This document shows positions 1-64,000 of a stretch of 64,000 bases of DNA, in pieces. The notes below the pieces were generated by a model, which was given only the letters and a program-made list of their open reading frames with translations, did not search any database and had not been told where the DNA came from. The stretch lies in NCBI GenBank assembly GCA_965371665.1, contig CBDUZI010000001.1, forward strand, positions 9,411-73,410. The letters are read 5' to 3'. The translations under genes were made by a program, and so were the position numbers. How positions within the stretch are numbered: the stretch's first letter is position 1; every line of letters starts with the position of its first letter. Source of the DNA: an uncultured bacterium. Lineage in GTDB: Bacteria > Oederibacteriota > JAAXVQ01 > JAUVAV01.

Positions 1-81
1 AGTAAGTATGTTTTTACCCGGACCGGCCTGATCCGCCGTTTCTCCGCTGGAAGTCACAGATTCCAATTCCTTCAGCGCCAA
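1..81 (-). CDS. hypothetical protein, 5' end only (runs off the window start)
   Basis: The minus-strand sense reads AGGAGG-aaaga-TTG GCG CTG AAG GAA TTG GAA... with no stop down to position 1 (27 codons). A strong Shine-Dalgarno sits 5 nt upstream of a TTG start. The ORF is too short to classify. Confidence 0.3.
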   Translation of the reverse strand, partial: MALKELESVTSSGETADQAGPGKNILT

Positions 82-142
82 TCTTTCCTCCTGACTATTT
101 AATATCTGTTGTGGAAACCCTTTTTTATAGAAATTCTCTCGC

Positions 143-230
143 TTTGTCATTCCGAGCGAAGCGAGGAATCTCTAAAACCCCTGCTTTTCAAAGAGATTCC
201 TCGGTCGCTTCGCTTCCTCGGAATGACAAA
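143..230. repeat. imperfect ~35-bp inverted repeat (GTCATTCCGAG...GGAATGAC) forming a long hairpin between the sugar-binding protein gene stop and the next gene start
   Basis: Seen directly: tttgtcattccgagcgaagcgaggaatctct (143-173) pairs with agagattcctcggtcgcttcgcttcctcggaatgacaaa (192-230). The arm begins like the inverted repeat at 14442. Confidence 0.5.
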
Positions 231-260
231 AAAATTAAAATGGCCTTTCCGCAACAGAAA

Positions 261-1571
261 CTATTTAGCCATTACTTTTTGTTTAGTCTTCCAAGCCTGT
301 TTAAGCACTTTTTCCGGATCAGACTTTCCGATTAAAATGGACTGCATGCCTTTTGAGATCACTTCCCGGACTTCATATTTTTCTTCCATTTTCAGGTCCG
401 GGGTAAGATTTCGCATGCCCTTGGCAAAATCCTTAAGCAAAGGATCAATCTCATCCATGGCTTGGAAATTCGCCGGTATCTGCTTGGATTCCTTGGCCAG
501 CCTGACTTGTTGCTCTTTGGACAAAAACCAGCGTAAAAAGGCTACTGCTTCCTCCGGATTTTCCGAATTGTTGGTCACCGCACAGCCTTTCCCCACCCCG
601 CCGATAAGGTACATGGGATGGGCCGCATCCTCCGGCTTGGGAAAAGGAAAAACACCCAATTCCAGTTCCGAATTCATCTCGAGATAGACATTTACCGCCC
701 AGGAACCATTCAACATCATGGCCGCCTTCTGATTGGCAAAATTGATTTCCGCGTCTTTGTTGGACATGGAAACCGCTCCGGGGTAGAGTATCTTTTTTTT
801 CTGCATATCCACCACGCGCTCGAGAACGCTTACACATCCCGGGTCAGTATAGGGCAAGGTTCCCGAGTATAACTTGCGCATTTTTTCTTCTCCCAGATAA
901 GTCCAGCAATAAGCATTAAAAAAGGTATAATCGATCCAAAGATCTCCGAAGCCCACCAGGAAGGGAGGAATGCCGGCACGGTTAAGCTGATCCCCGGCCT
1001 CCAGGAATTCGTCCCAGGTTGCCGGGGGTTTTTCGGGATCCAGACCGGCTTTTTTGAAAAGCTGCTTATTGTAATATATCTGAATATTCATTACGGAAAT
1101 CGGCACACCCCAGAAGGTATCGGGCTTAACCTCATAGGCATTGCCTTCCTCGTAATGAAACGCTTTTAAGGCCCGCGGAAAAAAGGTGTTACGCCAGGCA
1201 GAAGTATCCGCGTTCAATTTCCCGGTCATTTCATATATTCTTCCAGCCCGAATATAGCGGGCCAGAAGTTCTCCGCCTCCCGCCAAGCCAATGATATCCG
1301 GCAAGGTGTTGGCATTAGCCGAGGCTTGCAGCTTATTAAAGTAATCCGAACCGACCGGCGCCGAGAGTTCGAATGCCACCTTAACCCCGGTCTCTTCCTC
1401 ATATTCCTTGGCCATACTTTCAAACATGGATTGCTGATCCGCCCACCATTCCCAAAAAGTAATTTTTACCTCCCTCTTTTTCTCGGGGTGCTTCCCGCAC
1501 CCGAACAACAAGCCACCTACCATCAAACCGGTCAATGCCAATGTGAACAGTCTACTTCTTTGAAGCTTCAT
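261..1571 (-). CDS. sugar ABC transporter substrate-binding lipoprotein (extracellular solute-binding family 1)
   Basis: 436 aa with a signal peptide and an LLFGC lipobox-like motif. Overall similarity is to MalE-type sugar-binding proteins (reading the translation). The ATG at 1571-1569 overlaps the TGA of the upstream gene (ATGA). Confidence 0.85.
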   Translation of the reverse strand: MKLQRSRLFTLALTGLMVGGLLFGCGKHPEKKREVKITFWEWWADQQSMFESMAKEYEEETGVKVAFELSAPVGSDYFNKLQASANANTLPDIIGLAGGGELLARYIRAGRIYEMTGKLNADTSAWRNTFFPRALKAFHYEEGNAYEVKPDTFWGVPISVMNIQIYYNKQLFKKAGLDPEKPPATWDEFLEAGDQLNRAGIPPFLVGFGDLWIDYTFFNAYCWTYLGEEKMRKLYSGTLPYTDPGCVSVLERVVDMQKKKILYPGAVSMSNKDAEINFANQKAAMMLNGSWAVNVYLEMNSELELGVFPFPKPEDAAHPMYLIGGVGKGCAVTNNSENPEEAVAFLRWFLSKEQQVRLAKESKQIPANFQAMDEIDPLLKDFAKGMRNLTPDLKMEEKYEVREVISKGMQSILIGKSDPEKVLKQAWKTKQKVMAK

Positions 1572-4500
1572 TTAATTTCCTCCTTCCAATTATTATTGCC
1601 CACGATATAAAAAACGGTAAAATTCCGCTTTTCCCCAGGCTTTAGAGTGACTTCTTTGCCTAATAGTTCCATGGTATAAAAATTCGAGTCCTGCCAAACA
1701 CCGATTTGACCAATCTCCTCATGCTTGAATAATTGCATAAAATAATCTTTAGTAGCTTGGTTTAGCCCTACCACCCAACCCGCACGCGGTTCATAAGAAT
1801 CTTTATCGATTTTCGCAATAAATTTTTCAGTTACGAACTTGACTCTTTTCTTATTTTCAGGGTCAGAGATTGGCATAATCATCCTATGTTGCTCGTCCGC
1901 AAAATTATTTTTACCCGGAGCAAGATCAGGATGATTGAACCACTGATATTTCATGATGTCACCCGATAAGTTGGTAACTTGATAGTCTACCTGGAGGCGT
2001 CTTCCCTTAGCAGGTAGTATCATAGTTCTTTCGAGAAGGAGCCCCTTGCGGGTTTTAGTATACATTTTAACCGCTGCTTCATTCCCGTCATCAGTTACAA
2101 TCTCCGCCTCCCAATGATTATTCCAAACCACACCAGGCCAGCCCGATGGAAACCAGTCATTTATACCTCCGTATTCAATCCAGTCCCTATCACCTTTACG
2201 TTTCGCTATCTTAGGATAATTTTGATAAAGCATATTAGCACCGGTTTCGCGATGATAAAACGCCATTATTCTCCCGCCAATATCCTGAACGGCTTGAATT
2301 TCCACTTCGGCATTCGCTAAAATGACATCCTCGTCGCCACGCTTCATGATATCACCCATTAACACTTTAGCTTCCCCTTCAACCACAACTGGATATATTA
2401 ATTTAAATCGTTTTATTTCCTGGGGACATCTCAATTCAAAACCAAGGGTTTCTTTTCGAGCTTTCAAAGGCAATATGGAAAACTCCAACAGGACCTCCCC
2501 ACCTTTAGGAACGCTGAAGTTTAATTCTTGCGGTTCTACTTGCAAACCCTTTGAGGGGGTTAACATCACTGTTCCTTGGGTACTCATATTCCCACTAGCA
2601 ATCAGTCGAATAATACCTGTACTTTTCTTACCTTTCACCAGCACTCGTGGTCCTTCGCATGAAATAATTCGCCACACGGGCAAAACTTCAACTTTCTGAG
2701 GTTTAGACTTAAAAAAATTCTTCTTGACTCGAAAACTCGCAATAATGTCATAAGTTTTTTTCTTTTCAAGACTCGGTGGCAAAACAGAAAAAGTAAGTTT
2801 CTTTGTTTTCCCTGTATTTAGGTCCAACTTTTCTTCCTTTTTCCCTTTCCACGCTTTCGGCAGATTTAGCATCACCCTCCCTCTGACTTTTTCCGTGAAG
2901 TTATTCTTTACTTCCACTTCCAGTTTCGTCCATTTTCCCGCAGATACTGCTTGTTGGTCAGTCAGAATATCAACCTCAAAGGGCGAAATAACTTTAACAA
3001 TACCTTGGGATGAAACCGTTTTTACTTTTCTTCCCCGTGGAGTAATGAGTTCTCCTTTCAACCAGATAATATCTCCGGCTTCCGCGGTAGAAGGAATTTG
3101 AAAGGGGAAAACGGTTGAGATCACCTGGCCAGAAGCTAATTGGGGGATAGGACGCGTTTTCAACACGTGCTGAGGAGAAAGTGTGGCATAACCCGCCCGG
3201 GAATTAATCACAGGTTCGTTGCGTTTCACGAGCCATGCGGATAACGCTAAGCGAGCATTAGAAAGCACTTTCTGACTTAAATTCCTCGCTTCCAAACCAA
3301 TCTGAATCTCGGTATTAACTGTTGCACTTAACTTTGAAGCACGTACATTAATAAAATAATCCTGCTTATACTTTGCATTATATTCCATGACATATGTACT
3401 CGCTTCCGTAGCCGCCCCAACAGCATCCGGATAGAAGGAGATCGTCTGGGGTGTAGTTGCCACGAAGGTTATTGGTCTCCCCCCCTGCCGGACAGTAATG
3501 GCTTCATCGAATTTCCATTCCGCAGGACGCGGTAAGGTTAAGAGCGTTTTTTGATATTGCTGCAACTGGATAACCGTGATCCGGTTTTTTTCTCTTTCAA
3601 TGACGAGGTACTGGTCGCCGGTTAAATCAAATCCATAAAGACGGGAAAAGCGGCCGGCTAAAAAGGTCCCGGAATTATTTGTAGCTATAAAACCGTTTTT
3701 AGAAACTGTATGGTTTAATACCTCCAGTTCATGGACATTTGAAATATTCGCCAAAATACCCAGATCAGGATAGGCGGACCAGAAAATCCGGTTGGGCTCC
3801 GGCTGGGAATAATTCAGTAGTGGTTTGCCCACATATTTGGATACGACTCGTTTCTGTAATTGATCCGCCAGGGCAAACCATTTTTTTTGATTATGCCATC
3901 TAGAAACCCAGCGACCATTCAGCATATGGTAGCCATGGGCGAGATACCAGACTATTTTTTCATGACTCTCACAAAATACTTCATGGGCGAGGTCATGATG
4001 AAAAAAACAAACATGTTCGTGACCGAGATACTGCGCTATAGGAAAATATTCCCAGTTCCCTTCTCCGAAAAGGTTATTATAATCCACACTCTCCGGAACG
4101 GTAAAAGAAGCCAAGCCGCTGAAACCGCTCATCATGGGTATCAAGCGATCGTATCCCTGTTCAGTAAACAAAGGACCCAATTTCAGGTATGCTTCACAGT
4201 TTTCATACCAGGCTTGGCAATAACCGATCGGATTTTTTAATGTCGGATTTAAATCAAAATAAATAAAACGCGCACCAATCTGATCCAGGAATAATATATC
4301 GATACCATATTCTTTAAAAAATTTATTCGCAATATGATTCCCGGCTTTGACCACAGCGGGATGGCGAGGCGAAGCCGCCCAGCCTTTTCCGCCGGAAGGA
4401 TAGAATTCATATTTAAGATCATTCTTTAAATCCCGGCTCGCTATCTCTTCCGGACCACCTGCTCTTTCCAATGTCGGACTAATATTCCAGAAAGTCGGAT

Positions 4501-6784
4501 TGGTATAAGGCATAACCACCAGGTCATGCTTCTTGGCCAAAGCAATGCTTTTTTTAAAATCGGCATTCGTCCCAAAGGTCGGATCAACAGGCCAGAAGTC
4601 CGGCATATGCCGATCGAAGCCTTCCAACCACCAAGCTACAAAATGAACAATCGTCCCTTTGGGCAATTCTTTAAAATATTTATTAACATAACGAAAACTG
4701 CGATTCATATCCAAAGAAATTTTCAATAATACCCCTTGCCTAATTTTAGAAAATAAGGTTTTACCCAATTTATCAATCAAAAGCGGAGCCTTGGTCAGCT
4801 TATTGTCTTTTTTAAAACGTCGCAAAGCAGCCTCAACTTTTTCACCAAATACCATTCTCAACGGTTGGCCCTCCCAGCTGGTTTTCGGCTCAATATAGGT
4901 CGTCCAAACGTGTTCATAAACACCACGCCTGCCGCGAGCGTAACCAACATTAATTCGGGTCGATTCGATCGGCTTATCTGCCCAAAGCAGAAAAGAAGAA
5001 AATTGTCCCCCGTCAGTTAAAGACCAGTTGATAAAGTCTGAGAATAAAAAGGGATAAGTCGTTTTCCAACGCCGTTTATTCTTAAAAAATTGCTGATTAA
5101 ATGCTATTCCCATACGCCACGGTAAATAAAATCGTTCAAGTTTTCCATAATCAAAGCTCAACTTGGGCATTTCCACTCCAATAACCGTCTTATCCTCATG
5201 ATTTTGAAATTTGGCATACAAATCAAAGTAGTTATAGTTACTGAACACCAAATTGACAGCCATGACCGAAGAACCTCGTTGGGAGAGCAAACGAAGCGTA
5301 CGGCTACTCTCGATCCATCGATATGAAAATTTTGCTTCCTTATCTGCCAGAAACTCCTCGGAATTGAGAAAGGTTCCTTCTTTAAACATAATCCGCCAAA
5401 GGTAAGCATGTTCAAACCCTAATGAAACTCGGGAATTATTTATCCTATCTGTCAGAGATTCGAAAACCCCGGTTTTGCGGCTCAGAATCACCTGATAATA
5501 CTTATTTTGAATTGTAAGTTGATTTCCGGTTTCAGAAAATCCCGGGGGGCTACTCTCTTGGGAAACCGTTTGGGCCCTATGCTTCTCCCCAAAAACCTTT
5601 TGCAGGCCCCCTTGATCCAGAGATTTTTTTTGCTTTTTATAGGTAACCGGCAATGGTGCTTTAGTATAGGGTTGAGCGGCGATCAGAGACGGAAGCGGTT
5701 GAATTAACTGGGAGGGAACAAAGCCTGCCACCAATTTGATTTTTCTTTTCCCGATAAATTTGACCGAAGAAAACTCGATTTCGTGACCCCTATTAGGCTT
5801 TTTCTCATCCTCGGTTGTAACTCCTAATTTTAATATAAATGTCTGCGGACCTTTTAAATAATTAAACTTCCCAGCTAAATCATAAATATACCTCCCGGGT
5901 TTGGAAATGTACTCTAAGCGATGATACCCTCCGCGAAATTGAGGGCCACTAAAAATCACATACATATTGGCGGTTAAGCGACCAACCTTAATCTCTAATT
6001 TGGGATACTCCTCGAAATCGACTGTCAGCTCTTTGTTTACACAGCCATAGCACTGGTGCGGGTAATCGCCGATTAGCTTGATTTTTTCATCTTCGGTTTT
6101 TTGAAGATGAGCGCCTGAACTCCCGCCATTTTCAGCACGATTACTCCAACCTAAAACGCTGGTTTCCAAGGTGGCCTTTTCTAACGCCGCTTCCTCAGCT
6201 TCTGATAAACCCTTCTGGGCCACCACCTTTATCTTTTTTGCCCTGCTGGAGGATACCAATTTCAAACTGGAAAATGTAAAACTCAATCCTTTATTTGCAG
6301 GACGTTCGGAAGTGGCTATCCCTAATTCCAGACGTATTCTTCGGACCCCATTCAAGCCGGTTGCTTTTCGAATATTGTAAGCTCTTTTCCCGACCGCCTT
6401 GGTTCCTTTTTCGGGCTTAATATAATCATTTTTACTAAAACCATCCTCGATATTAGGATTTTGAATCACTAAATACCAAGCCGCATTACAAGCCGTAACT
6501 TCAATTTCCAAAATAGGATATTTATCCAGGTCCCATTCAATATTCTGATAAACCATACCGTAAAAGAGGCTCGTGGAGGTGCCGATCACCCGGGCCTGGT
6601 TTTCAAAGAGCTTAATCTTAGCGCCGGTTGGGGTGTCGTCAGGCCAGGCCACACGCCAACGTTCCAGCGATTTATGCTTGGCATCGAATAAAACATGAGC
6701 CTTAACCTTGGCCTCCACGTGATTAACCCCCCAGGCAGCGAATATAAAGGCAGTAAATATTATTCCACATAAAAAATTTTTCAT
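1568..6784 (-). CDS. large secreted multidomain protein (1738 aa) with two N-terminal beta-sandwich domains, a central TIM-barrel glycoside-hydrolase-like domain, and a C-terminal beta-rich domain
   Basis: The signal peptide is MKNFLCGIIFTAFIFAAWGVNHVEA. The N-terminal repeats carry the AAWYLVIQNP and DFEEYPKLEIKVGRL motifs also found in the giant protein and the 9612 gene. The central HFVAWWLEGFDRHMPDFWP...DILFLDQIGA region (roughly 3600-4650) looks like a TIM-barrel glycoside-hydrolase-like domain. The 4-nt overlap with the binding-protein gene implies cotranscription. Confidence 0.75.
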   Translation of the reverse strand: MKNFLCGIIFTAFIFAAWGVNHVEAKVKAHVLFDAKHKSLERWRVAWPDDTPTGAKIKLFENQARVIGTSTSLFYGMVYQNIEWDLDKYPILEIEVTACNAAWYLVIQNPNIEDGFSKNDYIKPEKGTKAVGKRAYNIRKATGLNGVRRIRLELGIATSERPANKGLSFTFSSLKLVSSSRAKKIKVVAQKGLSEAEEAALEKATLETSVLGWSNRAENGGSSGAHLQKTEDEKIKLIGDYPHQCYGCVNKELTVDFEEYPKLEIKVGRLTANMYVIFSGPQFRGGYHRLEYISKPGRYIYDLAGKFNYLKGPQTFILKLGVTTEDEKKPNRGHEIEFSSVKFIGKRKIKLVAGFVPSQLIQPLPSLIAAQPYTKAPLPVTYKKQKKSLDQGGLQKVFGEKHRAQTVSQESSPPGFSETGNQLTIQNKYYQVILSRKTGVFESLTDRINNSRVSLGFEHAYLWRIMFKEGTFLNSEEFLADKEAKFSYRWIESSRTLRLLSQRGSSVMAVNLVFSNYNYFDLYAKFQNHEDKTVIGVEMPKLSFDYGKLERFYLPWRMGIAFNQQFFKNKRRWKTTYPFLFSDFINWSLTDGGQFSSFLLWADKPIESTRINVGYARGRRGVYEHVWTTYIEPKTSWEGQPLRMVFGEKVEAALRRFKKDNKLTKAPLLIDKLGKTLFSKIRQGVLLKISLDMNRSFRYVNKYFKELPKGTIVHFVAWWLEGFDRHMPDFWPVDPTFGTNADFKKSIALAKKHDLVVMPYTNPTFWNISPTLERAGGPEEIASRDLKNDLKYEFYPSGGKGWAASPRHPAVVKAGNHIANKFFKEYGIDILFLDQIGARFIYFDLNPTLKNPIGYCQAWYENCEAYLKLGPLFTEQGYDRLIPMMSGFSGLASFTVPESVDYNNLFGEGNWEYFPIAQYLGHEHVCFFHHDLAHEVFCESHEKIVWYLAHGYHMLNGRWVSRWHNQKKWFALADQLQKRVVSKYVGKPLLNYSQPEPNRIFWSAYPDLGILANISNVHELEVLNHTVSKNGFIATNNSGTFLAGRFSRLYGFDLTGDQYLVIEREKNRITVIQLQQYQKTLLTLPRPAEWKFDEAITVRQGGRPITFVATTPQTISFYPDAVGAATEASTYVMEYNAKYKQDYFINVRASKLSATVNTEIQIGLEARNLSQKVLSNARLALSAWLVKRNEPVINSRAGYATLSPQHVLKTRPIPQLASGQVISTVFPFQIPSTAEAGDIIWLKGELITPRGRKVKTVSSQGIVKVISPFEVDILTDQQAVSAGKWTKLEVEVKNNFTEKVRGRVMLNLPKAWKGKKEEKLDLNTGKTKKLTFSVLPPSLEKKKTYDIIASFRVKKNFFKSKPQKVEVLPVWRIISCEGPRVLVKGKKSTGIIRLIASGNMSTQGTVMLTPSKGLQVEPQELNFSVPKGGEVLLEFSILPLKARKETLGFELRCPQEIKRFKLIYPVVVEGEAKVLMGDIMKRGDEDVILANAEVEIQAVQDIGGRIMAFYHRETGANMLYQNYPKIAKRKGDRDWIEYGGINDWFPSGWPGVVWNNHWEAEIVTDDGNEAAVKMYTKTRKGLLLERTMILPAKGRRLQVDYQVTNLSGDIMKYQWFNHPDLAPGKNNFADEQHRMIMPISDPENKKRVKFVTEKFIAKIDKDSYEPRAGWVVGLNQATKDYFMQLFKHEEIGQIGVWQDSNFYTMELLGKEVTLKPGEKRNFTVFYIVGNNNWKEEIK

Positions 6785-7042
6785 TAAGCATAACCCTCCT
6801 AATTCGACTCTGCAATCAGCCTTTTACAGCCTCGGCTCTTCGTCTTATACTACCCACCCCAAACCGAAAGCAAAAACTGCTTTTTAGACACAGAAGCTCG
6901 AAGATTAAATCCCAAATCCGAAGCACCAAATCCGAAACAAATCCAAATTTCAAACTTCAAAATTCAAATAAAAAACAAGAAAAATCTTTGACCGGCTTTA
7001 CAGGATATACAAGATTTTATAAAAAATCATGTTCATCCTGTC

Positions 7043-7112
7043 AAAAAAATCACTATTTTCCTGCCACAAGCGGTTAATTACGTTTATCTGCGTCCATCGG
7101 CGGTTGTTAATT
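7043..7112 (-). promoter_or_regulatory. conserved upstream element A (copy 1): tcactattttcctgccacaagcggttaatta-N-ATCTGCGtccATCGGCGGttgttaa
   Basis: A 70-bp block about 270-340 nt upstream of the 1568..6784 start. Near-identical blocks occur at 18592-18670 and 22485-22552, and the core recurs at 16765 and 20541. It contains a direct repeat of the CATC(G/T)GCG half-site at about 10-bp spacing. Confidence 0.45.
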
Positions 7113-7175
7113 TCTTGGTCATTCGAATTTCGATATTCGAATTTAATTACAATCTCTCTATGCCTCTGTGGCCCT

Positions 7176-8129
7176 CTAATATACCAAACCCACCGTAAAG
7201 AATTGAGTACCTCCAAAGCTGTCTGAGCTCCAAGTGGTAACCCGATAGGCATAGTCCAAACGAAAAGTGCACACCCCTATTGCTGTCCGAACACCGACGC
7301 CAAAGGTCATGCCTTCTGTCCCATCCGGGGCCAGGGCATACCCCAGGCGGGCCGCAAAAACACCGGCATAAAAAAATTCGCCTCCCATATGCAAGCTGGT
7401 TTCGGATTCCAGAGTCTGTTCAATATCCAGCGCCACAAAAAATTTTTCCAGTAAGCCTGACAACAAATCATATTTTGCGGAAAGAACAATACGCAGGGGC
7501 AGTGGATCCGCCTCATCGATGAATTTCAGGGGCAGGCCGAGATTTTTTACCGCCAGGCCGACCAGAGCCTCGGGCGCGGCTTCCCAGAGAACGCCGATGT
7601 CCGCCGCAAGGGTATTCGCGGAATATTCTCCCAGCGTGGAATTGAGAAACTTCAAGTTCAACCCGCAGGAGAAACCATCCAAAAATTTTGAGACCGGCCG
7701 GCCCAGGGAGATGATACCCAAAATATCTCTAACCTCAACGGACGACTGGCTGGTGCCGGCATCATTTAAAGACGGCATCCCGTGGTAGACAAAGGTAACT
7801 CCCAGTACTCCGAGGTGTGAGAACGGCATGGCAAAATTCAAGATCTCGGAATAGTCTTCCGCAATTCCGGTCTGATGCGTAAAAAGCCCGCTCACCCTCT
7901 GGACGGATTGCAAACCCGCCGGATTGTAAAATATAATCCCTGGATCGCCTGTTAGGGTACCACCAGCCCCACCCAAGGCACTGGCCCGGGCTGTGTTAGC
8001 CGTCACCAGCAACAGTCCTCCAGATGTATCGGCCGCATCGGCCTGCACCGCCAGGCAGATAACCGACATGCCGGCCACCACCAGACCAGTCGTTAGCATC
8101 AACATTTGAGAAATTCTTTTTGGGCTCAT
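7176..8129 (-). CDS. FadL/PorV-like outer-membrane beta-barrel protein
   Basis: The likely true start is MSPKRISQMLMLTTGLVVAGMSVICLAVQA (signal peptide); the ORF track extends it to 8234. The motif TLTGDPGIIFYNPAGL resembles the N-terminal FadL/OMPP1 hallmark (..ADDA...NPAxL). The protein ends in an aromatic residue (..TVGLVY). Its start ATG overlaps the TGA of the 8126..9601 gene. Confidence 0.65.
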   Translation of the reverse strand: MSPKRISQMLMLTTGLVVAGMSVICLAVQADAADTSGGLLLVTANTARASALGGAGGTLTGDPGIIFYNPAGLQSVQRVSGLFTHQTGIAEDYSEILNFAMPFSHLGVLGVTFVYHGMPSLNDAGTSQSSVEVRDILGIISLGRPVSKFLDGFSCGLNLKFLNSTLGEYSANTLAADIGVLWEAAPEALVGLAVKNLGLPLKFIDEADPLPLRIVLSAKYDLLSGLLEKFFVALDIEQTLESETSLHMGGEFFYAGVFAARLGYALAPDGTEGMTFGVGVRTAIGVCTFRLDYAYRVTTWSSDSFGGTQFFTVGLVY

Positions 8130-9601
8130 TTTACTACCGCTACCCGAATATTCTTCTGGAATCGATTGCTTTCGAGCCTGATGATATAGACACCGCTGGC
8201 GACCCAGTCGCCGTTGGCATTCTTGCCATCCCACCGCACCTGGTCATCCACGGCTCCGGAAGCCGGGCCGTCGACTAAGGTACGTATTTTGCGGCCGGCT
8301 AAATTGTAAACCGTGATCCTCACCCGGCTGGCGTCTTCCGCACCGTAATGAATGGTTAATGACCCTTGCTTGGGCCGGAAGATGTTGGCAGAAGGCCGGA
8401 GTTCATTCACACCAACGATGGGCGTAGGGGTAGCGGTTGGCGGTTGGCTGGTTATCTCCAAGCAGTCGAATCCGAGCTTATCGCCATCGGCACTGCCGAT
8501 CCAGATAACAACGCGGAAAGTCTTTATCCCCGACCAACCGGTCGCAGAGGCATAATCGTAAACCAGAACCCCGGGCTGGGTAAGATTCGGAGACAAGGCG
8601 TGATAGTCTGTGCCATCATAAACATTGAGTAATTGGATTGTGGCCTGCGCGCTGCCTTCAGGCTCCACGGAATCCACCGTGGCAATGAAATACGGAAAGG
8701 CCGTTACATCCGTGGTAATAGGAGCGCTTTCCATCTTGTGCTCGCCCGTACCGGTAAAGGTCACCCAGCCGATGCCGGCTTGCGCATCCAGTTGCACGTT
8801 CGTCAACGTCCAATCGCTGGGAGGATCAAAATCCTCCACCCAGCCATTATTGACTCCAGTCGGTGTCGATGTTGGAGTATAAGATGTTGGAGTATAAGTA
8901 GCACTGTTTGTCGAAGTAGGTGTTATAGTTGGCGTATCTGTCATAGTCCAATCCGGAGTCTGAGTGGATGTGGGGCTCTTGGTTGGGCTGTCCGTAGGTG
9001 AACAGACCATAGTTTCCGTGGGAGTGGGTGATACTGTCGGCGTTGCGGTGGGGGTATAATCCACGTCATAAATGCGGACCGAATCAAAAGTAGCATAACA
9101 CCACTGCGGGCCGTACACTTTAAGCACAAAATAATAGAGCTGCGTTCCACTTTCTCCAGTAACCGAAGAAATATTATAGGAATAGGTGCCGGGTACGGTG
9201 GGAGTGCCAAACACAAAATATTCCCAGGTGGGCTTCTGCAGGGCTATTTCCACCTTGGTCGTACCCGCCTGGATGTCGCTGATGACGACCTCCATCCTGT
9301 TATATGTGCTTAAATCCACTGATTTAGTAATCGATGTGACATATCCGGCTCCGTCCATGCCGGTGACGGTAATATCTGCGTAACTGTCGCTCTGGCTATA
9401 AACCATCTCTGCCGGATTCGGCCCGCCGCCCCGGTCCGTGACATCGAACCAGCTTCCGGGCTTTTCTCCGGGCGTGCCGCCGGTAAAATCATCCATCCAG
9501 AGATTTGTTGCCTGGACCAAAGCAGCTGCACTCAGGCAAAGCCACCCGGCAGCCAGCCCTATCCGGCTGACCCGCAAAAAAGTACGTCCCCCTCTATGCA
9601 T
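8126..9601 (-). CDS. secreted protein with two beta domains, a Thr/Pro-rich linker and a C-terminal FlgD-Ig-like / T9SS-type sorting domain
   Basis: Signal peptide LAAGWLCLSAAALVQA. A TPTATPTVSPTPTET... low-complexity linker. The C-terminus VYNLAGRKIRTLVDG...GVYIIRLESNRFQKNIRVAVVK is typical of FlgD-like and Por-secretion C-terminal domains. Confidence 0.7.
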   Translation of the reverse strand: MHRGGRTFLRVSRIGLAAGWLCLSAAALVQATNLWMDDFTGGTPGEKPGSWFDVTDRGGGPNPAEMVYSQSDSYADITVTGMDGAGYVTSITKSVDLSTYNRMEVVISDIQAGTTKVEIALQKPTWEYFVFGTPTVPGTYSYNISSVTGESGTQLYYFVLKVYGPQWCYATFDSVRIYDVDYTPTATPTVSPTPTETMVCSPTDSPTKSPTSTQTPDWTMTDTPTITPTSTNSATYTPTSYTPTSTPTGVNNGWVEDFDPPSDWTLTNVQLDAQAGIGWVTFTGTGEHKMESAPITTDVTAFPYFIATVDSVEPEGSAQATIQLLNVYDGTDYHALSPNLTQPGVLVYDYASATGWSGIKTFRVVIWIGSADGDKLGFDCLEITSQPPTATPTPIVGVNELRPSANIFRPKQGSLTIHYGAEDASRVRITVYNLAGRKIRTLVDGPASGAVDDQVRWDGKNANGDWVASGVYIIRLESNRFQKNIRVAVVK

Positions 9602-9611
9602 ACGCCATCCC

Positions 9612-12600
9612 CTAGAAAGTTACGGTTACCTGGGCCCAGACAGCGTTCTGACCCCAGTTTTTTTCATTTTCAAAAGGAAAATAAACTTTGTTCATTTCGC
9701 CATGCAGCCGTATGTAACCCCCGGCTAAATCCCGCAGCAGACCCACGGCCAGTTTGTCGCGTATCTCCTCCGCTTGTCCGTGTTTAGACATGCAGGAAAT
9801 TTCGCGACCGAAATCTAAGGAAAATTTATATTCATTGAAAAACAGCACCGAGTTTTGCAGGTAAAGCCCGTGGAAGATAGGTACATCCCAGTTCTCGTCC
9901 GGTTCATACCCCTGCGGCAAATAATAGGTATTGTGAATCGGGGCACTCGCATTGGCCTGCCTCCCGCCGAACCGACCGATATAGACTGGCTGCATGGCAA
10001 AGACCTCTTCCAGCAGATAATGCTTATAGCGGATATCCACCGTAGCTAAGTTGCCGTAATACCTCCTGCGTTCTCTATCCAGCTCCTGGTCCAGCCGGAA
10101 GCGATCCAAGAGAGTCATTTTCAATCCAAAGGGAGCATTGTATATAACTTTCAGCTCAGGAGTCACGGTTAAATTGTCGGTGTAATCCAAGGTGAGCGGG
10201 ATTTCCTCGTCATTGGCTGTGTAAAGGGCGTACTGATCCGAGATATCGTCTCGGATTCTCGCCCCATAAGCGCCGACTTCAAACACCCAATCGTCAATAT
10301 CTGTATTCTTATACTTTAGGGTCAAGGATACGGATTGGTTTCTGCCAGGCTTGGAAAGCCGTTTGATATAATGTCCGTCCAAGCGTATTTCCATATTAGA
10401 AGCATAAGTACCTTCCAACACCTGGCGAGGAATAATCGCCGAAAAGGAATATCCTCTTTGATCGCGACGATAAGGATAATCCGGCTCGTGGTCGTTTTCC
10501 CGGCTGTCAAGGATACCGTTGTGATTCAAATCCTCGCTTTCGTGGAAAAGGTAATCCTGCGGAATGTACAGACCGTTGACGTATTCCTGACTAGGCTGGC
10601 CCAGATTGTAAAAATCACCGAAAATGACCCCGTTTTTTTCCGTATCCCAGTCCGGAAGAAGCGCACAACTGTCATTATCCTCCACCACGTCATAATTCAG
10701 CAGCTTGGTGGAATAATCCTTAGACAAGTTGAAATAACTAGCCTTTAAAAGCGCACCCTCGATCCCGCGGGAAAGGGTAACGAAATAGGCATTGGCCATA
10801 CGGTTCACGCGGTCGCCAGTATAAGCTTGATTGTGCGCGATGGAAACTGCGTATTCGGCTGCCAGGTTGATGCCTAAAAGCTGGCCGCGTAAATCCGCTC
10901 CGAGTATGGAGCACGCCTGCGTACCTTCGTCCCTAAAGGTCCCGCTTTTCAGCCTCTCCAGCTGGTCTGCCGTAAGGGTATAGTCAACATCCACTACAGG
11001 CTCATGCGTTGTAAATGTGCTGTAACTTTCAATTAGCCGCCAGTTTTCGCCGTCCGAAGAAATACTGAAATCGATAGTGCCATCATCGGGGATATGCCAA
11101 CAGCTAAGCTCCAGGTGTCCGGAAACGGCTTGTATCTGGGAAGGTAGCACGCGTCCTCCGCTGTTGGCGCCTGTGGTTAGAACCAAGGGAACTCTTAAGA
11201 CCAGGTAACCGCCCTCATTGATACCCCGGGCGGCATTGTTCGGGTCGGTGTCGATCAGGTCTATGTAGGTGTTACTTTGGTCGGAGACGTATGCTATACT
11301 ACTGTCATCAACATCCGGGCTGAAATCCGGTGATATTGGATTTCCGGCAGAATTGGCGATGGTCATGTAATTAGTGTCTTCTGTCTTGAAATAAAGATTG
11401 GATTCATTGGGATGGGTGGTGTTGGTGGTATGATTCTCGATTTTAACGTAAACCGAAGGTACGAAATTTTGATAAACCTCGGGCGGCTCGTCTGGGCCCA
11501 TGAACAGGTTAGTATCCATCTCGCCGTTGCTTTTGGATAAATTGACGGCCGAAAGACCAAGCTGCACCGTGCCGATCCGGATGGAGAAATTCTTGGCCGC
11601 ACGCAGGCCGGTCATGAAAACGTTGGTTTTATTATAATCGCTACTGGAGGATGACAGCCGGGTTCCAAACAGCTTGAAACATATGTCCCCAAGCTTCGGC
11701 TGCCAGAGAATGCCTCGAAAAGTAGAGGCTTTCTTAAAAGTCAGGTCCGTGAACAGTGGTTCGTAAACCGTACCGAGCTGGGCCATATTTCCGATGTATA
11801 AATCCTGATATCTCAACAAGCCATAGTCGAGCTGGGGAGTAAGATAGCGGCCAGCTGGTTCTTCCCAGCGGACGTTATTTTTCTCGTTGATTATGTCGTA
11901 GCCCAAAGAGGCCCAGATATCGACATTTTCAAAAGGGTGAATATAGGAAATTAAATAAAATTTTTGCGTAATTTCATTGAACCCGATATCCTTCAAAGGG
12001 ATACCCCAGCGGTTCAGTCCGGTCCAGTCCTCGTTTTTGGCCACGCCGTCCAGCCACATAGCACGATAGGTTTGATAGGCTACGCCAGAAATTTTGAGAA
12101 TATCCGCATCTTTGGCAGGTGCAATGGCCTCGGGTTTCACTCCCGGGATTGGTAGCATAATCCCCTGGGCTGTCGCCATCTTGCTGGAGAAGCCGATGGC
12201 ATTTAAGGCAACTTGAGTGCCAGCGCCTTCCAGAAAAAACTCAATAAAAAAAGTCTGCTCAGTTTTCCAGCCTGTGAGATCAGGCACATTGGCCATATAG
12301 ACGCCGGCTCGGGAGAAGCGGGGAGTAATTATACGAAAATTATCCGGATTGCGGGCATGAATCAAATGCACCCTTACTTTTCCACGTTCTAATTCACGTC
12401 CCAATTCGATCTCCAAATAGGGATACTTGGAAAAATCCACGGTCAAAGGTTTTTTCGGAGACAAAAATCTGCCATATGTCACCTTTTCTTTTAATTTCAG
12501 CAGGATTTCCCCACCCTTTTGAACCTTTGCAATGGTATTCAAGCCCTTTTCAATTGAATTATCACGCCAGCCATTCAAACCTTTTGCCCAATTCTCAAAA

Positions 12601-13226
12601 TACTTATAAGATTTTGATTTATCTCCTCTAAAATCCTTTTTAACTTTTCGAGCCCCTTTGGCCAATAGACTTTTAGCGACTTTGGATTTTTCAGACTTTG
12701 CCAAACTCTGCGCAGGCTTATTGACCAGTGCCAGACCTTCCCCGATTCGCAACTGGGAAACCTTTGCCTCAGCACCAGAGCCTCCCAACCAGAGGGTGAC
12801 CCAGAAATCTTTAATTTCTTTCCACGGCGTTGATTTCATGATGCTCACGCTGTAGATTCCGGGTTGGGTAATTCCATTCAAAATCTTATACCCGGCATAA
12901 GGCCGATGCGCGTCCATAAGCTCCACGTCCATCGAGCCGTCCTCACTTATCTCATCTATAATAATCTGAAGAACCAAGCCAGAGGTAATATTCATGGCAA
13001 TGGCTTTTTCAGGAGTCATAACCTTACCATACTCGAAGCTGCCCGGCACAGAGATCAAGGCCTGTTTCTCATGCCTCTCCAGCAGCGCATGGAAGTCGGG
13101 ATTGGTCCGGTTATCCCGCCAACCCTTAAACTCGGCTTGGTAAAAATCCTGTACCGCCAACGAGGGAATAACCGATATCACTAAGGCTAGCAGCAGAAAA
13201 CATGTGCCGAAACGAAACTGCTTCAT
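9612..13226 (-). CDS. large outer-membrane protein (1204 aa) with two N-terminal 'F-x-G/D-W-R-D-N' beta-sandwich domains plus a large C-terminal beta-barrel
   Basis: Signal peptide MKQFRFGTCFLLLALVISVIPSLA. Repeats DFYQAEFKGWRDNRTNPDF and YFENWAKGLNGWRDNSIEKG, with DFSKYPYLEIELGRE. The long C-terminal region has alternating hydrophobic beta-strand character and a terminal Phe (..AQVTVTF), typical of outer-membrane barrels. Confidence 0.7.
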   Translation of the reverse strand: MKQFRFGTCFLLLALVISVIPSLAVQDFYQAEFKGWRDNRTNPDFHALLERHEKQALISVPGSFEYGKVMTPEKAIAMNITSGLVLQIIIDEISEDGSMDVELMDAHRPYAGYKILNGITQPGIYSVSIMKSTPWKEIKDFWVTLWLGGSGAEAKVSQLRIGEGLALVNKPAQSLAKSEKSKVAKSLLAKGARKVKKDFRGDKSKSYKYFENWAKGLNGWRDNSIEKGLNTIAKVQKGGEILLKLKEKVTYGRFLSPKKPLTVDFSKYPYLEIELGRELERGKVRVHLIHARNPDNFRIITPRFSRAGVYMANVPDLTGWKTEQTFFIEFFLEGAGTQVALNAIGFSSKMATAQGIMLPIPGVKPEAIAPAKDADILKISGVAYQTYRAMWLDGVAKNEDWTGLNRWGIPLKDIGFNEITQKFYLISYIHPFENVDIWASLGYDIINEKNNVRWEEPAGRYLTPQLDYGLLRYQDLYIGNMAQLGTVYEPLFTDLTFKKASTFRGILWQPKLGDICFKLFGTRLSSSSSDYNKTNVFMTGLRAAKNFSIRIGTVQLGLSAVNLSKSNGEMDTNLFMGPDEPPEVYQNFVPSVYVKIENHTTNTTHPNESNLYFKTEDTNYMTIANSAGNPISPDFSPDVDDSSIAYVSDQSNTYIDLIDTDPNNAARGINEGGYLVLRVPLVLTTGANSGGRVLPSQIQAVSGHLELSCWHIPDDGTIDFSISSDGENWRLIESYSTFTTHEPVVDVDYTLTADQLERLKSGTFRDEGTQACSILGADLRGQLLGINLAAEYAVSIAHNQAYTGDRVNRMANAYFVTLSRGIEGALLKASYFNLSKDYSTKLLNYDVVEDNDSCALLPDWDTEKNGVIFGDFYNLGQPSQEYVNGLYIPQDYLFHESEDLNHNGILDSRENDHEPDYPYRRDQRGYSFSAIIPRQVLEGTYASNMEIRLDGHYIKRLSKPGRNQSVSLTLKYKNTDIDDWVFEVGAYGARIRDDISDQYALYTANDEEIPLTLDYTDNLTVTPELKVIYNAPFGLKMTLLDRFRLDQELDRERRRYYGNLATVDIRYKHYLLEEVFAMQPVYIGRFGGRQANASAPIHNTYYLPQGYEPDENWDVPIFHGLYLQNSVLFFNEYKFSLDFGREISCMSKHGQAEEIRDKLAVGLLRDLAGGYIRLHGEMNKVYFPFENEKNWGQNAVWAQVTVTF

Positions 13227-13272
13227 CTCTCCCCTCCTGATATGAGTGGTTATTTAAGGCTGAAATATAAGA

Positions 13273-14313
13273 TTAATTTCGGATGTGAATATATTTGATG
13301 CCCGCCCCGGCCTCGGTCTCCGGAGCTCCGGTAGTTCCCATCCAAATTTGAATCCAAAAAACTTTAGCGCCTCTCCATTTGGTCTTTTCGTTAATATTTA
13401 CCGTATATACCCCAGGGCGGGTAACAAAAGGCATGAGAGTGTAGTTAGTGTAAGGTGCCTGCGCAAGCATAAGTTCAACTTTTACTTTGCTCGTCCCCAT
13501 ATCCCCAAAAGCAATCTCAAATTTTGTGGAAGGGGTAATCTTGGCTTTAATCCCGCTTGAATCTGACATCAACTTACAATATTTTCTGCCAGGAATTATT
13601 TTTAGCCGCGGAACATCTCCTTCAAAATTCAACTCACTCCCGAATTCCGGGTCGGTTTCAGCCGTTCTCCACCCCCCAACTCCATTCCTGAAATCTTCAA
13701 AAAAGATACTGTTTGGGGGCATAGGCGCAAACTTTTTCAAGGTAAACGCTTTTATGGCCGCCAGCTTTCTTTGTTTTTCTAAAATATTAGCATCCTGAAA
13801 AAAAACCTCCTTGATAATCACACTTTTTTTTTCACCTTCCAGCCAGACCTTGATCCACATGCTGGTAACACCCTTCCAGCCTGTCAACTCATGAACATTT
13901 GCTTTATATTCTCCTGATTTTCCTTGAAGTTTGGCAACCCGATAGGAATTATAAGGTTCATAAGCATGCATTAAATAAACCGTTGCTATTGTGTCCGGAG
14001 CAATTCGGTCAACCTTGATGACAATCTCGGTTTTCCGGGTAATATTAATGGTAATCGGGTCGGCTTTTGACATCGCTTTACCGTAGGCCACGTTAGGGGT
14101 CGAAATCTTTAGTCTTCTTCCCTGTACCTGTACCTGCGTATTAAAACCAAGATCAGTAGAATTATCCCGCCAATTTTTAAAGTCTTCCTGATAGACAATC
14201 CCTAACCCTTCATTATCATTACTTTTTTTTGCGAATGAAGTCCGAAGAAGTAAGAAGGAAAAAAGCATCACTATAATAATAGTCGGACAAAAAAACATTT
14301 TTGAAGGGTGCAT
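13273..14313 (-). CDS. secreted protein with two tandem copies of the F-x-D/N-W-R-D beta-sandwich domain
   Basis: The likely start is MHPSKMFFCPTIIIVMLFSFLLLRTSFA; the ORF track starts 12 codons earlier. Domains begin YQEDFKNWRDNSTDLGF and FFEDFRNGVGGWRTAETDPEF and end ..W(K/R)G..(V/I)W(I/M)..W(L/M)(E/G). Confidence 0.7.
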   Translation of the reverse strand: MHPSKMFFCPTIIIVMLFSFLLLRTSFAKKSNDNEGLGIVYQEDFKNWRDNSTDLGFNTQVQVQGRRLKISTPNVAYGKAMSKADPITINITRKTEIVIKVDRIAPDTIATVYLMHAYEPYNSYRVAKLQGKSGEYKANVHELTGWKGVTSMWIKVWLEGEKKSVIIKEVFFQDANILEKQRKLAAIKAFTLKKFAPMPPNSIFFEDFRNGVGGWRTAETDPEFGSELNFEGDVPRLKIIPGRKYCKLMSDSSGIKAKITPSTKFEIAFGDMGTSKVKVELMLAQAPYTNYTLMPFVTRPGVYTVNINEKTKWRGAKVFWIQIWMGTTGAPETEAGAGIKYIHIRN

Positions 14314-14441
14314 ACAAATTTCCTTTCTCAAAACTAAATTTGGAGACAAACCGACTATTAGGGAGTTGTCCCGAATGGTACTAACTTAAGAGTTTTATTT
14401 GGCATTATCACTAATTTACGTAATTAAATTTAAAATCACAA

Positions 14442-14540
14442 TGTCATTCCCGAATGTATTTATCGGGAATCCAGGTGTAATGCTAAATAAAGAATATTAT
14501 TATACCTCTGGTTCCCCGATTAAAGCATTCGGGTATGACA
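14442..14540. repeat. inverted repeat TGTCATTCCCGAATG ... CATTCGGGTATGACA flanking ~70 nt (hairpin or MITE-like)
   Basis: Seen directly. An internal ttatcgggaat also pairs with attcccgaat. The arms begin GTCATTCC, like the inverted repeat at 143-230. Confidence 0.4.
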
Positions 14541-14629
14541 ACCCTTTCAGAAAACACTCTTTCCGCAACAGAAACTAACTAAATATTTATTTGTTACTTC
14601 TTGTTATAGGGGGTTGCTTGTGATCAAAT

Positions 14630-14689
14630 AACCGCGTAAAGAAAATACTCTTGTTTCCGAGAAATTCTTCTTTTTCCCGGAAACAAGAG
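14630..14689 (-). terminator. Rho-independent terminator of the 14706..15329 gene
   Basis: The sense strand reads CTCTTGTTTCCGGG-(14-nt loop)-CTCGGAAACAAGAG followed by TATTTTCTTT, just 3' of the stop at 14706. Confidence 0.55.
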
Positions 14690-14705
14690 AAATATTTTTC
14701 ATCTA

Positions 14706-15329
14706 TTATTTTTTTACTTTTTCAGCGCTTTTTACTTTTACCTTACTTTTTACTTTGTCACTTTTCTTCTTTATTCTACTTTTCTTCTTAATTTTACTTT
14801 TTCTTCCTTTTTCCTTTGCGACTATTTTTTTGCCATCTGTAATGCATACATCCGATATCTTCGCAACGGGATTTTCCTCCCCGCCTATCCAGATTTCTAT
14901 CCAAAAAGTATGTTCCTCCTGCCCCGGCCATGGCGTCTTTTCAGCCAGCTTCGCGGTATAAACTCCTTTGTCACTTGCTTCGGCAATGAGTTTATGGGAA
15001 TCATAAGGGTCACCAGCTGTCATAAGTTTAACTGTAATGGAGCCTTGGGAAATATCATCAAGCAATTTCAGGGAAAGCTCTGTGTTTTCTTCGATATTAA
15101 TTGTAATTCCAGCTTCAGATGACATAACCTTTCCAATTTTTTTCTCAGGAATAGCAGTTATAATCCCGATTTCATTCTTCTCATCCAATTCAAACTTGGC
15201 CTTAAATCCTGGATTGGTACTCTCATCGCGCCAATCGGAGAAATCATCCTTATACAAATTTTTTCCCTGCACAGAAGCAACGATACCCAGAGCGAATACA
15301 GCCGTTAAAAATACTTTTAAAAATTTCAT
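14706..15329 (-). CDS. small secreted protein with one F-x-D-W-R-D beta-sandwich domain and a lysine-rich C-terminal tail
   Basis: Signal peptide MKFLKVFLTAVFALGIVASVQG. Domain YKDDFSDWRDESTNPGF...TFWIEIWIGGEENP. Tail KEKGRKSKIKKKSRIKKKSDKVKSKVKVKSAEKVKK. Confidence 0.7.
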   Translation of the reverse strand: MKFLKVFLTAVFALGIVASVQGKNLYKDDFSDWRDESTNPGFKAKFELDEKNEIGIITAIPEKKIGKVMSSEAGITINIEENTELSLKLLDDISQGSITVKLMTAGDPYDSHKLIAEASDKGVYTAKLAEKTPWPGQEEHTFWIEIWIGGEENPVAKISDVCITDGKKIVAKEKGRKSKIKKKSRIKKKSDKVKSKVKVKSAEKVKK

Positions 15330-15613
15330 TTTCTTCCCTCCCCATCAAAAATTTTAAACTTACTTTTTTTGGGGTAACTGAAAACCCCTAAAAATGGACG
15401 CTTATAATAAAATAAGTTATTTCACTTTAAAAGTCAAATAAATTATCCATCCCGCCTAAAAAATTCCCTCCTTTCTTTATGATTTTCATCGAGATATGTG
15501 GGTTCTTTCCTTAAATATTAGTTAAGACCTCGGCAAGAGCAAAAATATTACATAACTAATGTGAGTTACTTAAACAAAATATAGCATATTTCCGAAATAT
15601 ACTGCGCTCCGGG

Positions 15614-16618
15614 TTACTCGCCGGCTGGACCGATCTTGATCTCATCATAACGTGTGCCGGTAGCCGGGCCGGCCGTGCCTTGCTCTACTATCAGCTCAAT
15701 TATAAATTCCTTGCTGCCTTCCCAGCCTGTGATACTTTTAATGTCATAATTATAGATGCCGGGTCCAAAATACTGGCTAATCAAAATACTATCCTGGCCG
15801 GTCTCTTTCAGAAAAATCTTGTTGCCTGTACCAGAATCAACTCCGGTCACCACCACTCGCATATTATTATTCCCATCCACATCCAATGTTATGGTATCCG
15901 AGTATACAATGCCCCAGACATCGCCGGCCCCAAAGGTTACCTTGGCGGAATCATCTCCATTTGTGAGGATTTGCCCATTATGGCCAGTGTACCATCCCCC
16001 GGGCTGGCCGGGGTCTTCTTCATAATGCTCGACATAGCCATCAGAACCGGAGTTATAAATCCAGATCTCATCGTAACGCGTGCCGCCCGAATTTGGACCA
16101 CCTGTTCCTTTTTCCGCCACCAACTCGATAAGAATTTCCTTGGTGCCGGTCCACGGTATACTAAAATTGTAAATCCCCGCCCCAAAATATTCGGCAATTG
16201 TAACCTTTTCCTCGGTTACGACATTTTTTAGAATTATTTTGTTGTTGGTGTCAGAATCCACATCAGTTACCACCATGCGCATACTGTTATTTTCATTTAG
16301 ATCGATTTCAAAAGGGTCGCAGTACACAACACCCCAAACATCGCTTGCACTGTAAATGGCCTTGGCCGAACCGGTTCCGTTAGTCGTTATCTGGCCATTA
16401 TAGCCTGGGTTCCATCCCCCGGGTTGGCTGGTAGTGGTTTCCTCAAAATGCTCTAAATAGGGATCAGCTACATCCCCTGCCATTTTCACGGTGAGAGTAT
16501 AATTTAGCGCTTCGGCTGCAAATATCTGGCTGCTGCAGAAGAACAACAATGTCAAGCCTAAAGAGGCTGCGCGCATATCCTGCCAATAATTTCTCTGCCG
16601 GCAGCTAATTGTTTTCAT
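15614..16618 (-). CDS. secreted protein consisting of two tandem ~150-aa repeats (PGGW..GxNGQIxTNG..DVWG(V/I)VY...MR(M/V)VVT(D/G)VDS..NKI(I/F)LK)
   Basis: The internal duplication is visible in both protein and DNA. The preferred start is MKTISCRQRNYW at 16618, with AGGGGGAAAGAG 6 nt upstream; the ORF track starts at 16672. Confidence 0.65.
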   Translation of the reverse strand: MKTISCRQRNYWQDMRAASLGLTLLFFCSSQIFAAEALNYTLTVKMAGDVADPYLEHFEETTTSQPGGWNPGYNGQITTNGTGSAKAIYSASDVWGVVYCDPFEIDLNENNSMRMVVTDVDSDTNNKIILKNVVTEEKVTIAEYFGAGIYNFSIPWTGTKEILIELVAEKGTGGPNSGGTRYDEIWIYNSGSDGYVEHYEEDPGQPGGWYTGHNGQILTNGDDSAKVTFGAGDVWGIVYSDTITLDVDGNNNMRVVVTGVDSGTGNKIFLKETGQDSILISQYFGPGIYNYDIKSITGWEGSKEFIIELIVEQGTAGPATGTRYDEIKIGPAGE

Positions 16619-16658
16619 ACTCTTTCCCCCTGCTTTATAAAAAACCGGAACCAAACTT

Positions 16659-16700
16659 AACCGCAGATGCACGCCGATTAAGAATCTTTTTTAAATCCCC
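16659..16700 (-). promoter_or_regulatory. conserved upstream element B (copy 1): GCAGATGCACGCCGATTAA(..)AATCTTTTTT
   Basis: This is the same half-site pair as element A in the opposite orientation. Similar blocks are at 20491-20540 and 22436-22480. It is followed by C7 and C6 homopolymer tracts (16697-16713). Confidence 0.4.
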
Positions 16701-16764
16701 CCCTCCTCCCCCCTTGAAAAAGAGGGATAGAAGAAGCACCCTTAGTAAAGGGATGATTCGGGGA

Positions 16765-16792
16765 ATTTATCTGCGTTCATCGGCGGTTAAAG
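16765..16792 (-). promoter_or_regulatory. element A core (atttATCTGCGttcATCGGCGGttaaag)
   Basis: Identical core to 7081-7105, 18641-18666 and 22528-22550. It lies about 150 nt upstream of the 15614..16618 start and overlaps the stop of the 16787..18565 gene. Confidence 0.35.
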
Positions 16793-18565
16793 AGTTTCGG
16801 CCGGTGGTGGCTGCTTGTTGTTTTGGCGATGCTGCTGCTCGAACATTTTCTCGATCTCATCCGGCTTCAACTGCATCTCATAAACTTTTAATTTTTCCCT
16901 GAGTCTTTCGAGATCATCATAACGGATGATGTCCTCCGGGCTGATCTGCTCCCTGACCAAATCCGCGGCTGCGGGTCCTGGCTTCGCAGTGGGCGTTATG
17001 GTTTCCGCAGCCCCTTTCTCTTGTCTGGGAGCGGTCGTGGAGGTTACTATTCCAGCCGGGATCAAAACCTTGAATTCTACGCGCCGATTGGTCGCGCGGC
17101 CTTTGGTCGACTTGTTGCTCGCAATCGGCCGGGTCTCGCCGAACCCGACCGGGATAAGGTTGAAGGAATTTAATTTAAACCTGCCTGCCAGGTATTCCTT
17201 GACCGATTCCACCCTCCGCTGTGAGAGCCGCTGGTTGTACTTGGCTTTGCCTACTGAATCCGTGTGCCCCTCGAGCCTCACTTTAATCTGGAGATATTTT
17301 TCCAGGATGGCACCAATCTGATCCATGGTTTTGAATGACCTCCGCGTAAGCGTGGCCTTGCCGGACTGGAACTGGATGGGCGGCGCCTTACCCAGTTTGA
17401 TAAGTTCGTCTACCTGATTCAATTCCGTCCGGACCTGCTGGATTTCCATCCTTAACTTGTCCACCATGGCCTTGAGCCTGGCTTCATCGCGGGCACGCTG
17501 CTCGGCCAGCTCCTGCTCGCGCTTGGCTGCCAGGTTTTCCTCTGGCGCGATCATTGCGGTCGGGGCCGGAGTGGGTTTGGGTTCAGGCCGTTGGCTCCAA
17601 CTGGCGGTCAAGGCCAGGCGGTGGGTGCCATAGGTCTTCTGGATATAGAATGGCAGGGCAAAGGCATAGTCGATCTTCAGCCGAGTCATGTTCAACTGCG
17701 GGAAGGTGTATTGCCCGCTGAAGCCGACGGTGAATTCGGTGGAATTCACTCCTGTACGGGCTGCTATCAGACCGTTTAAAAACCAACTCTCAGCGCCAAA
17801 CCGGACCGTGTTTTTATTCTGCGCGTAATTGCGGTTGACCAGTTCGGCAGAGAGCAGGATGTCATCGACCACAGAGTTGATGGGTTTTAAATCATGGCTC
17901 CAGGACACGCCCAAACGGAAGATGCAGGGTACCTCCTCATAGGTGGTAACCCCTACATCTGTTGGGATTAGATTTTCCAAGCACATGCCGACCACGAATT
18001 TTTCCGGAAGCGGATAGAGCACAGCCAGATCCGCGGTAAAACCGGTCTTGGAAAGCGCCTCGGTGTAATCATTGGCATCTACTGACCAGTTCAATATCTT
18101 AAGGTTCGCACCTACATGCAAGGTTTCGGTCTCATACTTTAAACTGCGGGCATACCCTATATTAAAGGTATTCTCGCGGTAAAAATATGAATTGAACTGG
18201 GACCAGGAAGCGCCAAAATACCCTATTTCCGGATTAACCGGTATAGCCGCGGAAATAAAACTATATCCCAAAGAGTCTCGTTGGCCCGTGAATAAACGTC
18301 CCTCAAATCCCGAAAAGAGACTGGCATACATAGAAGTAATTTCATAGCGGTCCATTAAAACCAAGCCCGCCGGATTCCAGTTGACAGCATTGGCATCATC
18401 AGCCACTGCCACAAAGGCCCGTCCCATACCACAGGGCCGCACCCCGGCGCCATAGTCAAAAAAGTAAGCCCAACCGTCAGCCGCAAGCAGACTCAAGCCC
18501 AGGCTGACAACAGCCAGGCAGAACCTAAACCTATAATGTCTTGTCTTAAGTTTCATCGTTATCAC
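16787..18565 (-). CDS. outer-membrane protein with an N-terminal FadL/PorV-like beta-barrel, a coiled-coil region and a C-terminal OmpA-like peptidoglycan-binding domain
   Basis: Signal peptide MKLKTRHYRFRFCLAVVSLGLSLLAA. GMGRAFVAVADDANAVNWNPAGL matches the FadL hallmark GLGRAYSG..AIADDAG..NPA. The C-terminal block KVRLEGHTDSVGKAKYNQRLSQRRVESVKEYL...NRRVEFKVL is a classic OmpA_C domain. Confidence 0.75.
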   Translation of the reverse strand: MITMKLKTRHYRFRFCLAVVSLGLSLLAADGWAYFFDYGAGVRPCGMGRAFVAVADDANAVNWNPAGLVLMDRYEITSMYASLFSGFEGRLFTGQRDSLGYSFISAAIPVNPEIGYFGASWSQFNSYFYRENTFNIGYARSLKYETETLHVGANLKILNWSVDANDYTEALSKTGFTADLAVLYPLPEKFVVGMCLENLIPTDVGVTTYEEVPCIFRLGVSWSHDLKPINSVVDDILLSAELVNRNYAQNKNTVRFGAESWFLNGLIAARTGVNSTEFTVGFSGQYTFPQLNMTRLKIDYAFALPFYIQKTYGTHRLALTASWSQRPEPKPTPAPTAMIAPEENLAAKREQELAEQRARDEARLKAMVDKLRMEIQQVRTELNQVDELIKLGKAPPIQFQSGKATLTRRSFKTMDQIGAILEKYLQIKVRLEGHTDSVGKAKYNQRLSQRRVESVKEYLAGRFKLNSFNLIPVGFGETRPIASNKSTKGRATNRRVEFKVLIPAGIVTSTTAPRQEKGAAETITPTAKPGPAAADLVREQISPEDIIRYDDLERLREKLKVYEMQLKPDEIEKMFEQQHRQNNKQPPPAETL

Positions 18566-18591
18566 CCCGGTCCAGCCGGAACCAAAAATGC

Positions 18592-18670
18592 GAAAAAATC
18601 ACTATCTTCCTGCCACAAGTGCTTAATTGCGTTCATCTGTGTGCATCGGCGTTCATCGGCGGTTAATTTT
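18592..18670 (-). promoter_or_regulatory. conserved upstream element A (copy 2)
   Basis: aaaaaatcactatcttcctgccacaagtgcttaattgcgttcATCTGtgtgCATCGGCGttCATCGGCGGttaa, immediately 5' of the 16787..18565 start. Confidence 0.45.
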
Positions 18671-18675
18671 CCACA

Positions 18676-19626
18676 TCATTTAATAACCACTACCGTTCCG
18701 GAAATCACGCGCCCCTCAACCTCGATCTGGTAGAGGTACAACCCGCCCTCCACGAAATGATGCCTCGAATTCCGGACATTCCAAAAACGGGTATCTTCCA
18801 GGGTAACCACCGGATAGCCGGTGGGATCGTAAATTCTGATTTTGATTTTCGAGTCCGGGTAGTTGGTATAAAAGTTGAAATACACCTGCTCTCCACGTAT
18901 GGGTTTGACCGGGTTGGGTGTGGCATAACAGCCGGTGTTAAAGTCAAAAGGATAATGGAAGAAATCCAGATTTAGCTGGCCCACGTATTCCTGTTCCGGT
19001 CTGCCCTCTACTGTTCTCATATCCGCGCCGATATAGACATAAAGCGGGGGCACTGGCACCGGTTGGCCTGCAGTAGGAAAATCGCCTAATCCCTCCGCCG
19101 TCACCATCACCCGTTCGGGCCGCTTCGCATCCCAGATTTGAACCCGGTCCCCGTCCGAACGGTCGTAAATCATACCCCAGTAGTGCATTGTATTGGGATA
19201 AAATCCCAGACCGCTGGCCACGGTCGTGACGGAATTGGGAGTTCCCCAGGTCCTGGCCACATTCAAATCGTAGCTATAAACCTGCCAATGCAGGGGAATG
19301 TTATCGTCCACGTTCAGTCGGGCTCGCAGGCCGCGGTAAAGGCCGTCCGTGGACTCGACCCCAAAACCCATCTTGCGATTGTCCGAATAGAGTTCGATGC
19401 CCCAGTTCGTATTGTTATGCCCAGGAAAGGTAATCTGAAAATAAAATGGTAGAAGCGCCGGCTCTGGGGGTTGAAGTATTCTCGGAAGATTCAAATCCGG
19501 CAGGCTATAGGCCGGGATAGTCAGGCTCAGGACATCTACGGTCATTAAAGCCCGGGCCGGGAAACTATTGACCAGTAGCAACAGGCTGATCGCTCCCAAG
19601 ATTTTCCAGGCCCGAATACACATCAT
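18676..19626 (-). CDS. secreted protein with a C-terminal FlgD-Ig-like / T9SS-type sorting domain
   Basis: Signal peptide MMCIRAWKILGAISLLLLVNSFPARA. The C-terminus IKIRIYDPTGYPVVTLEDTRFWNV...GGLYLYQIEVEGRVISGTVVVIK parallels the C-terminus of the 8126..9601 protein. Confidence 0.7.
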   Translation of the reverse strand: MMCIRAWKILGAISLLLLVNSFPARALMTVDVLSLTIPAYSLPDLNLPRILQPPEPALLPFYFQITFPGHNNTNWGIELYSDNRKMGFGVESTDGLYRGLRARLNVDDNIPLHWQVYSYDLNVARTWGTPNSVTTVASGLGFYPNTMHYWGMIYDRSDGDRVQIWDAKRPERVMVTAEGLGDFPTAGQPVPVPPLYVYIGADMRTVEGRPEQEYVGQLNLDFFHYPFDFNTGCYATPNPVKPIRGEQVYFNFYTNYPDSKIKIRIYDPTGYPVVTLEDTRFWNVRNSRHHFVEGGLYLYQIEVEGRVISGTVVVIK

Positions 19627-19719
19627 AAACCCCCTCTACTTAGACAGGATTAACAGGATTTTTTAAGGCATTTTTTTTATTCATTACCATCCGCTTTATC
19701 CTGTCTAAATTGCCTTTTA

Positions 19720-20478
19720 TCAGTACGCAGTAAAAGGAACTTTAAGTTCGGCGCTTTGGGGCTTGCCTAATTTTTCCACGCCGTAAAGCGTGCCCCAAAA
19801 CAGCCGCACGCCCAGCTTCCTCCCCTTGCCACCGGCTGCCGGTCCCTGGCCCTGCCAGACCAGCTCGTGGGTCTGCCCTGGGAAAACCGGCTTGTCAGGC
19901 CGCAATTCCACCTGCCAGAGCCTCTTTCCGGCTGAATCTTCCACCCAGGCCACGCCATAGGGTGTCAGGTGCAAAGTACCGGTGTTTTTGACCTGCACCG
20001 CGAGTTTAAAAAATCCGTCTTTTAAAAAACTCTGCTCAATTCCGGCTATTTTGCCATTAACCCTGGTTTCCCGGTTAATTCGCACAAAAACCGGCATGCC
20101 CATTCTTATATTTAGCGGAATCCTGCTTTCCTTTCTTTCGCCGGCAAAAAGCGAAAGCACGCACTCACCGCAAACCCTCTTGTCCATTCCTTGCAATTCC
20201 AGCCGGACTTTTTTGCTTTCACCTTTTTTCAGCCGCAGCCGCTTCGGTTCAAGCGAAGCCCACTCTCCAATCTTTAATTGGCACGGCCCAGAACGGCGAT
20301 ACTCGATCTCCATCCTGAATTCTTTGGCCTTGTCAGACTCGTTCTTGACAAGTACCCCGGCCGTGGTTCTTCGCTCAGCTTCATTCTCCAACACCAGCAT
20401 CTCCGGCTCAAACGAGACTTGAGACCAGGAGAAGGCGGCGAAAAGCAGAATGAGTAAAGTACAAACCAAAGTGCGCAT
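19720..20478 (-). CDS. hypothetical secreted protein (beta-rich; possibly chaperone/Ig-like)
   Basis: The likely start is MRTLVCTLLILLFAAFSWSQ; the ORF track uses a GTG at 20505. No recognisable catalytic motifs. Confidence 0.55.
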   Translation of the reverse strand: MRTLVCTLLILLFAAFSWSQVSFEPEMLVLENEAERRTTAGVLVKNESDKAKEFRMEIEYRRSGPCQLKIGEWASLEPKRLRLKKGESKKVRLELQGMDKRVCGECVLSLFAGERKESRIPLNIRMGMPVFVRINRETRVNGKIAGIEQSFLKDGFFKLAVQVKNTGTLHLTPYGVAWVEDSAGKRLWQVELRPDKPVFPGQTHELVWQGQGPAAGGKGRKLGVRLFWGTLYGVEKLGKPQSAELKVPFTAY

Positions 20479-20490
20479 AAAAAGCCTTTT

Positions 20491-20612
20491 CAGCCGCCGA
20501 TGCACGCCGATTAACGCTGATTAAAAATCTTTTTTCATAAATATCTGCGTTTATCGGCGTCCATCGGCGGTTATCCGTATTTATCTTTGTTCATCGGCGG
20601 TTAATTTTCTCC
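20491..20612 (-). promoter_or_regulatory. composite upstream element B (copy 2) plus an element A array with four CATCGGCG half-sites
   Basis: gccgccGATGCACGCCGATtaacgctgattaaaaatcttttttcataaat ATCTGCGtttATCGGCGtccATCGGCGGttatccgtatttatctttgttcATCGGCGGttaa. It overlaps the 3' end of the 20581 gene. Confidence 0.45.
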
Positions 20613-21549
20613 AGTGAGCCGGTCTTTCTCCGGCCCAGAGATAAACGTTAATATACTTAGTAATGCCCTGACGAACACCACTAGTCACCGAGATCAGATA
20701 AAATAGCGGGCCTTTTTCAAAATCAACATCCTTTGGGACATTAATTTCCAATTCTATTTTTTTACTTTTACCTGGATTGAGTTTTATCTCATCCGGCTTG
20801 ATTTTCACCTCATCCGGGTTGCCGCTGAACTGGCTTCCCTGGTCTGGCGTTACATCAGTATCTGCAGGATCCACAGAAGATAATAAATACCTTTGTTTTT
20901 TGGATGTGTTATTTGTCAACACGATTTCTTTATTTTCCTCGGTTAATACCTGGATTTCTTTGCCAGGTACAATCTCAAACATATCCACGCGCGGTGGATC
21001 GAGGGCATACGCCGCATCTGCCGGATTTTTCAAGGCTCGCGCGAGCCCCTGTTCATTGCGGCCCGGAGCTACTGAAAATAAAAAGTGACCATCGATCTTG
21101 AACCCATACTTGAAACCTCTGGCACTGGGATCGCCTGTGGTACTCATTATAATATTAGCTTGAAACTTACGGCCCAGCAAGGACTCATCATCCGGCAGAT
21201 TTACTTTCACATCCATCTGAATTTTGCCTTTTGCCGGAATCGTGGCTGCTCGGGAATCCAGCACAATCCAGTTGGCATCAGGAATAGCTTCATATCCCGG
21301 CTTGGGTGTTTCCGGTCTCTGCGGATAAACCGATACCGCGATCGGAATAGCATAGTTATTGCCCATAACCAGGGGAAAATTTGCCAATTCCTTCATGCTG
21401 ATGGTCTTTCCAATAGGGAGATTGCCCACATTAATCTTCGTATAATTCATACTAATTCCCGAATATTTTTCGGCTTTTTTAGCGGCCCAGAGGGAAAATG
21501 GAAAAATAAAATTCAGGATAATACCGAGAATGATTGCTTTTTTTAACAT
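20581..21549 (-). CDS. hypothetical secreted protein
   Basis: The likely start is MLKKAIILGIILNFIFPFSLWA (the track starts 6 codons earlier). A 1-kb ORF with a signal peptide and no recognisable motifs. Confidence 0.55.
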   Translation of the reverse strand: MLKKAIILGIILNFIFPFSLWAAKKAEKYSGISMNYTKINVGNLPIGKTISMKELANFPLVMGNNYAIPIAVSVYPQRPETPKPGYEAIPDANWIVLDSRAATIPAKGKIQMDVKVNLPDDESLLGRKFQANIIMSTTGDPSARGFKYGFKIDGHFLFSVAPGRNEQGLARALKNPADAAYALDPPRVDMFEIVPGKEIQVLTEENKEIVLTNNTSKKQRYLLSSVDPADTDVTPDQGSQFSGNPDEVKIKPDEIKLNPGKSKKIELEINVPKDVDFEKGPLFYLISVTSGVRQGITKYINVYLWAGERPAHWRKLTADEQR

Positions 21550-21650
21550 GGCATAATCTCCCCACAAAAATTTCTAAGCTGAAACTTTATTAAAAAACCA
21601 GGAAGTACGTAAGTCGAATCAGTCTTACGCACTTCCCGGTTAAAGAGAAA

Positions 21651-22301
21651 TTATACTGCATTTGCTCCAATAATGATCGTGATGGTCTGTTCTGCGCCGG
21701 CTGTAGTATCGCTAGAAGGCGCCTGGAAAAAATAACGCATAGACCGAAGCGAGCTAGCCGCTGGAACACTGAAGCCCTTAAACGCATCAGGATCATCTGG
21801 GTCAGCAAGAGCATTATTCCGGGCTAAATTATCCGTAGTCGCTACGATGTCTGTTCCTATTACTTTTAAAACGTCCTCCGTACCAAAATCTCCCTTCACA
21901 AGATTCCTCCCATCCTCATACGGGTTTTCACCAACAAGAGTCGTGTATGTGAAAATCGCCGCAAGCACAAATTGATCTGCCCCTATAGCATCTATATCAT
22001 TACCCAATCCCCAGCCGCCTGCAATAGCAGAAACCTGAGCTTTATAAGCAATCGTTGCATAGCCATTATTCTGAAGCGTGGAACGGGGCTTACCATCGGG
22101 ATTATTGGACAAATGTTCCGTGCTAACTGCTACGGCTCCAAACCCAATGGCAGCATCCCCTACCATCTCCAGATCGATCGGGTCTGAAGAAATCTTAACT
22201 GTAATATTCCAACTCTGCGTCGGTAAAGCAGCAAAACCGGAAACAGCCATCCCGCCTAAAAACGCGATTCCAACTAAAGCACCAAGAATTCTTTTCATAA
22301 C
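21651..22301 (-). CDS. small secreted protein (Gly/Ala/Asp-rich, possible surface or fimbrial-like subunit)
   Basis: Start MKRILGALVGIAFLGGMAVSGFA. Function unknown. Confidence 0.5.
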   Translation of the reverse strand, partial: VMKRILGALVGIAFLGGMAVSGFAALPTQSWNITVKISSDPIDLEMVGDAAIGFGAVAVSTEHLSNNPDGKPRSTLQNNGYATIAYKAQVSAIAGGWGLGNDIDAIGADQFVLAAIFTYTTLVGENPYEDGRNLVKGDFGTEDVLKVIGTDIVATTDNLARNNALADPDDPDAFKGFSVPAASSLRSMRYFFQAPSSDTTAGAEQTITIIIGANAV

Positions 22302-22435
22302 CATTTTACCTCTCATTTTTTTATTTTTGTTTCTGTAGGCATGGAGATAAATGTCGTCAAATTACAAAACTGCACAATTATTATAGCCCCCCTTTCGCTG
22401 GAATTTTCCTAACCCGGCCAAACCAAAACCAAATT

Positions 22436-22552
22436 TAGCCGCAGATACACGCCGATATACGCAGATTACAAATCAATTATCCTCTCAAAAAAATCACTAT
22501 TTCCCTGCCTCAAGCGGCTAATTACGCTCATCTGCGTTCATCGGCGGTTAAA
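22436..22552 (-). promoter_or_regulatory. composite upstream element B (copy 3) plus element A (copy 3)
   Basis: gccGCAGATACACGCCGATatacgcagattacaaatc...aaaaaaatcactatttccctgcctcaagcggctaattacgctcATCTGCGttcATCGGCGGttaaatcc, about 135-250 nt upstream of the 21651..22301 start. Confidence 0.45.
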
Positions 22553-23495
22553 TCCTTGTCGAATTTAACTTTGCGTCCTTTGCGTCTTTGCGGTAAATAA
22601 AAAAAATTTCAAACGCAAATTAGTTAATCGTTAGCCCTTCTTTATTTTGGACAACAAAATTCGCTTTTTATTACAAAAAAAAATGAACTTTTTTTAGGCG
22701 TCTACACAAACGCTTTTCTTAATCCTATCCCGTTTTTCGCATGTTTCCTGCTATGGCCAGCCATACTCCATCCCTCTGTGACTTGAGCGGTCGGTACAAT
22801 TAGCATGAAACATCTTCTTTTGGACTTTCTTTAATCCTCCTTCTTTATTGCCCCCCTTTAAATATCCCCCCTTTCATGCCGAAATAAATGTAATAAAAGT
22901 CGTTTTAAGGTAAACGAACCAGGATTACATCCCCTATTCATCGAATAACTGTTCGAAAAAAAGTTTACATGACGATAAAATAGGGATGTTAATATAATCC
23001 AAAATTAATTGGATGTCAATTTTTTTTTTTATCTTTCTAGTTTTTTGACCCAACTTTATCAAATACACTTTCAACCTTTTTTATAAATTTTGCGAAATAT
23101 TGGCAATTCAATTAAGGTAGAAAGAGATAAATTTTAAAAAACAGGGCATCCTAACATTTTATTATTATTTTATTTGACTTATTTAGCTTATGTTGTATTT
23201 TAGTATATCACAAATAATAAAAAAAAGCAAATACAATTTCTGCCTTTTTTTAAGCACAAAATTAAACGAATTCCCCGGTTTATGTCCTGGAATTTCTACA
23301 ATCTGTTGAAATAATAGGCTTTTTCTGGAACTACTGTTTCTTGCCTCACGAATGAATGAAGTAATGGAATGGTGAAATAATGCTTTTAAAGCAAAGCTAA
23401 GTTCTATATAAGTTCTATATAGGTGGATAACATTCAAACGGGTCCGCCATGGAGAAATAGTGAAAGCAGAGCAAAGCTAAGTTCAGGAGTGGTGG

Positions 23496-24344
23496 TTATC
23501 CCTTCACCGCCCCGGCTGTAAGTCCTTTAATAATATATTTGGATAGGAAAAAATAAATAATTAATAAAGGAATAGTCGCAATCGTGAGACCGGCCATAAG
23601 TAAGGCATAATCCGTAAGGTGTTCTCCCTGAAATACCATGAGTCCCCGTTGAATCGGCATCAGGGCCCGGTTATTAATAATAATCAGCGCCAAAAGAAAC
23701 TCATTCCATACCGCCAGGATAGTAAATATGGCTACCGTGGCAATCGCCGGGGTAGACAAGGGCAGAAATATCCGCCAATATAAGTTGAATTTGTTGCACC
23801 CGTCAATAATTGCCGCCTCTTCTATCTCCTTAGGCACATTTTCAAAGAAAGTTTTAAGAATAAAAATTGCCAGGGCTAACCCGGCATTAGTATAGGGAAG
23901 AATCAGTCCCAAGCGGGTATCGGCTAACCCTAATTTAATTAATAAAATATAAAGCGGAATAAAAGCGCCGGGTATGGGTATCATGAGCGAGCCAATAAAC
24001 AATAAGTATAAAAGGTTATGTCCCACAAATTTAAAGCGAGCAAAGGCATATGCCGCCATGGAGGCCAGGAATAGTACTAAACCCAGAGTAATGGCAGCAT
24101 AAAGAATGCTATTAAAAAAATAAATACCAAACGAGCCGACTTCCCAGGCAGTTATATAATTAGCGAATTTCCAAGCTTGCGGAATCAGGGAAATATTAGA
24201 AAATACTTCATTCTTGTCCTTGAGGGATGAAGCGAACATCCAGAGCAGTGGAAATACACTCGCAAACGCCCATAAAATAAGCGTACTATGTACGGGAATA
24301 TTGGCAAACGCCTTACGCCTGATTCTCATATCTTCCAGCCACAT
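23496..24344 (-). CDS. carbohydrate ABC transporter permease (MalG-like, 6 TM)
   Basis: EAA-loop motif EAAIIDGCNKFNLYWRIFLPLSTPAIATVAIFT and typical TM topology. Confidence 0.9.
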   Translation of the reverse strand: MWLEDMRIRRKAFANIPVHSTLILWAFASVFPLLWMFASSLKDKNEVFSNISLIPQAWKFANYITAWEVGSFGIYFFNSILYAAITLGLVLFLASMAAYAFARFKFVGHNLLYLLFIGSLMIPIPGAFIPLYILLIKLGLADTRLGLILPYTNAGLALAIFILKTFFENVPKEIEEAAIIDGCNKFNLYWRIFLPLSTPAIATVAIFTILAVWNEFLLALIIINNRALMPIQRGLMVFQGEHLTDYALLMAGLTIATIPLLIIYFFLSKYIIKGLTAGAVKG

Positions 24345-24435
24345 CCTTTCATACTTAATTCGCCGTTTACCTTAGGTTTGCATTCTTGCAGCCTGTAAAG
24401 AAGTTTATATTTATTCCGCTCCAGATAATTTTTTT

Positions 24436-25338
24436 TCAACGAGTGTCTAATCTTTTACTAAGTTTCAATTGCCCCAGCGATAAAATCAGAAGCATAATCC
24501 CCAGTATAACGGCTTGAGCCGTAGCATAACCAAAATGGTATGACTCAAAAGCCATCTTATAGATACGCGTTACCGGCACCTCGGTATGGAATCCGGGACC
24601 ACCATTGGTCATGGCAATTACCAGGGGAAAAGTCTGCATAGTTCCCAACAGGGTTAAAATGAAGACTAAAGTCGCAACGGGTATCAGAGAGGGAATCGTA
24701 ACATGAAGAAATCTTTTCCAGGCATTAGCGCCGTCAACCTGGGCCGCCTCATACAATTCAACCGGTATTACTTGCAGACCCGCTAAAAACAACAAAAAAG
24801 CATTACCCAAACCCTGCCAGCTCTGAACAATCGCCACTGCAATCAGCGCAGTATTTGGATCCGCCAGCCAGGGACGGGTAATATTTTCCAGGCCAATAAG
24901 GCGCAGCCAATAATTTAAAATCCCATATTCATAATTAAATATGAAACGCCAAATCAGGCCAACTACAATCAGCGAAAGTACCGGAGGAATATAGAATATC
25001 AGCCGGTAAAAATTTTTGGCACGAATATCCCGGTCAACCAAAACTGCTAGAAATAATGCCAGGATATTCTGTCCCACCAGGGCAAAAACCGCGATAAAGA
25101 GCGCATGACCTACTGAATTCCACCAGACTTTATTTTGGGTAAAAATATCAACATAATTATTCAGTCCTACCCAAATAGGGTTGGAGGATATTCCATCCCA
25201 TTCGAAAAAACTGATTCTAAAGGTTTCCAGAAACGGATAAAGTCCGAAAATCAGAAAAATAGTCAGCGCCGGTAGCACAAAAAAGTAGGCTTCCCAGTTC
25301 CGCTTGGTTTCTTTCCAGTACAAATTCCATCCCGGCAT
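24436..25338 (-). CDS. carbohydrate ABC transporter permease (MalF-like)
   Basis: EAA motif YEAAQVDGANAWKRFLHVTIPSLIP and multiple TM helices. Confidence 0.9.
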   Translation of the reverse strand: MPGWNLYWKETKRNWEAYFFVLPALTIFLIFGLYPFLETFRISFFEWDGISSNPIWVGLNNYVDIFTQNKVWWNSVGHALFIAVFALVGQNILALFLAVLVDRDIRAKNFYRLIFYIPPVLSLIVVGLIWRFIFNYEYGILNYWLRLIGLENITRPWLADPNTALIAVAIVQSWQGLGNAFLLFLAGLQVIPVELYEAAQVDGANAWKRFLHVTIPSLIPVATLVFILTLLGTMQTFPLVIAMTNGGPGFHTEVPVTRIYKMAFESYHFGYATAQAVILGIMLLILSLGQLKLSKRLDTR

Positions 25339-25579
25339 TTAGTTACCTCCCTAGTTTCAGCCTAACCTGTAAAACTACTTAGCCACAGAGGCGCAGAGAT
25401 TAAATTCCAATCCCCCCTTCACCTGAACCAAGCCGGCCAAACACAATGTGAAATAAAATTAGCTTATCACTCACGAAAAGTCAAGAAAAATTCCCCTTAC
25501 GCGGTAACCTTTCAGTTATGGTACTAAAATCGCATTGTGATAAAGTAAGCGTTGAGAATAGAAAATCGAAAATTGACCG

Positions 25580-25660
25580 CATTTGAATATTATTATCTAT
25601 GTTTAAGGTTCAAATGCTTTGTAACTTGTCAGTCACATTAGTACCGTGACTGACAAGTTA
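25580..25660 (-). terminator. twin hairpin terminator immediately 3' of the giant gene stop
   Basis: A perfect 15-bp palindrome TAACTTGTCAGTCAC-attagtacc-GTGACTGACAAGTTA (25622-25660) abuts the TAA (25665-25663). A second 9-bp-stem hairpin GCATTTGAA..TTCAAATGC (25580-25618) is followed on the sense strand by a U-rich stretch. Confidence 0.55.
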
Positions 25661-25662
25661 CC

Positions 25663-28600
25663 TTACGCGGCCATGGCGGTGCTGCGGAATATCCTCCGCC
25701 TGTATTTCTCAAACGCATCGCGGTCGATGCTCACGGGCAGCAAATTCAGGATGTCCCGGAATGCGCCCAAAGCTCCGCTGTTTCCGGGCTGCAGGAGCAG
25801 CCCAGGTACCAGGATGTCTTTATGCTTCACGCCCCGCGGGGTCGAATCCCATGCAGCCAGGCTCTGCGCCTCGAGGCTGGCCATGCTTCTGCACAGTTCG
25901 CTGAAAGTGGCCACAGATCGCTCGTGGTCTTTGATTAACGCCCGGGCCTCGGCAATGTGCCCCCTGGTTCGCAAGCGCCTGATCTCGACCCGCTGGGCTT
26001 TGAGCATGCGGATCATGGCTTTTACAAAACGCTGCGTGTTCTGTGTGCTTGGATTCAGGCTGAAACGCAGGTAAGCCTGGCCGAGTGCGCTTTCCGGATT
26101 ACGCAGCAGATCCGCTAGCGTTGAGTTCACTCCTACCTGGTTGAGCACTACATCAATATAACCCATGGGATTCTGACTCCTCATATTTTTGAGCACAGGC
26201 TGCGCAATCCCTAGGGGCAGGATGAACGCGGCTAGGCGCATGGCCTGCAGGCCTAGCGTGCTCCGGACAGGCAAAGCCGGGATGGCCTCCTCGACCTGGC
26301 CGTCAAATACTCTGGCCTTCACACCCACAGGCAGTTTGTCTGCAGCCACCATAGCCGGCGTGATCTTGGTATTGAGTGGGCTGGAGAGCTTAAAAACCAT
26401 TTGGGCGGACATGACAATCTTAACGTCGCCAACCTCAAACTCATGGGTGCTGACCTGGCCGGTAGCGACCGCGCGTATAAACCGCTTTTTGATTAATTCT
26501 TCTCCGATATCCCAAATCTTGTCGTTCTGATTTTTAAGTCTGGCCAGCCGCACAGACTCTGCCCGTTCGGCCTCGGCCAGCAAGACAGGTCCGATTTCGG
26601 AATCCAAGGGAACCAAAGTGCCGGCAGCTACAGGAGTTCCGTCTGCGGCTGACCAAGCAGCAGTCAGGAGCTTATTCAGGAACTGCAGCCGCTTGCTCAC
26701 GCCTGTGTCCTGGCAGGATTTCTTCTTTAAATCATAGAGGGCCTGCTGCACCCGATTCTGGAGGTTCTTATAGGAAGCAGGCATAGTCATCAGGTAGACT
26801 TTTTGGGCCTTGACGTCCTCGTCCGGTTGTGCTAGCTCACGTTCAGGATCGCCAACAGGCAATTCCGCCTGGCTCTGAATCAGGAGCGAGAGCAGGTCAT
26901 TGAAGACCATGGCCTGGAGCTCGGACGCCAAGCTGCGGCTCTCCCTGGCCAGATCGCGTAATCTTGCAGCCTGACCGCCTTCCTCTACGCCCTCTACGGA
27001 TTCCATTACCTTCAACAAGGTTTCCAGGTTCGGTTCAGCGCCCTCCTGCAAAGCGGTCTGCAATTGTTCGCGTATCTGAGTTAAGCTGAGATCTTGTTGT
27101 GCTTCTGTAAGGTTTTGGGCGGCGGTCAGCCAAATTTCTGCCAAGCGAATAATTGAATGCACACCTAAGGCAACAGGTTTTCCTGTCTGTTTTTTGATCC
27201 AGGTTAATGCTGGTGTCCCAATTTTGAGCGAATCCGATCCCTGTTCAGGTTGCTCCTCGTCCAGTTCCCTGGTCCCAACCCCGAAGCCCATGGCCATGGC
27301 CAGCGGATCCAGCCGGGTTTTGGCGTAATACCGCTCAGCCTGGTAGCCCGCGATTACTGCAAAGAGGAAAGCATTGATGCGGTAAACCAAACGGTCCAGG
27401 CGCGAACGCAGGCTGTTGTCCAGTTCTGGCACCTGCTGAGAAAGAGCCTGGAGCAGGCGGTCTGGCACATAAATCGTAGGCCGTTGCGCGCCCTTACTGT
27501 CCAGGTCTCCGTACTCAAGATACGCGCCCAAAGCCTGGCCATGCACCAGCCGGCTAAACCCGTTCGCCTGGAGAGCGGAGAGTGGTCTAAACAGCACCTG
27601 CTGAATCTTGAACTTACGCGCTGCGGCTGCATCTGGAATCAACAGCAGGCGTTTCATCCGGTTGAGCAACGGATTGTTATCATCTACGACCACAGGCTCG
27701 GCCGTACGAGGGTTGAGGAAGATCAAAGTCGCAGCCTGCAGGAGGGCCAGCACTGGCATTAAAAGTCCTGTTAGGGCGCCGAGTGGTGCTCTCAAATTCA
27801 GGTTCCCGGCCTGGCTGCTGTCATTAAAGAATAGGGCTGAAGTCAAGCCGTAGCGCAAAAGCCTTAAGGGCCAGAACCGGATGCCGCGATAAGGCAGATT
27901 CATGTCCTCCCCGGCCGGCAGGATCTGGTGCAGACGCTGCAATTTGCGGACTAATGTTGAGGGGCCGGCCGTATCCCCTGTAGGATGAGCCTCTCGCCTG
28001 CCAGTAAGCACGGCATCCTGCTGTTTTTCAGACAGGCGAGACGCCTGTTCTAATAATAACTGAATAGTTAACTTGTGGATCGAGCACACCTGCGACCAGT
28101 AGGCAAGCAGCTCTGCAGCCATGCGAGTGCGCGGTTCCAGGCCTTTTTTCCGGCGTGCCTGGTGATCGCAGCGGTGGGCATCCTCATGCTCGAAGATCGA
28201 GCGCTGTTCTGCAGGTGTGAGATAGGAGAGCCGCACCAAATTGGCTATGATCTTGCCGCTGCCAGGATCGTAGAAAGTGATTTTGTTCAGGTCAGTGGCA
28301 GAAAAGCCGGCGCGCTGCTCTAGGGGCAAGACCGCCATGTCCACAACATTGGGATTTTTCACGAATTGCGCGATGACTGTCTGCTGAACATCGCCCCGAG
28401 GCCGGCCATCTGCAGCCCTGCGGCCACTCCACCAGATGCGGGCAGATTGCAACAGGAAGAAGCCGGCTATGGCCGGCATCAAGACTACACCCAGCCCTCC
28501 CAGGATGAAGCCGGCCGCACCCAGGCCCAGGCCTAAGCCAGTGAGCCCGACCAAGGACGCATAGCCGAATACCAGGGTTGCGTAAGCGCCCATGGCGCCA

Positions 28601-31600
28601 AGGGCTGCCAGGGCAGCGGCTGCCAAGCTGCCAATGCTCGAGACCAGTTGGACGCCTTCTCTGGGCAGGACCTGCCGCCAATGTTCCAGATATTCCAAAA
28701 TTTCTTCGGTCGGCGGCAAGCCTCGCAGGAAATCAGCCGTATCCGCAAATCCGAAATACTGCGCGTAGAAATTTAAATCCTTCTGATCGGTTGGAGATAA
28801 TTCATCATACGTGTATTCGTTGATCGCCGGCAGGTCTAGCTCAGGCAGATGATTCGTCGAATAGAGATACACTCCAGCATAAGAATCAACCAGATCGTAC
28901 AATTGTCCATAAGTCTGAAGCTCGTTCACATTGCCGATGTCTTCGATCCGGTAGCCGGCTTTGGCTAATATCCGCCGGAAGTCTCCCTCGGAAAACTCGT
29001 AACAGAAATATCCTCCGCCCCGGTATTGGTGCAGTTCCTGATTAAGGACATTGACCCAATTTCTCCAGTCACGGGCATCCAGGGTCTGCTGTCCGAGAAA
29101 CTCAGGCAGGGTCTGGGTTCCCGGGAAGGGCTGGGTAAGCAGCTGATCACCATAGGAGGCGAGAAAGAAAGCTAACTGGTCAAAGCGTAAATTTAAAGTA
29201 TTGACGAAGTTCTCAAAATCCCGATAGCCCATATTCTGCGCGATTTGATTGTATTCTTCCAGGGTGTAATCGCGGCCCAAAACGTGGTTTAAAGCACCTG
29301 CCAGACGCCCGACATTATCCAAAGTGATGGTTTCCTTGCCTCCCTGCTCCACATAAACCCGCTGACCGTCCTCACCTCTAAGATTCAAGGCGTAGAGCAG
29401 GTTTTCAAACAGGGCGTTAGTCTTACCGGACAAGGGATGGTAATAACCTGTTTTCCCAAAGTGGAAGGGACTGTCTCCCAGGAACTGGCTGAGCTGCGGC
29501 GGATAAACTTGCTGGTTTTTATATGTGGCCAGGTCCCAGATATAGTTCCAACTGCGGCTGGTTACATGGATGCCGCTCCAGATCACAAAGGCCGCGAAAA
29601 CGCTTAATTTTGAGCTGCGTGATACCCGATACAGGAAATTATTGAATCTTTTGGTCTTGGCCAGCGCCACCATCAGTGATAGAAAAAACACCGTACCAAG
29701 CTGTAATCCCCAGGTGTTGTACCACATCCGGCTGAAGTTGGCGATAATCTGGAGTTGTTTGGGTACTTCTTGGCTACCGGACAAATCCCGCAAAAATTCA
29801 CGGATCAGCGCCTGTTGCAGAGCCCGGTCCTCTGCCTGTACCGGGTAATTTTGGAGAGCCCGGGCATCGGGGTTGACAGAATCCAGCAGGGTAGACCGGG
29901 TCGGCTTTTCCCATACCGTCATTCCGCCCCGCAGGAAATCCAGGCCTGGCAGGACGCCAATCTGCTTCCAACCCGTGGCCACCAGCAGCCGGTTATATCC
30001 CGCATTTCCACTGATGACACGGTCTAAGCCGTATTGCTCATTATTTATTAAAATATCAATCAAGGGTGTCATGGAATTCATGCCGCGCTCAAAACCCAGG
30101 GTCGCAGCATCGTATCTGACTTCTGAAGGCGTTCCTTTGAAGCGCTGGTTGTACTGAATGGTATCCGCCATACGGCCCAGGGAAACGCTTGGAATGCTTG
30201 TGATAATCGGGAACTCCGCTCCTACGACCAGATAGCGGGTGTTCACCGTTCCCAGGCCTCTTAAACTGTTCGTATCTAAAAGCATGTTCAGATCCGGATA
30301 TCCAGACGGATGCAGGGGAACGATCTCTTGGCCGAGTTGCAGTTCTCCTGGTCCTGGAAATGCCTCTGGCACTCCTTCGGCGCCAGCCTCGATTTTAATA
30401 ATCCGTCTTCTCATATCTTGAGTCTGGGCGCCGATCACCAGGTTTGGCGTCGACCCTGTCTCCTGCAGAGCTATGTTTGCCGGTATTTCACCTTCCCATT
30501 CATAAACCGCTTCCAATCTTTCGCTCAAGGTTTCACCTTGAGCGGTGATTCCTTCCAAGTCAGACGAAACAATAGTTTTGACTACAAATTCATAATACTC
30601 ATCGGTTTCTACATCTTTTAAAAGCAGTTTTCTGACCTCCGGGGTATCCAGGTTGTAAACCATCACTCCTGGGGCATAAGCCGGGGTAAGCCGAACCCAG
30701 GTCTCTGGCTCCCCAGCGCGGTTCGCCATATCCCGAGACACCTCGATAATGATGTTGGAGTTGGCGCTCGGCGTGCGGCTGTGTACTCGGGCAATCAAAA
30801 ATTTAGGCAATTCCCGCAAGCGAAGTCTCCGGCTGGCAAATCCATATTCCTCGATTTGAGTTGTTGTAATTAGTTCCCCACCCTCGACCCGGGTCGATGT
30901 AAACCAATCCTCGGGATTTATTGGAATATTAACTTTCGGGCGAGGTAGTTGTCCGGGTTTGATTTTTTCCATAACCAAGGCTGGAACCCGGATAATGTAA
31001 AAGTCAAACCAGGCTCGGGCAGACCGGTTTTCAGTCTCGCTGAACTGATCGACTACGCCTAATGAAACTTCGAAGGATTGGTTTCCAGATAAACCCCATT
31101 CCCGGAGCAGATCTGCCAGATTAATCCTCTCCTGGTTACTCTGGCTGTTGAATGCAGCATAAACGTATCCGTCTGGCAGGGACGGATGATGAATGGCGAC
31201 ATAGTACGTGCGGGTTATGTCACTGATCTCCATATTCAGCCAGACATTTTCGCTGTCCAGATCCACGCGGATAGGCTCGGGCATGCGCACGCTGGCCCGA
31301 TTGGCGCCGGAAGTATTCGCGCCGCGAACTAGCAGGCCTCCCTCTTCATTCCAGTCTACCCGCGCATCCTGGAGGTGTGCCTCCTGCAGCTTCACAGAGG
31401 TATAATAGTCATCGATTATCTTGTGCGGTTCAATATCGCTTTTGTCGGCGTAAACATGCATGACCCGGTCTGCGCCCGCGGGATCGGACAAAGCCGCAGT
31501 GTTCTCCTGCCCTATCTCTCCAAAGCCAGCAGCTTCGACTTCAGGCGATTGCGAAACTTGCCCGGCCTCGAACGAGCCGAATCCTCCGCTGATATCATGC

Positions 31601-34600
31601 TCCGTGAATACCGCGCGGCCGATTTGGCGTACGTAATCATCGCCAGCTTCAGCCGGAAAATTCCCGAGCATCAAGAAACAGTTCAAGTTGTATTCATGCA
31701 GCATATTTTTGATTCTTTCGATCTGCGGGCCGACCGGTTGGTGCATGTCTTGCACCTGGATGGAGATACCATCGACCTGCGCCAGGGTAAGAGGTCTAAA
31801 CAGGATATTATGGAAGGCATCTGCATAGTCGAGCTGAAGAATGAGCAGATGTTTGTCACCGTCGATTTCTTTGAGGAAAGGAATCATTCGGTCATACCAT
31901 TTAATCAAGTCTTGTCTGAGATTGATTCTCTGCCAGTCCGTCTCGGGGGTGTTTCTCAACAGGACATCGGGTCTGTCGGACAGACTATAAACAATATTAG
32001 GATAACTATGCAGCCTTTCCACTATCGTCCGGACGTAATTTTTATTCTCTTTATAACTTTTTGCTATTTCGTCTGGGTAAATCGTATGTAACAACGCTCG
32101 ATTGAGGCTTATAATATCTTCTTCTGCCAGGATCTTTTGGGAAGCTGCCGCTTCTTTCGCTTTTGTTAATAATTGCTCAACTGCTGGAGATAGTTTGAGC
32201 TTGTCAGCATCCACTTTGGTATATAAATCAGGCATTTTCAGGACGGCATTGAATGCTTCAACCGCCTGTTTTTCTGTAAGGGTTGGCAGTTCCTCGATAC
32301 CCATGTCAAGTTCTGCAAGCAAAATAATATCGGCTTTACTTTCCCCTTTTAGTATGTACTTTAATCCCTCGACATCTAAATCGCCTTCGCGAAACACCGA
32401 AGAGGACTCAATGTCTCCCCCAAAATCCTGGTAATTTTCAAACAAGCTGACCACAACCATGATGTTTGCATCCTGGGCTAGCTGTATAAAATTTTCTAAC
32501 TTGTCCAAGTAGCTGATGTTGACATTGGGGCCGCCGAATTCAGTGTAGGGAATCTGCATAATGACACTGTTGGCATTCTTATCTCGCAGGCCTTGCACGA
32601 GTTGGCCCAGGGATTCCGGTGTAGCATTTTCCCACCAGCCCGGCTGGGAAGTGTCTAGATTAAATCCCCAAAGCTTGACCACGTTGCCCTGGTCATCGGT
32701 AATTTGTCCGTAGCCCATGGCCGGAGCTCCGCGCACCTGGTAAGCACCTCGTCCGCCCATTTCGATGGTTTGCAAGGACGGCACTTCATAGTCGAAGATC
32801 GCCTGCAGCTGTCCGGTCCCGGTAACCTGCAACCAGTAGTTACCTTCACGATCCTCCACCTCCCTGTAGTCCACGCCCACGTATAGTCCCTGACGGTTAC
32901 TCGGCATGGAAAATTCACTTCGCCAGGAGCCGATGTCGATGCCTGCCTCAGGATAAACAAAACCTAATCGAGACCCCCAATCCATGCTATTACCCTTAGA
33001 GTCAAGCATGGCTTGGATTTCAGGCGGACACTGGTCCGGCCGCAACGTCTCAATGCCCCGAATGTGCGCACCCATGCCGGCTACAGGGGAAACACCTCCC
33101 GTAGGCAACGTTTTGCGCGAAGACTCCGGGTCCCTTTCTATTTGGAGCGGTGATTCCTGCCATTGGCCGGTTATACCCATATCAAAGCGTATGGCCCCTC
33201 CCATCTTTGCCAGTTTCTCCGGAGATAACACGATGTAATAAGTACTGGGAGCAGGGATATCCCAAGTAGCTAAGGGTTTGGGAACACCCAACATAGATTT
33301 CCTGGACATTGCTTGTCCGCGGGTTTCTATGCGCGATATGGCCAGCCTGTCCGCTTCCTCGGTCGCCAGTATTTTAGCCTCGGCTATTTTCTCCTCTGTT
33401 TCCGCACCCTGCATGAATCTTTCCAGGGCGGTTTCATAATCGGCTCGCCAGGCGCGCATTTCTACATCGTTCCCAAACTGTTCCTCACTAGGATCTAGTT
33501 TAAAATACAATTGCGCATTGGGGGAAAGTTGATCCACCTGGATGGCAATAATATTGTAGCCCTCTGGCAGAACCATCTTCCGGCTGACATAGCCCCGGCT
33601 ATGCCGCGGGCTGGTTCCGATCAGCGTCAAGCCCTCGGAGTCGGCGCTGAATTTTAAACCGTATGGCTCCCACTCCCAAACCCGCACTCCCTTTACAGAT
33701 ACGTCGTACCGGTCCCCGGCTAGGGGAACACTCAAGCGGCCGCTGTCCAGATTATCGGGTACGCCAGGATCATACGGCAGGATTTCGGGAGCCGGCCGCT
33801 CGGTGTAGTCTACATTCAAACCCTGCTGGTAGGCGCGCATGATATTCATGGCAATACTATTATCTAAAGTTTCATCCTCGCCTATTCGGTTCCGGAAAAA
33901 GAGAGTTTGCAGATAGCTAGCTGCCCGCAACCGATCCCAGCCTTCAATATTAGTCCACTCCGTGGCCAGATCCGGGTTCAGGCTGAGGAAGGGATCGAAT
34001 CCGGCAAGGAGCGCTTCATCGGATAACGCCGGGTTTTTCTTCCAAAAGTTGATTCCCATCCTTTCTTCGTGTCTAATAAGATCGGTAGATGCCAGGAAAT
34101 AATTCAGGGCAGACGCGGGAACAACGGAGAGATTCGGGAATCCGGGAATAGTTATCTTTCTCCAGCGCAAAGCTTCCCGGGTTTTTTCGGCGTGGGCATC
34201 CACCATGCCGAAAAAGTTTTCTATGGTAAGCTGATTAGGCTCATAGGCCACGAATAATTCCGAATGCTGGATCGGCAGAGGCCTATGTATGCCTTTTAAG
34301 GGCTGAAATCGATCGACCATCCATTCCAGACTACGGAGGAAGATGTTCGAGCCTTCTGTAGCAATATTTTCATATTCTCCGGACTCAAAACGCCCCAGCC
34401 CGACCTTCACGTCCGCCAGGGGACTCTGGCCGCCGGCCACAGGCTCAGGCCGAATAAAATGGGCTTCTGGTCCATACCACAATTGCCGGGCATGGATCAT
34501 ACCGTCCAAAACTACATGCGCATCCTCCAGCGAATTAATTCCGTACTCTTTCAGCCGGCCTTCATCGATCAATCGTTGCAAAACCAGCTCGAAATTTTCT

Positions 34601-37600
34601 TCGTAAATCACGCCTTGGGACCACATAGCCTCGACATCAAATATCAGCTCTAAAACGTCCTTCAGACCTTCAAAGCCGTAATCCCTGAGTATTCCGTTGT
34701 GATGGAGGTAGATCACCAGCAGTAAGTCTTTGGCTCGGCCGCGCGCCGCATAAAAGTTCTGCTGATTATCCAGCAAAGCACACGCCTCGTTAATGTCTAT
34801 ATCGTAGTTTTCCAGGACACCACCGGCTTCCAGGTCATTTAGTACCTCCTCGAAGGGCGTGTCCTGTAAAACGTCCCAAAGGACATCGATATTGTCGTTG
34901 ACAAATTCCATCTCATGGAAAGGCAAAAGCCTGACGTCTTGCCGTTCCAGCAAATAGGCCGGATGCCGCGTCCAGACATAGCGATAAAGAATCTCGGGAG
35001 TCCAGTACTTAGAGAAGAAATACTTGGGCCAAGGCAGCAGTGTCTCCCCGTTCATGCCTGAGTCTTCTCTTAAAAGCCGCTCGAACTCCGCATAGGTAAG
35101 CGGATCATAACCATTCTGTTCAACGAGATGATTCAATTCAAGCAAGATGGCCCGCATGGCCACCTTCTGGTCAGAGCGCTCCACACCCCTTCCGATATTC
35201 GTTCTTTTCAGTTCCGGCATGAACGTGGATTTCAATTCATGCTGCAGGCGGTCGCCAGGATAAAAATTGAAAATCTGCCAGAGGTACTGCGTGACTCTCG
35301 ATTCCAGTTCCCGGGCAGAATACCTGGCCAAAATATCGTTCCGGTACGGCTCCCAAAGGCCGTGAGCCTGCAGAAGTCTCATTTTCTCCTGGGGTGAAAT
35401 CGTACCGGCCTGAAACCGCCGCAGGGCGATGATGTCCCTGACGTCGAACCGGCCTTCCTTTTGCAGGGCGTTCAATTGCACGAGCAATCTGTCCGCTTCG
35501 TCGGGAAAAGCCCATTGCTCGGTTAGCAGGTTATCGAAACCGGCCGGGGAAAAACCCATGAGGCTTAAAAAATCTTCCAGTTCAATGCCATTTTTCGGAA
35601 GAGACCGCTCAACGGCTGGAATACCGCAAAAGTCGAAGACCCGCGATTGTTCGGTGAACCCGGTTACTGTCGGCCCGACCAGCGGATTGCCAGAAGCGCT
35701 AATGGCAAACTCAAATCCACCTGCTTCGGCCACCATGAATTCCCGGTATTCCTGTTCAAAATTATCCGGCCGAAAGACCGCTTCATCCGGAACAATGTAG
35801 TTCCAGTAATATCGTTCATCCCAGCCATCGGCTTCAAAGGCTGCCCAGCGAAGACGGGTTTTTCTCTCCAACTCGGCCACGATCCATTGCTCATCCTGGA
35901 TTACGTTCTGCACGTTTTTGGCATTCACCTGGGAAGGCTTGAGGAAGCGGGCAATTTCATTCTGGATTCTGAGGTACCAGTTATACCTGGCCAGTTCGGA
36001 AACATTTGGATTATTCGGATCATAGCCGTAATTAATATCCCGCACCGTTCGGATGAAAAAGGTAAAACTGATGCCCATGTCCTGGCAGAAAGCCCTGATG
36101 CTCTGGTAGTCGCTTAAGTCCAGATGCTCCATTTTCCACACTTCAGTCTGCTCCGATTCCAGCCGGACATCTTCCAACGTTCCGCAACTATCTTCCGGGC
36201 TGGGATGGGTAGTTAAGCTAATTCTTGTTTCCACGACATCCTCGATGGGTATTTCCGCCTTTTCAATTACCATCAGGAGGTCCACCTGGCTGTAGCCGTG
36301 GATAAACCACGGTCTGACTTTTACAGTAACCTCATCCTTGGTAGTGGTTTTTACCGTTAGGATGATGTCAAGGTAGCCTTGCCTGCCCATATAATTACCA
36401 GTAGAATTGTAGCGTAAAAACCGGGTGGCCTGGATTTGTTCTCCGGATACGATCCAGCTGATTCCTGCTGCGGGTTGGTCAGCCAGGGATTCAAAGGCGT
36501 AATGATTCTCGACGCCTTGCTGTGTGGCGGTGAACCGGGTCGGGTCGGTGGCATCCTGCGCCAGCATCACCACGTCGCCGGTGATCTCTGCCGTCGCGCT
36601 GGTTAAAGGCATAACCATGGTCGGAAAAGGCTCGGCCCGAACCTGGTTCGCTGACCGGTAAAGCACCTCTTTGGTGCTTTGAGAAAGTAGATGGGAATCG
36701 ATGTAAGCAGGAATTTCACCCTCTTGCTGCGTTACCGGAGTAAATATGGTTTTTAAAGCTCCGGGAAAACCGCCTGTCTGTCGCTCCTCAGCTTTACGGG
36801 CGGCGGCTTGTGGTTTGCCCACTTCGCTGGTGGTTGAGCCAGAAGATGCGAAATCCGTTGCAGGCTTTCTGGAATCCGGACCGGTATAATAGATCAGGTA
36901 ATCCAGACCCTGTTGCAGGCTGGGTATGCGCAGCGGTCCGATTCGCATTTCTGGCGTCAGCATGGCAAGTCCTTCCGAATATAAATAACCTGATAGGCGG
37001 GGGGATTGTCCTAGCCAGGTAAGTACACTAAGGATAACCGGCGTGAAAAACCACATCAGTCTCCACGCTGCCTTAGAGCGCCAGCTTGCTTCCTCAGGCA
37101 GCTTCTGATTTCGCGCCTTTTCTTTGCTCGCTCTCCAGAAATCCGGACGTTCTGGCAAGATAGCCCGCAGCTTCTGCTTGTCCCGGAAAATCCAGAACAA
37201 TCCAGCAATCATCGAAACAAGCACTCCCGCGCTGACCGCAAACAGAAGAGGAGCGATAAAGTTGCCCATAAGAAAAGCAATAATGCAGAAAACCAGGGTC
37301 AGGCTGAAAATAATTTTCCCAAAAACACGCGCAGTGGATTTGCCCATGACACCGGTTTTTTCTGCAGCCACTAAGCCGAGCGCTGCCAGAATACTGATCA
37401 TTAGTGCAGCCAGGATATCTAAAAATGCAAAATGGATTGCTCCGAAAAGGACAACCGTAAGGACGAATCCGAATAAGAAGAAATAGCTGAATTTAAACAG
37501 GCCCTTGGTAATATCCCCGGCCACCTTCCAGGTGGCCCAGTTCAAAGGCATCTGGCGTAAATGCTGCACATACTGCCTCAGATTCCTGATGGAGCCGCGG

Positions 37601-40600
37601 ATCTCTCCCACCAGTTTTTCCAGCACCAGCAACAGCAGGAACAAGGCGATGACGGGCACGATCAGCGACAAGTTGAAAATTATTGATAGGATGATCATTA
37701 CCACGGCAGCCATGGCGACGACTTTCCAGCGGCTGCGGAGAAGTTGCTTTAATCCGAAGTAATTGAAATATTTGAATAAGACTGCGAGAAGAATAATTGT
37801 CGGCACTGTATAGACTATACTCATGGGATCGGCAGATAAAACCGTTATCACATTCTGGTAGGTGGAGATAAAAGCGGTAATTATCCAGTCGATAATATTT
37901 AGAATAATTTCAACTATTGGAGCAGGAACATATGGGACCACAATATTTCTCCAGACCCATATGCTAATTGGGACCGGCAGCATGAGTACGATCGCCCGGA
38001 TGATGGCCACGAAGAGGTCCTTGGTTAGCAAGACCGGGATTTTAAGCCGTTCCGGCATCTTTTGGACAACTCGCTGGTTAAATACCCAGGATATTCCAGC
38101 TCCCACCAGAGTGGTTTCCAGCATCCGAAGCAAGGCTTCACTAAATGGAATAGCGGTAATGATGCCCAGGCCAGGGACCATGAACAAAACCGCAACCTGG
38201 TACATCAAGGTCGGAATCACGCCATAGGCCATCTGGGACAGGGATTTCAAGCTACTGTGGCGGAAAACCCGTTCGATTAAGACTTCCAGGATATAGGCGC
38301 TCAAGGGGGCCAGGATGATAATCAAATTAACGGTGAGGATGGTTTGCCAGACATTATACTCCACGCCGACTTTGGCTAGATTGGTGATATTTTGACCCAA
38401 AAAATCAGAAATACCCGTGAAGAAGGCGAATACCAAAACATTCGCAAAAAACATTCCACTTATAGGCATCTTGAACCGGATAAAGTAATCTGCACCGTAC
38501 TTCCCGGATACTACAATGGCGGCCTTGACGGGTATCAAGATTTGTTGCTTAACACATTGCCACAGAGGCTGGTAATACCTTTCCCAAAGCTCAATCAGCC
38601 GATCTTTGAGCTTTATCAAAATATCCTTCACCCGACGCAATATATCCAAAATCTTCTTCTTCACCCACTTAAGCCCGTCGCTAATTTTCGTAATTGCCGT
38701 TTTCACAAAGCGGATCATTCGCTGGACGAACTCGATTCGCAGGATCAGAAACAGGAGATTTTTGACGAACCTGATGGCAGCTTTGACGCGATTAACGATT
38801 TTGATGACGATATTATCTTTAATCCAGATAAGAAAATTCACAATAATGGGACGGATGATCCGGACAAAGGGACTGACGATCTCCTCGTAAATCCTTTTCG
38901 GCAGGGTAATTGGCAGGACGAGGGCCAGCTGTTTGACCACGTGTCCGATCTCGTGAACGGTTATACGTACAAAGCCATGGGGATCTAATCCGATATCGGC
39001 CAGGATCCGGCCGATGGGGTTGACCTTCCAGACCCACTGTGCCCATCTCTGGTACCAGGGCAGCTCTCTTTGCAAGGTCTCCGCAACTTGCAGCATCATG
39101 TTGCGCATGACCCGGCTCGGCGTGCCCTGTCTGGATTGGAGGGCGCGGTTGAGCAAGGCCGTCTCGGTCAGGGCGCGTTTGCCTGCCTCGGTCTCGAAAA
39201 AGGCATAATAGTTTTCGAATTCCTGGGCAATTTTTAAGATATTGGGCGGAATGAGGTCTTTAAGTTCGTTTCTGGAGGGTTCACTGACTGCCATTTCCAC
39301 CGGTACTTCAACCGCCTGCTTTAATCCCAGGTACCGACCAAGCACACCTAAGACTATCAAGAGTCCCAGGCCCATGATGCTTCCAGCGAGGATGGCTGCT
39401 CCACCCATGAGCATGGTAACCATCCCGCCAGCCAGCAGAGCCAAGCCAGTAATACCCGCAATAATCATCCGCGTACTTACACGAATGGGGGTATCCACCT
39501 GGCCCTCCCCAGGCGCCATGGTTTCCGGTGGAGAGGTTTCCCTGGGCGGAACCTTATCCTGCGCGAATGGATACAGGGCCTCCAGGAAATCCCCCATCAT
39601 GGCCTCACGTGCCTGGTCAGAGGTAATGGCGTCGATAAACTTCAGCAGATCCGTAGTATATTTATTAGCCTGCATGGCTTCGGAATCCGATTCCACCACG
39701 TCCGTGCCCAAAAAGGTGATTCTTCCACCGAGCTCCTGATTAATCTTGATGGCTATTTTTTTGATTTCCAATTTTCCCCGCGACGTTTGGGCCAATTCCC
39801 GGATTTCATCGGCGATTTTGACCAAATCAATCGTGGTGCCTTTTTCGAGATAGAAACGCCGCTTGAAAAGCTGGAATAGTTGTTCCGCCGTGATCTCGAC
39901 CGCTTTGCCCGCGAAAAACGTCCGGTTTAAATGCCAGGCAAACAACTTCATGCCGTTCATGCGCATTTTAGCGACATCTTCCCTCATGATGGCTTCATAA
40001 CCGCCCAGAAAGAAGAAGCGTAGGCCTTCGGCCAAATGCACACGGTAAATATCCGGGATCGAGCGCAAAGCCATGGGCGGAGCTCCTGCGAAATTGGCCA
40101 GCGGTCCCGGCCGTCCGGTTCCGAAAGTATGGGACATTATGTGGATGGGACCCTGCCCCTCGATGACTCCCTGGTATTTGGCCAGATCCTCCTCCTCGAC
40201 CCAGCCGGTATGAAGTATCGAGCCGTACAACAGTCCCATGATGTATTTGGCATAGGCTTCACCCGCATATTTATCCCCGGCAAACATAGGACTCGGGTGA
40301 TCACCACCGGTAAAATGAATTTTCGGAATCACGCCAGGCAAGGCTTCTTCCACCGCCCGCTTCAGTTCTGCTTCCAGTTCATTCAAGCGCTCCTCTGCAG
40401 TCAGCCGGGCTTCCACCTCAGGACGTAGCTGAGCACGAAGTTCTCCCCGTTTTCTTTCGATTATGCGCACCATGGCGGGGTAATAAATGTCGGTAAATTT
40501 GTAGCTTCCCAGCTTGCCAAAGGTGAAAAATATCCATTTCTCTATTGGCACCCGCGTAAAGTCCACCGGTGGAGTGACCTCGGCCATGTCCAGCAGGTGG

Positions 40601-43600
40601 TGAGTAACCGCGCCGGTCCGGCCTTGGAAATTAAACCAGGGATTATAATCGGCGATTGCCCGGGCGTATTCCGGCTGAAGGAAAATGAGTTTGTTCAGGT
40701 AAAGGTAAATCAACTGGGAGAGTCCCCAGGTGCCTAATTCCTCTTTGGTCCCGGCCTTCACCTGGGTGGCCTGCAAATCCACTCTTTCAATCACGTGGTG
40801 ATAAGGCGCGCCGATATGGGGGGTTCCGATCACCAAGGAATTGAACAGGCGGGAAACATGTCCCACCACGGCGCCCATCGGACTCTTATCGCCTTGACTG
40901 GTGAAGAGCATGTTAATCATTTCCGCATCCGAACCGGGTTTCCAACTCTCGGTCAGGTTCCGGGCAAAATTGTAAAGCCCTCCCATCTCATCCCAGGTCT
41001 GGATTAAGCTGACATTATCATGTTCCAAGGCGGCTGAAGTGACTACGCCGAATTCATTTCGGCATTCAGGACATAGACTATGCAGGCGAATCACTCCAGG
41101 ATAACGCCAATGTCCGTAGTTCACCAGCAAGCGCAGCTCCACATCCGGCCCCGCCGCATTGGCCAGTGGGATAATGGTATTTTGCATGTATTCGGACACG
41201 CCTCCGCTCTTTCCCAGTCTGCCCATTTCCCCACCAACATCTATCAACTGCCCGTCCGGATTATCTTCGAGTCTCATCCCAGGAATAACCTTTGCCTCAT
41301 CATCCACAAAACTGGAAAGGGTAGCCACAACCCCGGTACCCAGTTTGGAGGCTAATCCGGATTTCACTTCAGCCTCGGATGTCATAAGGCCTTTAACCGT
41401 ACCGACCATATCCGACAATTCAAACCCATTCGCATCGATTCGCCCCAGTTCGGCTACCGAGTTACAAACTGTTTGCAAATAAGTTAGACACTTTAAGGCA
41501 TAAGTCCGATTAGTGTGATCGGTTAAATTACTGATGTATCCTTGGCTGGCCAATTCATAATATAATCCTTGCACGCGCTGGTCGGTAAAAGCGATGGGCA
41601 CGCCGGCTTCAACATGCGCTTTGAGGGCTTGATAAATCACTTCAATATCATCTCCCAGTTGCTGCATCTGAGAACGCATATTCTTAGCCACATAAGTATC
41701 CCTAACCCTTAACCGCTCAGCAACCAAGGTAATGTCATGTTGAGCTTCGGGTATTCTCTCTGAAACGCGCAACAAATAAATCAAGTCCTCCATGCTTTCC
41801 GGGTCAGAGAGATTTAGGTTCTGCAGAAGCTCCCACACGGCCTGAAGTTTCTGAATTTTCTCAGGGGTAAAGGTCTGCCCGTCCCGAACTTTTTTAAAGA
41901 TTTCATGCAATTTGGCGATTTCCGACGGCTGCATCCATTTTTCCAGCAAAATGTCATCGCGGCCACGGGATTTAATCTGATCAACCAGAGCCCTTAAGCC
42001 TTCGTCTTCCTCACGGTAACCCGGCCCCATGGCATCCAAAGGAAGCCTGCTGGCCTGTCTTCTCTCCCGGCTGATGTCCTGGCGCACCTCCTCGGCCACC
42101 AGATCCGCGCGTATGTCACCCTTCCACTGCTGGATTTCATATAGAATTTTTAACAATTCGATCTGGCTCGGATCCTGCCGCAAGGTTTGCAGGGCAGCCA
42201 GTTTTTGCCCTATCCGATCGGGAAGAATCCTGCCCTGGACGATCAAATTGTCGGATAAGCCGGCCGCCTCGGAAGCCAAACCGTACTCTGGCATATGGAT
42301 TAAAATCTGATCAATGCTTCTTACTGCGCGGGGCAGGTCATTACGCTGATATATCCCAATGCCCGGACCCATAGTGGTGCTGACAGTCAGGACAATTTTT
42401 TCTCCGGGTTTCTTTCCCAAGCGCCTCCGGACTTGGGTAATGGCCTCTCTGAGTTCTTCTTCCGTGATCTCTTGGTTTAAGATGGCCTGGTCCTGGATCA
42501 TCGTGTCTATATCATGCCACATCACATTAAGCTCGTGCGCCATCTGCCCCATAGTACCGTAGAAGCGGTGCCGGCCCTGGCGATGGATTTGTTCGTCCTC
42601 TGCCCGGAATTCGTGCTGGTCGCCAATTTTGGCTCTCTGCCCTAAATAATCGAGATCACCTTGATCGCGGGCCAGGACAGTTTCCTGATAAGCGACGGTA
42701 GCAAGGATAAGGGCCAAACCGACAGCGGCAACTAACATTAAAGTTGGCGCAATAATGCTGAAGACGACTATAGCCGGCAACATAACCAGCGCGCAGGCAA
42801 CGGTAGTTCCGCTCTTACCCGGTATGCGAGCCGTTAAATAAAACCCGACTAGAGCAATAAAAAAAACCGCAAGAACGACCATCAAAGCCGGGGTAGCAGT
42901 CATGGCTGCCAGGGCAATGCCGGCCAAACCCATCACACCCAAGGCAACGCCGAATACGAAAAATGTTTTTCCCAGGAAGCCTAAATTCCCGAAGCTTCTG
43001 GCAGCCTGATAATGCTCGACGGCTACACTGCTCCTGCGGCTTTTTTCAATCATGTTTTCATACTTACGCAGGTTGTAATTAAACTCAGAGTAAAAATACT
43101 GCTCCCGCAGCATTTCGATGGTACGGCTCGCCTCTTCAGCGCACAGACGGGCCTGTTCTACCGCCTCGGGAGGCTGCCGACCGGCCGCAATCGCGACTTC
43201 AGCTTGTTCCATGGCCTGTTGCGCCTCCGCTTCCTGCTGTTTCGCAATCACTATTTGTTCCTGTAAAAAATCATTATAACTTTGGGCATCGTAACCCAAA
43301 ACCGGTTGATCATTGGCGTTGGTGATCAGATGTTCCATAAAATCAGCCTGAGTCAAAATGTTGGTTTTATTTCTTTGAGTAGGCTGTAAATCAAAAAGAA
43401 TCGTCCGTATCTTAGTGAAAAAACCATAGTCCGGACTGGATTTAAGCTCTGCCTGGTAATAATCCGTTATGTGTACATTGCCCTCGGCATCGATCATGAC
43501 TCCTGAAAAATCTTCGGTCCCATGATAATTCAAGCCGTGGATATCGAAGACATTTATTGCGGTCTGGAACTTTTTGGCCAGGCCTATTATCCGGTTAAAA

Positions 43601-46600
43601 TATGCTTTTTTCAGCCGGTCATGCTCAACATAGACCTCTCCCAGCCGATCATAGGCTGTCCGAATCTGTTGGCCTAATTCAAACAGATGCTGCTCCAGGG
43701 ATATCGATGGATTCAAGGATGCTGCCTGCATGGTTGTTACTAATGCCCGTGCCTCAAGGTCGACTACGTCCCGGGCCTGGGTTATAAGGCCGGGTAATTC
43801 CCGCCGGCGCTGCAGATTATCCTTTGTTTGTACGTTTTCTTGCCGTAAAGCTTCCAGTTCTTGAATCAGCCGATCCTGCTTGTGTCGTGCATGTTGCAAC
43901 TGCTGATACTGATGGTTAAGGGAATCTTTACACTCAAGCAGTCCGTCTTTTTGCGCCTCCAGTTCTGCAATCTTTTGTTTTACCGTCTGAAGTTCTCCGA
44001 GGTCTGGAGCTAAATAATCTTCTGCGCTCATACCAAAGGGTTCTTTCATGATCAGGAATCCAACATCTGATACCTTAACGTCTTGGGAACTTCGCGCAGG
44101 GAAGATGCGGCCGGTGGGAATACGCGCCTTGGCGCTCCCGGCGTAATATTTCAACTGAGCCAGGCCGGGCGTGCGGGAGCGTGTGAAATAGCGCTGCAGT
44201 TTTCTGGCAAGTCTGGAACTCAGCGGGCGGGCGCTGACGACGATGCGGTCGATGCTGCCGGTATGTGCATCCACGCCCAGAGCATAATTTTCATGGATTT
44301 CCGTAATGTAATAAGTCCGGGTTTTTCCGTCGTCGCCGGTCATCACGAAGGGAGTGTCATGCGCCAGGCAGGCGTTTAAAAGCTCCCTTCCGCTGGAGAC
44401 TTCAGGAAATCCGCTTTCAGGCGAGGCCTTGACCTGGACGACTTGCTCAATGACAGGAGCCAGTTTTCGTTGAAGGATTTGTAAAGAAGTTATGGTTTCC
44501 AACTCGAGATTTGCTAAGTGCTGTTGATATACGGGATTTTCGGCCATGCTGGCCAGCAAACGTTCCAGCACGGCGCCTTCGTAACCAGCCGATCGCACCC
44601 AGCTGAGTTCTGCGAATTGAATATCCAACAAGATTTTACTCAAAACGGATAAACGCGTCTCGGTGCTTAACATTTTGCAAATCATGTCGAGTTTATATTG
44701 CTGTTCGCTATCCCTGGGGCTGGGACTGGATAAAAGCTCAGCGAGCTTTGCTTGCCGGTTTTCGGTATTATCCTCTTTAATGCCTTTAATATATTCAACC
44801 ATCTCTTGGTACGCCTGCTGCCTGGCTTGAGTTTGGCTGTCCTTGGCTCCTGTCATTTGGCGGGTTTTCTCCTTAATGGCCTTGCGCTCGCCATTTTTGA
44901 AAATATAGAAAAGCAGCGAACCTGCTTTGATTAAAACCAGGATTCCGGCCAGGGCAATGACTACACCGGCTATGATGGCTAAAGGCAGGGAAAAGACTTG
45001 CAACAGCATTACCAGGGAAACGGCCAGGCCGGCCGTGGTCCCGATCAGGATCGATTTCATCGGCAGCGAGAGCTTGGTCAGAGGATAAAAAGAATTGAAT
45101 TCAAAGGTGGCATTCTTCCAGATGCCAGGATGTTTTTGATTTGCATAGGTGAGAAACGCGTCATTATCAATAATCCCGGCTTTATCGAAACCGGATAAGC
45201 CGTGGATTAAAAATTCACTTAAACTCTGCAGCTTGAGAGGGTGGTTACTAATATGAATTCTTCCCACCAGAGTACGGGTATCCTCCACTGCCTGATCATA
45301 AAACCGGTTAATTCGTGCCGATAACTCAGCCTGGACCTCGGCAGGAGTTTTTCCCTCAGCCTTCCAGGTTTCAATTTCGGCAAAATAGAGTTCGCTCACA
45401 TGATAGGGGTTGAAACCGAGCATAAGCGGACAAGTTTGGCCTCGATTTTCTTTTTGCCATTCGGTTCTTAAGCTTTTCACCTTATCGATTACGGCTGTCA
45501 GCCGTTGTTCCCCCCGGCTAGCAAGAATATGGCCGGTGGCATCATCGCGCAAATTGTACTTCCAGGCTTCTTCCTTCGCTATCACCATTTCAATAACCAG
45601 GTTGATATGATTTCGTGCTGCCAAAGTCACTAAATTCATTTCCGCCGACCTGCGATCGAGAAGATTATGTTTTGCCATATATAAGCCGATGTATTTTTCC
45701 CACTCATAGGGATGAAAAACAACATCCACCGGTTCAGGATGTCTCTCCTCCAGGATCGGCGCTATATCAGCCGTTTTATCTCCAAAGGCCACATGATAGG
45801 CGGCTACCTTCAGTCTTAAGCATTTAGCCGCTTTAATCTGTTCGCGGGTGGTATAAAGTTCATACTTTTTGCTGCCCATAAATAATGTTATATAAACCGA
45901 ATAAGCAATCATGGTGAGCAGGATTATGAGATTGGACAGCCAGCGTATTTTCATGATTTTCGAAATCCCAGGTATAAATTCGGGCAAATTTATTATCGTC
46001 GAAGCTATGGCGGCATTTCGAACAAATTTCTCGGGTGTGTACATCCGGTCTTCAGGCTTTTTCTCGACCGAGATTTCGGCCTCGACACTGCGCGTTTCGC
46101 GAATTTCCGCGCCTGCCTCGGGATATTTTAATTCATCGAAAAATGCCAGCACCTCTTGGGAAAATCCCTCTACGTTCTGGGGACGGTATAATCTGGCTTT
46201 TATTTCTGGGCTGTCCAGGGATATATAGCCGAGTTTTTCAGCAGGATAATCCGCAGCCTGAATCTCAGTCCGAATTTCCAGGGCCTCGACATCTTCGCCC
46301 AAACGAATCTCGAAATTGTGACCAGCGGCTTGCAATTGATCCTGGAGGGCATAAATATAATGCATCTCTTCGCGAGGCGCCATTTCTTCGGAAAGCATAA
46401 TCGCTACCACGGGTACAACGGCTATACGTTTACGCCCGGCTTCGGCTATTATTTCCTTAATTTCCCGAACCAGGGTCGCGATCTGCTCTTCCCGATTGGC
46501 TTCCGTCTGGGATGAAGGCAGCAATATCTCTGCCTCGGGATTAAAGGCGCCGGTCGCTTTCGTGAGCCTTACCCCCCCCATACCGAAGCCTTGAGAAGAT

Positions 46601-49600
46601 AGGCGCACGGCCGGCAGGATGACTTCATCGCCGCTTAAAGCGGCAAGGTCTTGGGGAGAAATCAAACCTGCGCTGGCGCCTAATTTTTGGGGATCCAAAT
46701 GAGAAGCCAGAACTATACCAGCAGCATAGCCTTTATCGGCAAGCCATTGATTTGCTTTGGCGATAATGAGTTCACCGTTGGGTTGACTTAAAGCTTCACT
46801 ATTAATCATAAATCTTTTGGTCCCGGACCATTGGCTGATATCCGACCGGGTTTCTTTGTCTCCTTGCAAGGCAAAATAGATTTTTATTCCATAAAGCAGG
46901 ATCGGTGGCACCAGTATAGCCAGTAAGGGATTTATCACTGAAATGCTCAGGATACCTAAGCCGCTTAAAGTTTCGGCCAGGTTAGCAACCGCATCTAAAC
47001 CTAAAAAGCGAGTGTACACCCAGAAGCCCAGCCCCATTCCGGCAATGATTAATCCGCCCCCCGCGGCTTTGCCTGCCATTCCAATTTTACCCTCTAATTT
47101 AAAAAGGCGGAGTATTTCGGCGAGTTTTTTCGCTCGCACGCCAAACAATTCAATAAATAGAATGGCGCCGAGCCACCACAACAAGTGCACCAGTTCAAAT
47201 CCCATGATCGTCTCTATCAAGCCAGACCAAAATACGACGTAGGCTGCAAAGGCACTACTGCCTAAAAAGCTTGCTATTCCCAGAAATTTATTCCTGGTTA
47301 TTCCATATACAATAAAATAACCCATAACCAATGCAGTCAATGCAACAGCACTTCCCAACATGATTTGAGTTCCAAAGAAAAGCAATCCCAACCCAAGGGC
47401 AATGGCTCCCAGGGATGCTAGAACCTTGTTCTCCAGGGCGCTCCGGATTTTCGAGGATTTAAAGGCAGGCGTATCCTTGCCTTGCAAGAGGGAAATGACG
47501 GTCTGTCCCAGATTTTTACCTAGAGCGTCGATTTGTTCCGAACGCAATGGGGTTGAGCTCTTCTGGATAATTAGTTCCAAAAGTTTATTTAAAGGCGTAT
47601 TTTTTCGGCCTGGATTTATGCCTTTGGCCGTGCCTAACGTCAAAGTGCTGCCTTCGGAAAATTCGGCGGGTTGATAGGGATTCGGACATAGATTCAAATT
47701 CCCTTGCCCAGCCTGACCTGTCAAAACAAAATGTTTCTCGACTAACTGCTTTATGGCTCCGTAGTCAGAATGACGCAAGACGGTTTCCAGAAGGCCATTT
47801 TTAAGTTTACTTATAACTTCATCTGGTTCCTGTCTCGGCCAAAGATAAGCCGCAGCACCTATGGCGAAAAGCAGAGCCCGGGGGGACTTCGCTGCAGCCA
47901 GCGAAACTCGCAAAGCTTGAAGTCTTTTCTCTTGGTCTGCGTCTAAAGTTTGGGCACCAGCCAGATCAATAATCTCCTGGTCCAGCCTATGTATCTCTTC
48001 ACGCTCTTTTTCCTCTGCCTGGGAACCCAATGTTTCTGCCAAAGTCTGAAGCATATGTTGGTTTTTTGCTTGAATACTCTGAGTATCGCGTTGTACCGGT
48101 TTAGCTTTTTCAGTTTTTTTAGCCGTCATGAGTACGTTTAAATTCGCTTCGAATATTTCCGGCTTGCTTCTGTCCAGTTTTAAGGCCACGTTTAAAAGGT
48201 TTTCCGCTTCCTCGCCCTTGAATCCAGCAGCTTGGATTTTCTGACGCAACTGCTCTTCAAACTTATCAATCTTTACCTCTTTTGGCTTTTCATCTTCATA
48301 CAGCTCTTCCTGCTTCTTCAATTCTTTTTCGGCCCAGGCCTTGGCCTTTTCCTCGCTGAGAACCGGGCCGATCAGGGTTTTATATTCCTCGCGAAGATCC
48401 GGATAATCCTTGCTAAGAATCATGCCGGCAAAAATTTCCAGGAAGCTGAACCATTTCCAGCGATTCGGCTTATCGAAGAGTGTGCCCGGGTATTGGGTGA
48501 CATCATGACCCGTGACATGGAAGAGTCTTTGCTTAATCGCGGCCAATAAAAATTCTCCCGGCTCCCGTCCGCCCACTCTGGTCTCGGCCTCGGATTCAAT
48601 CCAGGGAATATCCTTGCCCATGACCTTATGACCCGACATCAGAGCCAGGGTAATGAGTTCGGTTTCGAATTCCATCTTGACGCTGCTGGCAAGTTCAAGC
48701 GCTTTCTTGACAACCTCCGGCCGAAAAGCCTTAAATCCGGCCTGCGTATCCGGCACTCCTCCCAGCGGGACAATCGCCCGGACCATGAGATTAAATCCCA
48801 GGCTCAGGATATGCCGCGCAAGCGGCTTGGCAAAAACCACGGATTCCGGGCCTACGCGCGACCCGTAAACCAGTCCGACATCCGCATTCTCAGGATTGGT
48901 CAGCGGTTCTGTGAGCTTGCCAAAAAGCCCGGCATTGGTGGAAACATCGGCATCTATATAGCCGGCTATATCCACCTCGTCTTCTTCCACCATTATTTTA
49001 TAGGCCTCGTACAAGGCTCCGCCTTTTTTTTCCTGCCTGGCGAATTTCAAGCCTTTGCGGTCGAAATAATACTCGACCCTGATCTGGTCTGCCCGGTGTT
49101 CAAAATCGCTTTCGATCACATTCTGCGCCAGCCGGGCTGAAGCGTCATCGTCTGTGGTAAAAAGAATCCTGGGGCCTAAATGTCCGGCCTTTTTATCAGG
49201 ATCACTTGAATAAGCTACTCCCTCTTCTACAATAGTAATCGTCATCACATCCAGCTTTTCCACACCCTCTTTTTCAGCCTTATCCAGCTTTTCTTTAGCC
49301 TCTTCGGCGTCTTTCTTGGCATCTTCCACCTTTTTTTCAAGGTTTGGGTCCTGCTTAGGAACTAACAGGTTAAGCTTTTTTAATATAGCCGGCAGACTGA
49401 ATATCAACCCGCCCAAGCCGGCCAGCCCGATACCTGTCCAGGAACCCAATATCAAGGCCGCTGGAAAGAAAAAAGTCATGACCACTCCGGCGATGATTAG
49501 AAGAATGCCGATAATCCCGGCAGCAAGCACAGTGTTTTCATCCCAGGCATTCAAGGCTTTACGCTTTTTGCTCAAGTCTTCGTGGTTTTTACGCGCCTCT

Positions 49601-52600
49601 TCTTCATCCTTTTCGATTTTCTCCATCTCCGCTTTTCGGAGTTTTTCCAAGCCCACTTTCGCGGCTAGTCTCAATTCCTTTATCTCTTCCTCCGTAGGAT
49701 TGCTTTTTACCTTAATGACCAGGTGATTGCTTTTCCTGTCCTTGTCCTTTCCTTTTTTAGTAATGCTTTCTTCTATCTGCTCGATGGGAGTAACCTCCTC
49801 CAGAATGTCCTTGCTCGCTTGCCAACTTTTCGTGCCGTCGTTATAAGGATGGTTGGTTCCGTCCATTAACAGCACTTTCCAATCGACTCTTTCATTCCAG
49901 GCCGCGTTATCGTCGATTTGCCGAACTTTTACGCGCAGAAAATCCTCCCCATTAGGATGACCCAGCACCGGGTCCTCGCTAAGATTGGGGAAAATCCGGT
50001 TCTGTTCCCGGTAAAACGAAATTGCCACGCCCAGGAGCAGTCTGTCCTTTCCTTCCGGAATCCTGGTGTTTCTCATATCCACCTTTGCTTCCGCAAGTTT
50101 CAGAATATAGCGAAACATGGTCCAATCTATTTCCTGCATATCATTTGCACTGAGCCGAATAACTTTTTGACCGCTTTGCTTAAATAGCTTTATTTGGTCC
50201 GAGCTCTGTCTTTGGTATTCTTCCGGGGTTAAAACCAGATATGGCAGAAAAGCACCCTGCATAGCCACAGCCTCTGCTCTTTCCATCAGCTTTACGCGGG
50301 TTTGTTCGATATCTTGAGAGAGAGAAGGGCTTGCGGCCTCAGACGTCCGGACCTGGGATATTGCCTGGAGTCCATCCCTGACTTTTTCCAAGGGCGCCAG
50401 CAATTTTGGCGTGAGCCCTCCTTGCTCATAGTTTCGAATAACTTCATTTATATTCTCTAAACTATTGTCAATATTATCCTGACGCCCGGGATTGTCTTGA
50501 TACAGCTTGAGCAATTTATTAAATGCTATGACTTTGGCTTCATACAAAATGCCTTTGCGGCCGATATGCACCAGAATGGCCTGGGCACCTGCCACATCGC
50601 CGGCGCTGCCTAATTCCAACGCTTCCCGGACGATCTTATTAATCTCCGAAATGACTTCGGCATTGGCTTTTTCGGCTTTTTTATTTTTTTCCTGTTCCTT
50701 TTCCAGGATTTTAATCGCCTTGCTTTTATCGATCAGTCGTTTCTCGCCTAAAGCCTTGATTAAGTCAGGATCGGCTTGCTTGCGCTTGAAAACATCATCC
50801 AAATACTCTTTAAATTCATCCGCGTTCGGCGAGAGCAAGGCCGCCGCAAGCACGCTGGACATAACCATGGTCATGGCTTCATCGGCTTTCAACCAGGTCA
50901 TATCCGTGTCTTGCTCATCAGCTTTTTTGCGTTTTTCATTGACCTTGTTCTTGACCGCAATGAGCGTGGCCCTGAGATCTTCCGGCGTGGTCTCGGCGGT
51001 GAATAAATCCTCCAAATTTTTTACGGCTTGCTCTTTTTGAGCCCTCGTTCCTTGCCATAAGTGCTCAAACAGTCCGCCGGATTTAAAGTGTTCATCCCTT
51101 AGTAAACTATTGCCTTCTGTTGGACGGATTTCGGGTCGGGCAGGAGTGGCCCGGCGTTTTTTGTAGAAGTAGCTTAAAAGGCCGGCGATCAGCGTCACGA
51201 TAGTAACTTGGATAGCAGCCAGGGTGATCCGGCCCCGGCTGGTTGAGAACAAGGGAGCCCGGGGCGAACCTTCCAATACGATGTGATCCAATATCTCAGG
51301 ATTGGTCTGGGCCACATACTGAATAACTTCTAAATCCGGGACCAGGCCTTCAGGGCTTAAAACTCTCCCGCGCTGCAGCGCCTCGGGCAGATACTTGAAT
51401 TCCCAGGCCATGGCATTCCCGGTCTGAAGATTGCAGATAAGCCCGTCGCATTGATCCATAACCGGTTTCATTCTTTCAAAAAGTTCAGCCCGGATCCAGG
51501 CCTGCGATTTCCCCTCTGCCAGCCAGGCCTTTATCTCTTCCTGGTAAGAATCCATGGAAAAATGCCAGGAATCAAAGGTAATTCCAACCGGTGCGGGTCT
51601 ATCCGGATGTCGGCCGGCCCAGGCGTCTCTCAAGGCCTTCGCATACTCGATCTGATTCATGAGGTATTCATCCTGACTTATGCCGGCGGCTTCCAGGGGT
51701 TCGAACAATTCCCTGGCTACCGTGGTTTCAAAGGTGATGGTAATATTGTTATCCGCGGCTTTTTCCAGCAGGGCCAGTTCTTCGGCCGTAGGCGCTTTTC
51801 TGGTCAAATGGTCCTCCATCGCCTGGGGATCTTGTTCCAGGGTCTTGACGTCGGGTTTGGTCAAGCGGAAATAATTCGCCCAGTCATAAGGATGAATGTT
51901 GGCCTGCGTAGGTTCGGCATGGGGCGTATTAACAATATCCGTAAGGGATAAAACCTCTTCTTGCCAGGGAATGTGATAAGAGCCGACTTTCAGGTTTAAT
52001 TCTTTGGCAGCCTGCAATTGGTCTGGGGTGGCATATACCTCGACTCTTTCCGCTCCGGTATAAAGCTGCCAATATTTTATATACATACCCATGAGTGGTT
52101 TCAAAAGAATACCCCGCATAGACCAGAAGCCGGTAGTAGTTATGTGCCCGCGGGACATAAGTTCCTGGGACAATTCAGAAAGCGGGGCCTCCTCGATTTT
52201 CAGCTGCTCGAGCACCTGGGCCGGCTGCGCCACATCCGGACTCACCTGGGTGGTAGCCGGGGCGGCCTGCATTTCCGTGACTCCCGCAGCCTCTGGTTGC
52301 GTCATGGCGGAAACATATTGATTTCCTGGAACCCCAAAATACCAGGCGCCGGCTGTCAGGGTCAAGACACTGAGTAGGGCAAACGGAAGGAGTAGCGTCA
52401 AATGTTTGCTTTTGAAAATATTCTGTACTGCTTGCGGCAGCTTATCGTTTTGCAGCAGCCTGGGTATACCAACTCTTTGCTGCACCTGGTTCCGGATTAA
52501 CAACAATGTTCCAAGAACAATTATAGCCGTACCGCTCAGTCCAGCCACCCAACCGGAAAACAGAATGAATGCAGCCACGCCGCTTAAAAAAAGCGCTGCG

Positions 52601-55600
52601 CCTGTCAAGGTTGTCAGTACCGGCCTTTCAACCGATCTCCTGGTAGAAAGGGTGATATCTGTCATGCGATCACGCCAAGATCGATAAGCGATCGTTAGGG
52701 AGCCATCGTTTTGCAGCCAATAGGTTCCTACTGCTCCTCGCAATTTGGGATCCGCTCTAAACGTACGGACAACTCGCCAAATATTCCGCCTATACAGTCG
52801 GGTGGTTGCTTCATCAGCCGTAACTACCAGCAGCACCTTTTGGGCATTGCAGTCGATGCTTAACGCTGTTTCACGAATAAATTCCATGAGCTCATTGTTT
52901 AAACGCCCGGGATCATTAATCTGTATGACAACTAGCGGACGGTTCACCAGGCCAAAACTGGCTATTTGGATCGGAGAGGCCTGTTCGGCTTGCAAATTAT
53001 CCCCACCAATCTGGCGGAACCGGCCGGCCCTCGCCAGCTGGTAAAGCCTATTATCATCGGCGTTTGCAGGGATCGGCTCAAAGGTCTGTGAAACCCAAGG
53101 TTTCAATGCTTCTGATTCGGCAGTCACTGCCGCTTGTACATCTGTCGGCTCTTTGGCTGCCACCATTTCGGCTTCGGGAACTCGGGTTTCAGGCACAGCA
53201 ATCGGTACTGTCGCCACTGACGCAACCAGCTCGGGTACGGCTTCACCGAAGAAATCCTGAAAGATGGCGGCGGCCATGGTTTTGTATCGCATCAAGGGAT
53301 CTCGGTTTTTCAAAAACATCCTTAAATTAACATCTTCCCTGGTGCTCTCCACCGGATGCAGGAACCTTGCACCCCAAGCCAGGCGCAAAGCAAAGATGAT
53401 ACTTTCGCGCAGCTGATCCGGAGTGCGCTTCTGGGATTGATAACGTAAAGCCGCAGCCCGCACAAGATTTTCCCGGAAATGTTGCCGGGCTTTGGCTGAA
53501 CTGCCCTGCCCTATAACGGATTGATATTGGTCGGCCAGCGCTCTGAGGTCTGCCTGCGATAAGGCAATACCGCGTTCCTGTAGTTCGGCAACCAGCAATT
53601 GAAATCCATTGAGGTCCAGCAACCGTTCCGAAGTTATTTCCGCTTGAATTCTGCGAATCAATTTCCGGCGCAAATCTCCACCTTTAGTTTTGTCTGCCTG
53701 GGCTTGCCGGATAAACGATCGTAAAGAGGTGCTCATATGGGGAAATAGGGTACTAAGGGCCCTAACCATTCCAGAGACTTCCCACTCATACGGATTGGCA
53801 GCCCGCGCATGCATCTCCACGATCAGGGCGGCCCGCCTTTTCAAGGCTCTGCGTAATGCTCTCCGGTTGGTAAAGCGTGCGGTAAGTTCGCCCAAGGTTT
53901 GCTGGATTGCGCCTCGAACAAAGGTATCCAGCTCAGCAGCATCATATTTCTTAACCTGTTGGATTAAAGCGCGGAATTGTTTATCCGCCGAATCCAGCGG
54001 TTGTAAATACTGGTCATTGTAAGCACGCATATCGGCATCCCGCCGGGAAATTCCCCGATGGATACGTCGAATATATTTAACCACGTTCTTACCCAGGGGG
54101 GTGCCGACCAAATTAACCTTCGTGTCACTTTCCAGGCTCTGGACAAGTTTTTTGACGAAATCAGGTGCATAAGTCTGGAAGATATCATCATCCATCAAAC
54201 TGTAGATGAACTGGGCAAACCCGCGTAAACCCTGCCGGGCCACGCGTCCGAAAAGCTGCTCACGCGCGGTCTTGCTCGGCGGAATCTCGGCTTCGATGGC
54301 CAGCATGTCAGGCCCTACGACGTTGAAGCCCAGAGTACCGCGGGGGTTGGTAATGGTAACGACATTAGGCAGGGCCGCGATCTCACGAATGGCTTCAAGA
54401 TTTTTCTGAGTATCGGAAGAAATTTGACAAAGTGTCAGGATCCGATATTGTTCCCTAATACGCTCTTCTGCAGCCTGCCGCGCCTTGGGTTCAGTAATCT
54501 TCGCGGCTTTGGCCATCTGGACGCGTATTGCCTTTCCTTGGGCCTTAGCCTGGGCCACAATGCGGGCAACCTTTTCAGGCGAAGCGCGGGCATCGATGAC
54601 TTCCACCGTTAATCCGGGCTGTGCTCTCAAAGTCTTTAAAAGACTGTGGGTTAAATTCATTAGCTTGCGGGTAGTGTATGTTCCGAGCAAAGTTCCGGCC
54701 AGGGGTCTGTGCTGCCCTATGATCTCCTGCAGGGCCTCGGTCTGATGATAAGGATATAAGTGAATCTGATCGGCATAACGATCCCGGACCAGTGAGAGTC
54801 CGTGGTCCGAAGGCAGGAACAGCGGCTCAAATCCCATGCGCTCGCGAAATTCCTTGAGTTCCTCGCGGTTGCCGATAGTGGCTGACATATAATGCAAATA
54901 GGGATAACGCCGGGCATATTGGGCTATGGTCAGCTGGCTCTGATAGTCGCTGATTCCGGTAAACCGGATGCCGGCCCGGATCGCCGGATTAGTTTCTTCC
55001 AGAAAGGCTTTGGCCTGCAAGGCTTGATGGGTACCTCCCCTGATTTCCTGGCCATGCATGTATTGCCCGGTTAAGCGGTTGTAAAGGACTATAACTCCTT
55101 TAACCAAACCATACTCAATTCTACCCGCTTGTTGCGGTCTGGCGCGCGATTGGCCTTCGGAAAGATTGGTCTGGATGAATAAGAATTGCGCATCCAGCGC
55201 GGTCCGCAGGTAATGCTGCAGGACTGGAAATTCCGTCAAATCCCTCCCTTGGGGTAAACCCAATATGGCTTTTACCCGCGAACGTCCTGCCGGGGTTAAT
55301 GCCGCCAATTTGATATCTTCTTCAATCTTTACTTTGTACAGGTCCGCATCCTCTGCCACCAGCTTAGCAACCTGGGCAAAATATAGTCGTATGACCGCTG
55401 GATTAGAACGGACCAAATCTTCAATTTGCCGGAAAGGCGGCAGGGATTTGAAACCAGCCTGAGCTAAAAGTCTCGGTAGTGCCTCACGAGCCTGGGAACT
55501 TAGCCGGAGCTGTTCAGTCGCTAAATCCATCTCCAACATACCAGGAGTCTCGACGAGAGCTCCTATCAACATTTTAAGCCTCTGGTCCTGAAGCGGTTCC

Positions 55601-64000: not shown

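Follow-up and report, generated by a model that had tools for sequence, protein, structure and literature searches.

A probable sugar-uptake operon, split by rearrangement, next to a giant gene in an FCPU426-like bacterium

The window, that is, the whole 64,000-nucleotide stretch of DNA analyzed here from an uncultured bacterium, contains two ABC permease genes directly 3' of a giant gene, which raises the question of whether the permeases serve the giant protein or belong to a separate sugar-uptake system. Every gene from 63852 down to 261 is on the minus strand, and 148 nt of the window lie 5' of the giant open reading frame (ORF). The main genes are as follows.

25663..63852, minus strand: giant ORF, 12,729 aa, with N-terminal hydrophobic segments, a GH5 domain (aa 170-407), three signature domains (aa ~486-878), a SecY domain (aa 2062-2373) and SecA-like domains (aa 2475-3241)
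24436..25338, minus strand: perm1, MalF/UgpA/GlcT-like ABC permease, 300 aa, EAA motif
23496..24344, minus strand: perm2, MalG/UgpE/GlcU-like ABC permease, 282 aa, EAA motif
7176..22316, minus strand: intervening block of 11 genes for signal-peptide or outer-membrane-type proteins, in the order g221, g328 (fn3_5), g261, g316, g592 (PorV-like and OmpA), g352a, g207, g358, g1204 (weak SlpA_C barrel), g491 (FlgD_ig/T9SS-tail-like) and g352 (PorV/PorQ family)
1568..6784, minus strand: g1738, 1,738 aa, with a signal peptide, two signature domains (aa ~40-350), a DUF6259/GH129-like catalytic module (aa ~415-1105), NEW3-like Ig repeats and a weak DUF5107-like C terminus
261..1571, minus strand: CUT1 carbohydrate substrate-binding lipoprotein, 436 aa

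Both permeases contain BPD_transp_1, and their EAA motifs were read in the translations as EAAQVDGANAWKRFLHVTIP and EAAIIDGCNKFNLYWRIFLP. Their best NCBIfam matches were UgpA/GlcT/MalF for perm1 and GlcU/UgpE/MalG for perm2, with all NCBIfam scores far under the equivalog cut-offs. These matches and the coordinates bear out the original prediction of two MalF/MalG-type permeases 3' of the giant gene on the same strand. The lipoprotein belongs to SBP_bac_1 (PF01547; E 1.9e-38). Every one of the solved structures nearest to it binds oligosaccharides (chitin-, xylo-, arabino- or malto-oligosaccharides), which points to the ligand class. A lipobox cysteine is present in four of the five binding-protein orthologues and is less clear in the fifth (L006). 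The family matches and solved relatives thus place the permeases and the binding protein among carbohydrate-type (CUT1) systems rather than peptide or polyamine systems.

Next, the locus was compared with related genomes of the candidate division FCPU426 lineage (L005 to L008 and L085); the closest genomes carry this label. All five have the gene order PorV-like gene, perm1, perm2 and g1738 homologue, and the binding-protein gene directly follows g1738 in the four that extend further (L005 to L008). Identities to the window were 76-84% for the permeases, 52-61% for g1738 and 65-73% for the binding protein. In the window, the start codon of the binding-protein gene overlaps the stop codon of g1738 (ATGA at 1571..1568) downstream of a Shine-Dalgarno sequence, AAGGAGGA; the predicted overlap is therefore real, and it is conserved in L005, L007 and L008. 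The homologues sit side by side in the relatives, so the permeases and the binding protein belong together despite the 22-kb gap, and the window would represent one ancestral operon, since split by the ~16.7 kb now found between the permease pair and its partners.

We consider it likely that perm1, perm2, g1738 and the binding lipoprotein derive from one operon of an FCPU426-like bacterium that encoded both a CUT1 oligosaccharide importer and an exported GH129-like glycosidase. The g1738 protein would be exported through its signal peptide and would act on a glycan, freeing small sugars or oligosaccharides, presumably as a retaining alpha-glycosidase by analogy with every close structural neighbor. 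The membrane-tethered lipoprotein would then capture the product and hand it to perm1 and perm2, while the energy for transport would probably come from a shared ATPase of the MsmK/MsiK type with its gene elsewhere, an arrangement often seen in CUT1 systems. The permease pair now lies ~16.7 kb upstream of its partners and directly after the giant gene, which would be a neighbor gained through rearrangement. The split importer probably still works, with its genes now in two or more transcription units, since the permeases are intact and their divergence from the relatives is no greater than that among the relatives themselves (73-89% identity). Transcription units were deduced only from spacers, hairpins and consensus scans, for which the relevant features are listed below, together with those at the left edge.

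25621..25661, minus strand: perfect 17-bp hairpin without a U-tract, starting 2 nt past the giant stop codon
22317..23495, minus strand: AT-rich noncoding spacer, 1,179 nt, GC 0.34
23019..22991, minus strand: promoter-like TTGACA-17-TATATT, the best such site of the region in the consensus scan
22549..22479, minus strand: copy of a 71-nt intergenic repeat, in the 1.18-kb spacer
7105..7035, minus strand: copy of the 71-nt repeat, in the 392-nt spacer
6785..7175, minus strand: 392-nt spacer, at the place occupied by perm1-perm2 in the relatives
140..231, minus strand: long imperfect hairpin (-48 kcal/mol, z -5.7), 3' of the binding-protein stop codon
1..81, minus strand: start of a gene for a 940-aa GH94 phosphorylase, which runs off the window

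The original prediction had assigned the whole locus to a single function, in which the giant protein, the permeases, the intervening genes, g1738 and the binding protein digest glycans outside the cell and import the oligosaccharides, with the giant GH5 domain supplying products. The GH5 domain scored 26.3 bits against a cut-off of 23.5 and carries plausible catalytic motifs (GVTNEID and LIFEEMG), and a PDB search with this region gave one marginal match. The three ~140-aa signature domains next to it recur in six proteins encoded downstream, g1738 among them, the permeases come directly after the giant gene, and the GH94 enzyme, whose closest solved structure is laminaribiose phosphorylase, would as a beta-glucobiose-type phosphorylase fit a chain from GH5 through import to phosphorolysis. 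In addition, giant genes of Omnitrophota have already been described in a similar neighborhood (West-Roberts et al. 2023, bioRxiv 10.1101/2023.11.21.568195). However, four relatives offer 5-10 kb of sequence upstream of the cluster, and none has a giant ORF within it; in two of them a TonB_C protein bounds the cluster. The hairpin past the giant stop codon is strong (-29 kcal/mol, z -5.5) and is possibly a transcript end or stabilizer, and both the 1.18-kb and the 392-nt spacers contain promoter-like sequences. Third-position GC content differs between the giant gene (0.56) and the permeases (0.44), the giant/perm1 junction has no independent confirmation, and a 2026 preprint found the carbohydrate-import signal near Omnitrophota giants to be weak. 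A single system including the giant gene is therefore a possible but doubtful reading.

Given the hairpin and the two spacers, one transcription unit for the whole locus finds no support, and adjacency to the giant gene is not conserved. Nor is the giant gene bracketed, as had been proposed, because the permeases and the g1738/binding-protein pair are both 3' of it. Co-transcription may hold at best for g1738 with the binding-protein gene and finds no support for g1738 with the giant gene. The link between importer and giant gene is suggestive and is not conserved in the relatives; a functional connection through the GH5 and the shared signature domains is plausible but unproven. On the preferred reading of a separate ancestral operon, the spacer at 22317..23495 marks the breakpoint of the split, and the locus illustrates how adjacency to a giant gene can mislead on function, here through a lineage-specific rearrangement of a self-contained sugar-uptake operon. 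The 71-nt repeat was considered as a sigma-54 or Bacteroidota-type promoter and dropped, as its motifs did not fit by eye. Gene-by-gene third-position GC content was too heterogeneous to decide whether the genes have a common origin. Neither Rfam nor tRNA scans gave a match in 1..26000.

The Omnitrophota giant loci share with this window a multi-pass giant membrane protein with a SecA DEAD domain, followed by binding proteins, permeases and glycoside hydrolases. Unlike them, the window comes from an FCPU426-like lineage, its giant protein also embeds a SecY domain, its giant-importer adjacency is not common to the closest relatives, and no PilZ was found after the giant gene (the 325-nt gap to perm1 has no ORF, and the scanned ORFs of at least 150 aa gave no match), whereas in the Omnitrophota loci one or more PilZ genes directly follow the giant gene. 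Those loci also have a cluster resembling type II/IV secretion systems upstream of the giant gene, a side of which the window covers 148 nt. Word-index homology searches with the SecY-SecA region and the C terminus of the giant protein gave no match. Bacteroidota polysaccharide utilization loci are alike in logic only, as conserved clusters of surface or outer-membrane proteins, a glycosidase and an inner-membrane importer. In contrast to them, the window has PorV/PorQ-family proteins and a weak SlpA-like barrel, shows no Pfam or NCBIfam match to SusC/SusD among the scanned ORFs of at least 150 aa, and relies on an ABC system for uptake rather than an MFS or SusC route.

The signature domain itself was examined further. 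It occurs in five of the 11 intervening-block proteins and scored 79.9 bits in the giant protein, whereas 101 controls, shuffled or reversed, reached 2.5 bits at most and 9,273 unrelated ORFs 11.7 bits at most. Pfam gave no match to it in g207 or g358, which consist almost wholly of this domain, and its profile found no relative among solved structures; the C-terminal part of g1204 likewise had no solved relative. We tentatively raise the idea, in our judgment rather unlikely, that the domain is a new carbohydrate-binding or surface-assembly module that ties the giant GH5, the GH129-like enzyme, a large putative outer-membrane barrel and the T9SS-tail-like protein into a glycan-harvesting surface apparatus feeding the ABC importer. 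If so, this apparatus would have arisen independently in FCPU426 as a counterpart of the feeding machinery, based on giant proteins, that has been proposed in Omnitrophota. An undescribed domain common to the giant protein and its neighbors in any case offers a testable handle on the role of one giant segment.

The assignment of g1738 as glycoside-hydrolase-like agrees with its predicted fold. Its core was modeled from an alignment, as single-sequence AlphaFold2 reached a pLDDT of only 33, and the model has a GH129-like arrangement of an N-terminal beta-sandwich, a (beta/alpha)8 barrel and a C-terminal beta-sandwich. A profile search matched part of the protein to 5opq (E 2.7e-8); a single-sequence search found no PDB relative, a word-index homology search with the core found nothing, and exact look-ups of g1738 and two PorV-like start variants returned no record. 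All of 60 diverse homologues retain D834 and E875, which the model places within barrel strands or at their ends; the two residues are thus candidates for the Asp nucleophile and the Glu acid/base of GH129 enzymes. Compared with the GH129 enzymes NagBb alpha-N-acetylgalactosaminidase (5wzn) and ZgGH129 3,6-anhydro-D-galactosidase (5opq), g1738 is only 11-14% identical, is placed by Pfam in DUF6259 and greatly exceeds them in size, with two signature domains at its N terminus and Ig-like repeats at its C terminus. This low identity, the DUF6259 placement and the many accessory domains would also suit a noncatalytic glycan-binding or structural surface protein that retains the scaffold, but such a protein is improbable given the invariant Asp and Glu and their modeled placement, as expected for a retaining glycosidase. 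The fold would give the large DUF6259 family, as GH129-like glycosidases, a concrete structural placement. In this family, two or more distant members adjoin sugar-binding proteins of ABC transporters. A distant homologue of the same architecture as g1738 (P0004) lies 5 nt after an SBP_bac_1 gene, with GH130 and a LacI regulator beside it. The gene context of a stand-alone DUF6259 protein (P0019) was uninformative. A GH129-like enzyme would be an alpha-glycosidase, whereas GH94 and the giant GH5 would act on beta-linked glycans; owing to this linkage mismatch, the sugars form no obvious single pathway.

The junctions created by the rearrangement were checked against independent assemblies. The perm2/g221 and PorV-like/spacer junctions were found in assemblies from other samples at 99.95-100% identity: the independent contig L165 confirms the junction at the 22317..23495 spacer, and L167 covers the PorV-like gene and 200 nt of the 392-nt spacer. 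At the giant/perm1 junction (25338-25663), L165 and L166 share a start at 25508, which leaves 155 nt between them and the giant stop codon, and no independent contig spans 25508-25663. This shared start could indicate that the join arose in assembly or varies between strains and that the permeases are not truly adjacent to the giant gene. We regard this as very unlikely, because short contigs of low coverage (about 4x) often stop at strong hairpins, neither the window nor the fetched loci contain further copies of the hairpin arms, and the remaining two rearrangement junctions are independently confirmed.

For the importer itself, a CUT1 system for a nonsaccharide substrate such as glycerol-3-phosphate or glycerophosphodiesters, with an incidental link to g1738, is suggested by UgpA as the top match of perm1 (E 1.5e-36) and by UgpB and UgpE among the NCBIfam matches, but is highly improbable in view of the sub-cut-off scores, the solved structures closest to the binding protein (oligosaccharide binders, E 2.9e-29, with UgpB far lower at 2.6e-11) and the GH-fold enzyme within the conserved operon. 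CUT1 (TC 3.A.1.1) oligosaccharide importers often share a separately encoded ATPase, as in the MsmK, MsiK and MsmX systems. The operon in the window resembles these in its EAA permease pair, its SBP_bac_1 lipoprotein and its linked glycoside hydrolase, and in that a narrow motif search detected no ATPase gene. It differs from them in being split by ~16.7 kb and in having the binding-protein gene after the hydrolase gene, with a stop/start overlap, rather than before the permeases. The search for LSGGQ or a narrow Walker-A motif gave no match in the window or in 7.7 kb past its left end, and the loci of the five relatives gave the same result; the pattern also missed the SecA P-loop of the giant protein and is thus not exhaustive. 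The predicted lack of an adjacent ATPase therefore stands in part: absence from the window is indicated, not proven.

The lipoprotein had also been called the only sugar-binding one in the window. It is the sole one there, but a paralogue with 49% identity lies ~3.3 kb past the left edge, after the GH94 phosphorylase gene. A GH94 gene after the binding-protein gene is peculiar to this genome when compared with the relatives. The hairpin at 140..231, between the two genes, is a repeated element that also occurs at L002 9331-9392.

The giant ORF and all genes between it and the window's left edge were carried on the minus strand and were arranged as follows, in transcription order (the intergenic repeats are listed last):

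63852..25663, minus strand: giant ORF (12,729 aa)
325-nt spacer between the giant ORF and perm1
25338..24436, minus strand: perm1, CUT1-type ABC permease
24344..23496, minus strand: perm2, CUT1-type ABC permease
1,179-nt AT-rich spacer (GC 0.34), 3' of perm2
22316..7176, minus strand: eleven genes with signal-peptide or outer-membrane-type products
392-nt spacer before g1738
6784..1568, minus strand: g1738, gene for a 1738-aa signal-peptide protein
1571..261, minus strand: binding-protein gene
start at about position 81, continuing outside the window: GH94 phosphorylase gene (940 aa)
7035-7112, 16765-16790, 18584-18671, 20537-20609 and 22479-22556: intergenic repeat family

The giant gene had been described as bracketed by an import system and the 1738-aa secreted protein. 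This description fails, because the two elements are both located on the 3' side of that gene; the observation behind the original prediction is real in all but its title.

Both permeases were assigned to BPD_transp_1. Their top NCBIfam models were UgpA/GlcT/MalF and GlcU/UgpE/MalG, and the polyamine, sulfate, molybdate, and phosphonate models scored far lower for both. The binding protein was assigned to SBP_bac_1 (E 1.9e-38), and its closest solved relative was the chitin oligosaccharide protein NagB1 (E 2.9e-29), with xylo-, arabino-, and malto-oligosaccharide binders ranking next. A lipobox cysteine was present in four of the five binding-protein orthologues and was less clear in that of related locus L006. 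Because the permease models and the oligosaccharide-binding relatives agree with the predicted carbohydrate class and no component fell into a non-carbohydrate family, this assignment stands. A search for LSGGQ and a narrow Walker-A motif gave no match in the window, in the 7.7 kb past its left end, or in the related loci. Since the same pattern also missed the SecA P-loop of the giant protein, the absence of an ABC ATPase gene from these loci is indicated rather than proven. Sugar ABC importers that are linked to glycosidases and lack their own ATPase gene are routine. The interpretation of the locus as an importer with its enzyme is supported.

Next, we compared the locus with those of the closest genomes, which were labelled candidate division FCPU426 (perm1 identity, 76-82%). 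Five related loci (L005 to L008 and L085) shared the gene order g1204, g491-like, PorV-like, perm1, perm2, and g1738 (genes named by amino acid length) with short spacers, and g207 and g358 were also found in front in the three loci with the most upstream sequence. In the four loci reaching further, the binding-protein gene came next, followed by a binding-protein paralogue or unrelated genes. The cluster was bounded upstream by a TonB_C protein in two relatives and downstream by BatD/BatA genes in two. The predicted ATGA overlap of the g1738 stop codon and the binding-protein start codon was found at 1571..1568, with AAGGAGGA just upstream, and was also read in L005, L007, and L008. The shared gene order and the overlap in the relatives argue that perm1, perm2, g1738, and the binding-protein gene probably formed one ancestral operon. 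The original assignment of the remote binding protein to the permease pair was correct, because their homologues are adjacent in the related loci.

The permease pair of the window appears to have left its place between the PorV-like gene and g1738 and now directly follows the giant gene. Both permeases were intact and had diverged no further from those of the relatives (76-84% identity) than the relatives had among themselves (73-89%). Assemblies obtained independently from other samples, with 99.95-100% identity to the window, confirmed the junction of perm2, spacer, and g221, and in these the spacer, not perm1, came after the PorV-like gene. None of these assemblies spanned the junction between the giant gene and perm1. 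A giant ORF was found upstream of perm1 in none of four relatives, each with 5-10 kb of upstream sequence. The adjacency of the permeases to the giant gene is apparently a recent rearrangement. Two independent contigs both started exactly at 25508; a copy of the 10-nt string CCGCGTAAGG is present near this position (25493-25512, minus strand), and another is at the stop codon of the giant gene (25659-25672, minus strand).

Hairpins, promoter-like sites, and repeats were inspected as consensus-level indications. A perfect 17-bp hairpin (-29 kcal/mol, z -5.5) started 2 nt past the giant stop codon, and the best sigma-70-like site of the region, with 11 of 12 matches to the consensus, was inside the 1.18-kb spacer. 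A long imperfect hairpin (140-231, -48 kcal/mol) followed the binding-protein gene. These signals and the spacers gave no evidence for one transcript extending from the giant gene as far as the binding-protein gene, and the g1738/binding-protein pair is the only part of the proposed coupling that is well supported. The hairpin at 140-231 is repeated about 7 kb beyond, in a copy with 95% identity (9331-9392 of L002, the locus extending past the left end). The intergenic repeats, all in one orientation, were located upstream of g1738, g352a, g592, g261, and g221. They consisted of 10-nt periodic CCGATGAACG-like units and a 71-nt unit upstream of g221, g592, and g1738, with 77-90% identity between copies, and were absent from the syntenic loci of the relatives. 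Two copies lie at the breakpoints of the putative relocation.

Outside the left end (L002 2251-8372), the binding protein is followed by the GH94 gene, a 60-aa ORF, a second SBP_bac_1 protein, and two g221 paralogues. The second SBP_bac_1 protein was 49% identical to the first, without the lipobox cysteine. Only this genome had a GH94 gene between the two binding-protein genes; the relatives lacked it at that position. The closest solved structure of GH94 was laminaribiose phosphorylase (E 4.6e-92), and the gene would suit a pathway in which GH5 digests beta-glucan and import and then phosphorolysis follow. However, this pathway does not fit the alpha-glycosidase-like g1738.

The only Pfam matches of g1738 were a central DUF6259 and weak NEW3 and DUF5107. 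An exhaustive search returned 517 cluster representatives homologous to g1738, among them many stand-alone proteins with a length of about 770 aa, and DUF6259 was found in all ten homologues scanned with Pfam (above the curated threshold in nine). A 60-sequence profile matched the GH129 enzymes 5opq (E 2.7e-8) and 5wzn. The AlphaFold2 model of the core, built with the 60-sequence alignment, had a pLDDT of 93 and a pTM of 0.91, and its best Foldseek matches were GH129, then GH101, GH36, and GH31. D834 and E875 were invariant across the alignment and were placed within predicted barrel strands or at their ends. The profile and structural matches and the invariant Asp and Glu thus support well, at the fold level, the earlier description of g1738 as glycoside-hydrolase-like. 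Every close structural neighbour of the predicted fold was a retaining alpha-glycosidase. The gene for a distant homologue sharing the overall architecture was located 5 nt after an SBP_bac_1 gene, beside GH130 and a LacI regulator, so the enzyme/binding-protein pairing recurs. Another homologue (L171; GCA_018812485.1, JAHJDO010000138.1) has 1283 aa, a core 36% identical, and two copies of the signature domain described below, with a g207-like gene in front and PilZ and ROK genes nearby.

In the giant protein, NE and EEMG motifs occupied the positions expected for the catalytic glutamates of its GH5 domain (26.3 bits; cut-off, 23.5). Three tandem copies of a signature domain of about 140 aa (GWRD...YGKV...PG.Y..N...TGW.G...F.I.W.EG) immediately followed (aa ~486-878; window ~61220-62396, minus strand), and eleven copies were found in six downstream proteins (g207, g358, g1204, g491, g352a, and g1738). 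The giant protein scored 79.9 bits in total; the 101 shuffled or reversed controls reached no more than 2.5 bits, and the 9,273 unrelated ORFs no more than 11.7 bits. The architecture of signature domain and DUF6259, with the domain N-terminal, also occurred in other lineages, together with small g207-like partner genes. The profile matched no solved relative, and g207 and g358, which are almost wholly signature domain, had no Pfam match. Because it is attached to two different hydrolase classes, we infer that the domain acts as a module for carbohydrate binding or anchoring would. The sharing of this domain is the strongest case for a functional link to the giant protein, although not proof.

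Residues 2062-3241 of the giant protein comprise a full SecY domain (E 6e-40) and, immediately after it, SecA_DEAD and SecA P-loop domains. Omnitrophota giants with SecA-like domains are described in a 2023 preprint (West-Roberts et al. 2023, bioRxiv 10.1101/2023.11.21.568195) with SecY encoded separately, whereas SecY is embedded here. A 2026 preprint on Omnitrophota giants reports a weaker signal for carbohydrate import than for secretion and CAZymes. The FCPU426-like lineage was mentioned in neither of the two preprints consulted, of which the 2023 one was searched for this term. Specific to the present case are this lineage, the adjacency as an apparent recent rearrangement, and the shared signature domain. 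In addition, two PorV/PorQ-family outer-membrane proteins are encoded in the window (7176-9601 and 16787-18565, minus strand); one carries a fused OmpA domain, and the other adjoins a protein with a FlgD_ig/T9SS C-terminal-tail-like domain. This may point to sorting by a type-IX-like route in a lineage outside Bacteroidota.

What the first reader, a model, noticed from the sequence alone, without database searches (positions are those of the whole stretch)
25663..64000. Giant gene of more than 38 kb (at least 12,729 codons) that continues beyond the window
A single minus-strand reading frame is open from 25663 to the window edge. The ORF caller's 'start' at 63852 is an internal TTG, and the frame translates without a stop through 64000, so the true protein is longer still. 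Such a frame cannot arise by chance; random sequence has a stop about every 21 codons. Reading the translation shows a mosaic: about 14 TM clusters, two clan GH-A glycoside hydrolase domains, four or more beta-sandwich domains, SecY-like and SecA-like modules, a GT2-like domain, two HExxH motifs and long coiled-coil or Lys-rich stretches. From memory, this closely matches the giant genes reported in ultra-small, putatively predatory Candidatus Omnitrophota, which have many TM regions, a divergent SecA DEAD domain and carbohydrate-active domains, and sit next to sugar import systems. The adjacent ABC permeases, the FlgD-type C-terminal domains and the FadL/PorV-like barrels fit that phylum-level guess. 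The combination points to a cell-surface machine for prey or substrate adhesion and polysaccharide or cell-wall attack.
Basis: partly seen in the sequence, partly recalled or inferred. Interest (0 to 1): 0.95.

Follow-up and report, generated by a model that had tools for sequence, protein, structure and literature searches.

The report
Giant gene with built-in SecY–SecA translocon
This is a real gene of at least 12,778 codons from an uncultured FCPU426-phylum bacterium (not Omnitrophota), and it encodes a many-pass membrane protein that contains a complete protein-export channel (SecY) fused to its motor (SecA), a natural fusion I could not find described in the papers searched.

Summary
The minus-strand frame is open from 25666 to 63999 (12,778 codons, stop TAA at 25663-25665) and runs off the window. 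The chance probability is about 1e-267.

The domain reading is partly right.
- Confirmed: a full-length SecY (aa 2054-2430, E 2e-40) followed by a two-helix membrane hairpin and a SecA-like motor (aa 2524-3600).
- The motor keeps Walker A, the DEAD-like motif, motif VI and the two-helix-finger motif.
- Confirmed: one GH5 domain with both catalytic-Glu motifs, and four carbohydrate-binding-module-like beta-sandwich repeats.
- Confirmed as bare motifs only: two HExxH.
- A second GH5-like copy is degenerate.
- No support: the GT2-like domain and the Lys-rich stretches.
- About 70% of the protein matches no known family.

The phylum guess is not supported. Flanking genes are 45-84% identical to four genomes, the two named ones being candidate division FCPU426 MAGs. 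A collinear orthologue fragment (44% identity over 2,687 aa) is also annotated FCPU426.

The SecY-then-SecA fusion recurs in three relatives, and their SecY domains form one divergent clade. The two giant-gene papers report SecA domains only.

Best reading: a self-contained translocon built into a giant polysaccharide-binding and -cutting envelope protein. This is a new variant of a known kind.

The parts
25663..64000 (-). Giant ORF, at least 12,778 codons, N-terminus beyond the window; TAA stop at 25663-25665
63547..63999 (-). aa 1-151: hydrophobic TM module A. It is 69% identical to aa 1035-1181, and the window edge cuts through it.
62590..63417 (-). aa 195-470: GH5 (clan GH-A) domain, copy 1. 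It has 'VTNEID' (aa 322-327) and 'IFEEMG' (aa 413-418).
   Evidence: Pfam PF00150, E 9e-7, 29.1 bits against a cut-off of 23.5; motifs
61177..62445 (-). [quoted passage not shown] R1 and R2 are 67% identical at protein level and 82% at DNA level.
   Evidence: AF2 gives pLDDT 62 and 9 strands. Foldseek top hits are CBM11/30/16/15/65/29, prob 0.95-1.0, E about 1e-2.
60226..60897 (-). aa 1035-1258: second copy of TM module A plus further TM hairpins
57880..60225 (-). aa 1259-2040: ~780-aa region without TM segments, conserved with FCPU426 orthologue P0001, no known domain; inferred cytoplasmic
56710..57840 (-). aa 2054-2430: full-length SecY channel domain (10 TM)
   Evidence: Pfam PF00344, E 1.9e-40, profile positions 1-304 of 306. 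PDB: E. coli SecY residues 14-419, E 1e-34. Pore-ring and C5-loop comparison.
56449..56640 (-). aa 2454-2517: 64-aa uncharged stretch, read as a two-helix hairpin. It is flanked by Arg/Lys-rich segments on both sides and links the SecY C-terminus to SecA on the same (cytoplasmic) side. It is conserved in P0001 and P0002.
   Evidence: topology is inference
53200..56430 (-). aa 2524-3600: SecA-like ATPase motor. Motifs: Walker A ATGQGKT (aa 2664-2670), DEAD-like IDDEGH (2777-2782), motif VI GRVARQGLRG (3251-3260), two-helix-finger LRMFLKNRDPLMRYK (3559-3573).
   Evidence: Pfam SecA_DEAD 5.7e-16, P-loop_SecA 3.5e-7, SecA_PP_bind and SecA_SW below cut-off. Motifs. AF2 model with Foldseek to full-length SecA, E 9e-20, TMt 0.58.
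32707..53199 (-). aa 3601-10431: 'dark' region with at least 20 hydrophobic stretches (many of hairpin length) and no credible family match. It contains the aa 4001-4254 / 6061-6311 repeat and HExxH no. 1 (aa 8349-8353, window 38941-38955).
37186..38469 (-). aa 8511-8938: dense polytopic cluster (about 9-11 TM) of unknown family, following Ile/Val/Lys-rich helices that look amphipathic by eye
31600..32706 (-). aa 10432-10800: degenerate second GH5-like domain. It is 33% identical to copy 1 over 100 aa, carries a large insertion, and has 'SLSDRPD' in place of the NE motif.
   Evidence: Pfam Cellulase E 0.011, below cut-off
30955..31392 (-). aa 10870-11015: fourth copy of the CBM-like beta repeat
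25666..30954 (-). aa 11016-12778: C-terminal region with a 72-aa hydrophobic block (11782-11853) and HExxH no. 2 (aa 11938-11942, window 28174-28188); no family match
25621..25661 (-). Perfect 16-nt inverted repeat (hairpin) immediately after the stop codon
23496..25338 (-). Two ABC sugar-type permease genes directly downstream (BPD_transp_1). The adjacency is specific to this genome.

Best explanation
SHOWN.
- This is one real gene of at least 12,778 codons in a bacterium of, or close to, candidate phylum FCPU426.
- Its product is a many-pass membrane protein.
- It contains, in this order: a TM module; an apparently catalytically intact GH5 glycosidase with three CBM-like beta-sandwich repeats; further TM hairpins; a ~780-aa conserved region without TM segments; a complete 10-TM SecY channel; a short hydrophobic stretch; and a SecA motor.
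- The SecA motor keeps its ATPase motifs and its two-helix-finger motif.
- After that come about 9,000 residues of unannotated sequence with many TM hairpins, a degenerate second GH5/CBM cassette and two bare HExxH motifs.
- The SecY-then-SecA fusion is conserved in three relatives, and their SecY domains group together apart from ordinary SecY.

INFERRED.
- The fused SecY-hairpin-SecA unit works as a private, single-chain translocon.
- SecY ends in the cytoplasm. The hairpin returns the chain to the cytoplasm. SecA is thereby tethered beside the channel's cytoplasmic mouth, where its two-helix finger normally inserts.
- This unit would thread the giant protein's own large outward-facing segments across the membrane and release its many TM hairpins sideways. 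It could act in cis on segments made after it, or in trans for new copies.
- The cell's housekeeping SecYEG would then not be blocked during the many minutes needed to translate such a chain.
- The exported GH5/CBM cassettes would make the assembled protein a membrane-anchored device for binding and cutting a beta-glycan. Nearby sugar ABC import genes could take up the products.
For: Reality of the gene: plus an orthologous open frame in another MAG.

SecY:
- Pfam E 1.9e-40, full length.
- Aligns to E. coli SecY residues 14-419.
- Five of six pore-ring positions are hydrophobic.

SecA:
- Pfam SecA_DEAD and P-loop_SecA score above cut-off.
- Walker A, the DEAD-like motif, motif VI and the two-helix-finger motif are conserved against 77 canonical SecA.
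- The AF2 model matches full-length SecA structures ahead of truncated ones.

Conserved fusion:
- P0001 (FCPU426), P0002 and P0005/P0231 all have SecY followed by SecA_DEAD.
- The four fused SecY domains are monophyletic in a neighbour-joining tree against 60 canonical SecY.

Feasibility: an engineered SecY-SecA fusion in the same order translocates protein in vitro (PMC5562318).

Topology: Arg/Lys-rich segments flank both the SecY N-terminus and both ends of the post-SecY hairpin.

Open question addressed: West-Roberts et al. ask how SecA domains of giant proteins reach the membrane and how the extracellular parts are exported.

Glycan side:
- GH5 scores above cut-off and has both catalytic motifs.
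- The repeats have a CBM-like fold.
- One paper argues that the FCPU426 16S cluster corresponds to Goldbacteria, which includes a member captured on cellulose (PMC7031533).
Against: - No expression, proteomic or biochemical data exist.
- The first GH5/CBM cassette lies N-terminal to the SecY-SecA unit, so it cannot be exported in cis by a unit not yet made.
- The near-universal C5-loop Arg of SecY (E. coli R357; 55 of 60 canonical sequences) is Pro, Pro or Ala in three of the four fused forms. From my own knowledge this residue matters for SecA coupling.
- No SecE or SecG equivalent has been identified.
- Many hydrophobic stretches are hairpin-length. Much of the protein could therefore sit on the cytoplasmic side, leaving few large exported loops.
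- TM topology was estimated only from hydropathy and charge.
- The SecA model has mean pLDDT 57.7 and was built on a canonical-SecA alignment, which biases it toward that fold.
- The CBM matches have E about 1e-2.
- The link to sugar import is not syntenic in relatives.
- About 70% of the protein remains unannotated.
Confidence: 0.5

Rival explanations
1. Dedicated export channel for other cargo. The fused SecY-SecA is an accessory translocon, like SecA2/SecY2, that exports separate secreted or surface proteins. Candidates are the FlgD_ig/Por-tail and S-layer-like proteins encoded nearby. In this reading the giant protein is scaffold and anchor rather than substrate.
For: The paralogous, divergent SecY/SecA clade resembles the accessory Sec logic. 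A 15-kb cluster of surface proteins lies next to the gene. The N-terminal GH5/CBM cassette needs some other translocon anyway.
Against: That surface-protein cluster occurs in four relatives without a giant gene within 10 kb. PDB hits to SecA2 are weaker than those to SecA1. No Asp-type accessory genes were seen in the window.
Confidence: 0.2
2. Polyprotein. The giant ORF is translated once and then cut into separate working proteins (SecY, SecA, glycosidase and others), perhaps by the HExxH-containing parts. The fusion would then exist only transiently.
For: There are two HExxH motifs. West-Roberts et al. raise proteolytic processing for Omnitrophota giants. Domains are separated by long unannotated linkers.
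Against: The HExxH motifs have no family support. No C39 or S8 peptidase domain was found in the visible part. The short conserved hairpin between SecY and SecA looks like a structural tether rather than a cleavage linker.
Confidence: 0.12
3. Omnitrophota-style predatory machine. This is the same thing as the 'Archaeovorin' giant proteins, used by an ultra-small epibiont to attach to prey and digest its cell wall.
For: It shares giant size, many TMs, a divergent SecA, a glycoside hydrolase and CBM-like repeats. One Omnitrophota-labelled fragment (P0045) is 36% identical to the SecA part, against about 25% for canonical SecA. Locus L084 is a giant frame with a related SecA plus HEAT and CofD domains.
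Against: Flanks and orthologue point to FCPU426, not Omnitrophota. Relatives sit on contigs of 256 and 438 kb. In the visible 12,778 aa there are no GT, methyltransferase, NUDIX or peptidase domains. SecA here keeps the two-helix-finger motif that the Omnitrophota type is said to lack. The one described member of the Goldbacteria, which one paper argues corresponds to the FCPU426 16S cluster, was captured as a cellulose binder. No evidence about lifestyle is available.
Confidence: 0.1
4. Degenerate relic. The SecY and SecA parts no longer translocate protein and serve only as a membrane anchor plus a generic ATPase.
For: The branches are long: 27% median identity to canonical SecY, against 38% among canonical SecY. 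The conserved C5-loop Arg is lost. SecA_PP_bind and SecA_SW score below Pfam cut-offs.
Against: All ATPase motifs, the two-helix-finger motif and a mostly hydrophobic pore ring are kept across relatives that are only 30-50% identical. That pattern indicates purifying selection on translocation-specific features.
Confidence: 0.06
5. Assembly artefact. The long frame is a chimera of several genes joined by mis-assembly.
For: Other assemblies of the same sample are fragmented at about 4x coverage and break at window 25508. Internal repeats exist.
Against: The frame is stop-free at P about 1e-267. The coding signature is uniform. Repeats are only 82-84% identical. The collinear orthologue spans aa 1256-3927 at 44% identity. 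A chimera would not preserve one frame over 38 kb.
Confidence: 0.02

Closest known systems
Giant membrane proteins of Candidatus Omnitrophota ('Archaeovorin' and related types; West-Roberts et al. 2023, bioRxiv 10.1101/2023.11.21.568195; Nielsen & Lui 2026, bioRxiv 10.64898/2026.06.07.730766)
   Same: ORF longer than 10,000 codons; dozens of TM helices; an embedded divergent SecA_DEAD / preprotein-binding module; carbohydrate-active and CBM-like parts; most sequence unannotated; a sugar importer nearby.
   Different: - The phylum is FCPU426.
- A complete SecY is fused directly upstream of SecA. The 2023 paper reports SecA domains only and states that SecYEG is not syntenic with the giant genes. 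The 2026 text has zero mentions of SecY.
- SecA here keeps the two-helix-finger/scaffold motif said to be missing in Omnitrophota.
- No GT, methyltransferase, NUDIX, C39 or dockerin domains appear in the visible part.
- The upstream type II secretion-like locus cannot be checked.
Canonical SecYEG-SecA translocase
   Same: All core parts are recognisable: a 10-TM SecY; SecA NBD1, NBD2 and preprotein-binding region; a long scaffold helix; and the two-helix-finger motif.
   Different: Channel and motor are one polypeptide inside a giant protein. The sequences are very divergent. The C5-loop Arg is replaced. SecA carries large insertions, with about 1,080 aa against 800-900. No SecE or SecG was identified.
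Engineered SecY-SecA fusion (SecYAEG; Sugano et al. 2017, PMC5562318)
   Same: Same order: the SecY C-terminus is linked to the SecA N-terminus. The engineered fusion is active in vitro, which shows the arrangement is mechanically compatible with translocation.
   Different: That fusion is man-made, uses a soluble linker and needs SecE and SecG. Here the fusion is natural, the linker is a conserved two-helix membrane hairpin, and the unit is embedded in a protein of more than 12,000 aa.
Accessory Sec system (SecA2/SecY2) of Gram-positive bacteria (from my own knowledge; PMC6973325 appeared in a search but was not read)
   Same: A second, divergent SecY/SecA pair is dedicated to a very large surface protein and encoded with it.
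   Different: In that system the genes are separate, Asp partners are present and the cargo is a glycosylated serine-rich adhesin. Here there is no particular sequence affinity to SecA2, and the channel and motor are part of the large protein itself.

Membership tests
Omnitrophota giant proteins (West-Roberts 2023) | Encoded in an Omnitrophota genome | tested here: not met
   The permease is 76-79% identical to four genomes, the two named ones being FCPU426, with the next best hits at about 35%. Ten further flank genes are 45-84% identical to the same genomes. Orthologue P0001 is annotated FCPU426.
Omnitrophota giant proteins (West-Roberts 2023) | Length at least 10,000 aa ('large') or at least 30,000 aa ('giant') | tested here: inconclusive
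   At least 12,778 aa are visible, so the 'large' class is met. The N-terminus is outside the window, so the 30,000-aa threshold cannot be judged.
Omnitrophota giant proteins (West-Roberts 2023) | Numerous TM helices plus divergent SecA_DEAD and preprotein-binding domains | tested here: met
Omnitrophota giant proteins (West-Roberts 2023) | SecA part lacks the scaffold/wing domain | tested here: not met
   The two-helix-finger motif LRMFLKNRDPLMRYK aligns with the canonical LRxY.QKDPLxEYK. SecA_SW scores E 4e-4, below cut-off. The AF2 model has a 47-residue helix after NBD2 and matches full-length SecA best.
Omnitrophota giant proteins (West-Roberts 2023) | Archaeovorin domain set (GT, methyltransferase, NUDIX, peptidase) or dockerin/TSP3 repeats | tested here: not met
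   Pfam and NCBIfam on overlapping tiles of all 12,778 aa found none. The unseen N-terminus is untested.
Omnitrophota giant proteins (West-Roberts 2023) | Type II secretion-like locus upstream of the gene | not testable with these tools
   The region upstream of the gene lies beyond window position 64000.
SecY (PF00344) | Full-length match above the curated cut-off, 10 TM | tested here: met
   139.6 bits against a cut-off of 32.2, profile positions 1-304 of 306. E. coli SecY residues 14-419 align at E 1e-34.
SecY (PF00344) | Hydrophobic pore ring (E. coli I82, I86, I187, I191, I278, I408; positions recalled from my own knowledge) | tested here: met
   The residues are L, F, T, L, I, I. Position 187 also varies among canonical SecY.
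SecY (PF00344) | Conserved C5-loop Arg (E. coli R357) | tested here: not met
   It is Pro in the window. The four fused forms have Pro, Pro, Ala and Arg, while 55 of 60 canonical SecY have Arg.
SecY (PF00344) | Partner subunits SecE and SecG | not testable with these tools
   The rest of the genome is not available. Whether the post-SecY hairpin substitutes for them is unknown.
SecA | NBD1 with Walker A and DEAD-type Walker B | tested here: met
   SecA_DEAD scores 59 bits against a cut-off of 24.6. ATGQGKT at aa 2664 and IDDEGH at aa 2777 are conserved in relatives.
SecA | NBD2 with motif VI arginines | tested here: met
   P-loop_SecA scores 30.5 bits against a cut-off of 27. GRVARQGLRG lies at aa 3251, and its R, R, Q and G are invariant across 78 sequences.
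SecA | Preprotein cross-linking domain | tested here: inconclusive
   The window scores 19-20 bits, below the 23.5 cut-off. Relatives P0005, P0231 and P0045 are above it.
Accessory Sec (SecA2/SecY2) | Separate secA2 and secY2 genes with asp genes and a serine-rich glycoprotein cargo | tested here: not met
   SecY and SecA are fused in one ORF. No Asp-like or serine-rich repeat features were found.
GH5 (clan GH-A) | Family match plus the acid/base 'NE' motif and a nucleophile Glu | tested here: met
   Copy 1 scores 29.1 bits against a cut-off of 23.5 and has VTNEID and IFEEMG. Their catalytic role is assigned by motif only. Copy 2 is not met: E 0.011 and both motifs apparently lost, though the alignment is weak.

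The most novel reading that the evidence does not exclude
This would be the first natural single-chain SecY-SecA translocon. A small clade of uncultured bacteria (FCPU426 and a few unplaced lineages) would have fused a paralogous channel and its motor through a membrane hairpin and built them into giant envelope proteins. Such proteins would then bring their own export machine. That would be a general answer to how cells insert proteins of more than 10,000 residues without jamming the essential Sec system.
Probability: 0.4. Interest if true: 0.85.

Novelty: new variant of a known kind. Interest (0 to 1): 0.72.

Why it matters
How giant membrane proteins of uncultured bacteria are exported is an explicitly open question. 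The paper that described them notes that their SecA domains have no evident way of reaching the membrane.

Here the SecA motor is covalently tied to its own complete SecY channel, and the arrangement is conserved in relatives. That turns a vague 'secretion-related domain' into a concrete, testable machine.
- The ~1,560-aa SecY-hairpin-SecA segment can be expressed and assayed as the engineered SecY-SecA fusion was.
- It could serve Sec-mechanism studies as a natural 1:1 channel-motor unit.

The finding also adds a further phylum to those in which giant SecA-bearing genes are found, one whose Goldbacteria member was captured on cellulose. This cautions against reading every such gene as a predation device.

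Tried and rejected
Searches that found nothing:
- The word-indexed homologue search failed for this family. The 1,617-aa SecY-SecA query gave nothing. The SecA query gave only canonical SecA at 26% identity or less. The GH5 query gave nothing. Because of this, no deep alignments could be built for the dark regions.
- The genome-collection scan with the module found nothing.
- A hand-made degenerate DNA pattern for a SecA motif found one locus, L084, but its upstream DNA is not held, so SecY fusion there is unknown.
- PDB sequence searches of all non-Sec parts were empty. A two-sequence profile of aa 870-3930 hit only SecY and SecA.
- Pfam at E up to 1 and NCBIfam at E up to 0.1 on aa 3601-12778 gave only noise-level hits.
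- Rfam and tRNA scans of the window were empty.
- A look-up of sample accessions in the literature was empty.
- Exact look-ups of the permeases returned only contigs of 3.3 kb or less, so the contig could not be extended past position 64000.

Ideas rejected:
- GT2 domain: no hit and no QxxRW motif.
- Lys-rich stretches.
- Conserved linkage of the giant gene to the sugar importer.
- Omnitrophota origin.
- An alternative genetic code as the cause of the long frame: flank genes are of normal length under table 11, and reassigning a stop codon could not remove all three stops.


Full report
**Observation**

The minus-strand frame is open from window 25666 to 63999, which is 12,778 codons. It ends in TAA at 25663-25665 and runs off the window at its 5' end. 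The ORF caller's 12,729 aa starts at an internal TTG.

With the region's own base composition a stop is expected every 21.3 codons. The probability of none in 12,778 codons is about 1e-267. The two other frames of the same strand carry 604 and 712 stops. The GC1 > GC3 > GC2 codon-position pattern is the same in all fourteen 900-codon blocks.

Only two internal DNA repeats exist, at 82-84% identity. That is too diverged to cause assembly collapse. A perfect 16-nt hairpin follows the stop codon.

**What can be recognised in the protein**

Pfam was run on overlapping 1,000-aa tiles. It finds:
- GH5 'Cellulase' at aa 219-456 (E 9e-7, 29.1 bits against a cut-off of 23.5).
- SecY at aa 2111-2422 (E 1.9e-40, profile positions 1-304 of 306).
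- SecA_DEAD at aa 2524-2764 (5.7e-16).
- P-loop_SecA at aa 3071-3290 (3.5e-7).
- SecA_PP_bind and SecA_SW, both below cut-off.

Against PDB sequences, the SecY part aligns with E. coli SecY residues 14-419 (E 1e-34). The following part aligns with SecA.

From aa 3601 to the end, Pfam at E up to 1, NCBIfam and PDB sequence searches give nothing credible.

Internal comparison shows:
- aa 1-149 is 69% identical to aa 1035-1181. This is a TM module, and the window edge cuts through the first copy.
- A ~141-aa unit is repeated at aa 519-660, 660-800, 802-941 and about 10876-11010.
- A second GH5-like segment lies at aa 10432-10527 (33% identity to copy 1). Pfam sees it only at E 0.011.
- aa 4001-4254 resembles aa 6061-6311.

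GH5 copy 1 has 'VTNEID' and 'IFEEMG', the expected acid/base and nucleophile motifs. Copy 2 has 'SLSDRPD' and no matching Glu, although that alignment is weak.

The repeat unit was modelled from its four copies. It is all-beta with nine strands and mean pLDDT 62. Its best PDB matches are almost all carbohydrate-binding modules (CBM11, 30, 16, 15, 65, 29), with probability 0.95-1.0, but E is only about 1e-2 and TM 0.4-0.5.

Two HExxH motifs exist, at aa 8349 and 11938, without any family support. There is no QxxRW motif, no GT2 hit and no Lys-rich window.

Hydropathy finds 38 uncharged hydrophobic stretches. Many are 42-52 aa long, which suggests two-helix hairpins.

**The SecY-SecA unit**

The SecY domain is complete. 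It is followed by a 64-aa uncharged stretch (aa 2454-2517) that has Arg/Lys-rich segments on both sides. I read this as a two-helix hairpin that returns the chain to the cytoplasm, where SecA must be (inference).

The SecA part keeps four motifs:
- Walker A, ATGQGKT.
- The DEAD-like motif, IDDEGH...EAGTP.
- Motif VI, GRVARQGLRG.
- The two-helix-finger motif, LRMFLKNRDPLMRYK, against the canonical LRxY.QKDPLxEYK. It has Phe at the fingertip.

An AF2 model was built on 77 canonical SecA sequences. It has mean pLDDT 57.7 and a 47-residue helix after NBD2. It matches full-length SecA structures (4ys0, E 9e-20, TMt 0.58) ahead of truncated ones. This model leans toward the canonical fold by construction.

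In SecY, five of six pore-ring positions are hydrophobic. The C5-loop Arg is present in 55 of 60 canonical SecY but is Pro here.

**Is the fusion real and conserved?**

A full HMMER search of 1.84 billion representative proteins was run with aa 2034-3233. Only six family members scored above ordinary SecY, plus one related SecA fragment further down the list.
- P0001 is 3,157 aa, partial, and fills a 9,474-bp contig. It is annotated 'candidate division FCPU426 bacterium'. It is collinear with window aa 1256-3927 at 44% identity, so it is an orthologue fragment.
- P0002 (2,037 aa, 38-41% identical, labelled '[bacterium]') and P0005/P0231 (28-30% identical) start with Met and have different N-terminal parts.
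- All of these have SecY followed by SecA_DEAD.
- The four fused SecY domains group together in a neighbour-joining tree against 60 canonical SecY, on longer branches. The tree is crude and long-branch attraction is possible.
- On one ENA contig the same region is split into three ORFs. This is either a frameshifted copy or sequencing error.
- P0045 is a 462-aa fragment labelled Omnitrophota. It is 36% identical to the SecA part, against about 25% for canonical SecA.
- JGI locus L084 is a 9.2-kb open frame with a related SecA plus HEAT and CofD domains.

**Whose gene is it?**

The permease next to the gene has 76-79% identical counterparts in four GTDB genomes. Two are named candidate division FCPU426. 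The next best hits are about 35%. Ten other flank genes match the same four loci at 45-84%. Together with P0001, this places the window in or near FCPU426, not Omnitrophota.

In those relatives the gene order is surface-protein cluster, two permeases, 1,750-aa protein, binding protein. There is no giant gene within 10 kb. In the window the permease pair sits between the giant gene and the surface-protein cluster, next to a 1.18-kb AT-rich gap. The adjacency to sugar import is therefore specific to this genome.

One paper argues that the FCPU426 16S cluster corresponds to Goldbacteria. A member of that group was captured by binding to labelled cellulose (PMC7031533). Whether the GTDB-defined FCPU426 is the same group is not settled here.

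**Comparison with the literature**

West-Roberts et al. describe giant Omnitrophota proteins with many TMs and divergent SecA DEAD and preprotein-binding domains that lack scaffold and wing. They state that SecYEG genes are not syntenic with the giant genes. They ask how the SecA parts reach the membrane.

Nielsen & Lui catalogue 916 long proteins and mention a SecA_DEAD architecture cluster. The word SecY does not occur in the text or in the held supplement.

Full-text searches for SecY with SecA and giant proteins, Omnitrophota or Goldbacteria found no description of a natural fusion. An engineered SecY-SecA fusion in the same order is active in vitro (PMC5562318). The library searched is open-access only, so prior description elsewhere cannot be excluded.

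**Mechanism**

Shown: a real giant gene, and a conserved fused SecY-hairpin-SecA unit with translocation-specific motifs. Also present are an apparently intact GH5, CBM-like repeats and many TM hairpins.

Inferred: the unit is a private single-chain translocon. It would thread the protein's own outward-facing segments and release its TM hairpins, in cis for downstream parts or in trans for new copies. This would spare the housekeeping Sec system during the long translation. The exported GH5/CBM cassettes would then bind and cut a glycan.

Weak points:
- The first GH5/CBM cassette precedes the unit.
- The C5-loop Arg is lost.
- No SecE or SecG was identified.
- Topology rests on hydropathy alone, and if most stretches are hairpins much of the mass may be cytoplasmic.
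- There are no expression data.
- About 70% of the protein is unexplained.

The rivals are export of other cargo, polyprotein processing, a predation device of the Omnitrophota type, a degenerate relic, and an assembly artefact. They are weighed in their own section.

**Verdict**

The giant gene is real. The phylum guess is wrong, and several domain claims are unsupported. This is a new variant of a known kind.

Noticed in passing
window 22317-23495: A 1.18-kb AT-rich (about 38% GC) stretch with no ORF over 84 aa and no Rfam or tRNA match. It lies exactly where the gene order differs from four FCPU426-like relatives, because the permease pair has moved, so it may mark a rearrangement breakpoint. 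It contains short direct repeats, for example 23369-23404 and 23449-23484.
   Followed up: partly
window ~7176-22316: A cluster of about 11 predicted surface or secreted proteins: a FlgD_ig / Por_Secre_tail C-terminal domain (8126-9601), an SlpA_C-like 1,204-aa protein (9612-13226), OmpA + UPF0164 (16787-18565) and fn3_5 (20581-21567). Three neighbours (14706-15329, 13273-14349, 9612-13226) share a paralogous ~170-aa N-terminal module. Part of the cluster (7176-16672) is conserved in relatives L004, L006 and L007.
   Followed up: partly
window 1568-6784: A 1,738-aa protein with DUF6259 and an NPCBM-associated domain, 52-61% identical in all four relatives. There it directly follows the permease pair and precedes one or two solute-binding proteins. 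It is probably the real enzymatic partner of the sugar importer.
   Followed up: partly
window 25339-25662; loci L001-L003: Two other public assemblies of the same sample break at window 25508 and a third at 25498, in the spacer between the giant gene and the permease. One of them reports about 4x coverage. Those assemblies therefore do not independently confirm the junction with the giant gene.
   Followed up: partly
proteins P0006, P0004, P0003 (one 26,809-bp ENA contig): The homologous SecY-SecA region is split into at least three ORFs. One break falls exactly at the position matching window aa 2203/2204, inside SecY. This is either a decaying copy or indel errors of a long-read assembly.
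   Followed up: no
L084:1-9238 (JGI Ga0247841_10000171, 177-kb contig): A 3,079-codon frame open at both ends of the held DNA. It has a SecA part 33-35% identical to the window's, followed by HEAT repeats and a CofD domain. It is a different giant gene sharing only the SecA-type module.
   Followed up: partly
window 62509-63513 (+ strand): A 334-aa ATG-initiated ORF antisense to the GH5 domain of the giant gene. It is most likely a shadow ORF.
   Followed up: no
window 7176-8234 and 8126-9601: Two same-strand ORFs overlap by 109 nt as called. The upstream start of the downstream gene (GTG at 8234) is probably miscalled.
   Followed up: no

Follow-up and report, generated by a model that had tools for sequence, protein, structure and literature searches.

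The 64,000-nucleotide stretch of metagenomic DNA analysed here (the window) contains a single reading frame of 12,729 codons that carries two copies of a cassette composed of a GH5-like (beta/alpha)8 barrel followed by beta-sandwich (BS) modules. The first barrel (barrel 1) is a GH5-like clan GH-A domain with the full catalytic set, and the second (barrel 2), its homologue, is most likely a conserved pseudo-glycosidase. We consider it fairly probable that the whole is a multi-pass mega-protein in which cassette 1 would be a live, membrane-tethered glycosidase and cassette 2 a maintained pseudo-glycosidase.

The initial annotation had proposed two GH-A barrels at opposite ends of one protein, each followed by beta-sandwich domains. 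Both barrels were recovered where it had placed them, barrel 1 through Pfam PF00150 and barrel 2 through profile–profile alignment; three BS modules follow barrel 1 and one follows barrel 2, all homologous. Its positions 62620–63405 and 61200–62460 correspond to aa 150–411 and 465–884, and 31660–32670 and 30975–31275 to aa 10395–10731 and 10860–10960.

Barrel 1 and the beta-sandwich modules

The reading frame and the parts of it that concern barrel 1 and the BS modules are as follows.

25663..63852, minus strand: giant ORF, 12,729 aa, which holds all parts listed here and below (ORF list and translation)
62518..63405, minus strand: barrel 1, aa 150–445, GH5-like clan GH-A (beta/alpha)8 domain, Pfam PF00150
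63025..63030, minus strand: N275-E276, NEI acid/base motif of barrel 1, invariant in family alignment A4
62752..62754, minus strand: E367, predicted nucleophile of barrel 1 (FEEMG), with E-x-G invariant in A4
62062..62487, minus strand: BS1a, aa 456–597, beta-sandwich module 1
61645..62061, minus strand: BS1b, aa 598–736, module 2, 65% identical to BS1a, HMM match
61198..61644, minus strand: BS1c, aa 737–885, module 3, 32% identical to BS1a (E 5.7e-20), HMM match
30973..31470, minus strand: BS2a, aa 10795–10960, module 4, 23–26% identical to BS1a–c (E 5e-6), HMM match

Barrel 1 passed PF00150 (Cellulase/GH5; gathering threshold 23.5 bits) with 32.8 bits (E 6.4e-8), covering profile positions 12–269 of 272. 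Its NEI motif (N275-E276-I277) occupies the NE columns of the profile, which align with GNELD of the exo-mannosidase Op5Man5 (acid/base Glu156), and E367 occupies the E-x-G columns, which align with LLQEFG of the same enzyme (nucleophile Glu281). Both of these Op5Man5 residues were confirmed as catalytic by mutagenesis (PMC8233224). The NE(I/P) acid/base motif and the EE nucleophile candidate (E366-E367 within FEEMG) reported in the initial annotation are thus present, and this barrel has both a family assignment and its catalytic residues. E276 and E367 stand 91 residues apart, within the spacing of about 90–130 typical of the family. Other conserved GH5 residues, aligned with homologues, are also present: R197 on strand 2, H335/Y339 on strand 6 and W404 on strand 8.

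The homologues of barrel 1 are a handful of distant proteins (26–33% identity). The Asn, the Glu and the E-x-G are invariant in P0001, P0002 and P0003 and kept also in P0044, P0060 and P0063; P0001, P0003 and P0044 carry signal-peptide-like or membrane-anchor N-termini. A genome scan found no relative of barrel 1 in GTDB representative genomes, and other giant proteins yielded no orthologue of cassette 1. Similarity to solved structures appears at the profile level: a single-sequence search against the PDB gave a best E of 0.0035, whereas with the family profile GH5 enzymes ranked top (Op5Man5, 7bob, E 6.7e-16; the GH5_18 enzyme 7lr7, E 2.4e-11), with further matches to GH2 glucuronidases and GH5 mannanases. 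Among characterised enzymes, GH5 beta-mannosidases and mannanases are accordingly the nearest, and the substrate is not transferable from them.

Op5Man5 (7BOB) and the GH5_18 beta-mannosidases (7LR7, 7LR1, 6GVB) have the same clan GH-A (beta/alpha)8 fold as barrel 1, and their strand-4 Asn-Glu and strand-7 Glu align with those of barrel 1. In architecture they differ: Op5Man5 is a soluble homotrimer with no signal peptide and a Rossmann-like second domain, whereas barrel 1 is embedded as a loop in a membrane protein of 12,729 aa and has three jelly-rolls behind it. By alignment, barrel 1 is predicted to be enzymatically active, and cassette 1 would most likely serve as a membrane-tethered retaining beta-glycosidase in which E276 is the acid/base and E367 the nucleophile.

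The BS modules are about 140 aa long and homologous to one another. Residues 456–594 align with 598–735 at 65% identity (E 2.7e-55), with 750–892 at 32% (E 5.7e-20) and with 10810–11009 at 23–26% (E 5e-6), and an HMM built from the repeats detected exactly four copies in the giant protein. AlphaFold2 modelled the first copy as an all-beta domain of eight strands (mean pLDDT 61; about 75–82 over residues 45–130), and the best fold matches include CBM65, CBM11, CBM29, CBM86, CBM22 and CBM15. As modelled, the modules are beta-jelly-rolls of the kind found in many carbohydrate-binding modules (CBMs), sharing the general fold and size of these type-B CBMs and standing C-terminal to a GH5 domain, as does the CBM65 of Cel5A.

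Word-indexed homologue searches with BS1a–c returned nothing, sequence comparison placed the modules in no CBM, Pfam or PDB family, and they belong to no defined CBM family; an NCBIfam search gave no match for any module of the protein. The proposal that these domains are binding modules is thus upheld as to the jelly-roll fold (AlphaFold2 and fold matches) and not as to family. Because no CBM, Pfam or PDB family is matched, carbohydrate binding is a proposal; the three modules behind barrel 1 may serve to bind glycan or as spacers.

A structural role is a less likely but serious alternative: the modules may be ancillary domains that stabilise the barrel, comparable to the beta-sandwiches of GH30, GH39 or GH51, or they may hold the enzyme away from the membrane as spacers or adhesion modules. 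The missing family match is consistent with such a role, as is the generic character of the fold matches, which extend to non-carbohydrate domains (the Kex2 P-domain, GOLD and collagen-binding domains). A single BS module also always stands directly behind the barrel in P0012, P0033 and P0051, where the barrel looks active, and in the barrel 2 orthologues P0004, P0005 and P0006, in which BS2a is kept. Against this, the modules occur in three tandem copies after barrel 1 and in BS-only tandem arrays in P0054 and P0066, both with signal-peptide-like N-termini; the module is therefore autonomous and not an obligatory partner of the barrel. Many of the top fold matches are, moreover, type-B CBMs.

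Membrane topology and genomic setting

A hand-made hydropathy scan of the giant ORF yielded about 50 hydrophobic, transmembrane-like segments, including the following ones next to the cassettes.

63547..63780, minus strand: about three transmembrane helices clustered at the N-terminus, aa 25–102, preceding cassette 1 (hydropathy scan)
61054..61191, minus strand: hydrophobic segment aa 888–933, one or two transmembrane helices, closing cassette 1 (hydropathy scan)
29653..29715, minus strand: transmembrane-like segment aa 11380–11400, closing the loop of about 2,400 aa that contains cassette 2 (hydropathy scan and charge count)

Cassette 1 (aa 150–885) would lie between the N-terminal cluster and the segment at aa 888–933, which the scan reads as either one helix or two, and cassette 2 (aa 10385–10960) within the loop of about 2,400 aa. 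The N-terminal transmembrane module is duplicated at aa 1035–1133 with 59% identity. Hydrophobic segments flank both cassettes, and Lys/Arg residues are enriched distally to aa 8839–8891 and to aa 11380–11400; the 15 residues that follow the latter include five Lys/Arg. Read with the positive-inside rule, this pattern suggests a cell-surface or otherwise extracytoplasmic location for the cassettes.

We think it rather unlikely that cassette 1 is instead cytoplasmic and trims imported oligosaccharides, as the cytoplasmic GH5 exo-mannosidase Op5Man5 does. Op5Man5 is the best solved match and lacks a signal peptide, a sugar ABC importer is encoded immediately downstream of the giant ORF, and a two-helix hairpin at aa 888–933 would be compatible with either topology. 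On the other side, P0001, P0003 and P0044 and the cassette homologues P0033 and P0051 have signal-peptide-like or membrane-anchor N-termini, and an odd number of N-terminal helices combined with an N-in orientation would put cassette 1 outside. The importer carries reduced weight as well. The genes downstream of the giant ORF encode sugar ABC permeases, a solute-binding protein and a DUF6259/NPCBM_assoc protein, and the permease pair has been relocated in this genome, its adjacency to the giant ORF not being conserved in FCPU426 relatives; in FCPU426 MAGs, no orthologous giant gene was found upstream of the conserved ABC permease. We down-weighted the operon argument because this adjacency is not conserved.

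The neighbouring genes are 45–84% identical to, and syntenic with, loci of FCPU426 and related unclassified MAGs. Judged from these genes, the source bacterium is related to candidate division FCPU426; an origin in Omnitrophota was considered and rejected on the same synteny and identity.

Barrel 2 and its helical insertion

Barrel 2 is split by an inserted domain into two parts, and its features are as follows.

32404..32700, minus strand: barrel 2, N-terminal part, aa 10385–10483, strands 1–3 and helices 1–2, 33% identical to barrel 1
32068..32403, minus strand: orphan helical domain, about aa 10484–10595, in the barrel 2 loop from strand 3 to helix 3
31573..32067, minus strand: barrel 2, C-terminal part, aa 10596–10760, helix 3 to strand 8
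31972..31977, minus strand: D10626-R10627 in the Asn-Glu acid/base columns (sequence/profile alignments)
31660..31662, minus strand: N10731 in the nucleophile Glu column (sequence/profile alignments)

Homology between the two barrels was evident from BLASTP (aa 146–244 against aa 10383–10478, 33% identity, E 1.3e-9) and from hhalign of their family profiles, which gave a probability of 99.7–99.9% over 208–253 columns (E 1.3e-26 in local and 2.9e-33 in global alignment); the N-terminal part of barrel 2 reached an hhalign probability of 95.6%. The EFGGPNV core that had been noted as common to both barrels is present in both. Native barrel 2 scored below threshold for PF00150 (18.5 bits), and with the insertion deleted it scored 30.2 bits (E 4.1e-7).

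The alignment of barrel 2 was settled by removal of the insertion, by natural orthologues free of it and by profile–profile alignment. A MAFFT alignment with the barrel 1 family was discarded, its C-terminal two-thirds being misaligned on account of the insertion. At strand 4, a pairwise alignment with the mannanase 8gf3 put NTP under NEP; this placement was rejected in favour of DRP, which is favoured by the alignment of orthologues and paralogues and follows from Cel5A-type enzymes. The acid/base Glu is missing under both placements. The assignment of residues on strands 6–8 rests on the sequence–profile alignment, the AlphaFold2 model from a five-sequence alignment having a pLDDT of 42. Word-indexed homologue searches with barrel 2 and BS2 found nothing, and an exhaustive HMMER search found relatives.

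Barrel 2 has D10626-R10627 where the acid/base Asn-Glu would stand and N10731 at the position of the nucleophile Glu; the His of strand 6 and the Trp of strand 8 are missing as well. In the orthologues P0004, P0005 and P0006, the acid/base columns read D-Q, D-R and D-R and the nucleophile column S, D and D, so that both catalytic Glu are absent from all four giant-protein copies. A (S/T/G)-D-(R/Q)-P-D motif at strand 4 is strictly conserved in the same four copies (4/4). Outside giant proteins, barrel 2 has its closest relatives in P0033 (552 aa), P0051 (547 aa) and P0012 (1,701 aa), metagenomic proteins of normal size with signal-peptide-like N-termini and the same order of GH5-like barrel and BS module as in the giant protein; P0012 is colinear with aa 10367–11485. 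These stand-alone relatives, unlike barrel 2, keep NEP and WGEFG together with the Arg, His and Trp.

The orthologous copies of barrel 2 are 40–52% identical, and conservation across that range indicates selection on the domain. Because the three orthologous giant-protein fragments also lack the catalytic residues, barrel 2 most likely is a maintained pseudo-glycosidase and is probably inactive; it would most likely bind glycan without hydrolysing it or serve as a scaffold. A precedent exists in the GH18 chitinase-like lectins, which are catalytically dead, have kept the barrel fold with the catalytic carboxylates replaced, and are conserved under selection. These lectins belong to clan GH-K, whereas barrel 2 belongs to clan GH-A and its glycan binding is a proposal. 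The giant protein would have taken up two copies of a cassette that also makes up ordinary enzymes of about 550 aa whose N-termini resemble signal peptides, and cassette 2 would be the paralogue from which the catalytic Asn-Glu and the nucleophile Glu have disappeared, together with the His of strand 6 and the Trp of strand 8.

The initial annotation had not noticed that barrel 2 is interrupted by an insertion of about 112 aa (aa 10484–10595). This insertion is absent from P0004, P0005 and P0006 and present in this genome alone. The inserted helical domain (about 115 aa) belongs to a family of at least 51 proteins, has no Pfam or PDB match and occurs elsewhere fused to PilZ. It would sit on the face of barrel 2 where the active-site loops lie.

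A more far-reaching and speculative reading, which we regard as unlikely, has the cassettes dividing labour at the FCPU426 cell surface, with the live barrel and its BS array cutting glycan and the dead barrel acting as a lectin-like receptor or sensor. The fused SecY and SecA-like modules might then thread the protein's own loops across the membrane, and the PilZ fusions of the helical domain would hint at c-di-GMP-linked signalling. Were this so, the BS modules would constitute a CBM family not described before, and the dead barrel would stand for a novel class of glycan-binding domains derived from GH5.

It is improbable that barrel 2 is still an enzyme with non-canonical chemistry, whether substrate-assisted, based on an Asp pair, or transglycosylase-, phosphorylase- or lyase-like, with residues contributed by the helical domain. 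Some (beta/alpha)8 glycosidases do use Asp pairs or the acetamido group of the substrate. The strict conservation of the strand-4 motif, the Asp in the nucleophile column of P0005 and P0006 and the selection on the domain are compatible with such chemistry; however, the nucleophile column (N, S, D, D) contains no conserved carboxylate, and the His and Trp that shape the -1 subsite are lost. The insertion, being absent from the orthologues, is therefore no part of a conserved mechanism.

We regard it as very improbable that both barrels are active glycoside hydrolases with carbohydrate-binding modules, as in the original suggestion of polysaccharide cleavage at both ends of the protein. Both are homologous to GH5 and have the same BS module behind them, but barrel 2 has D-R for N-E, Asn for the nucleophile Glu and neither the conserved His nor the Trp; its three orthologues lack both Glu, and its nearest active-looking relatives keep every one of these residues. 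The proposed cleavage thus fails for the second barrel. In preferring a maintained pseudo-glycosidase, we see in this long-kept non-catalytic copy a warning against counting every GH domain of a giant protein as degradative capacity.

Integrity of the reading frame and other giant proteins

The 12,729 codons of the giant ORF are uninterrupted, and one ORF carries both barrels and all BS modules. The orthologues P0004, P0005 and P0006 are giant-protein fragments from independent MAGs, two of the three (P0004 and P0006) annotated as FCPU426. That the ORF arose as an artefact of assembly or annotation, or is not made as one polypeptide, which would make its two ends meaningless as such, is highly improbable: the sequence is metagenomic and proteolytic processing of such giant proteins has been proposed in published work, but 38 kb are free of stop codons at a GC content of about 50%, and the three fragments, each from a separate assembly, match aa 7768–12618 colinearly at 36–57% identity.

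Pfam identified a full-length SecY domain (138 bits), immediately followed by a SecA-like part with a divergent SecA DEAD domain (PF07517, E 8.1e-16, plus PF21090); it identified no peptidase, methyltransferase or NUDIX domain. A GT2-like motif picked out by eye at aa 4860–5140 was dropped, as Pfam and PDB searches gave it no support.

Giant multi-transmembrane, SecA-DEAD-bearing proteins ("Archaeovorin-type") have been described from Omnitrophota, where glycosidase and CBM-like folds were connected with attachment and the digestion of cell walls (West-Roberts et al. 2023, bioRxiv 10.1101/2023.11.21.568195). The present protein resembles them in its very long ORF, numerous transmembrane segments and divergent SecA DEAD domain, and in having glycoside-hydrolase and CBM-like folds in otherwise Pfam-dark sequence. 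The Omnitrophota loci, as here, have a solute-binding protein, ABC permeases and glycosidase-like genes downstream (bioRxiv 10.1101/2023.11.21.568195). The present protein differs in its FCPU426-like source and in its length, 12.7 kaa and not ≥30 kaa.

The find extends this known glycosidase/CBM-like theme of giant proteins from Omnitrophota to the uncultured phylum FCPU426 and overturns nothing; its value lies mainly in annotation and in the choice of constructs for biochemistry. The modules are recognisable as cassettes taken over from ordinary GH5-like enzymes whose N-termini resemble signal peptides, and two previously unannotated domain families are defined, the BS jelly-roll, a candidate new CBM family, and the helical domain of about 115 aa. 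A further difference concerns the secretion modules: SecYEG is reported as not syntenic with the Omnitrophota giant genes (bioRxiv 10.1101/2023.11.21.568195), whereas here SecY is fused upstream of the SecA-like part.

The giant ORF and its internal repeats

The giant ORF comprises the following features (aa numbers refer to the predicted 12,729-aa protein).

25663-63852, minus: giant ORF, uninterrupted, 12,729 codons, ~50% GC
aa 170-407, minus: Cellulase/GH5 Pfam match
53215-57669 (aa 2062-3546), minus: SecY plus SecA-like region, including a weak SecA wing/scaffold match
aa 2062-2373, minus: SecY (PF00344), Pfam, 138 bits, profile positions 1-304 of 306, full-length
aa 2475-3241, minus: SecA DEAD-like and SecA P-loop Pfam matches
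aa 456-597, 598-736, 737-885 and 10795-10960, minus: four copies of the beta-sandwich (BS) module, recognized as sequence repeats
32068-32403 (aa 10484-10595), minus: orphan helical domain of ~112 aa within barrel 2, in this genome only

The Pfam scan of the entire ORF detected nothing beyond these Cellulase/GH5, SecY, SecA DEAD-like, P-loop and weak wing/scaffold matches, and a hydropathy scan placed ~50 transmembrane-like segments over its whole length. We regard the ORF as real because three orthologous fragments found by an exhaustive HMMER search, P0004 (52% identity), P0005 (41%) and P0006 (40%), are colinear with aa 7768-12618. The four ranges that the initial annotation had assigned to two GH-A barrels and their beta-sandwich domains correspond to aa 150-411, 465-884, 10395-10731 and 10860-10960, and match the features found here.

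The SecY domain is located immediately upstream of the SecA DEAD-like, P-loop and weak wing/scaffold domains in the same ORF. Giant genes of Omnitrophota encode SecA-like domains, with SecYEG not syntenic (West-Roberts et al. 2023, bioRxiv 10.1101/2023.11.21.568195), and the in-frame SecY-SecA fusion seems noteworthy. A GT2-type glycosyltransferase suspected by eye from DAD and QAGFKAF motifs at aa 4860-5140 (48433-49275, minus) was supported by neither Pfam nor PDB sequence search and was rejected.

Further segments of the ORF, all on the minus strand, are duplicated. A three-helix transmembrane module occurs at aa 1-101 (63550-63852) and aa 1035-1133 (60454-60750) with 59% identity. Along with the first copy of this module, aa 1-1034 hold barrel 1, three BS modules and a transmembrane segment; this region may have been added later to an older N-terminus, and the homologue search found no orthologue for it. 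A Pfam-dark domain of ~300 aa is present at aa 3921-4222 (51187-52092) and aa 5981-6284 (45001-45912) with 26-29% identity. A region in P0057 and P0075 shares 47% identity with its first copy; these multi-domain proteins of 3,370 and 4,223 aa also have BS modules and the giant protein's C-terminal domain in common with the ORF, which points to reshuffling of one shared set of modules. A helical segment of ~155 aa, without a match in the family search, is tandemly duplicated at aa 1643-1946 (58015-58926) with 44% identity.

Barrel 1 and the BS modules

Searched alone, aa 140-460 matched PF00150 at 32.8 bits (cut-off 23.5) over profile positions 12-269 of 272. Barrel 1 had three homologues with 26-33% identity in a word-indexed search, and P0044, P0060 and P0063 were added to the family by exhaustive search. 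This small family conserves the motifs NYYPS..W, N(T/S)xR, NE(I/L)D, E-x-G and W-(T/S)-L-x-D. The best PDB match of its profile was the GH5 exo-beta-1,4-mannosidase Op5Man5 (7bob, E 6.7e-16); other matches were GH5_18 (7lr7, E 2.4e-11), GH2 beta-glucuronidases (~1e-8) and GH5 mannanases. The Op5Man5 motifs NE and E stand in the NE and E-x-G columns of the profile, and mutagenesis has confirmed Glu156 and Glu281 as the catalytic residues of this enzyme (PMC8233224). The corresponding residues of barrel 1 are as follows.

N275-E276 and E367, minus: predicted catalytic pair, 91 residues apart
R197, H335, Y339 and W404, minus: remaining usual GH5 residues, all present

Because of these profile matches and the full catalytic residue set, barrel 1 is read as a divergent but complete predicted GH5-like retaining glycosidase domain, for which a beta-mannoside would be only the nearest substrate precedent. 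Cassette 1 (barrel 1 and its BS modules) has about three hydrophobic helices on its N-terminal side (aa 25-102) and a hydrophobic stretch of 46 residues on its C-terminal side (aa 888-933), and is a credible candidate for a membrane-tethered GH5-like glycosidase. In P0062, a protein of the barrel 1 family, the catalytic motifs are lost, with SARPE in place of NE-x-D and SGVG in place of E-x-G; catalysis appears to have been lost more than once in the GH5-like group.

The BS modules had no match in Pfam or NCBIfam, and their 17-sequence family profile found nothing in the PDB. The AlphaFold2 model of copy 1, in which the N-terminal ~44 residues of the repeat are unmodelled, was an eight-stranded all-beta domain with a core pLDDT of ~75-82 (mean 61). 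Foldseek returned no match below E 1e-3 for this model; the top match was the CBM65 of a Cel5A (1.6e-3, TM-score <0.5), and the fold matches were weak and unspecific. BS modules were present elsewhere immediately after active-looking GH5-like barrels (P0012, P0033 and P0051), after barrel 2 in P0004, P0005 and P0006, and in P0054 (Elusimicrobiota) and P0066, which consist of three or four such modules in tandem. Signal-peptide-like N-termini were seen in P0054, P0066 and, by eye, in P0033 and P0051, and P0057 and P0075 have two BS copies each. Since the modules occur in three settings elsewhere, the GH5-like barrel plus BS is a recurring cassette, and BS an autonomous module that is probably extracytoplasmic. 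A putative carbohydrate-binding role is reasonable, and a function as spacer or stabilizer instead is a live alternative. The modules constitute a new, CBM-like family that is assigned to no defined CBM family.

Barrel 2 and its insert

The first ~100 residues of barrel 2 share 33% identity with barrel 1 (E 1.3e-9; hhalign 95.6%), and only this part of the native sequence was seen by PF00150, at a sub-threshold 18.5 bits. The orphan helical domain, lying between strand 3 and helix 3, is missing from P0004, P0005 and P0006, and its deletion in silico raised the PF00150 match to 30.2 bits (E 4.1e-7, profile positions 2-167). A four-sequence barrel 2 profile aligned with an eight-sequence barrel 1-family profile with 99.7-99.9% probability (E 1.3e-26 local, 2.9e-33 global) over 208-253 columns. 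Because this alignment runs from strand 1 through strand 8, barrel 2 is a complete barrel homologous to barrel 1.

Table. Catalytic columns of the two barrels and the orthologous fragments (column; barrel 1; barrel 2; P0004/P0005/P0006)
Arg, strand 2; R197; lost; lost/kept/kept
Asn-Glu, strand 4; N275-E276; D10626-R10627; D-Q/D-R/D-R
His, strand 6; H335; Q10699; Q/Q/Q
Nucleophile Glu, strand 7; E367; N10731; S/D/D
Trp, strand 8; W404; absent; absent/absent/absent

In pairwise alignment to the mannanase 8gf3 the strand-4 register was shifted, placing N-T-P beneath N-E-P, and the Glu was missing in either register. The nearest non-giant relatives of barrel 2 are P0012, P0033 and P0051, all PF00150-positive and all keeping NEP, WGEFG, Arg, His and Trp. 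Since the catalytic Glu residues are lost here and in the orthologues but kept in these relatives, the most likely reading of barrel 2 is a pseudo-glycosidase retained in the lineage, a conclusion based on sequence, the AlphaFold model (pLDDT 42) being too poor for use. Non-canonical catalysis in barrel 2 is disfavoured, as the nucleophile column contains no conserved carboxylate. The polysaccharide cleavage initially suggested for both ends of the protein is thus partly supported, hydrolysis being plausible for barrel 1 with its intact catalytic set but not for barrel 2, and cassette 2 is a conserved, predicted catalytically dead paralogue, split here by the orphan domain.

Cassette 2 is positioned in a loop of ~2,400 aa, bounded on one side by a Lys/Arg-rich stretch after aa 8891 with a weaker hydrophobic segment (aa 8929-8950), and on the other by a hydrophobic segment (aa 11380-11400) with five Lys/Arg in the next 15 residues. 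This Lys/Arg distribution, read by the positive-inside rule on a crude hydropathy scan, favours an extracytoplasmic loop, although published work indicates that topology prediction is unreliable for such giant proteins.

Loops after the beta-strands of a (beta/alpha)8 barrel form the face that normally makes up the substrate cleft. Because the insertion loop follows a beta-strand, the insert would lie on the cleft face of barrel 2. It belongs to a widespread family of domains (at least 51 proteins among those the search returned) with the conserved motifs GDLD, AFN and LNRALL-x-IYP-x-E. Members are found alone, as proteins of 115-140 aa, as tandem copies, within further very large proteins, and as fusions to PilZ, RDD or DUF4330; the family has no Pfam entry and its profile found no match in the PDB.

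The public names of P0005 and P0006 (NCBI MCK5241089.1 and MBN1595029.1) disagree, one being "phage tail tape measure protein, partial" and the other "cellulase family glycosylhydrolase, partial"; the latter name derives from the catalytically dead barrel. These results are of value as a caution for annotation and for defining two new domain families open to testing, the BS modules and the helical insert domain.

Gene neighbourhood and lineage

The genes downstream of the giant gene are as follows.

Two CUT1-type ABC permeases
Fn3-like, OmpA and SlpA-like proteins
A 1,738-aa DUF6259/NPCBM_assoc protein (1568-6784, minus)
A sugar-type solute-binding protein (SBP)

The ABC permease adjacent to the giant gene was also found, with unchanged sequence, on contigs of the metagenome ZORZ22-1_SAMN30647028, from soda-lake mat samples; the GTDB representatives do not include the source genome. 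This permease shares 76-79% identity with those of "candidate division FCPU426" and related unclassified MAGs, and about ten neighbouring genes are syntenic with loci of these MAGs (45-84% identity). P0004 and P0006, the closest relatives of the distal part of the giant protein, are NCBI proteins from FCPU426 MAGs. On the basis of permease identity, synteny and the origin of P0004 and P0006, the window is assigned as FCPU426-like, not Omnitrophota. The gene neighbourhood is similar to those published for giant genes of Omnitrophota, in which numerous transmembrane segments go with divergent SecA DEAD domains and glycosidase or CBM-like folds, and solute-binding proteins, ABC transporters and glycosidases are encoded downstream (West-Roberts et al. 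2023). As a modular CAZyme cassette of GH5 type carried within a giant multi-transmembrane protein, the system belongs to a known kind.

FCPU426 relatives have the same permease pair in another gene setting, and the 10 kb retrieved upstream of it contained no giant ORF. The order in FCPU426-related MAGs (loci L004, L006 and L007) is [207][358][1204][491][352]-permease-permease-[1738 DUF6259]-[SBP]. In the window (261-25338, minus), the pair is relocated directly after the giant gene and split from the rest by six genes without a match in these loci, including OmpA-domain and Fn3-like proteins. Because the pair sits elsewhere in the relatives, its adjacency to the giant gene is a local rearrangement and weak as functional evidence. 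The 1,738-aa DUF6259 and NPCBM_assoc protein is conserved (52-61% identity) beside the sugar-type SBP in all four related loci, and is probably the main secreted glycosidase-like protein of the locus.

Follow-up and report, generated by a model that had tools for sequence, protein, structure and literature searches.

Two divergent copies of a predicted xylose isomerase-like barrel in a giant multi-transmembrane bacterial protein

Introduction

Giant proteins of bacteria are, for the most part, unannotated 'dark matter'. The xylose isomerase-like superfamily, by contrast a well-known group, comprises sugar isomerases and epimerases, endonuclease IV, and DUF692, and most members known so far are soluble and 250-330 amino acids (aa) long. 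The domain described here, termed module A, differs from these in being flanked by transmembrane (TM) helices within a protein longer than 12,000 aa.

The most similar described proteins are the giant SecA-domain multi-TM proteins of Omnitrophota, of the 'Archaeovorin' and Dockerin types (West-Roberts et al. 2023; bioRxiv 10.1101/2023.11.21.568195). The protein encoded in our window, a 64,000-nucleotide stretch of DNA from an uncultured bacterium, resembles them in its length of >12,000 aa, dozens of TM helices, and SecA DEAD and PPXD domains, as well as in carbohydrate-active and internally repeated domains. It thus shows the features of this class, an open reading frame (ORF) of >10,000 aa, numerous TM helices, and a divergent SecA_DEAD domain, but not the Omnitrophota origin, as its phylum-labelled relatives all belong to candidate division FCPU426. 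Among Pfam-positive long proteins, 65% (504/779) repeat a Pfam domain at least twice (Nielsen & Lui 2026; bioRxiv 10.64898/2026.06.07.730766). As a further difference from the giants of both studies, the SecA-like part of the present protein is preceded by a fused full-length SecY domain, and module A is absent among the domains reported in them.

Results

Both copies of module A and a helical tandem repeat are encoded by one giant ORF of at least 12,729 aa (25663-63852), in line with a sequence-only reading of the window that had proposed a single giant protein with internal paralogous modules. This ORF and all features described below lie on the minus strand. The window end truncates its N-terminus: from 63852 to 64000, the frame remains open with no in-frame stop upstream, and the 49 aa upstream of the ORF are ~85% identical to its aa 986-1034. 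A hydropathy scan gave 73 hydrophobic 19-mer peaks, some of them overlapping. Pfam, run on all 1000-aa tiles of the protein and on the tile boundaries, identified GH5 at the N-terminus, SecY, and a SecA-like part with SecA_DEAD (E = 7.5e-15), PPXD, and P-loop_SecA. The giant gene is followed downstream by ABC sugar-uptake genes. A DTQCG motif had raised the suspicion of a GT2-like domain at aa ~4850-5185, for which Pfam gave no confirmation.

Module A occurs at 51238-52107 (copy 1, aa 3916-4205) and, as delimited by alignments, at 45028-45924 (copy 2, aa 5977-6275). In a self-BLAST of the giant ORF, aa 3942-4200 matched aa 6002-6257 with 26.5% identity over 275 columns (E = 9e-22); identity was 31% when the trimmed copies were aligned with MAFFT, and the Smith-Waterman score of 253 exceeded that of 300 shuffles (33.5 +/- 4.8) by ~45 standard deviations (SD). 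The duplication proposed earlier is therefore real, and the motifs quoted for it (Y..Y..L, AAK.L.LKV..YH, HPY(D/E)W, and a C-terminal AEL helix) were all found. The extent given for it, ~220 aa at 51375-52080 and 45240-45870, proved too short, the domain spanning ~290 aa. A profile built from both copies detected no third copy in the giant protein. As anticipated, module A cannot be annotated by sequence: neither copy in the window reaches any threshold in Pfam or NCBIfam.

When 1.84 billion representatives were scanned exhaustively with HMMER, the module A profile matched only 13 proteins, 7 of which are fragments (2,375-4,323 aa) of giant multi-TM proteins. Neither copy 1 nor, afterwards, the 14-sequence family alignment gave any match in a word-indexed homology search; only the exhaustive scan recovered the family. 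Against PDB sequences, the profile gave chance matches only (E >= 0.18). Module A represents a very rare and strongly divergent family of sequences that current profile libraries miss. For the locus search, a four-sequence c1-type alignment served as query. FCPU426 labels are carried by P0003, P0004, P0008, and P0010, and P0001 and P0012 are labelled only 'bacterium'; every phylum-labelled relative of the giant-embedded module and of a colinear block comes from an FCPU426 metagenome-assembled genome. This block, aa ~4260-7770, contains copy 2 and is colinear with the giant-protein fragments P0002, P0003, and P0008. Stand-alone module A genes of 330-413 aa also exist, and module A is therefore an independent folding unit. 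P0001 and P0004 share 45-53% identity with copy 1, and P0002 and P0003 share 42-46% with copy 2; in the same comparison, the two copies share only 28% identity. Because each copy is closer to outside relatives than to the other, the two are, judged by sequence identity, ancient paralogues of two older subfamilies (copy 1, c1-type; copy 2, c2-type) and not the product of a recent internal duplication.

AlphaFold2 (AF2), applied to the 14-sequence alignment, predicted eight beta-alpha units with pLDDT 90.4 and pTM 0.89. The top Foldseek matches of this model were ketose 3-epimerases, and at the fold level the barrel is structurally closest to members of the xylose isomerase-like TIM barrel superfamily. 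Module A lacks significant sequence similarity to this superfamily (PF01261; TM0416, 2zvr; IolI, 1i6n; E. coli YcjR, 6wn6; ketose 3-epimerases). Neither window copy matches PF01261 (AP_endonuc_2), and the best score in the family, that of P0010b (22.9 bits, E = 8e-5), stays below the gathering threshold of 31.1 bits. An hhalign comparison with a YcjR-family profile was statistically weak (pairwise E = 0.011, probability 3.9%); in this weak alignment, FE(T), FDxWH, and HxSN of module A are in register with YcjR E146, D179/H182, and H205/N209. Together with the P0010b score and this register, the best local match to E. coli Nfo, which aligns PVGITFDSWH with RVGVCIDTCH, supports the superfamily assignment at the sequence level. 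Module A differs from the superfamily in having additional conserved His on beta2 and beta3, an invariant Asn, and long helical insertions after beta3 and beta5. According to the model, module A is a divergent (beta/alpha)8 barrel of the xylose isomerase-like superfamily, a new family with a known fold, and not a candidate for a novel fold as had been suggested.

The conserved set H, H, E, D..H, H..N, E maps in the model to consecutive beta strands, at their C-terminal ends: beta2 contributes His, beta3 His-Pro, and beta4 Glu; Asp-x-x-His follows beta5, and His-x-x-Asn follows beta6; a further Glu lies on beta8. This arrangement is consistent with the earlier guess of a His/Asp/Glu metal site. 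The candidate ligand positions are H3960, H3987, E4042, D4094, H4097, Q4143, N4146, and E4194 in copy 1 and H6020, H6047, E6088, N6148, H6151, H6200, N6203, and E6251 in copy 2. Each copy thus has seven of the eight residues, with Gln for the beta6 His in copy 1 and Asn for the beta5 Asp in copy 2. The complete H/H/E/D/H/H/N/E set is found in P0002, P0010a, P0010b, and P0012. By position, the Glu-Asp-His-Glu metal-ligand tetrad of the xylose isomerase-like sugar isomerases and epimerases reads E-D-Q-E in copy 1 and E-N-H-E in copy 2, and is complete in the same four sequences, the YcjR register being that of the weak hhalign alignment. P0010a, P0010b, and P0012 are among the most divergent family members. 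Given the candidate metal site that the conserved polar residues form at the barrel mouth, module A most likely functions as a metal-dependent enzyme.

Nevertheless, some copies, or even all of them, could be pseudo-enzymes, because the canonical ligands are not universal and only A117, P173, and N231 are invariant across the family. We consider it unlikely that module A as a whole is a catalytically dead TIM-barrel scaffold, that is, a pseudo-enzyme or a carbohydrate- or ligand-binding module acting as a spacer or binding unit between TM helices. Such a role would fit the fact that many members have replaced ligands (beta6: Q, D, Y, or R; beta5: N or S), among them the stand-alone clade with N and Y at the beta5 and beta6 sites, as well as the loss of almost all ligand positions in P0008 and the fact that two of the three invariant columns are Ala and Pro. 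However, the four sequences with the complete set keep it at ~16-29% identity to the rest, the Gln and Asn replacements in the window copies are conservative and still able to ligate metal, and there are stand-alone genes without a scaffold role.

Rather improbable is an endonuclease IV/DUF692-like multinuclear-metal phosphodiesterase or oxidase, which might, for example, cut extracellular nucleic acid or surface polymers with phosphodiester linkages. Ligand residue types were checked in the E. coli Nfo (1qtw) and YcjR sequences. By strand position, module A has equivalents of six of the nine trinuclear Zn ligands of Nfo (H69, H109, E145, D179, H182, H216, D229, H231, and E261); the beta7 Asp/His pair is absent from copy 1, and c2-type members have just one His there. 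An hhalign comparison with the single Nfo sequence was not significant (E = 0.32), and NCBIfam gave no match linking module A to endonuclease IV. Endonuclease IV and the DUF692/MbnB enzymes scored structurally below the sugar isomerases, and nothing in the context of module A suggests DNA repair. It is highly implausible that module A is a glycoside hydrolase barrel of the clan GH-A type, such as the giant protein's own GH5, given that about fifty xylose isomerase-like structures rank above the first glycoside hydrolase in the fold search, that the conserved acids lie on beta4, beta5, and beta8 together with His and do not form a beta4 acid/base and beta7 nucleophile Glu pair, and that BLAST and HMM comparisons gave no similarity to this GH5 domain.

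The hydropathy scan and the sequence place a TM helix upstream of copy 1 (52345-52401, aa 3818-3836), separated from it by an acidic Q/P/A/E-rich linker of ~80 aa (52108-52344), and another directly downstream (51172-51228, aa 4209-4227), followed by YFYKKRRATPARPEIR. The same pattern of a TM helix plus K/R residues after c1-type modules was seen in P0001, P0004, P0007, and P0011. After copy 2, there are one or two hydrophobic segments (44929-45045, aa 6270-6287 and 6290-6308) and then a K/R-rich stretch. The earlier statement that a TM helix precedes each copy holds for copy 1, albeit across the linker, but is doubtful for copy 2, where the hydrophobic aa 5975-5993 may not be a true TM helix because they align with the N-terminal helix of the domain itself. 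Likewise, the soluble extension said to follow each copy exists but comes later, a hydrophobic TM segment directly following each copy. By the positive-inside heuristic, the TM helix and YFYKKRRATPARPEIR after copy 1 would probably place this copy outside the cytoplasm, on the periplasmic face. The topology of copy 2 is ambiguous, because either one or two hydrophobic segments precede its K/R-rich stretch. An outward-facing topology is supported by the K/R-rich stretches on the far side of the flanking TM helices and by the features of the stand-alone P0007, which has a twin-arginine-like motif (RRAFQK), a lipobox (LLAGC), and a C-terminal TM anchor.

Fragments bearing module A also carry GH99, phosphomannose isomerase, GH130, and HAD domains, and a stand-alone copy is flanked by genes for a GH99/71-like protein, GT2, GT4, and a 3-keto-disaccharide-hydrolase-domain protein. 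By association, these domains and genes, as well as the GH5 domain of the giant ORF itself and the ABC sugar-uptake genes behind it, suggest a carbohydrate-related role of module A. The surroundings of the stand-alone Thermoanaerobaculia gene were uninformative.

Discussion

Taken as a whole, the data are probably best explained by module A being an autonomous ~290-aa barrel present as ancient paralogues, a membrane-tethered metal enzyme acting on a sugar-type substrate, with the helical tandem repeat as a separate element. The flanking TM helices would tether module A to the inner membrane, with copy 1 probably periplasmic. There it may act on a sugar or sugar-phosphate-type substrate, a class that we infer, and would constitute one station in a multi-enzyme carbohydrate-processing giant protein. 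A more far-reaching proposal, which we regard as doubtful, sees module A as the founder of a hitherto unrecognised superfamily branch that is extracytoplasmic and tethered to the membrane, and whose His-rich metal site may be multinuclear. In that case, module A would be the periplasm-facing catalytic station of a self-inserting 'enzyme line' with fused SecY-SecA in FCPU426, with a chemistry or substrate new to the superfamily, for example, in modification of cell-surface glycans or phospho-glycans.

The finding is incremental, as internal domain repeats are usual in such giants and the fold is common. It places a recurrent dark module in a known enzyme superfamily and provides candidate active-site residues that can be mutated; with stand-alone genes of 330-413 aa suited to expression and assay, an unannotatable repeat becomes a testable enzyme hypothesis. 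To the picture of giants as membrane-anchored multi-enzyme arrays, it adds a putative carbohydrate-type catalytic station, and it extends this picture from Omnitrophota to candidate division FCPU426.

Apart from module A, self-BLAST and shuffling revealed a tandem duplication of a helical unit of ~150 aa at 58015-58926 (aa 1643-1798 and 1799-1946), the two units being ~44% identical and scoring ~46 SD above shuffles. Such a duplication had been noted before as a 115-aa unit at 58000-58800; it is real, but both its unit and its array are longer. TRF found no tandem repeat at the DNA level in this array, and Pfam gave no match for the repeat. A single-sequence AF2 model was all helical, with a pLDDT of 49 too poor for a fold search. 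The repeat is a duplication separate from module A and without an assignable fold, and probably serves in the cytoplasm as a spacer or scaffold that directly precedes the SecY-like channel domain.

Results and Discussion

The interval flagged by the sequence-only reading lies within a single giant open reading frame (25663-63852, minus strand; 12,729 aa), and both repeats found in it, a pair of domains called module A and a tandem helical unit, are real. Self-BLAST in chunks paired aa 3942-4200 with aa 6002-6257 (26.5% identity, 275 columns, E = 9e-22), the local alignment score of the pair was 253 versus 33.5 ± 4.8 for shuffles, and the trimmed modules were 31% identical in a MAFFT alignment, where both copies shared the motifs initially named, such as HPY(D/E)W..Y. 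A profile built from both copies detected no third one in the giant protein. At about 290 aa, the modules are longer than the ~220 aa first estimated: copy 1 spans nt 51238-52107 (minus strand; aa 3916-4205) and copy 2 nt 45028-45924 (minus strand; aa 5977-6275). The transmembrane (TM) helix proposed to precede each copy is present at copy 1, which is flanked by TM helices, but its counterpart upstream of copy 2 falls, in alignment, on the N-terminal helix of the barrel itself. In place of the soluble extension thought to follow each copy, a hydrophobic segment comes at once (aa 4209-4227 and aa 6270-6308, by hydropathy).

Pfam contained no match for either copy, NCBIfam none for any of 14 family members, and no sequence relative was found in the PDB. 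When 1.84 billion cluster representatives were scanned exhaustively with HMMER, only 13 related proteins emerged, seven of them fragments of multi-TM giant proteins (2,375-4,323 aa) and the others short, some being complete stand-alone genes. A stand-alone form of 413 aa occurs in a Thermoanaerobaculia MAG, and four further stand-alone genes (333-344 aa) in JGI metagenomes. Giant fragments with a phylum label in their source belong to candidate division FCPU426 MAGs; P0001 and P0012, two of the relatives, are labeled "bacterium" only. All of these proteins that bear a name are described as hypothetical or take their name from an unrelated HAD domain. Module A thus constitutes a TM-flanked family within the xylose-isomerase-like barrel superfamily that is very rare, strongly divergent, and probably enzymatic. 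The finding is incremental, but it usefully annotates "dark" sequence and offers an enzyme hypothesis that can be tested.

For module A, the suggestion of a novel fold was not borne out: a confident AlphaFold2 model of copy 1 (14-sequence alignment; pLDDT 90.4, pTM 0.89) was a barrel of eight beta-alpha units. Known proteins listed for this model, with their figures, were SMc04130 (13.3), IolI (13.0), YcjR (12.6), AsbF (12.5), Endo IV (11.2-11.4), and MbnB/DUF692 (10-10.8). Sequence support for the superfamily placement is weak but consistent. One module of a relative, P0010b, matched PF01261 with an E value of 8e-5, under the gathering score, and hhalign against a YcjR-family profile (E = 0.011, probability 3.9%) placed module A motifs FE(T), FDxWH, and HxSN on YcjR E146, D179/H182, and H205/N209. 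The best local match of Escherichia coli Nfo to module A fell on the D-x-x-H ligand motif. Residue types at the expected ligand positions of Nfo and YcjR were confirmed in the E. coli sequences; these residues are the metal ligands in the published structures. The His-rich pattern of module A is closer to Endo IV/DUF692 than to the four-ligand sugar epimerases, whereas its structure as a whole resembles the latter more closely; because the two differ, the assignment is at superfamily level only.

A metal site of His, Asp, and Glu residues had been envisaged, and conserved residues placed on the predicted model provide a candidate set at the strand ends. H45 and E127 lie at the ends of beta2 and beta4, respectively. 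H72-Pro follows beta3, D179 and H182 follow beta5, position 228 (mostly His across the branches) and N231, which is invariant, follow beta6, and E279 follows beta8. P0002, P0010a, P0010b, and P0012 retain every residue of this set, although P0010a/b and P0012 are the family members that have diverged furthest from the two window copies (16-29% identity). This retention argues that ancestral module A was a metalloenzyme. Position 228 is Gln in copy 1, and Asn replaces D179 in copy 2. Stand-alone modules of one clade carry N and Y at these two sites, and almost none of the set survives in P0008, so that the activity of any single copy is uncertain.

The modules of P0001 and P0004 share 45-53% identity with copy 1, and those of P0002 and P0003 share 42-46% with copy 2, whereas copies 1 and 2 share only 28%. 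A block of aa ~4260-7770 holding copy 2 is colinear with P0002, P0003, and P0008 (40% identity to P0008 over 2,590 aa). Thus, the duplication predates the split of these lineages, and the copies are ancient paralogues.

K/R-rich stretches lie beyond the flanking TM helices of copy 1-type modules (window, P0001, P0004, P0007, and P0011). P0007, the 413-aa Thermoanaerobaculia protein (locus L012, 6001-7242), has a twin-arginine-like motif (RRAFQK), a lipobox (LLAGC), and a C-terminal TM anchor, which implies export of a folded, possibly metal-loaded domain. Taken with the positive-inside rule, these consensus motifs place copy 1 probably on the periplasmic face. Copy 2 is ambiguous, since one or two hydrophobic segments follow it and its upstream segment may belong to the barrel. 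The short forms P0005, P0006, and those of loci L008-L011 are without TM segment and probably cytoplasmic. Neighbors of P0007 (cupin, DegT aminotransferase, Ffh) are uninformative.

Module A-bearing fragments also contain GH99, phosphomannose isomerase, GH130, and HAD domains, and a stand-alone gene lies near GT2, GT4, and GH99/71-like genes and a gene for a protein with a 3-keto-disaccharide-hydrolase domain. The window giant protein has a GH5 domain within and ABC sugar-uptake genes after it. By association only, this context favors a carbohydrate-type substrate. At L010 (4480-7776) and L011 (501-5181), the stand-alone gene comes after a cassette of the partner-switching type (STAS, response-regulator-SpoIIE phosphatase, HATPase anti-sigma kinase, STAS) and precedes the 3-keto-disaccharide-hydrolase-domain gene, with the GH99/71-like, GT2, and GT4 genes upstream. 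Downstream of the giant frame (261-25338), all genes share its minus strand. Among their products are two ABC permeases, a solute-binding protein, an OmpA-domain protein, FlgD-Ig/Por-secretion-tail and Fn3-like domain proteins, a 1,204-aa SlpA-like protein, and a 1,738-aa DUF6259 protein. GC content is ~38% at 14-16 kb and 22-24 kb, versus 48-55% in the giant gene.

The giant protein is cut off N-terminally by the window: its frame is still open at the window end, beyond the nominal TTG start, and the 49 residues upstream of TTG are ~85% identical to aa 986-1034. These residues together with aa 1-100 match aa 986-1132 (~75-85% identity), and a DNA direct repeat (63616-64000 and 60514-60900, minus strand; 78% identical, spacing 3,102 nt) suggests that a TM block was recently duplicated within the protein. 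A hydropathy scan revealed 73 hydrophobic 19-mer peaks, some overlapping, in clusters alternating with soluble stretches. Pfam recognized few domains: near the N terminus, a GH5-like (cellulase) domain (aa 170-407; 62632-63345, minus strand; E = 9e-7), and a full-length SecY domain (aa 2062-2373, minus strand; E = 2e-40, profile positions 1-304 of 306) directly followed by SecA-like DEAD, PPXD, and P-loop domains and a weak wing/scaffold match. A partial GH5 paralogue lies ~10,200 aa downstream (aa 10383-10478; 33% identity over 100 aa). The SecY and SecA-like parts (53215-57669, minus strand; aa 2062-3546) are fused inside the frame, and this natural fusion may be the most interesting feature of the window. 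The protein matches a class already described in the literature, giant multi-TM proteins of bacteria that bear SecA domains, for which SecYEG was described as encoded elsewhere (West-Roberts et al. 2023, bioRxiv 10.1101/2023.11.21.568195). Internally repeated domains are the rule in this class, and 65% of long proteins with a Pfam match carry the same Pfam two or more times (Nielsen & Lui 2026, bioRxiv 10.64898/2026.06.07.730766).

The tandem helical repeat (nt 58015-58926, minus strand), just before the SecY-like domain, is a genuine duplication (aa 1643-1798 and 1799-1946, ~44% identical, ~46 SD above shuffles), but its units measure ~150 aa rather than the ~115 aa proposed. It had no match in Pfam and no homologue in any of the retrieved proteins. 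A single-sequence AlphaFold2 model was all helical and unreliable (pLDDT 49); a role as spacer or scaffold is a guess.

Another module of ~141 aa is repeated in tandem (61210-62475, minus strand; aa 460-881) with 45% protein identity, and 61652-61951 and 62075-62374 are 85% identical in DNA. Far from these, around aa 10,800-11,000, there is one more copy (30826-31449, minus strand; aa 10802-11009), and P0001 carries this module adjoining its module A. The C-terminal region (aa 11963-12620; 25993-27966, minus strand) is 33-37% identical to the corresponding ends of the FCPU426 fragment P0010 and of P0001/L001, which suggests a C-terminal module common to these giant proteins.

Follow-up and report, generated by a model that had tools for sequence, protein, structure and literature searches.

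A divergent and probably split family-2 glycosyltransferase module within a giant multi-pass membrane protein

Layout of the giant reading frame

The window, that is, the whole stretch of 64,000 nucleotides of DNA analysed here, carries on its minus strand a reading frame of 12,729 aa (38.2 kb), counted from the first TTG, in which about 89 hydrophobic segments can be recognised. The protein is longer still, since the frame remains open at the end of the window (position 64000). To judge from sequence, the host bacterium is related to the candidate division FCPU426 (Goldbacteria), its nearest relatives being FCPU426 MAGs, and the giant ORFs of these are collinear with that of the window at 33-41% identity over aa ~4260-8000. 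The features relevant to the argument are the following.

25663-63852 (-): giant ORF, 12,729 aa
62632-63345 (-): GH5 cellulase-like domain, aa 170-407 (Pfam PF00150, 26.3 bits, cut-off 23.5)
56734-57669 (-): SecY-like channel domain, aa 2062-2373 (Pfam PF00344, E 5.9e-40, model covered almost fully)
54130-56430 (-): SecA-like ATPase, aa 2475-3241 (SecA_DEAD E 8e-16; P-loop_SecA E 4e-6)
51166-51234 (-): TM helix, aa 4207-4229, with the C-terminal flank YKKRRATPAR
49852-50124 (-): probable N-terminal GT-A piece, aa 4577-4667 (HMM of standalone relatives, MAFFT, AF2)
49150-49851 (-): probable 234-aa insertion, beta2-alpha2 loop, aa 4668-4901
49378-49530 (-): TM hairpin within the insertion, aa 4775-4825, Lys/Arg-rich on both flanks
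48525-49260 (-): region flagged as GT2 by an earlier, sequence-only reading, aa 4865-5110, the quoted peptide being in frame
48481-49149 (-): GT-A catalytic core, aa 4902-5124, from alpha2 to W..S..E
48373-48480 (-): helices after the core, aa 5125-5160 (AF2, pLDDT ~81)
46870-47424 (-): bundle of ~6 TM helices, aa 5477-5661, ~330 aa past the GT2 domain

The SecY-like domain matches residues 15-418 of E. coli SecY (E 1e-34) and the SecA-like ATPase matches SecA in the PDB (E 2.5e-14). The bundle of ~6 TM helices keeps its position in the relatives and gives no match in a Pfam search; likewise, for a cluster of ~12 TM helices (aa 8460-8861) neither a Pfam match nor a homologue among 5.8 billion proteins was obtained. 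When aa 4300-12729 were searched with Pfam as ten overlapping 900-aa pieces at E<=1, only noise was returned, such as a Wzy_C match (E 0.004) to a single TM helix. A second GT2 copy was sought in the giant ORF and not found, and at E<=0.01 the ORF has no Pfam domain for a methyltransferase, NUDIX or C39 peptidase.

Homology, fold and conserved residues of the GT2 domain

The sequence-only reading had proposed a GT2-type domain at this position, and it is virtually certain that the domain is a genuine, albeit very divergent, family-2 glycosyltransferase. A phmmer search of 1.84 billion representatives yields 1,399 matches at E<=1e-3, an HMM built from 106 short GT2 proteins of the ordinary kind covers aa 4933-5112 (E 1.3e-39), and PF00535 is carried by 18 of the 23 aligned relatives. 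Similarly, a clade-only profile retrieves 59 database proteins, nearly all with PF00535, the named ones being mostly annotated 'dolichyl-phosphate beta-glucosyltransferase', and when run against the PDB its sole match is the dolichol-phosphate mannose synthase DPMS (5mlz, E 0.0018). The fold is that of GT-A, and in the Foldseek ranking DPMS stands first by a clear margin, followed by ArnC and GtrB and then by other phosphate-acceptor families (GT55, GT81 and GT78). Less sensitive searches see little of this. On the segment, Pfam and NCBIfam give sub-threshold matches only (dolichyl-phosphate hexose transferase, E 0.14), phmmer of the single sequence against the PDB gives noise only, and a word-indexed search with the single sequence finds two marginal GT2 matches; the PF00535 check that had been suggested thus formally fails (12.4 bits, E 0.16, cut-off 23.3) and is overridden by the more sensitive evidence. 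The earlier assignment to the polyisoprenyl-phosphate glycosyltransferases agrees with the ranking by both profile and structure, and the module belongs to the phosphate-acceptor branch (GT2-DP: DPM1/DPMS and ALG5-like enzymes; more distantly ArnC and GtrB).

Outside giant proteins, the nearest sequences (24-31% identity) are ALG5-like bacterial GT2 proteins, called 'dolichyl-phosphate beta-glucosyltransferase' by database annotation only, and standalone relatives of ~410-430 aa (P0153-P0163). These are contiguous and lack a TM helix; they share the motifs DADLST and DTQxGFKAF with the module, and the 410-430-aa group also has an 'HPxGEDFL' loop between beta1 and alpha1.

The core runs in the order alpha2, KKGG, D4967-A-D4969-V-S, GSR4999, an IFH1-like amphipathic helix (R5013/S5017), D5035-TQAGFK, FETE and W..S..E. 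The motif YIDADVST had rightly been taken as the DxD: its aspartates, equivalent to D89 and D91 of DPMS, are retained, D4967-A-D4969 being invariant in alignments of 23 and of 55 sequences. The PDTQAGFKAFR block is indeed a conserved D..G.K block, the Asp of which corresponds to D154 of DPMS, but it is not a signature of GtrB or DPM1, as had been supposed. The pattern DTQxGFK belongs to the ALG5-like branch ('dolichyl-phosphate beta-glucosyltransferase') and is carried by 143 of the 153 sequences compared (152 matched domains and the query), and DPMS reads KDPVSGF at this position. In the suggested comparison of catalytic aspartates with GtrB, D157, the proposed catalytic residue of that enzyme, aligns with Gly here.

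With DPMS of Pyrococcus furiosus (PDB 5MLZ; GT2-DP, DPM1 family) the identity is only ~20%. Both have the DxD, the base-binding Asp and the YxE Glu, and for all of D39, D89, D91, R117, R131, S135 and D154, which in DPMS are assigned to donor/metal and acceptor-phosphate binding (PMC5526996, PMC7185993), the equivalents are invariant in all four clade members. These include R4999, R5013, S5017 and D5035, which correspond to the GT2-DP dolichol-phosphate signature R117, R131, S135 and D154 (PMC7185993). As in DPMS, the Arg and Ser are borne on an amphipathic helix (aa 5011-5027, muH 0.43) of a cytoplasm-facing, membrane-tethered domain, a location that is predicted in the present case. Among the helices after the core, RWKWFSFLEIFAGMIL (aa 5131-5146) combines a hydrophobic character, which is kept in the clade, with a low moment, and it may lie at the membrane interface. 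Other DPMS residues are not conserved: Q93 is replaced by Ser, K178 by Glu, and R202 of the A-loop has no equivalent. Of the A-loop latch (E12-R202-K208), E12 corresponds to E4616, and K208 to R5092 in the window and to Thr in the relatives. The Ser in place of Q93 (DADLS) is, however, the norm in the ALG5-like branch, being found in 57 of the 65 sequences that match the DxD-context pattern.

A catalytic domain probably interrupted by a membrane hairpin

The GT-A domain is probably discontinuous, with beta1-alpha1-beta2 lying upstream, followed by the 234-aa insertion and then by the core. An uninterrupted beta1 (PxYNE)-alpha1-beta2 (DDG) unit adjoining the core is not found; the element is present, 234 aa away from the rest of the domain. 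It comprises a lead-in helix, beta1 'GVAISFYREQNRI' (E4616, R4619), an 'HPNGEDFL' loop, alpha1 and beta2 'VDWKVLLMD' (D4664), such that the YxE..R motif and the beta2 Asp fall at aa 4600-4667 (nt 49852-50055), outside the region originally flagged. The HMM of the standalone relatives matches this piece over HMM positions 65-141 (E 2.1e-10), and the canonical PAYNE..RI and VVDDG align to it; E4616, R4619 and D4664 are invariant in the clade, and with 28% clade-invariant columns the piece is conserved at the level of the core. In AF2, a joint model of piece and core reaches pLDDT 83.8 and pTM 0.81, while the core modelled by itself gives 76.8 and 0.76; the N-terminal piece has pLDDT 89-97. The piece escapes the HMM built from ordinary short GT2 proteins, and its assignment therefore rests on the ~410-430-aa relatives, MAFFT and AF2. 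Simple loss of the PxYNE motif and of helix alpha1 had also been considered and was dropped once the piece was matched at aa 4600-4667.

The intervening segment consists of a small alpha/beta unit (strands HLVIKV, TITIVE and RILF), long charged helices and the TM hairpin. No canonical GT2 residue aligns within it, and its bulk is poorly conserved (7-10% invariant columns). An HMM built without clade members matches all four giant ORFs in two complementary pieces, with the break at position 141/143. None of 39 other GT2-bearing large proteins is broken at this point; the majority give a single uninterrupted match, and in three a short gap (~65-70 aa) occurs at another place. By these sequence comparisons, the split was found only in the window ORF and in three FCPU426 (Goldbacteria) giant ORFs. 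The Omnitrophota giants P0018 and P0038 also carry the ALG5-like GT2 type, but in contiguous form.

Since the domain is discontinuous, the N-terminal motifs named in the sequence-only reading were misassigned: 'V.I.VEEG' and 'DDD', taken there as the first two GT-A motifs, both lie at the C-terminal end of the inserted segment. That assignment would hold were the GT2 domain contiguous and degenerate, with TITIVEEG as beta1, TTDDD as the beta2 Asp motif and alpha1 lost, and with the upstream beta1-alpha1-beta2 as the vestige of a former tandem copy. The TITIV..ILFTTD strands are, within the insertion, as strongly conserved as the core (31% invariant columns), D4901 is invariant, and duplication is common in the family, for two or three GT2 domains stand in tandem in many of the relatives that are 1,400-2,200 aa long. 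We nevertheless consider a contiguous domain unlikely, for no HMM links these strands to a GT2 N-terminus, even at a domain E of 10 with filters off, and the region has pLDDT 46-55 in a truncated model. The upstream piece, by comparison, keeps E4616, R4619 and D4664 invariant and is no less conserved than the core, and both flanks of the insert's TM region are K/R-rich in all four proteins, which indicates the even number of TM helices that a split domain requires.

Pfam is blind to the domain because the latter is both divergent and split. When the insertion is spliced out in silico the PF00535 score rises from 12.1 to 14.8 bits (E 0.028), still below the cut-off of 23.3, and the match reaches beta2 only and not beta1. 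For the annotation of giant, mostly 'dark' proteins the lesson is that Pfam can miss domains that are divergent and split.

Few enzyme folds have been surveyed as thoroughly as that of the GT-A glycosyltransferases. A survey of more than half a million GT-A sequences showed that large insertions are tolerated in three hypervariable regions (beta3-alphaC, beta6-beta7 and the C-terminal tail), and no description of a GT-A domain split by TM helices was found in the literature searched. Across the four clade members the insert measures 224-462 aa, and a conserved insertion of this kind in the beta2-alpha2 loop, with TM helices, would be a new mode of anchoring for a GT-A enzyme and would add a case to show the extent to which the fold can be interrupted. 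DPMS, in comparison, is contiguous with four C-terminal TM helices, whereas the present domain forms part of a polypeptide no shorter than 12,729 aa. GtrB and ArnC, bacterial GT2 enzymes that load sugar on lipid phosphate at the cytoplasmic face (as we infer for the present module), resemble it in the DxD, the GSR arginine and the anchoring by a pair of TM helices, but in these tetrameric enzymes the pair is C-terminal and follows juxtamembrane helices.

Membrane topology, activity and acceptor

The upstream TM pair that had been placed at about 49365-49530 is real, but it sits inside the GT domain rather than flanking it; of the supposed downstream pair (about 46860-47420) the TM helices are there, but as part of the ~6-helix bundle and thus at some distance from the domain. 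The earlier proposal that the domain lies on the cytoplasmic face has fared better, and a cytoplasmic location is predicted with considerable confidence. The Lys/Arg residues on both flanks of the hairpin imply an in-in topology, and the flanks of the TM region of the insert are similarly K/R-rich in the window ORF and in the three relatives. The cytoplasmic segments around the GT2 domain contain 14-17% K+R as against 7-8% around GH5, and the TM count agrees with a cytoplasmic SecA-like domain, used as a marker of that side. The TM helix at aa 4207-4229 is predicted to return the chain to the cytoplasm ahead of the module, and the GH5 domain, the segment of which has an extracytoplasmic-type composition (K+R 7.4%), would lie outside, on the opposite side of the membrane. 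With both GT halves cytoplasmic, the hairpin would act as an internal membrane tether, and the charged helices, predicted over ~54 residues before TM1, could in this model hold the catalytic domain off the bilayer.

TM helices flanking the domain on both sides could also suit a processive enzyme akin to cellulose, chitin or hyaluronan synthase, extruding its polysaccharide through the neighbouring bundle. This is extremely improbable: the [QR]xxRW motif that defines that clade (PMC7185993) is absent from the whole giant ORF, there being no Q..RW anywhere in it, matches of that type rank well below DPMS, and the bundle starts only ~330 aa past the domain.

From the pattern of conservation, the module is likely to be catalytically active. 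Its extreme divergence with sub-threshold Pfam scores, the breaking of the nucleotide-binding half by a large insertion and the altered or absent equivalents of Q93, K178 and R202 might instead suggest a pseudo-enzyme, in which a GT-A scaffold is kept for structure or for binding of sugar nucleotide or lipid, and inactive scaffolds such as COSMC are known (PMC7185993). Yet COSMC-type proteins have lost the DxD (PMC7185993), which the present domain keeps; the residues required to bind donor, metal and acceptor phosphate are all invariant in four proteins that are only 43-46% identical; and the Ser replacing Q93 is typical of the ALG5-like branch. We regard a pseudo-enzyme as very unlikely.

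The acceptor is less clear, and polyprenyl phosphate, although the leading candidate, has about an even chance. In such a reaction the nucleotide sugar and a divalent metal would be bound via D4664 and D4967/D4969, membrane-bound polyprenyl phosphate would be held by R4999/R5013/S5017/D5035, and the sugar would pass with inversion to its phosphate; flipping would next bring the lipid-linked sugar to the outside of the cell for use there, possibly in the glycosylation of envelope polymers or of those exported parts of the giant protein that bear GH5. The sequence-profile and structural preference for DPMS, the invariant GT2-DP signature, the amphipathic helix with R5013/S5017 and the conserved hydrophobic helix after the domain, which may be akin to interface helices, argue for this acceptor. 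Against it, the phosphate-binding residues are common to GpgS and MpgS, users of soluble phospho-acceptors (PMC7185993), and the nearest standalone relatives, having no TM helix, neighbour genes for a PlsC-type acyltransferase, a patatin and GDPD rather than polyprenyl-pathway genes; a search of the ORF and of the 25 kb that follow it revealed no Pfam family of a partner flippase (GtrA-like) or GT-C transferase.

These observations would be consistent with an active GT2 that uses a different acceptor, either the giant protein itself, another protein or an oligosaccharide, modified in the cytoplasm before SecY/SecA-like export, or else another acceptor with a phosphate group, such as a lipid of glycerophospholipid type or, as for GpgS and MpgS, a soluble phospho-acid. 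The charged helices modelled as keeping the domain off the membrane would fit as well, as would the SecY-like and SecA-like domains within the same ORF, which recall the accessory Sec system, where SecA2 and SecY2 are served by glycosyltransferases devoted to large serine-rich adhesins (PMC6973325). In both, by analogy, a dedicated SecY/SecA pair would go together with the activity of a glycosyltransferase and with a surface protein of very large size, but in the accessory system the genes are separate and the glycosyltransferases act on protein Ser/Thr, whereas here a single ORF carries a GT2 with a phosphate-acceptor signature. Furthermore, in the three FCPU426 relatives the parts of the ORF preceding GT2 contain neither SecY nor SecA, the only domain found being a LysM domain in L004. 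We consider such an acceptor rather unlikely.

On balance, we favour a genuine, probably active, split GT-A/GT2 module of the phosphate-acceptor branch within a multi-pass giant protein. A more speculative and decidedly unlikely extension is that the two GT-A halves assemble around the membrane-inserted hairpin and become active only after correct threading, in which case the protein, with its SecY/SecA-like module, would be a self-contained machine that inserts itself, makes lipid-linked sugar inside and glycosylates either the envelope or those of its own segments that are exported and bear the cellulase.

The combination of glycosyltransferase and glycosyl hydrolase in one polypeptide had been thought unusual. 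For this class of protein it is not: giant Omnitrophota proteins ('Archaeovorins') are described as consistently carrying both (West-Roberts et al. 2023, bioRxiv 10.1101/2023.11.21.568195). With the present protein, such giants are seen also in a lineage that resembles FCPU426/Goldbacteria and is known to degrade cellulose, and the two sides of the membrane may share the work, with the hydrolase outside and lipid-sugar synthesis inside. The literature searched contains nothing that links FCPU426 or Goldbacteria with giant proteins, and no report of SecY fused into a giant protein. Unlike the full SecY-like domain fused here, the SecYEG of the Omnitrophota is reported to be encoded elsewhere; the Omnitrophota paper stresses GT5 and GT1 domains, and the C39 peptidase of the 'Archaeovorins' is not detected in our ORF. 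The likeness nonetheless extends to an ORF far longer than 20 kb, to the many TM helices and divergent SecA_DEAD, and to adjoining carbohydrate-import genes, represented here by two BPD_transp_1 (ABC) permeases and one SBP_bac_1 binding protein, with a GH94 enzyme encoded beyond the window.

The GT2 domain and its relatives

The domain lies in a single giant ORF, for which residue numbering follows aa = (63852-nt)/3+1. A Pfam scan, carried out in chunks over its whole length, placed four domains and did not find GT2.

25663-63852, minus strand: giant ORF, 12,729 aa with the first TTG taken as start
62632-63345, minus strand, aa 170-407: GH5 cellulase domain, Pfam 26.3 bits, above threshold
aa 2062-2373, minus strand: nearly complete SecY domain, Pfam E 5.9e-40
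aa 2475-2715, minus strand: SecA_DEAD, Pfam
aa 3022-3241, minus strand: SecA P-loop, Pfam

The peptides behind the GT2 call of the sequence-only reading, TITIVEEG, TTDDD, YIDADVST and PDTQAGFKAFR, are all present in the translation, and its interval, 48525-49260, corresponds to aa 4865-5110. On this isolated segment PF00535 scored 12.4 bits (E 0.16; cut-off 23.3), and the NCBIfam match, to a model for dolichyl-phosphate hexose transferase, had E 0.14. The reading had staked its call on a GT2 HMM hit and an intact DxD motif: the PF00535 match is below threshold, whereas the DxD is kept (D4967/D4969).

More sensitive sequence searches reverse the sub-threshold Pfam verdict. Exhaustive phmmer returned 1,399 proteins at E<=1e-3 among 1.84 billion representatives, and PF00535 is present in 18 of 23 aligned relatives. 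A clade-only profile, made from four sequences, the query and the three relatives nearest to it (43-46% identity), had a single match in the PDB, the dolichol-phosphate mannose synthase (DPMS) of Pyrococcus furiosus (5mlz, E 0.0018). At E<=1e-5 it collected 59 proteins, almost all of them with PF00535, of which those bearing names are mostly annotated in the database as 'dolichyl-phosphate beta-glucosyltransferase'. Likewise, an HMM from 106 ordinary short GT2 proteins aligns to aa 4933-5112 (E 1.3e-39). By these searches the proposed GT2 domain is real, although its position had been mis-delimited.

The three closest relatives are giant-ORF fragments from MAGs of FCPU426, whose 16S rRNA clusters with that of Goldbacteria, a candidate phylum of cellulose degraders (PMC7031533), and the window ORF is collinear with all three over aa ~4260-8000. 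Among the best 50 HMMER matches of the 1,399, 29 proteins are of at least 1,000 aa and nine of at least 3,000 aa. In one family of uncharacterised matches (P0006-P0016, P0023, P0026, P0029 and P0042; 1,400-2,200 aa) each protein has its ALG5-like GT2 domain in two or three tandem copies, with motifs including FVEDEP..DY.RDL.EE and DTQVGAKAF.

A probably discontinuous GT-A domain

Alignment with the relatives of an unannotated cytoplasmic segment upstream of the membrane hairpin revealed a conserved block, GVAISFYREQNRI...HPNGEDFLRVKVRQIDD...VDWKVLLMDG, which is similar to the N-terminal part of the closest standalone relatives (~410-430 aa, without a TM helix). An HMM built solely from the ten standalone proteins matches the window ORF in two complementary pieces, positions 65-141 at aa 4579-4666 (E 2.1e-10) and 146-397 at aa 4905-5150 (E 1.3e-20). 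All three relatives share this break, at HMM position 141/143, with 224-462 intervening aa; with the same HMM it is found in none of 39 other large GT2-carrying proteins. Most of these, the Omnitrophota giants P0018 and P0038 among them, aligned unbroken; in P0056, P0062 and P0104 a short gap (about 65-70 aa) falls at another position. When 55 sequences are aligned, the canonical motifs PAYNE..RI and VVDDG land on aa 4600-4667, where E4616 and R4619 are >90% conserved and D4664 is the equivalent of DPMS D39; no canonical GT2 motif aligned to aa 4668-4901, and the alignment restarts just before helix alpha2. Since the canonical motifs fall on aa 4600-4667 and the HMM match is in two pieces, the 'V.I.VEEG' and 'DDD' that had been read as the nucleotide-binding start belong to the end of an insertion; the upstream TM hairpin, regarded as flanking the domain, lies inside it.

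Invariant columns among the four clade members (the window ORF with its three nearest relatives)
Upstream piece: 28%
Catalytic core: 22%
Insertion, bulk: 7-10%
TITIV..ILFTTD strands: 31%

Modelled with AF2 as a single chain, aa 4565-5160 gained in confidence (pLDDT 83.8, pTM 0.81), reaching pLDDT 89-97 in the upstream piece, on which the input alignment had already set canonical N-termini, and 76-90 in the TITIV/RILFT region, which had been poor before. The insertion is predicted to comprise a small alpha/beta unit (strands HLVIKV, TITIVE and RILF) and a helix of about 75 residues leading into TM1, followed by TM2 and a charged helix back. The HMM of ordinary short GT2 proteins misses the upstream piece, and with the insertion removed in silico the Pfam score climbs from 12.1 to no more than 14.8 bits, reaching profile position 25 and not 1. 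A contiguous, degenerate GT2 domain, with the upstream piece as a vestige, is an unlikely reading. The four sequences, taken together with the predicted models, support a GT-A domain that is discontinuous and has a TM hairpin inside it. We found no earlier description of such an arrangement; giant proteins with GT2 domains are a known phenomenon, of which this is a new member.

Catalytic residues, topology and probable function

Residue equivalences with DPMS were taken from the alignment to the profile, and the roles of the DPMS residues from PMC5526996 and PMC7185993.

Window equivalents of DPMS residues
D89, D91 (DxD motif): D4967, D4969
R117, R131, S135, D154 (acceptor-phosphate pocket of GT2-DP, the phosphate-acceptor GT2 subfamily): R4999, R5013, S5017, D5035
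Q93 (metal ligand): Ser
K178 (contact to sugar hydroxyl / phosphoester oxygen): Glu
R202 (A-loop): no window equivalent

All six numbered window residues are invariant across the four-member clade. Ser at the Q93 position is usual in the ALG5-like branch, where 57 of the 65 sequences that fit the DxD-context pattern have it, and the debated D157 of GtrB equals DPMS G158 and therefore G5039 in the window domain. The DTQAGFK block, previously interpreted as a GtrB/DPM1-type signature, marks the ALG5-like branch instead, the DTQxGxK string occurring in 143 of the 153 sequences examined (152 hit domains and the query). A pseudo-enzyme, for which the altered K178 and R202 positions would speak and against which the six invariant residues stand, appears quite improbable; a processive synthase, whose QxxRW motif is absent throughout the giant ORF, can practically be dismissed.

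The SecA-like ATPase is necessarily cytoplasmic and hence usable as an anchor, from which the count of TM helices runs as a consistent chain to GT2. The TM helix at aa 4207-4229 is followed by YKKRRATPAR, the hairpin at aa 4775-4825 is flanked by KKRK and KKLNLLVPK, and the TM region of the insert is bordered on both sides by K/R-rich sequence in all three relatives. K and R together make up 14-17% of the SecA segment and of the sequence on either side of GT2, and 7-8% of the GH5 segment and the predicted outside loop aa 3839-4206. From flanks, TM count and composition we infer an intracellular GT2 and a GH5 domain outside the cell. The second 'TM pair' of the sequence-only reading does hold TM helices, not as a pair but as a bundle of about six (aa 5477-5661); its overall interpretation was partly right, with the domain boundaries wrong.

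The analysis shows homology, the fold, a split architecture, and invariance of the residues that bind donor/metal and acceptor phosphate. We further propose that the two halves would assemble at the cytoplasmic face about the internal membrane tether, and that a nucleotide sugar would donate its hexose to an acceptor located at the membrane and carrying a phosphate. A polyprenyl phosphate is the likeliest such acceptor, and the product would serve glycosylation outside the cell. Against a polyprenyl acceptor, the giant ORF and the 25 kb downstream yielded no flippase or GT-C partner, the phosphate pocket is common to the soluble-acceptor enzymes GpgS and MpgS, the predicted charged helices may keep the domain away from the bilayer, and standalone relatives adjoin glycerolipid genes. 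The standalone relatives begin with about 85 aa of additional helical sequence, and the neighbours of two of them (P0157 at locus L007 and P0159 at L009) are genes for a PlsC-type acyltransferase, or for patatin and GDPD, and because of them there are hints that the standalone subfamily acts on glycerolipid-type, not polyprenyl, acceptors. Another acceptor for the window enzyme, including the giant protein itself by analogy with accessory Sec systems, is a less probable reading that nevertheless carries some weight beside the preferred polyprenyl phosphate.

The wider giant protein and its neighbourhood

The sequence-only reading thought the union of glycosyltransferase and glycosyl hydrolase in one polypeptide unusual. 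Omnitrophota giants, which are TM-rich and bear SecA_DEAD, consistently contain glycosyl hydrolases and transferases and lie beside carbohydrate-import genes (West-Roberts et al. 2023, 10.1101/2023.11.21.568195), so that this co-occurrence is not itself new. In the window ORF there is also a second, weak GH5-like match (aa ~10386-10471, window about 32440-32700, minus strand, E 0.008); because K+R content is low in both GH5-type segments, their sequence suggests an extracytoplasmic location.

The SecY-like domain aligns with residues 15-418 of E. coli SecY (E 1e-34) and is followed directly by SecA_DEAD and the SecA P-loop in one ORF (window 54130-57669, minus strand; aa 2062-3241). Published giant proteins contain SecA-like domains, with SecYEG encoded elsewhere (West-Roberts et al. 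2023); our literature search found no report of a SecY-SecA fusion within a giant protein, and neither SecY nor SecA was detected in the parts preceding GT2 in the ORFs of the three FCPU426 relatives. One of these (L004, DAOWGI010000097) has a LysM peptidoglycan-binding domain at ORF aa 827-870, upstream of the split GT2 (Pfam E 2e-10), which is absent from the window ORF.

The frame is uninterrupted to the window end, and the real protein is therefore longer than 12,729 aa. Upstream of the TTG 'start' (63853-64000) the frame continues, and the peptide ..NVIFCEFLAHIWD there duplicates aa 1023-1035; aa 28-46 are repeated at aa 1061-1079 (comparison of aa 1-100 with aa 1015-1140). The ORF therefore extends past the window, and by sequence its N-terminal membrane module, about 1,000 aa long, looks duplicated. 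About 12 TM helices cluster densely at aa 8460-8861 (window 37270-38475, minus strand); they have no Pfam match, and a search of 5.8 billion proteins gave no homologue at E<=1e-3. They may form a module resembling a transporter or a GT-C enzyme.

Downstream of the giant ORF (window 261-25338), genes on the same strand include:

24436-25338, minus strand: sugar-type ABC permease
23496-24344, minus strand: sugar-type ABC permease
16787-18565, minus strand: OmpA-family protein
9612-13226, minus strand: S-layer SlpA_C-like protein, 1,204 aa
8126-9601, minus strand: protein with FlgD-Ig and weak Por_Secre_tail matches
1568-6784, minus strand: DUF6259 protein, 1,738 aa
261-1571, minus strand: sugar-binding SBP_bac_1 protein

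Judged from these annotations, the genes look like a cellodextrin-uptake and cell-surface locus; in related contigs a GH94 phosphorylase comes next, past the window.
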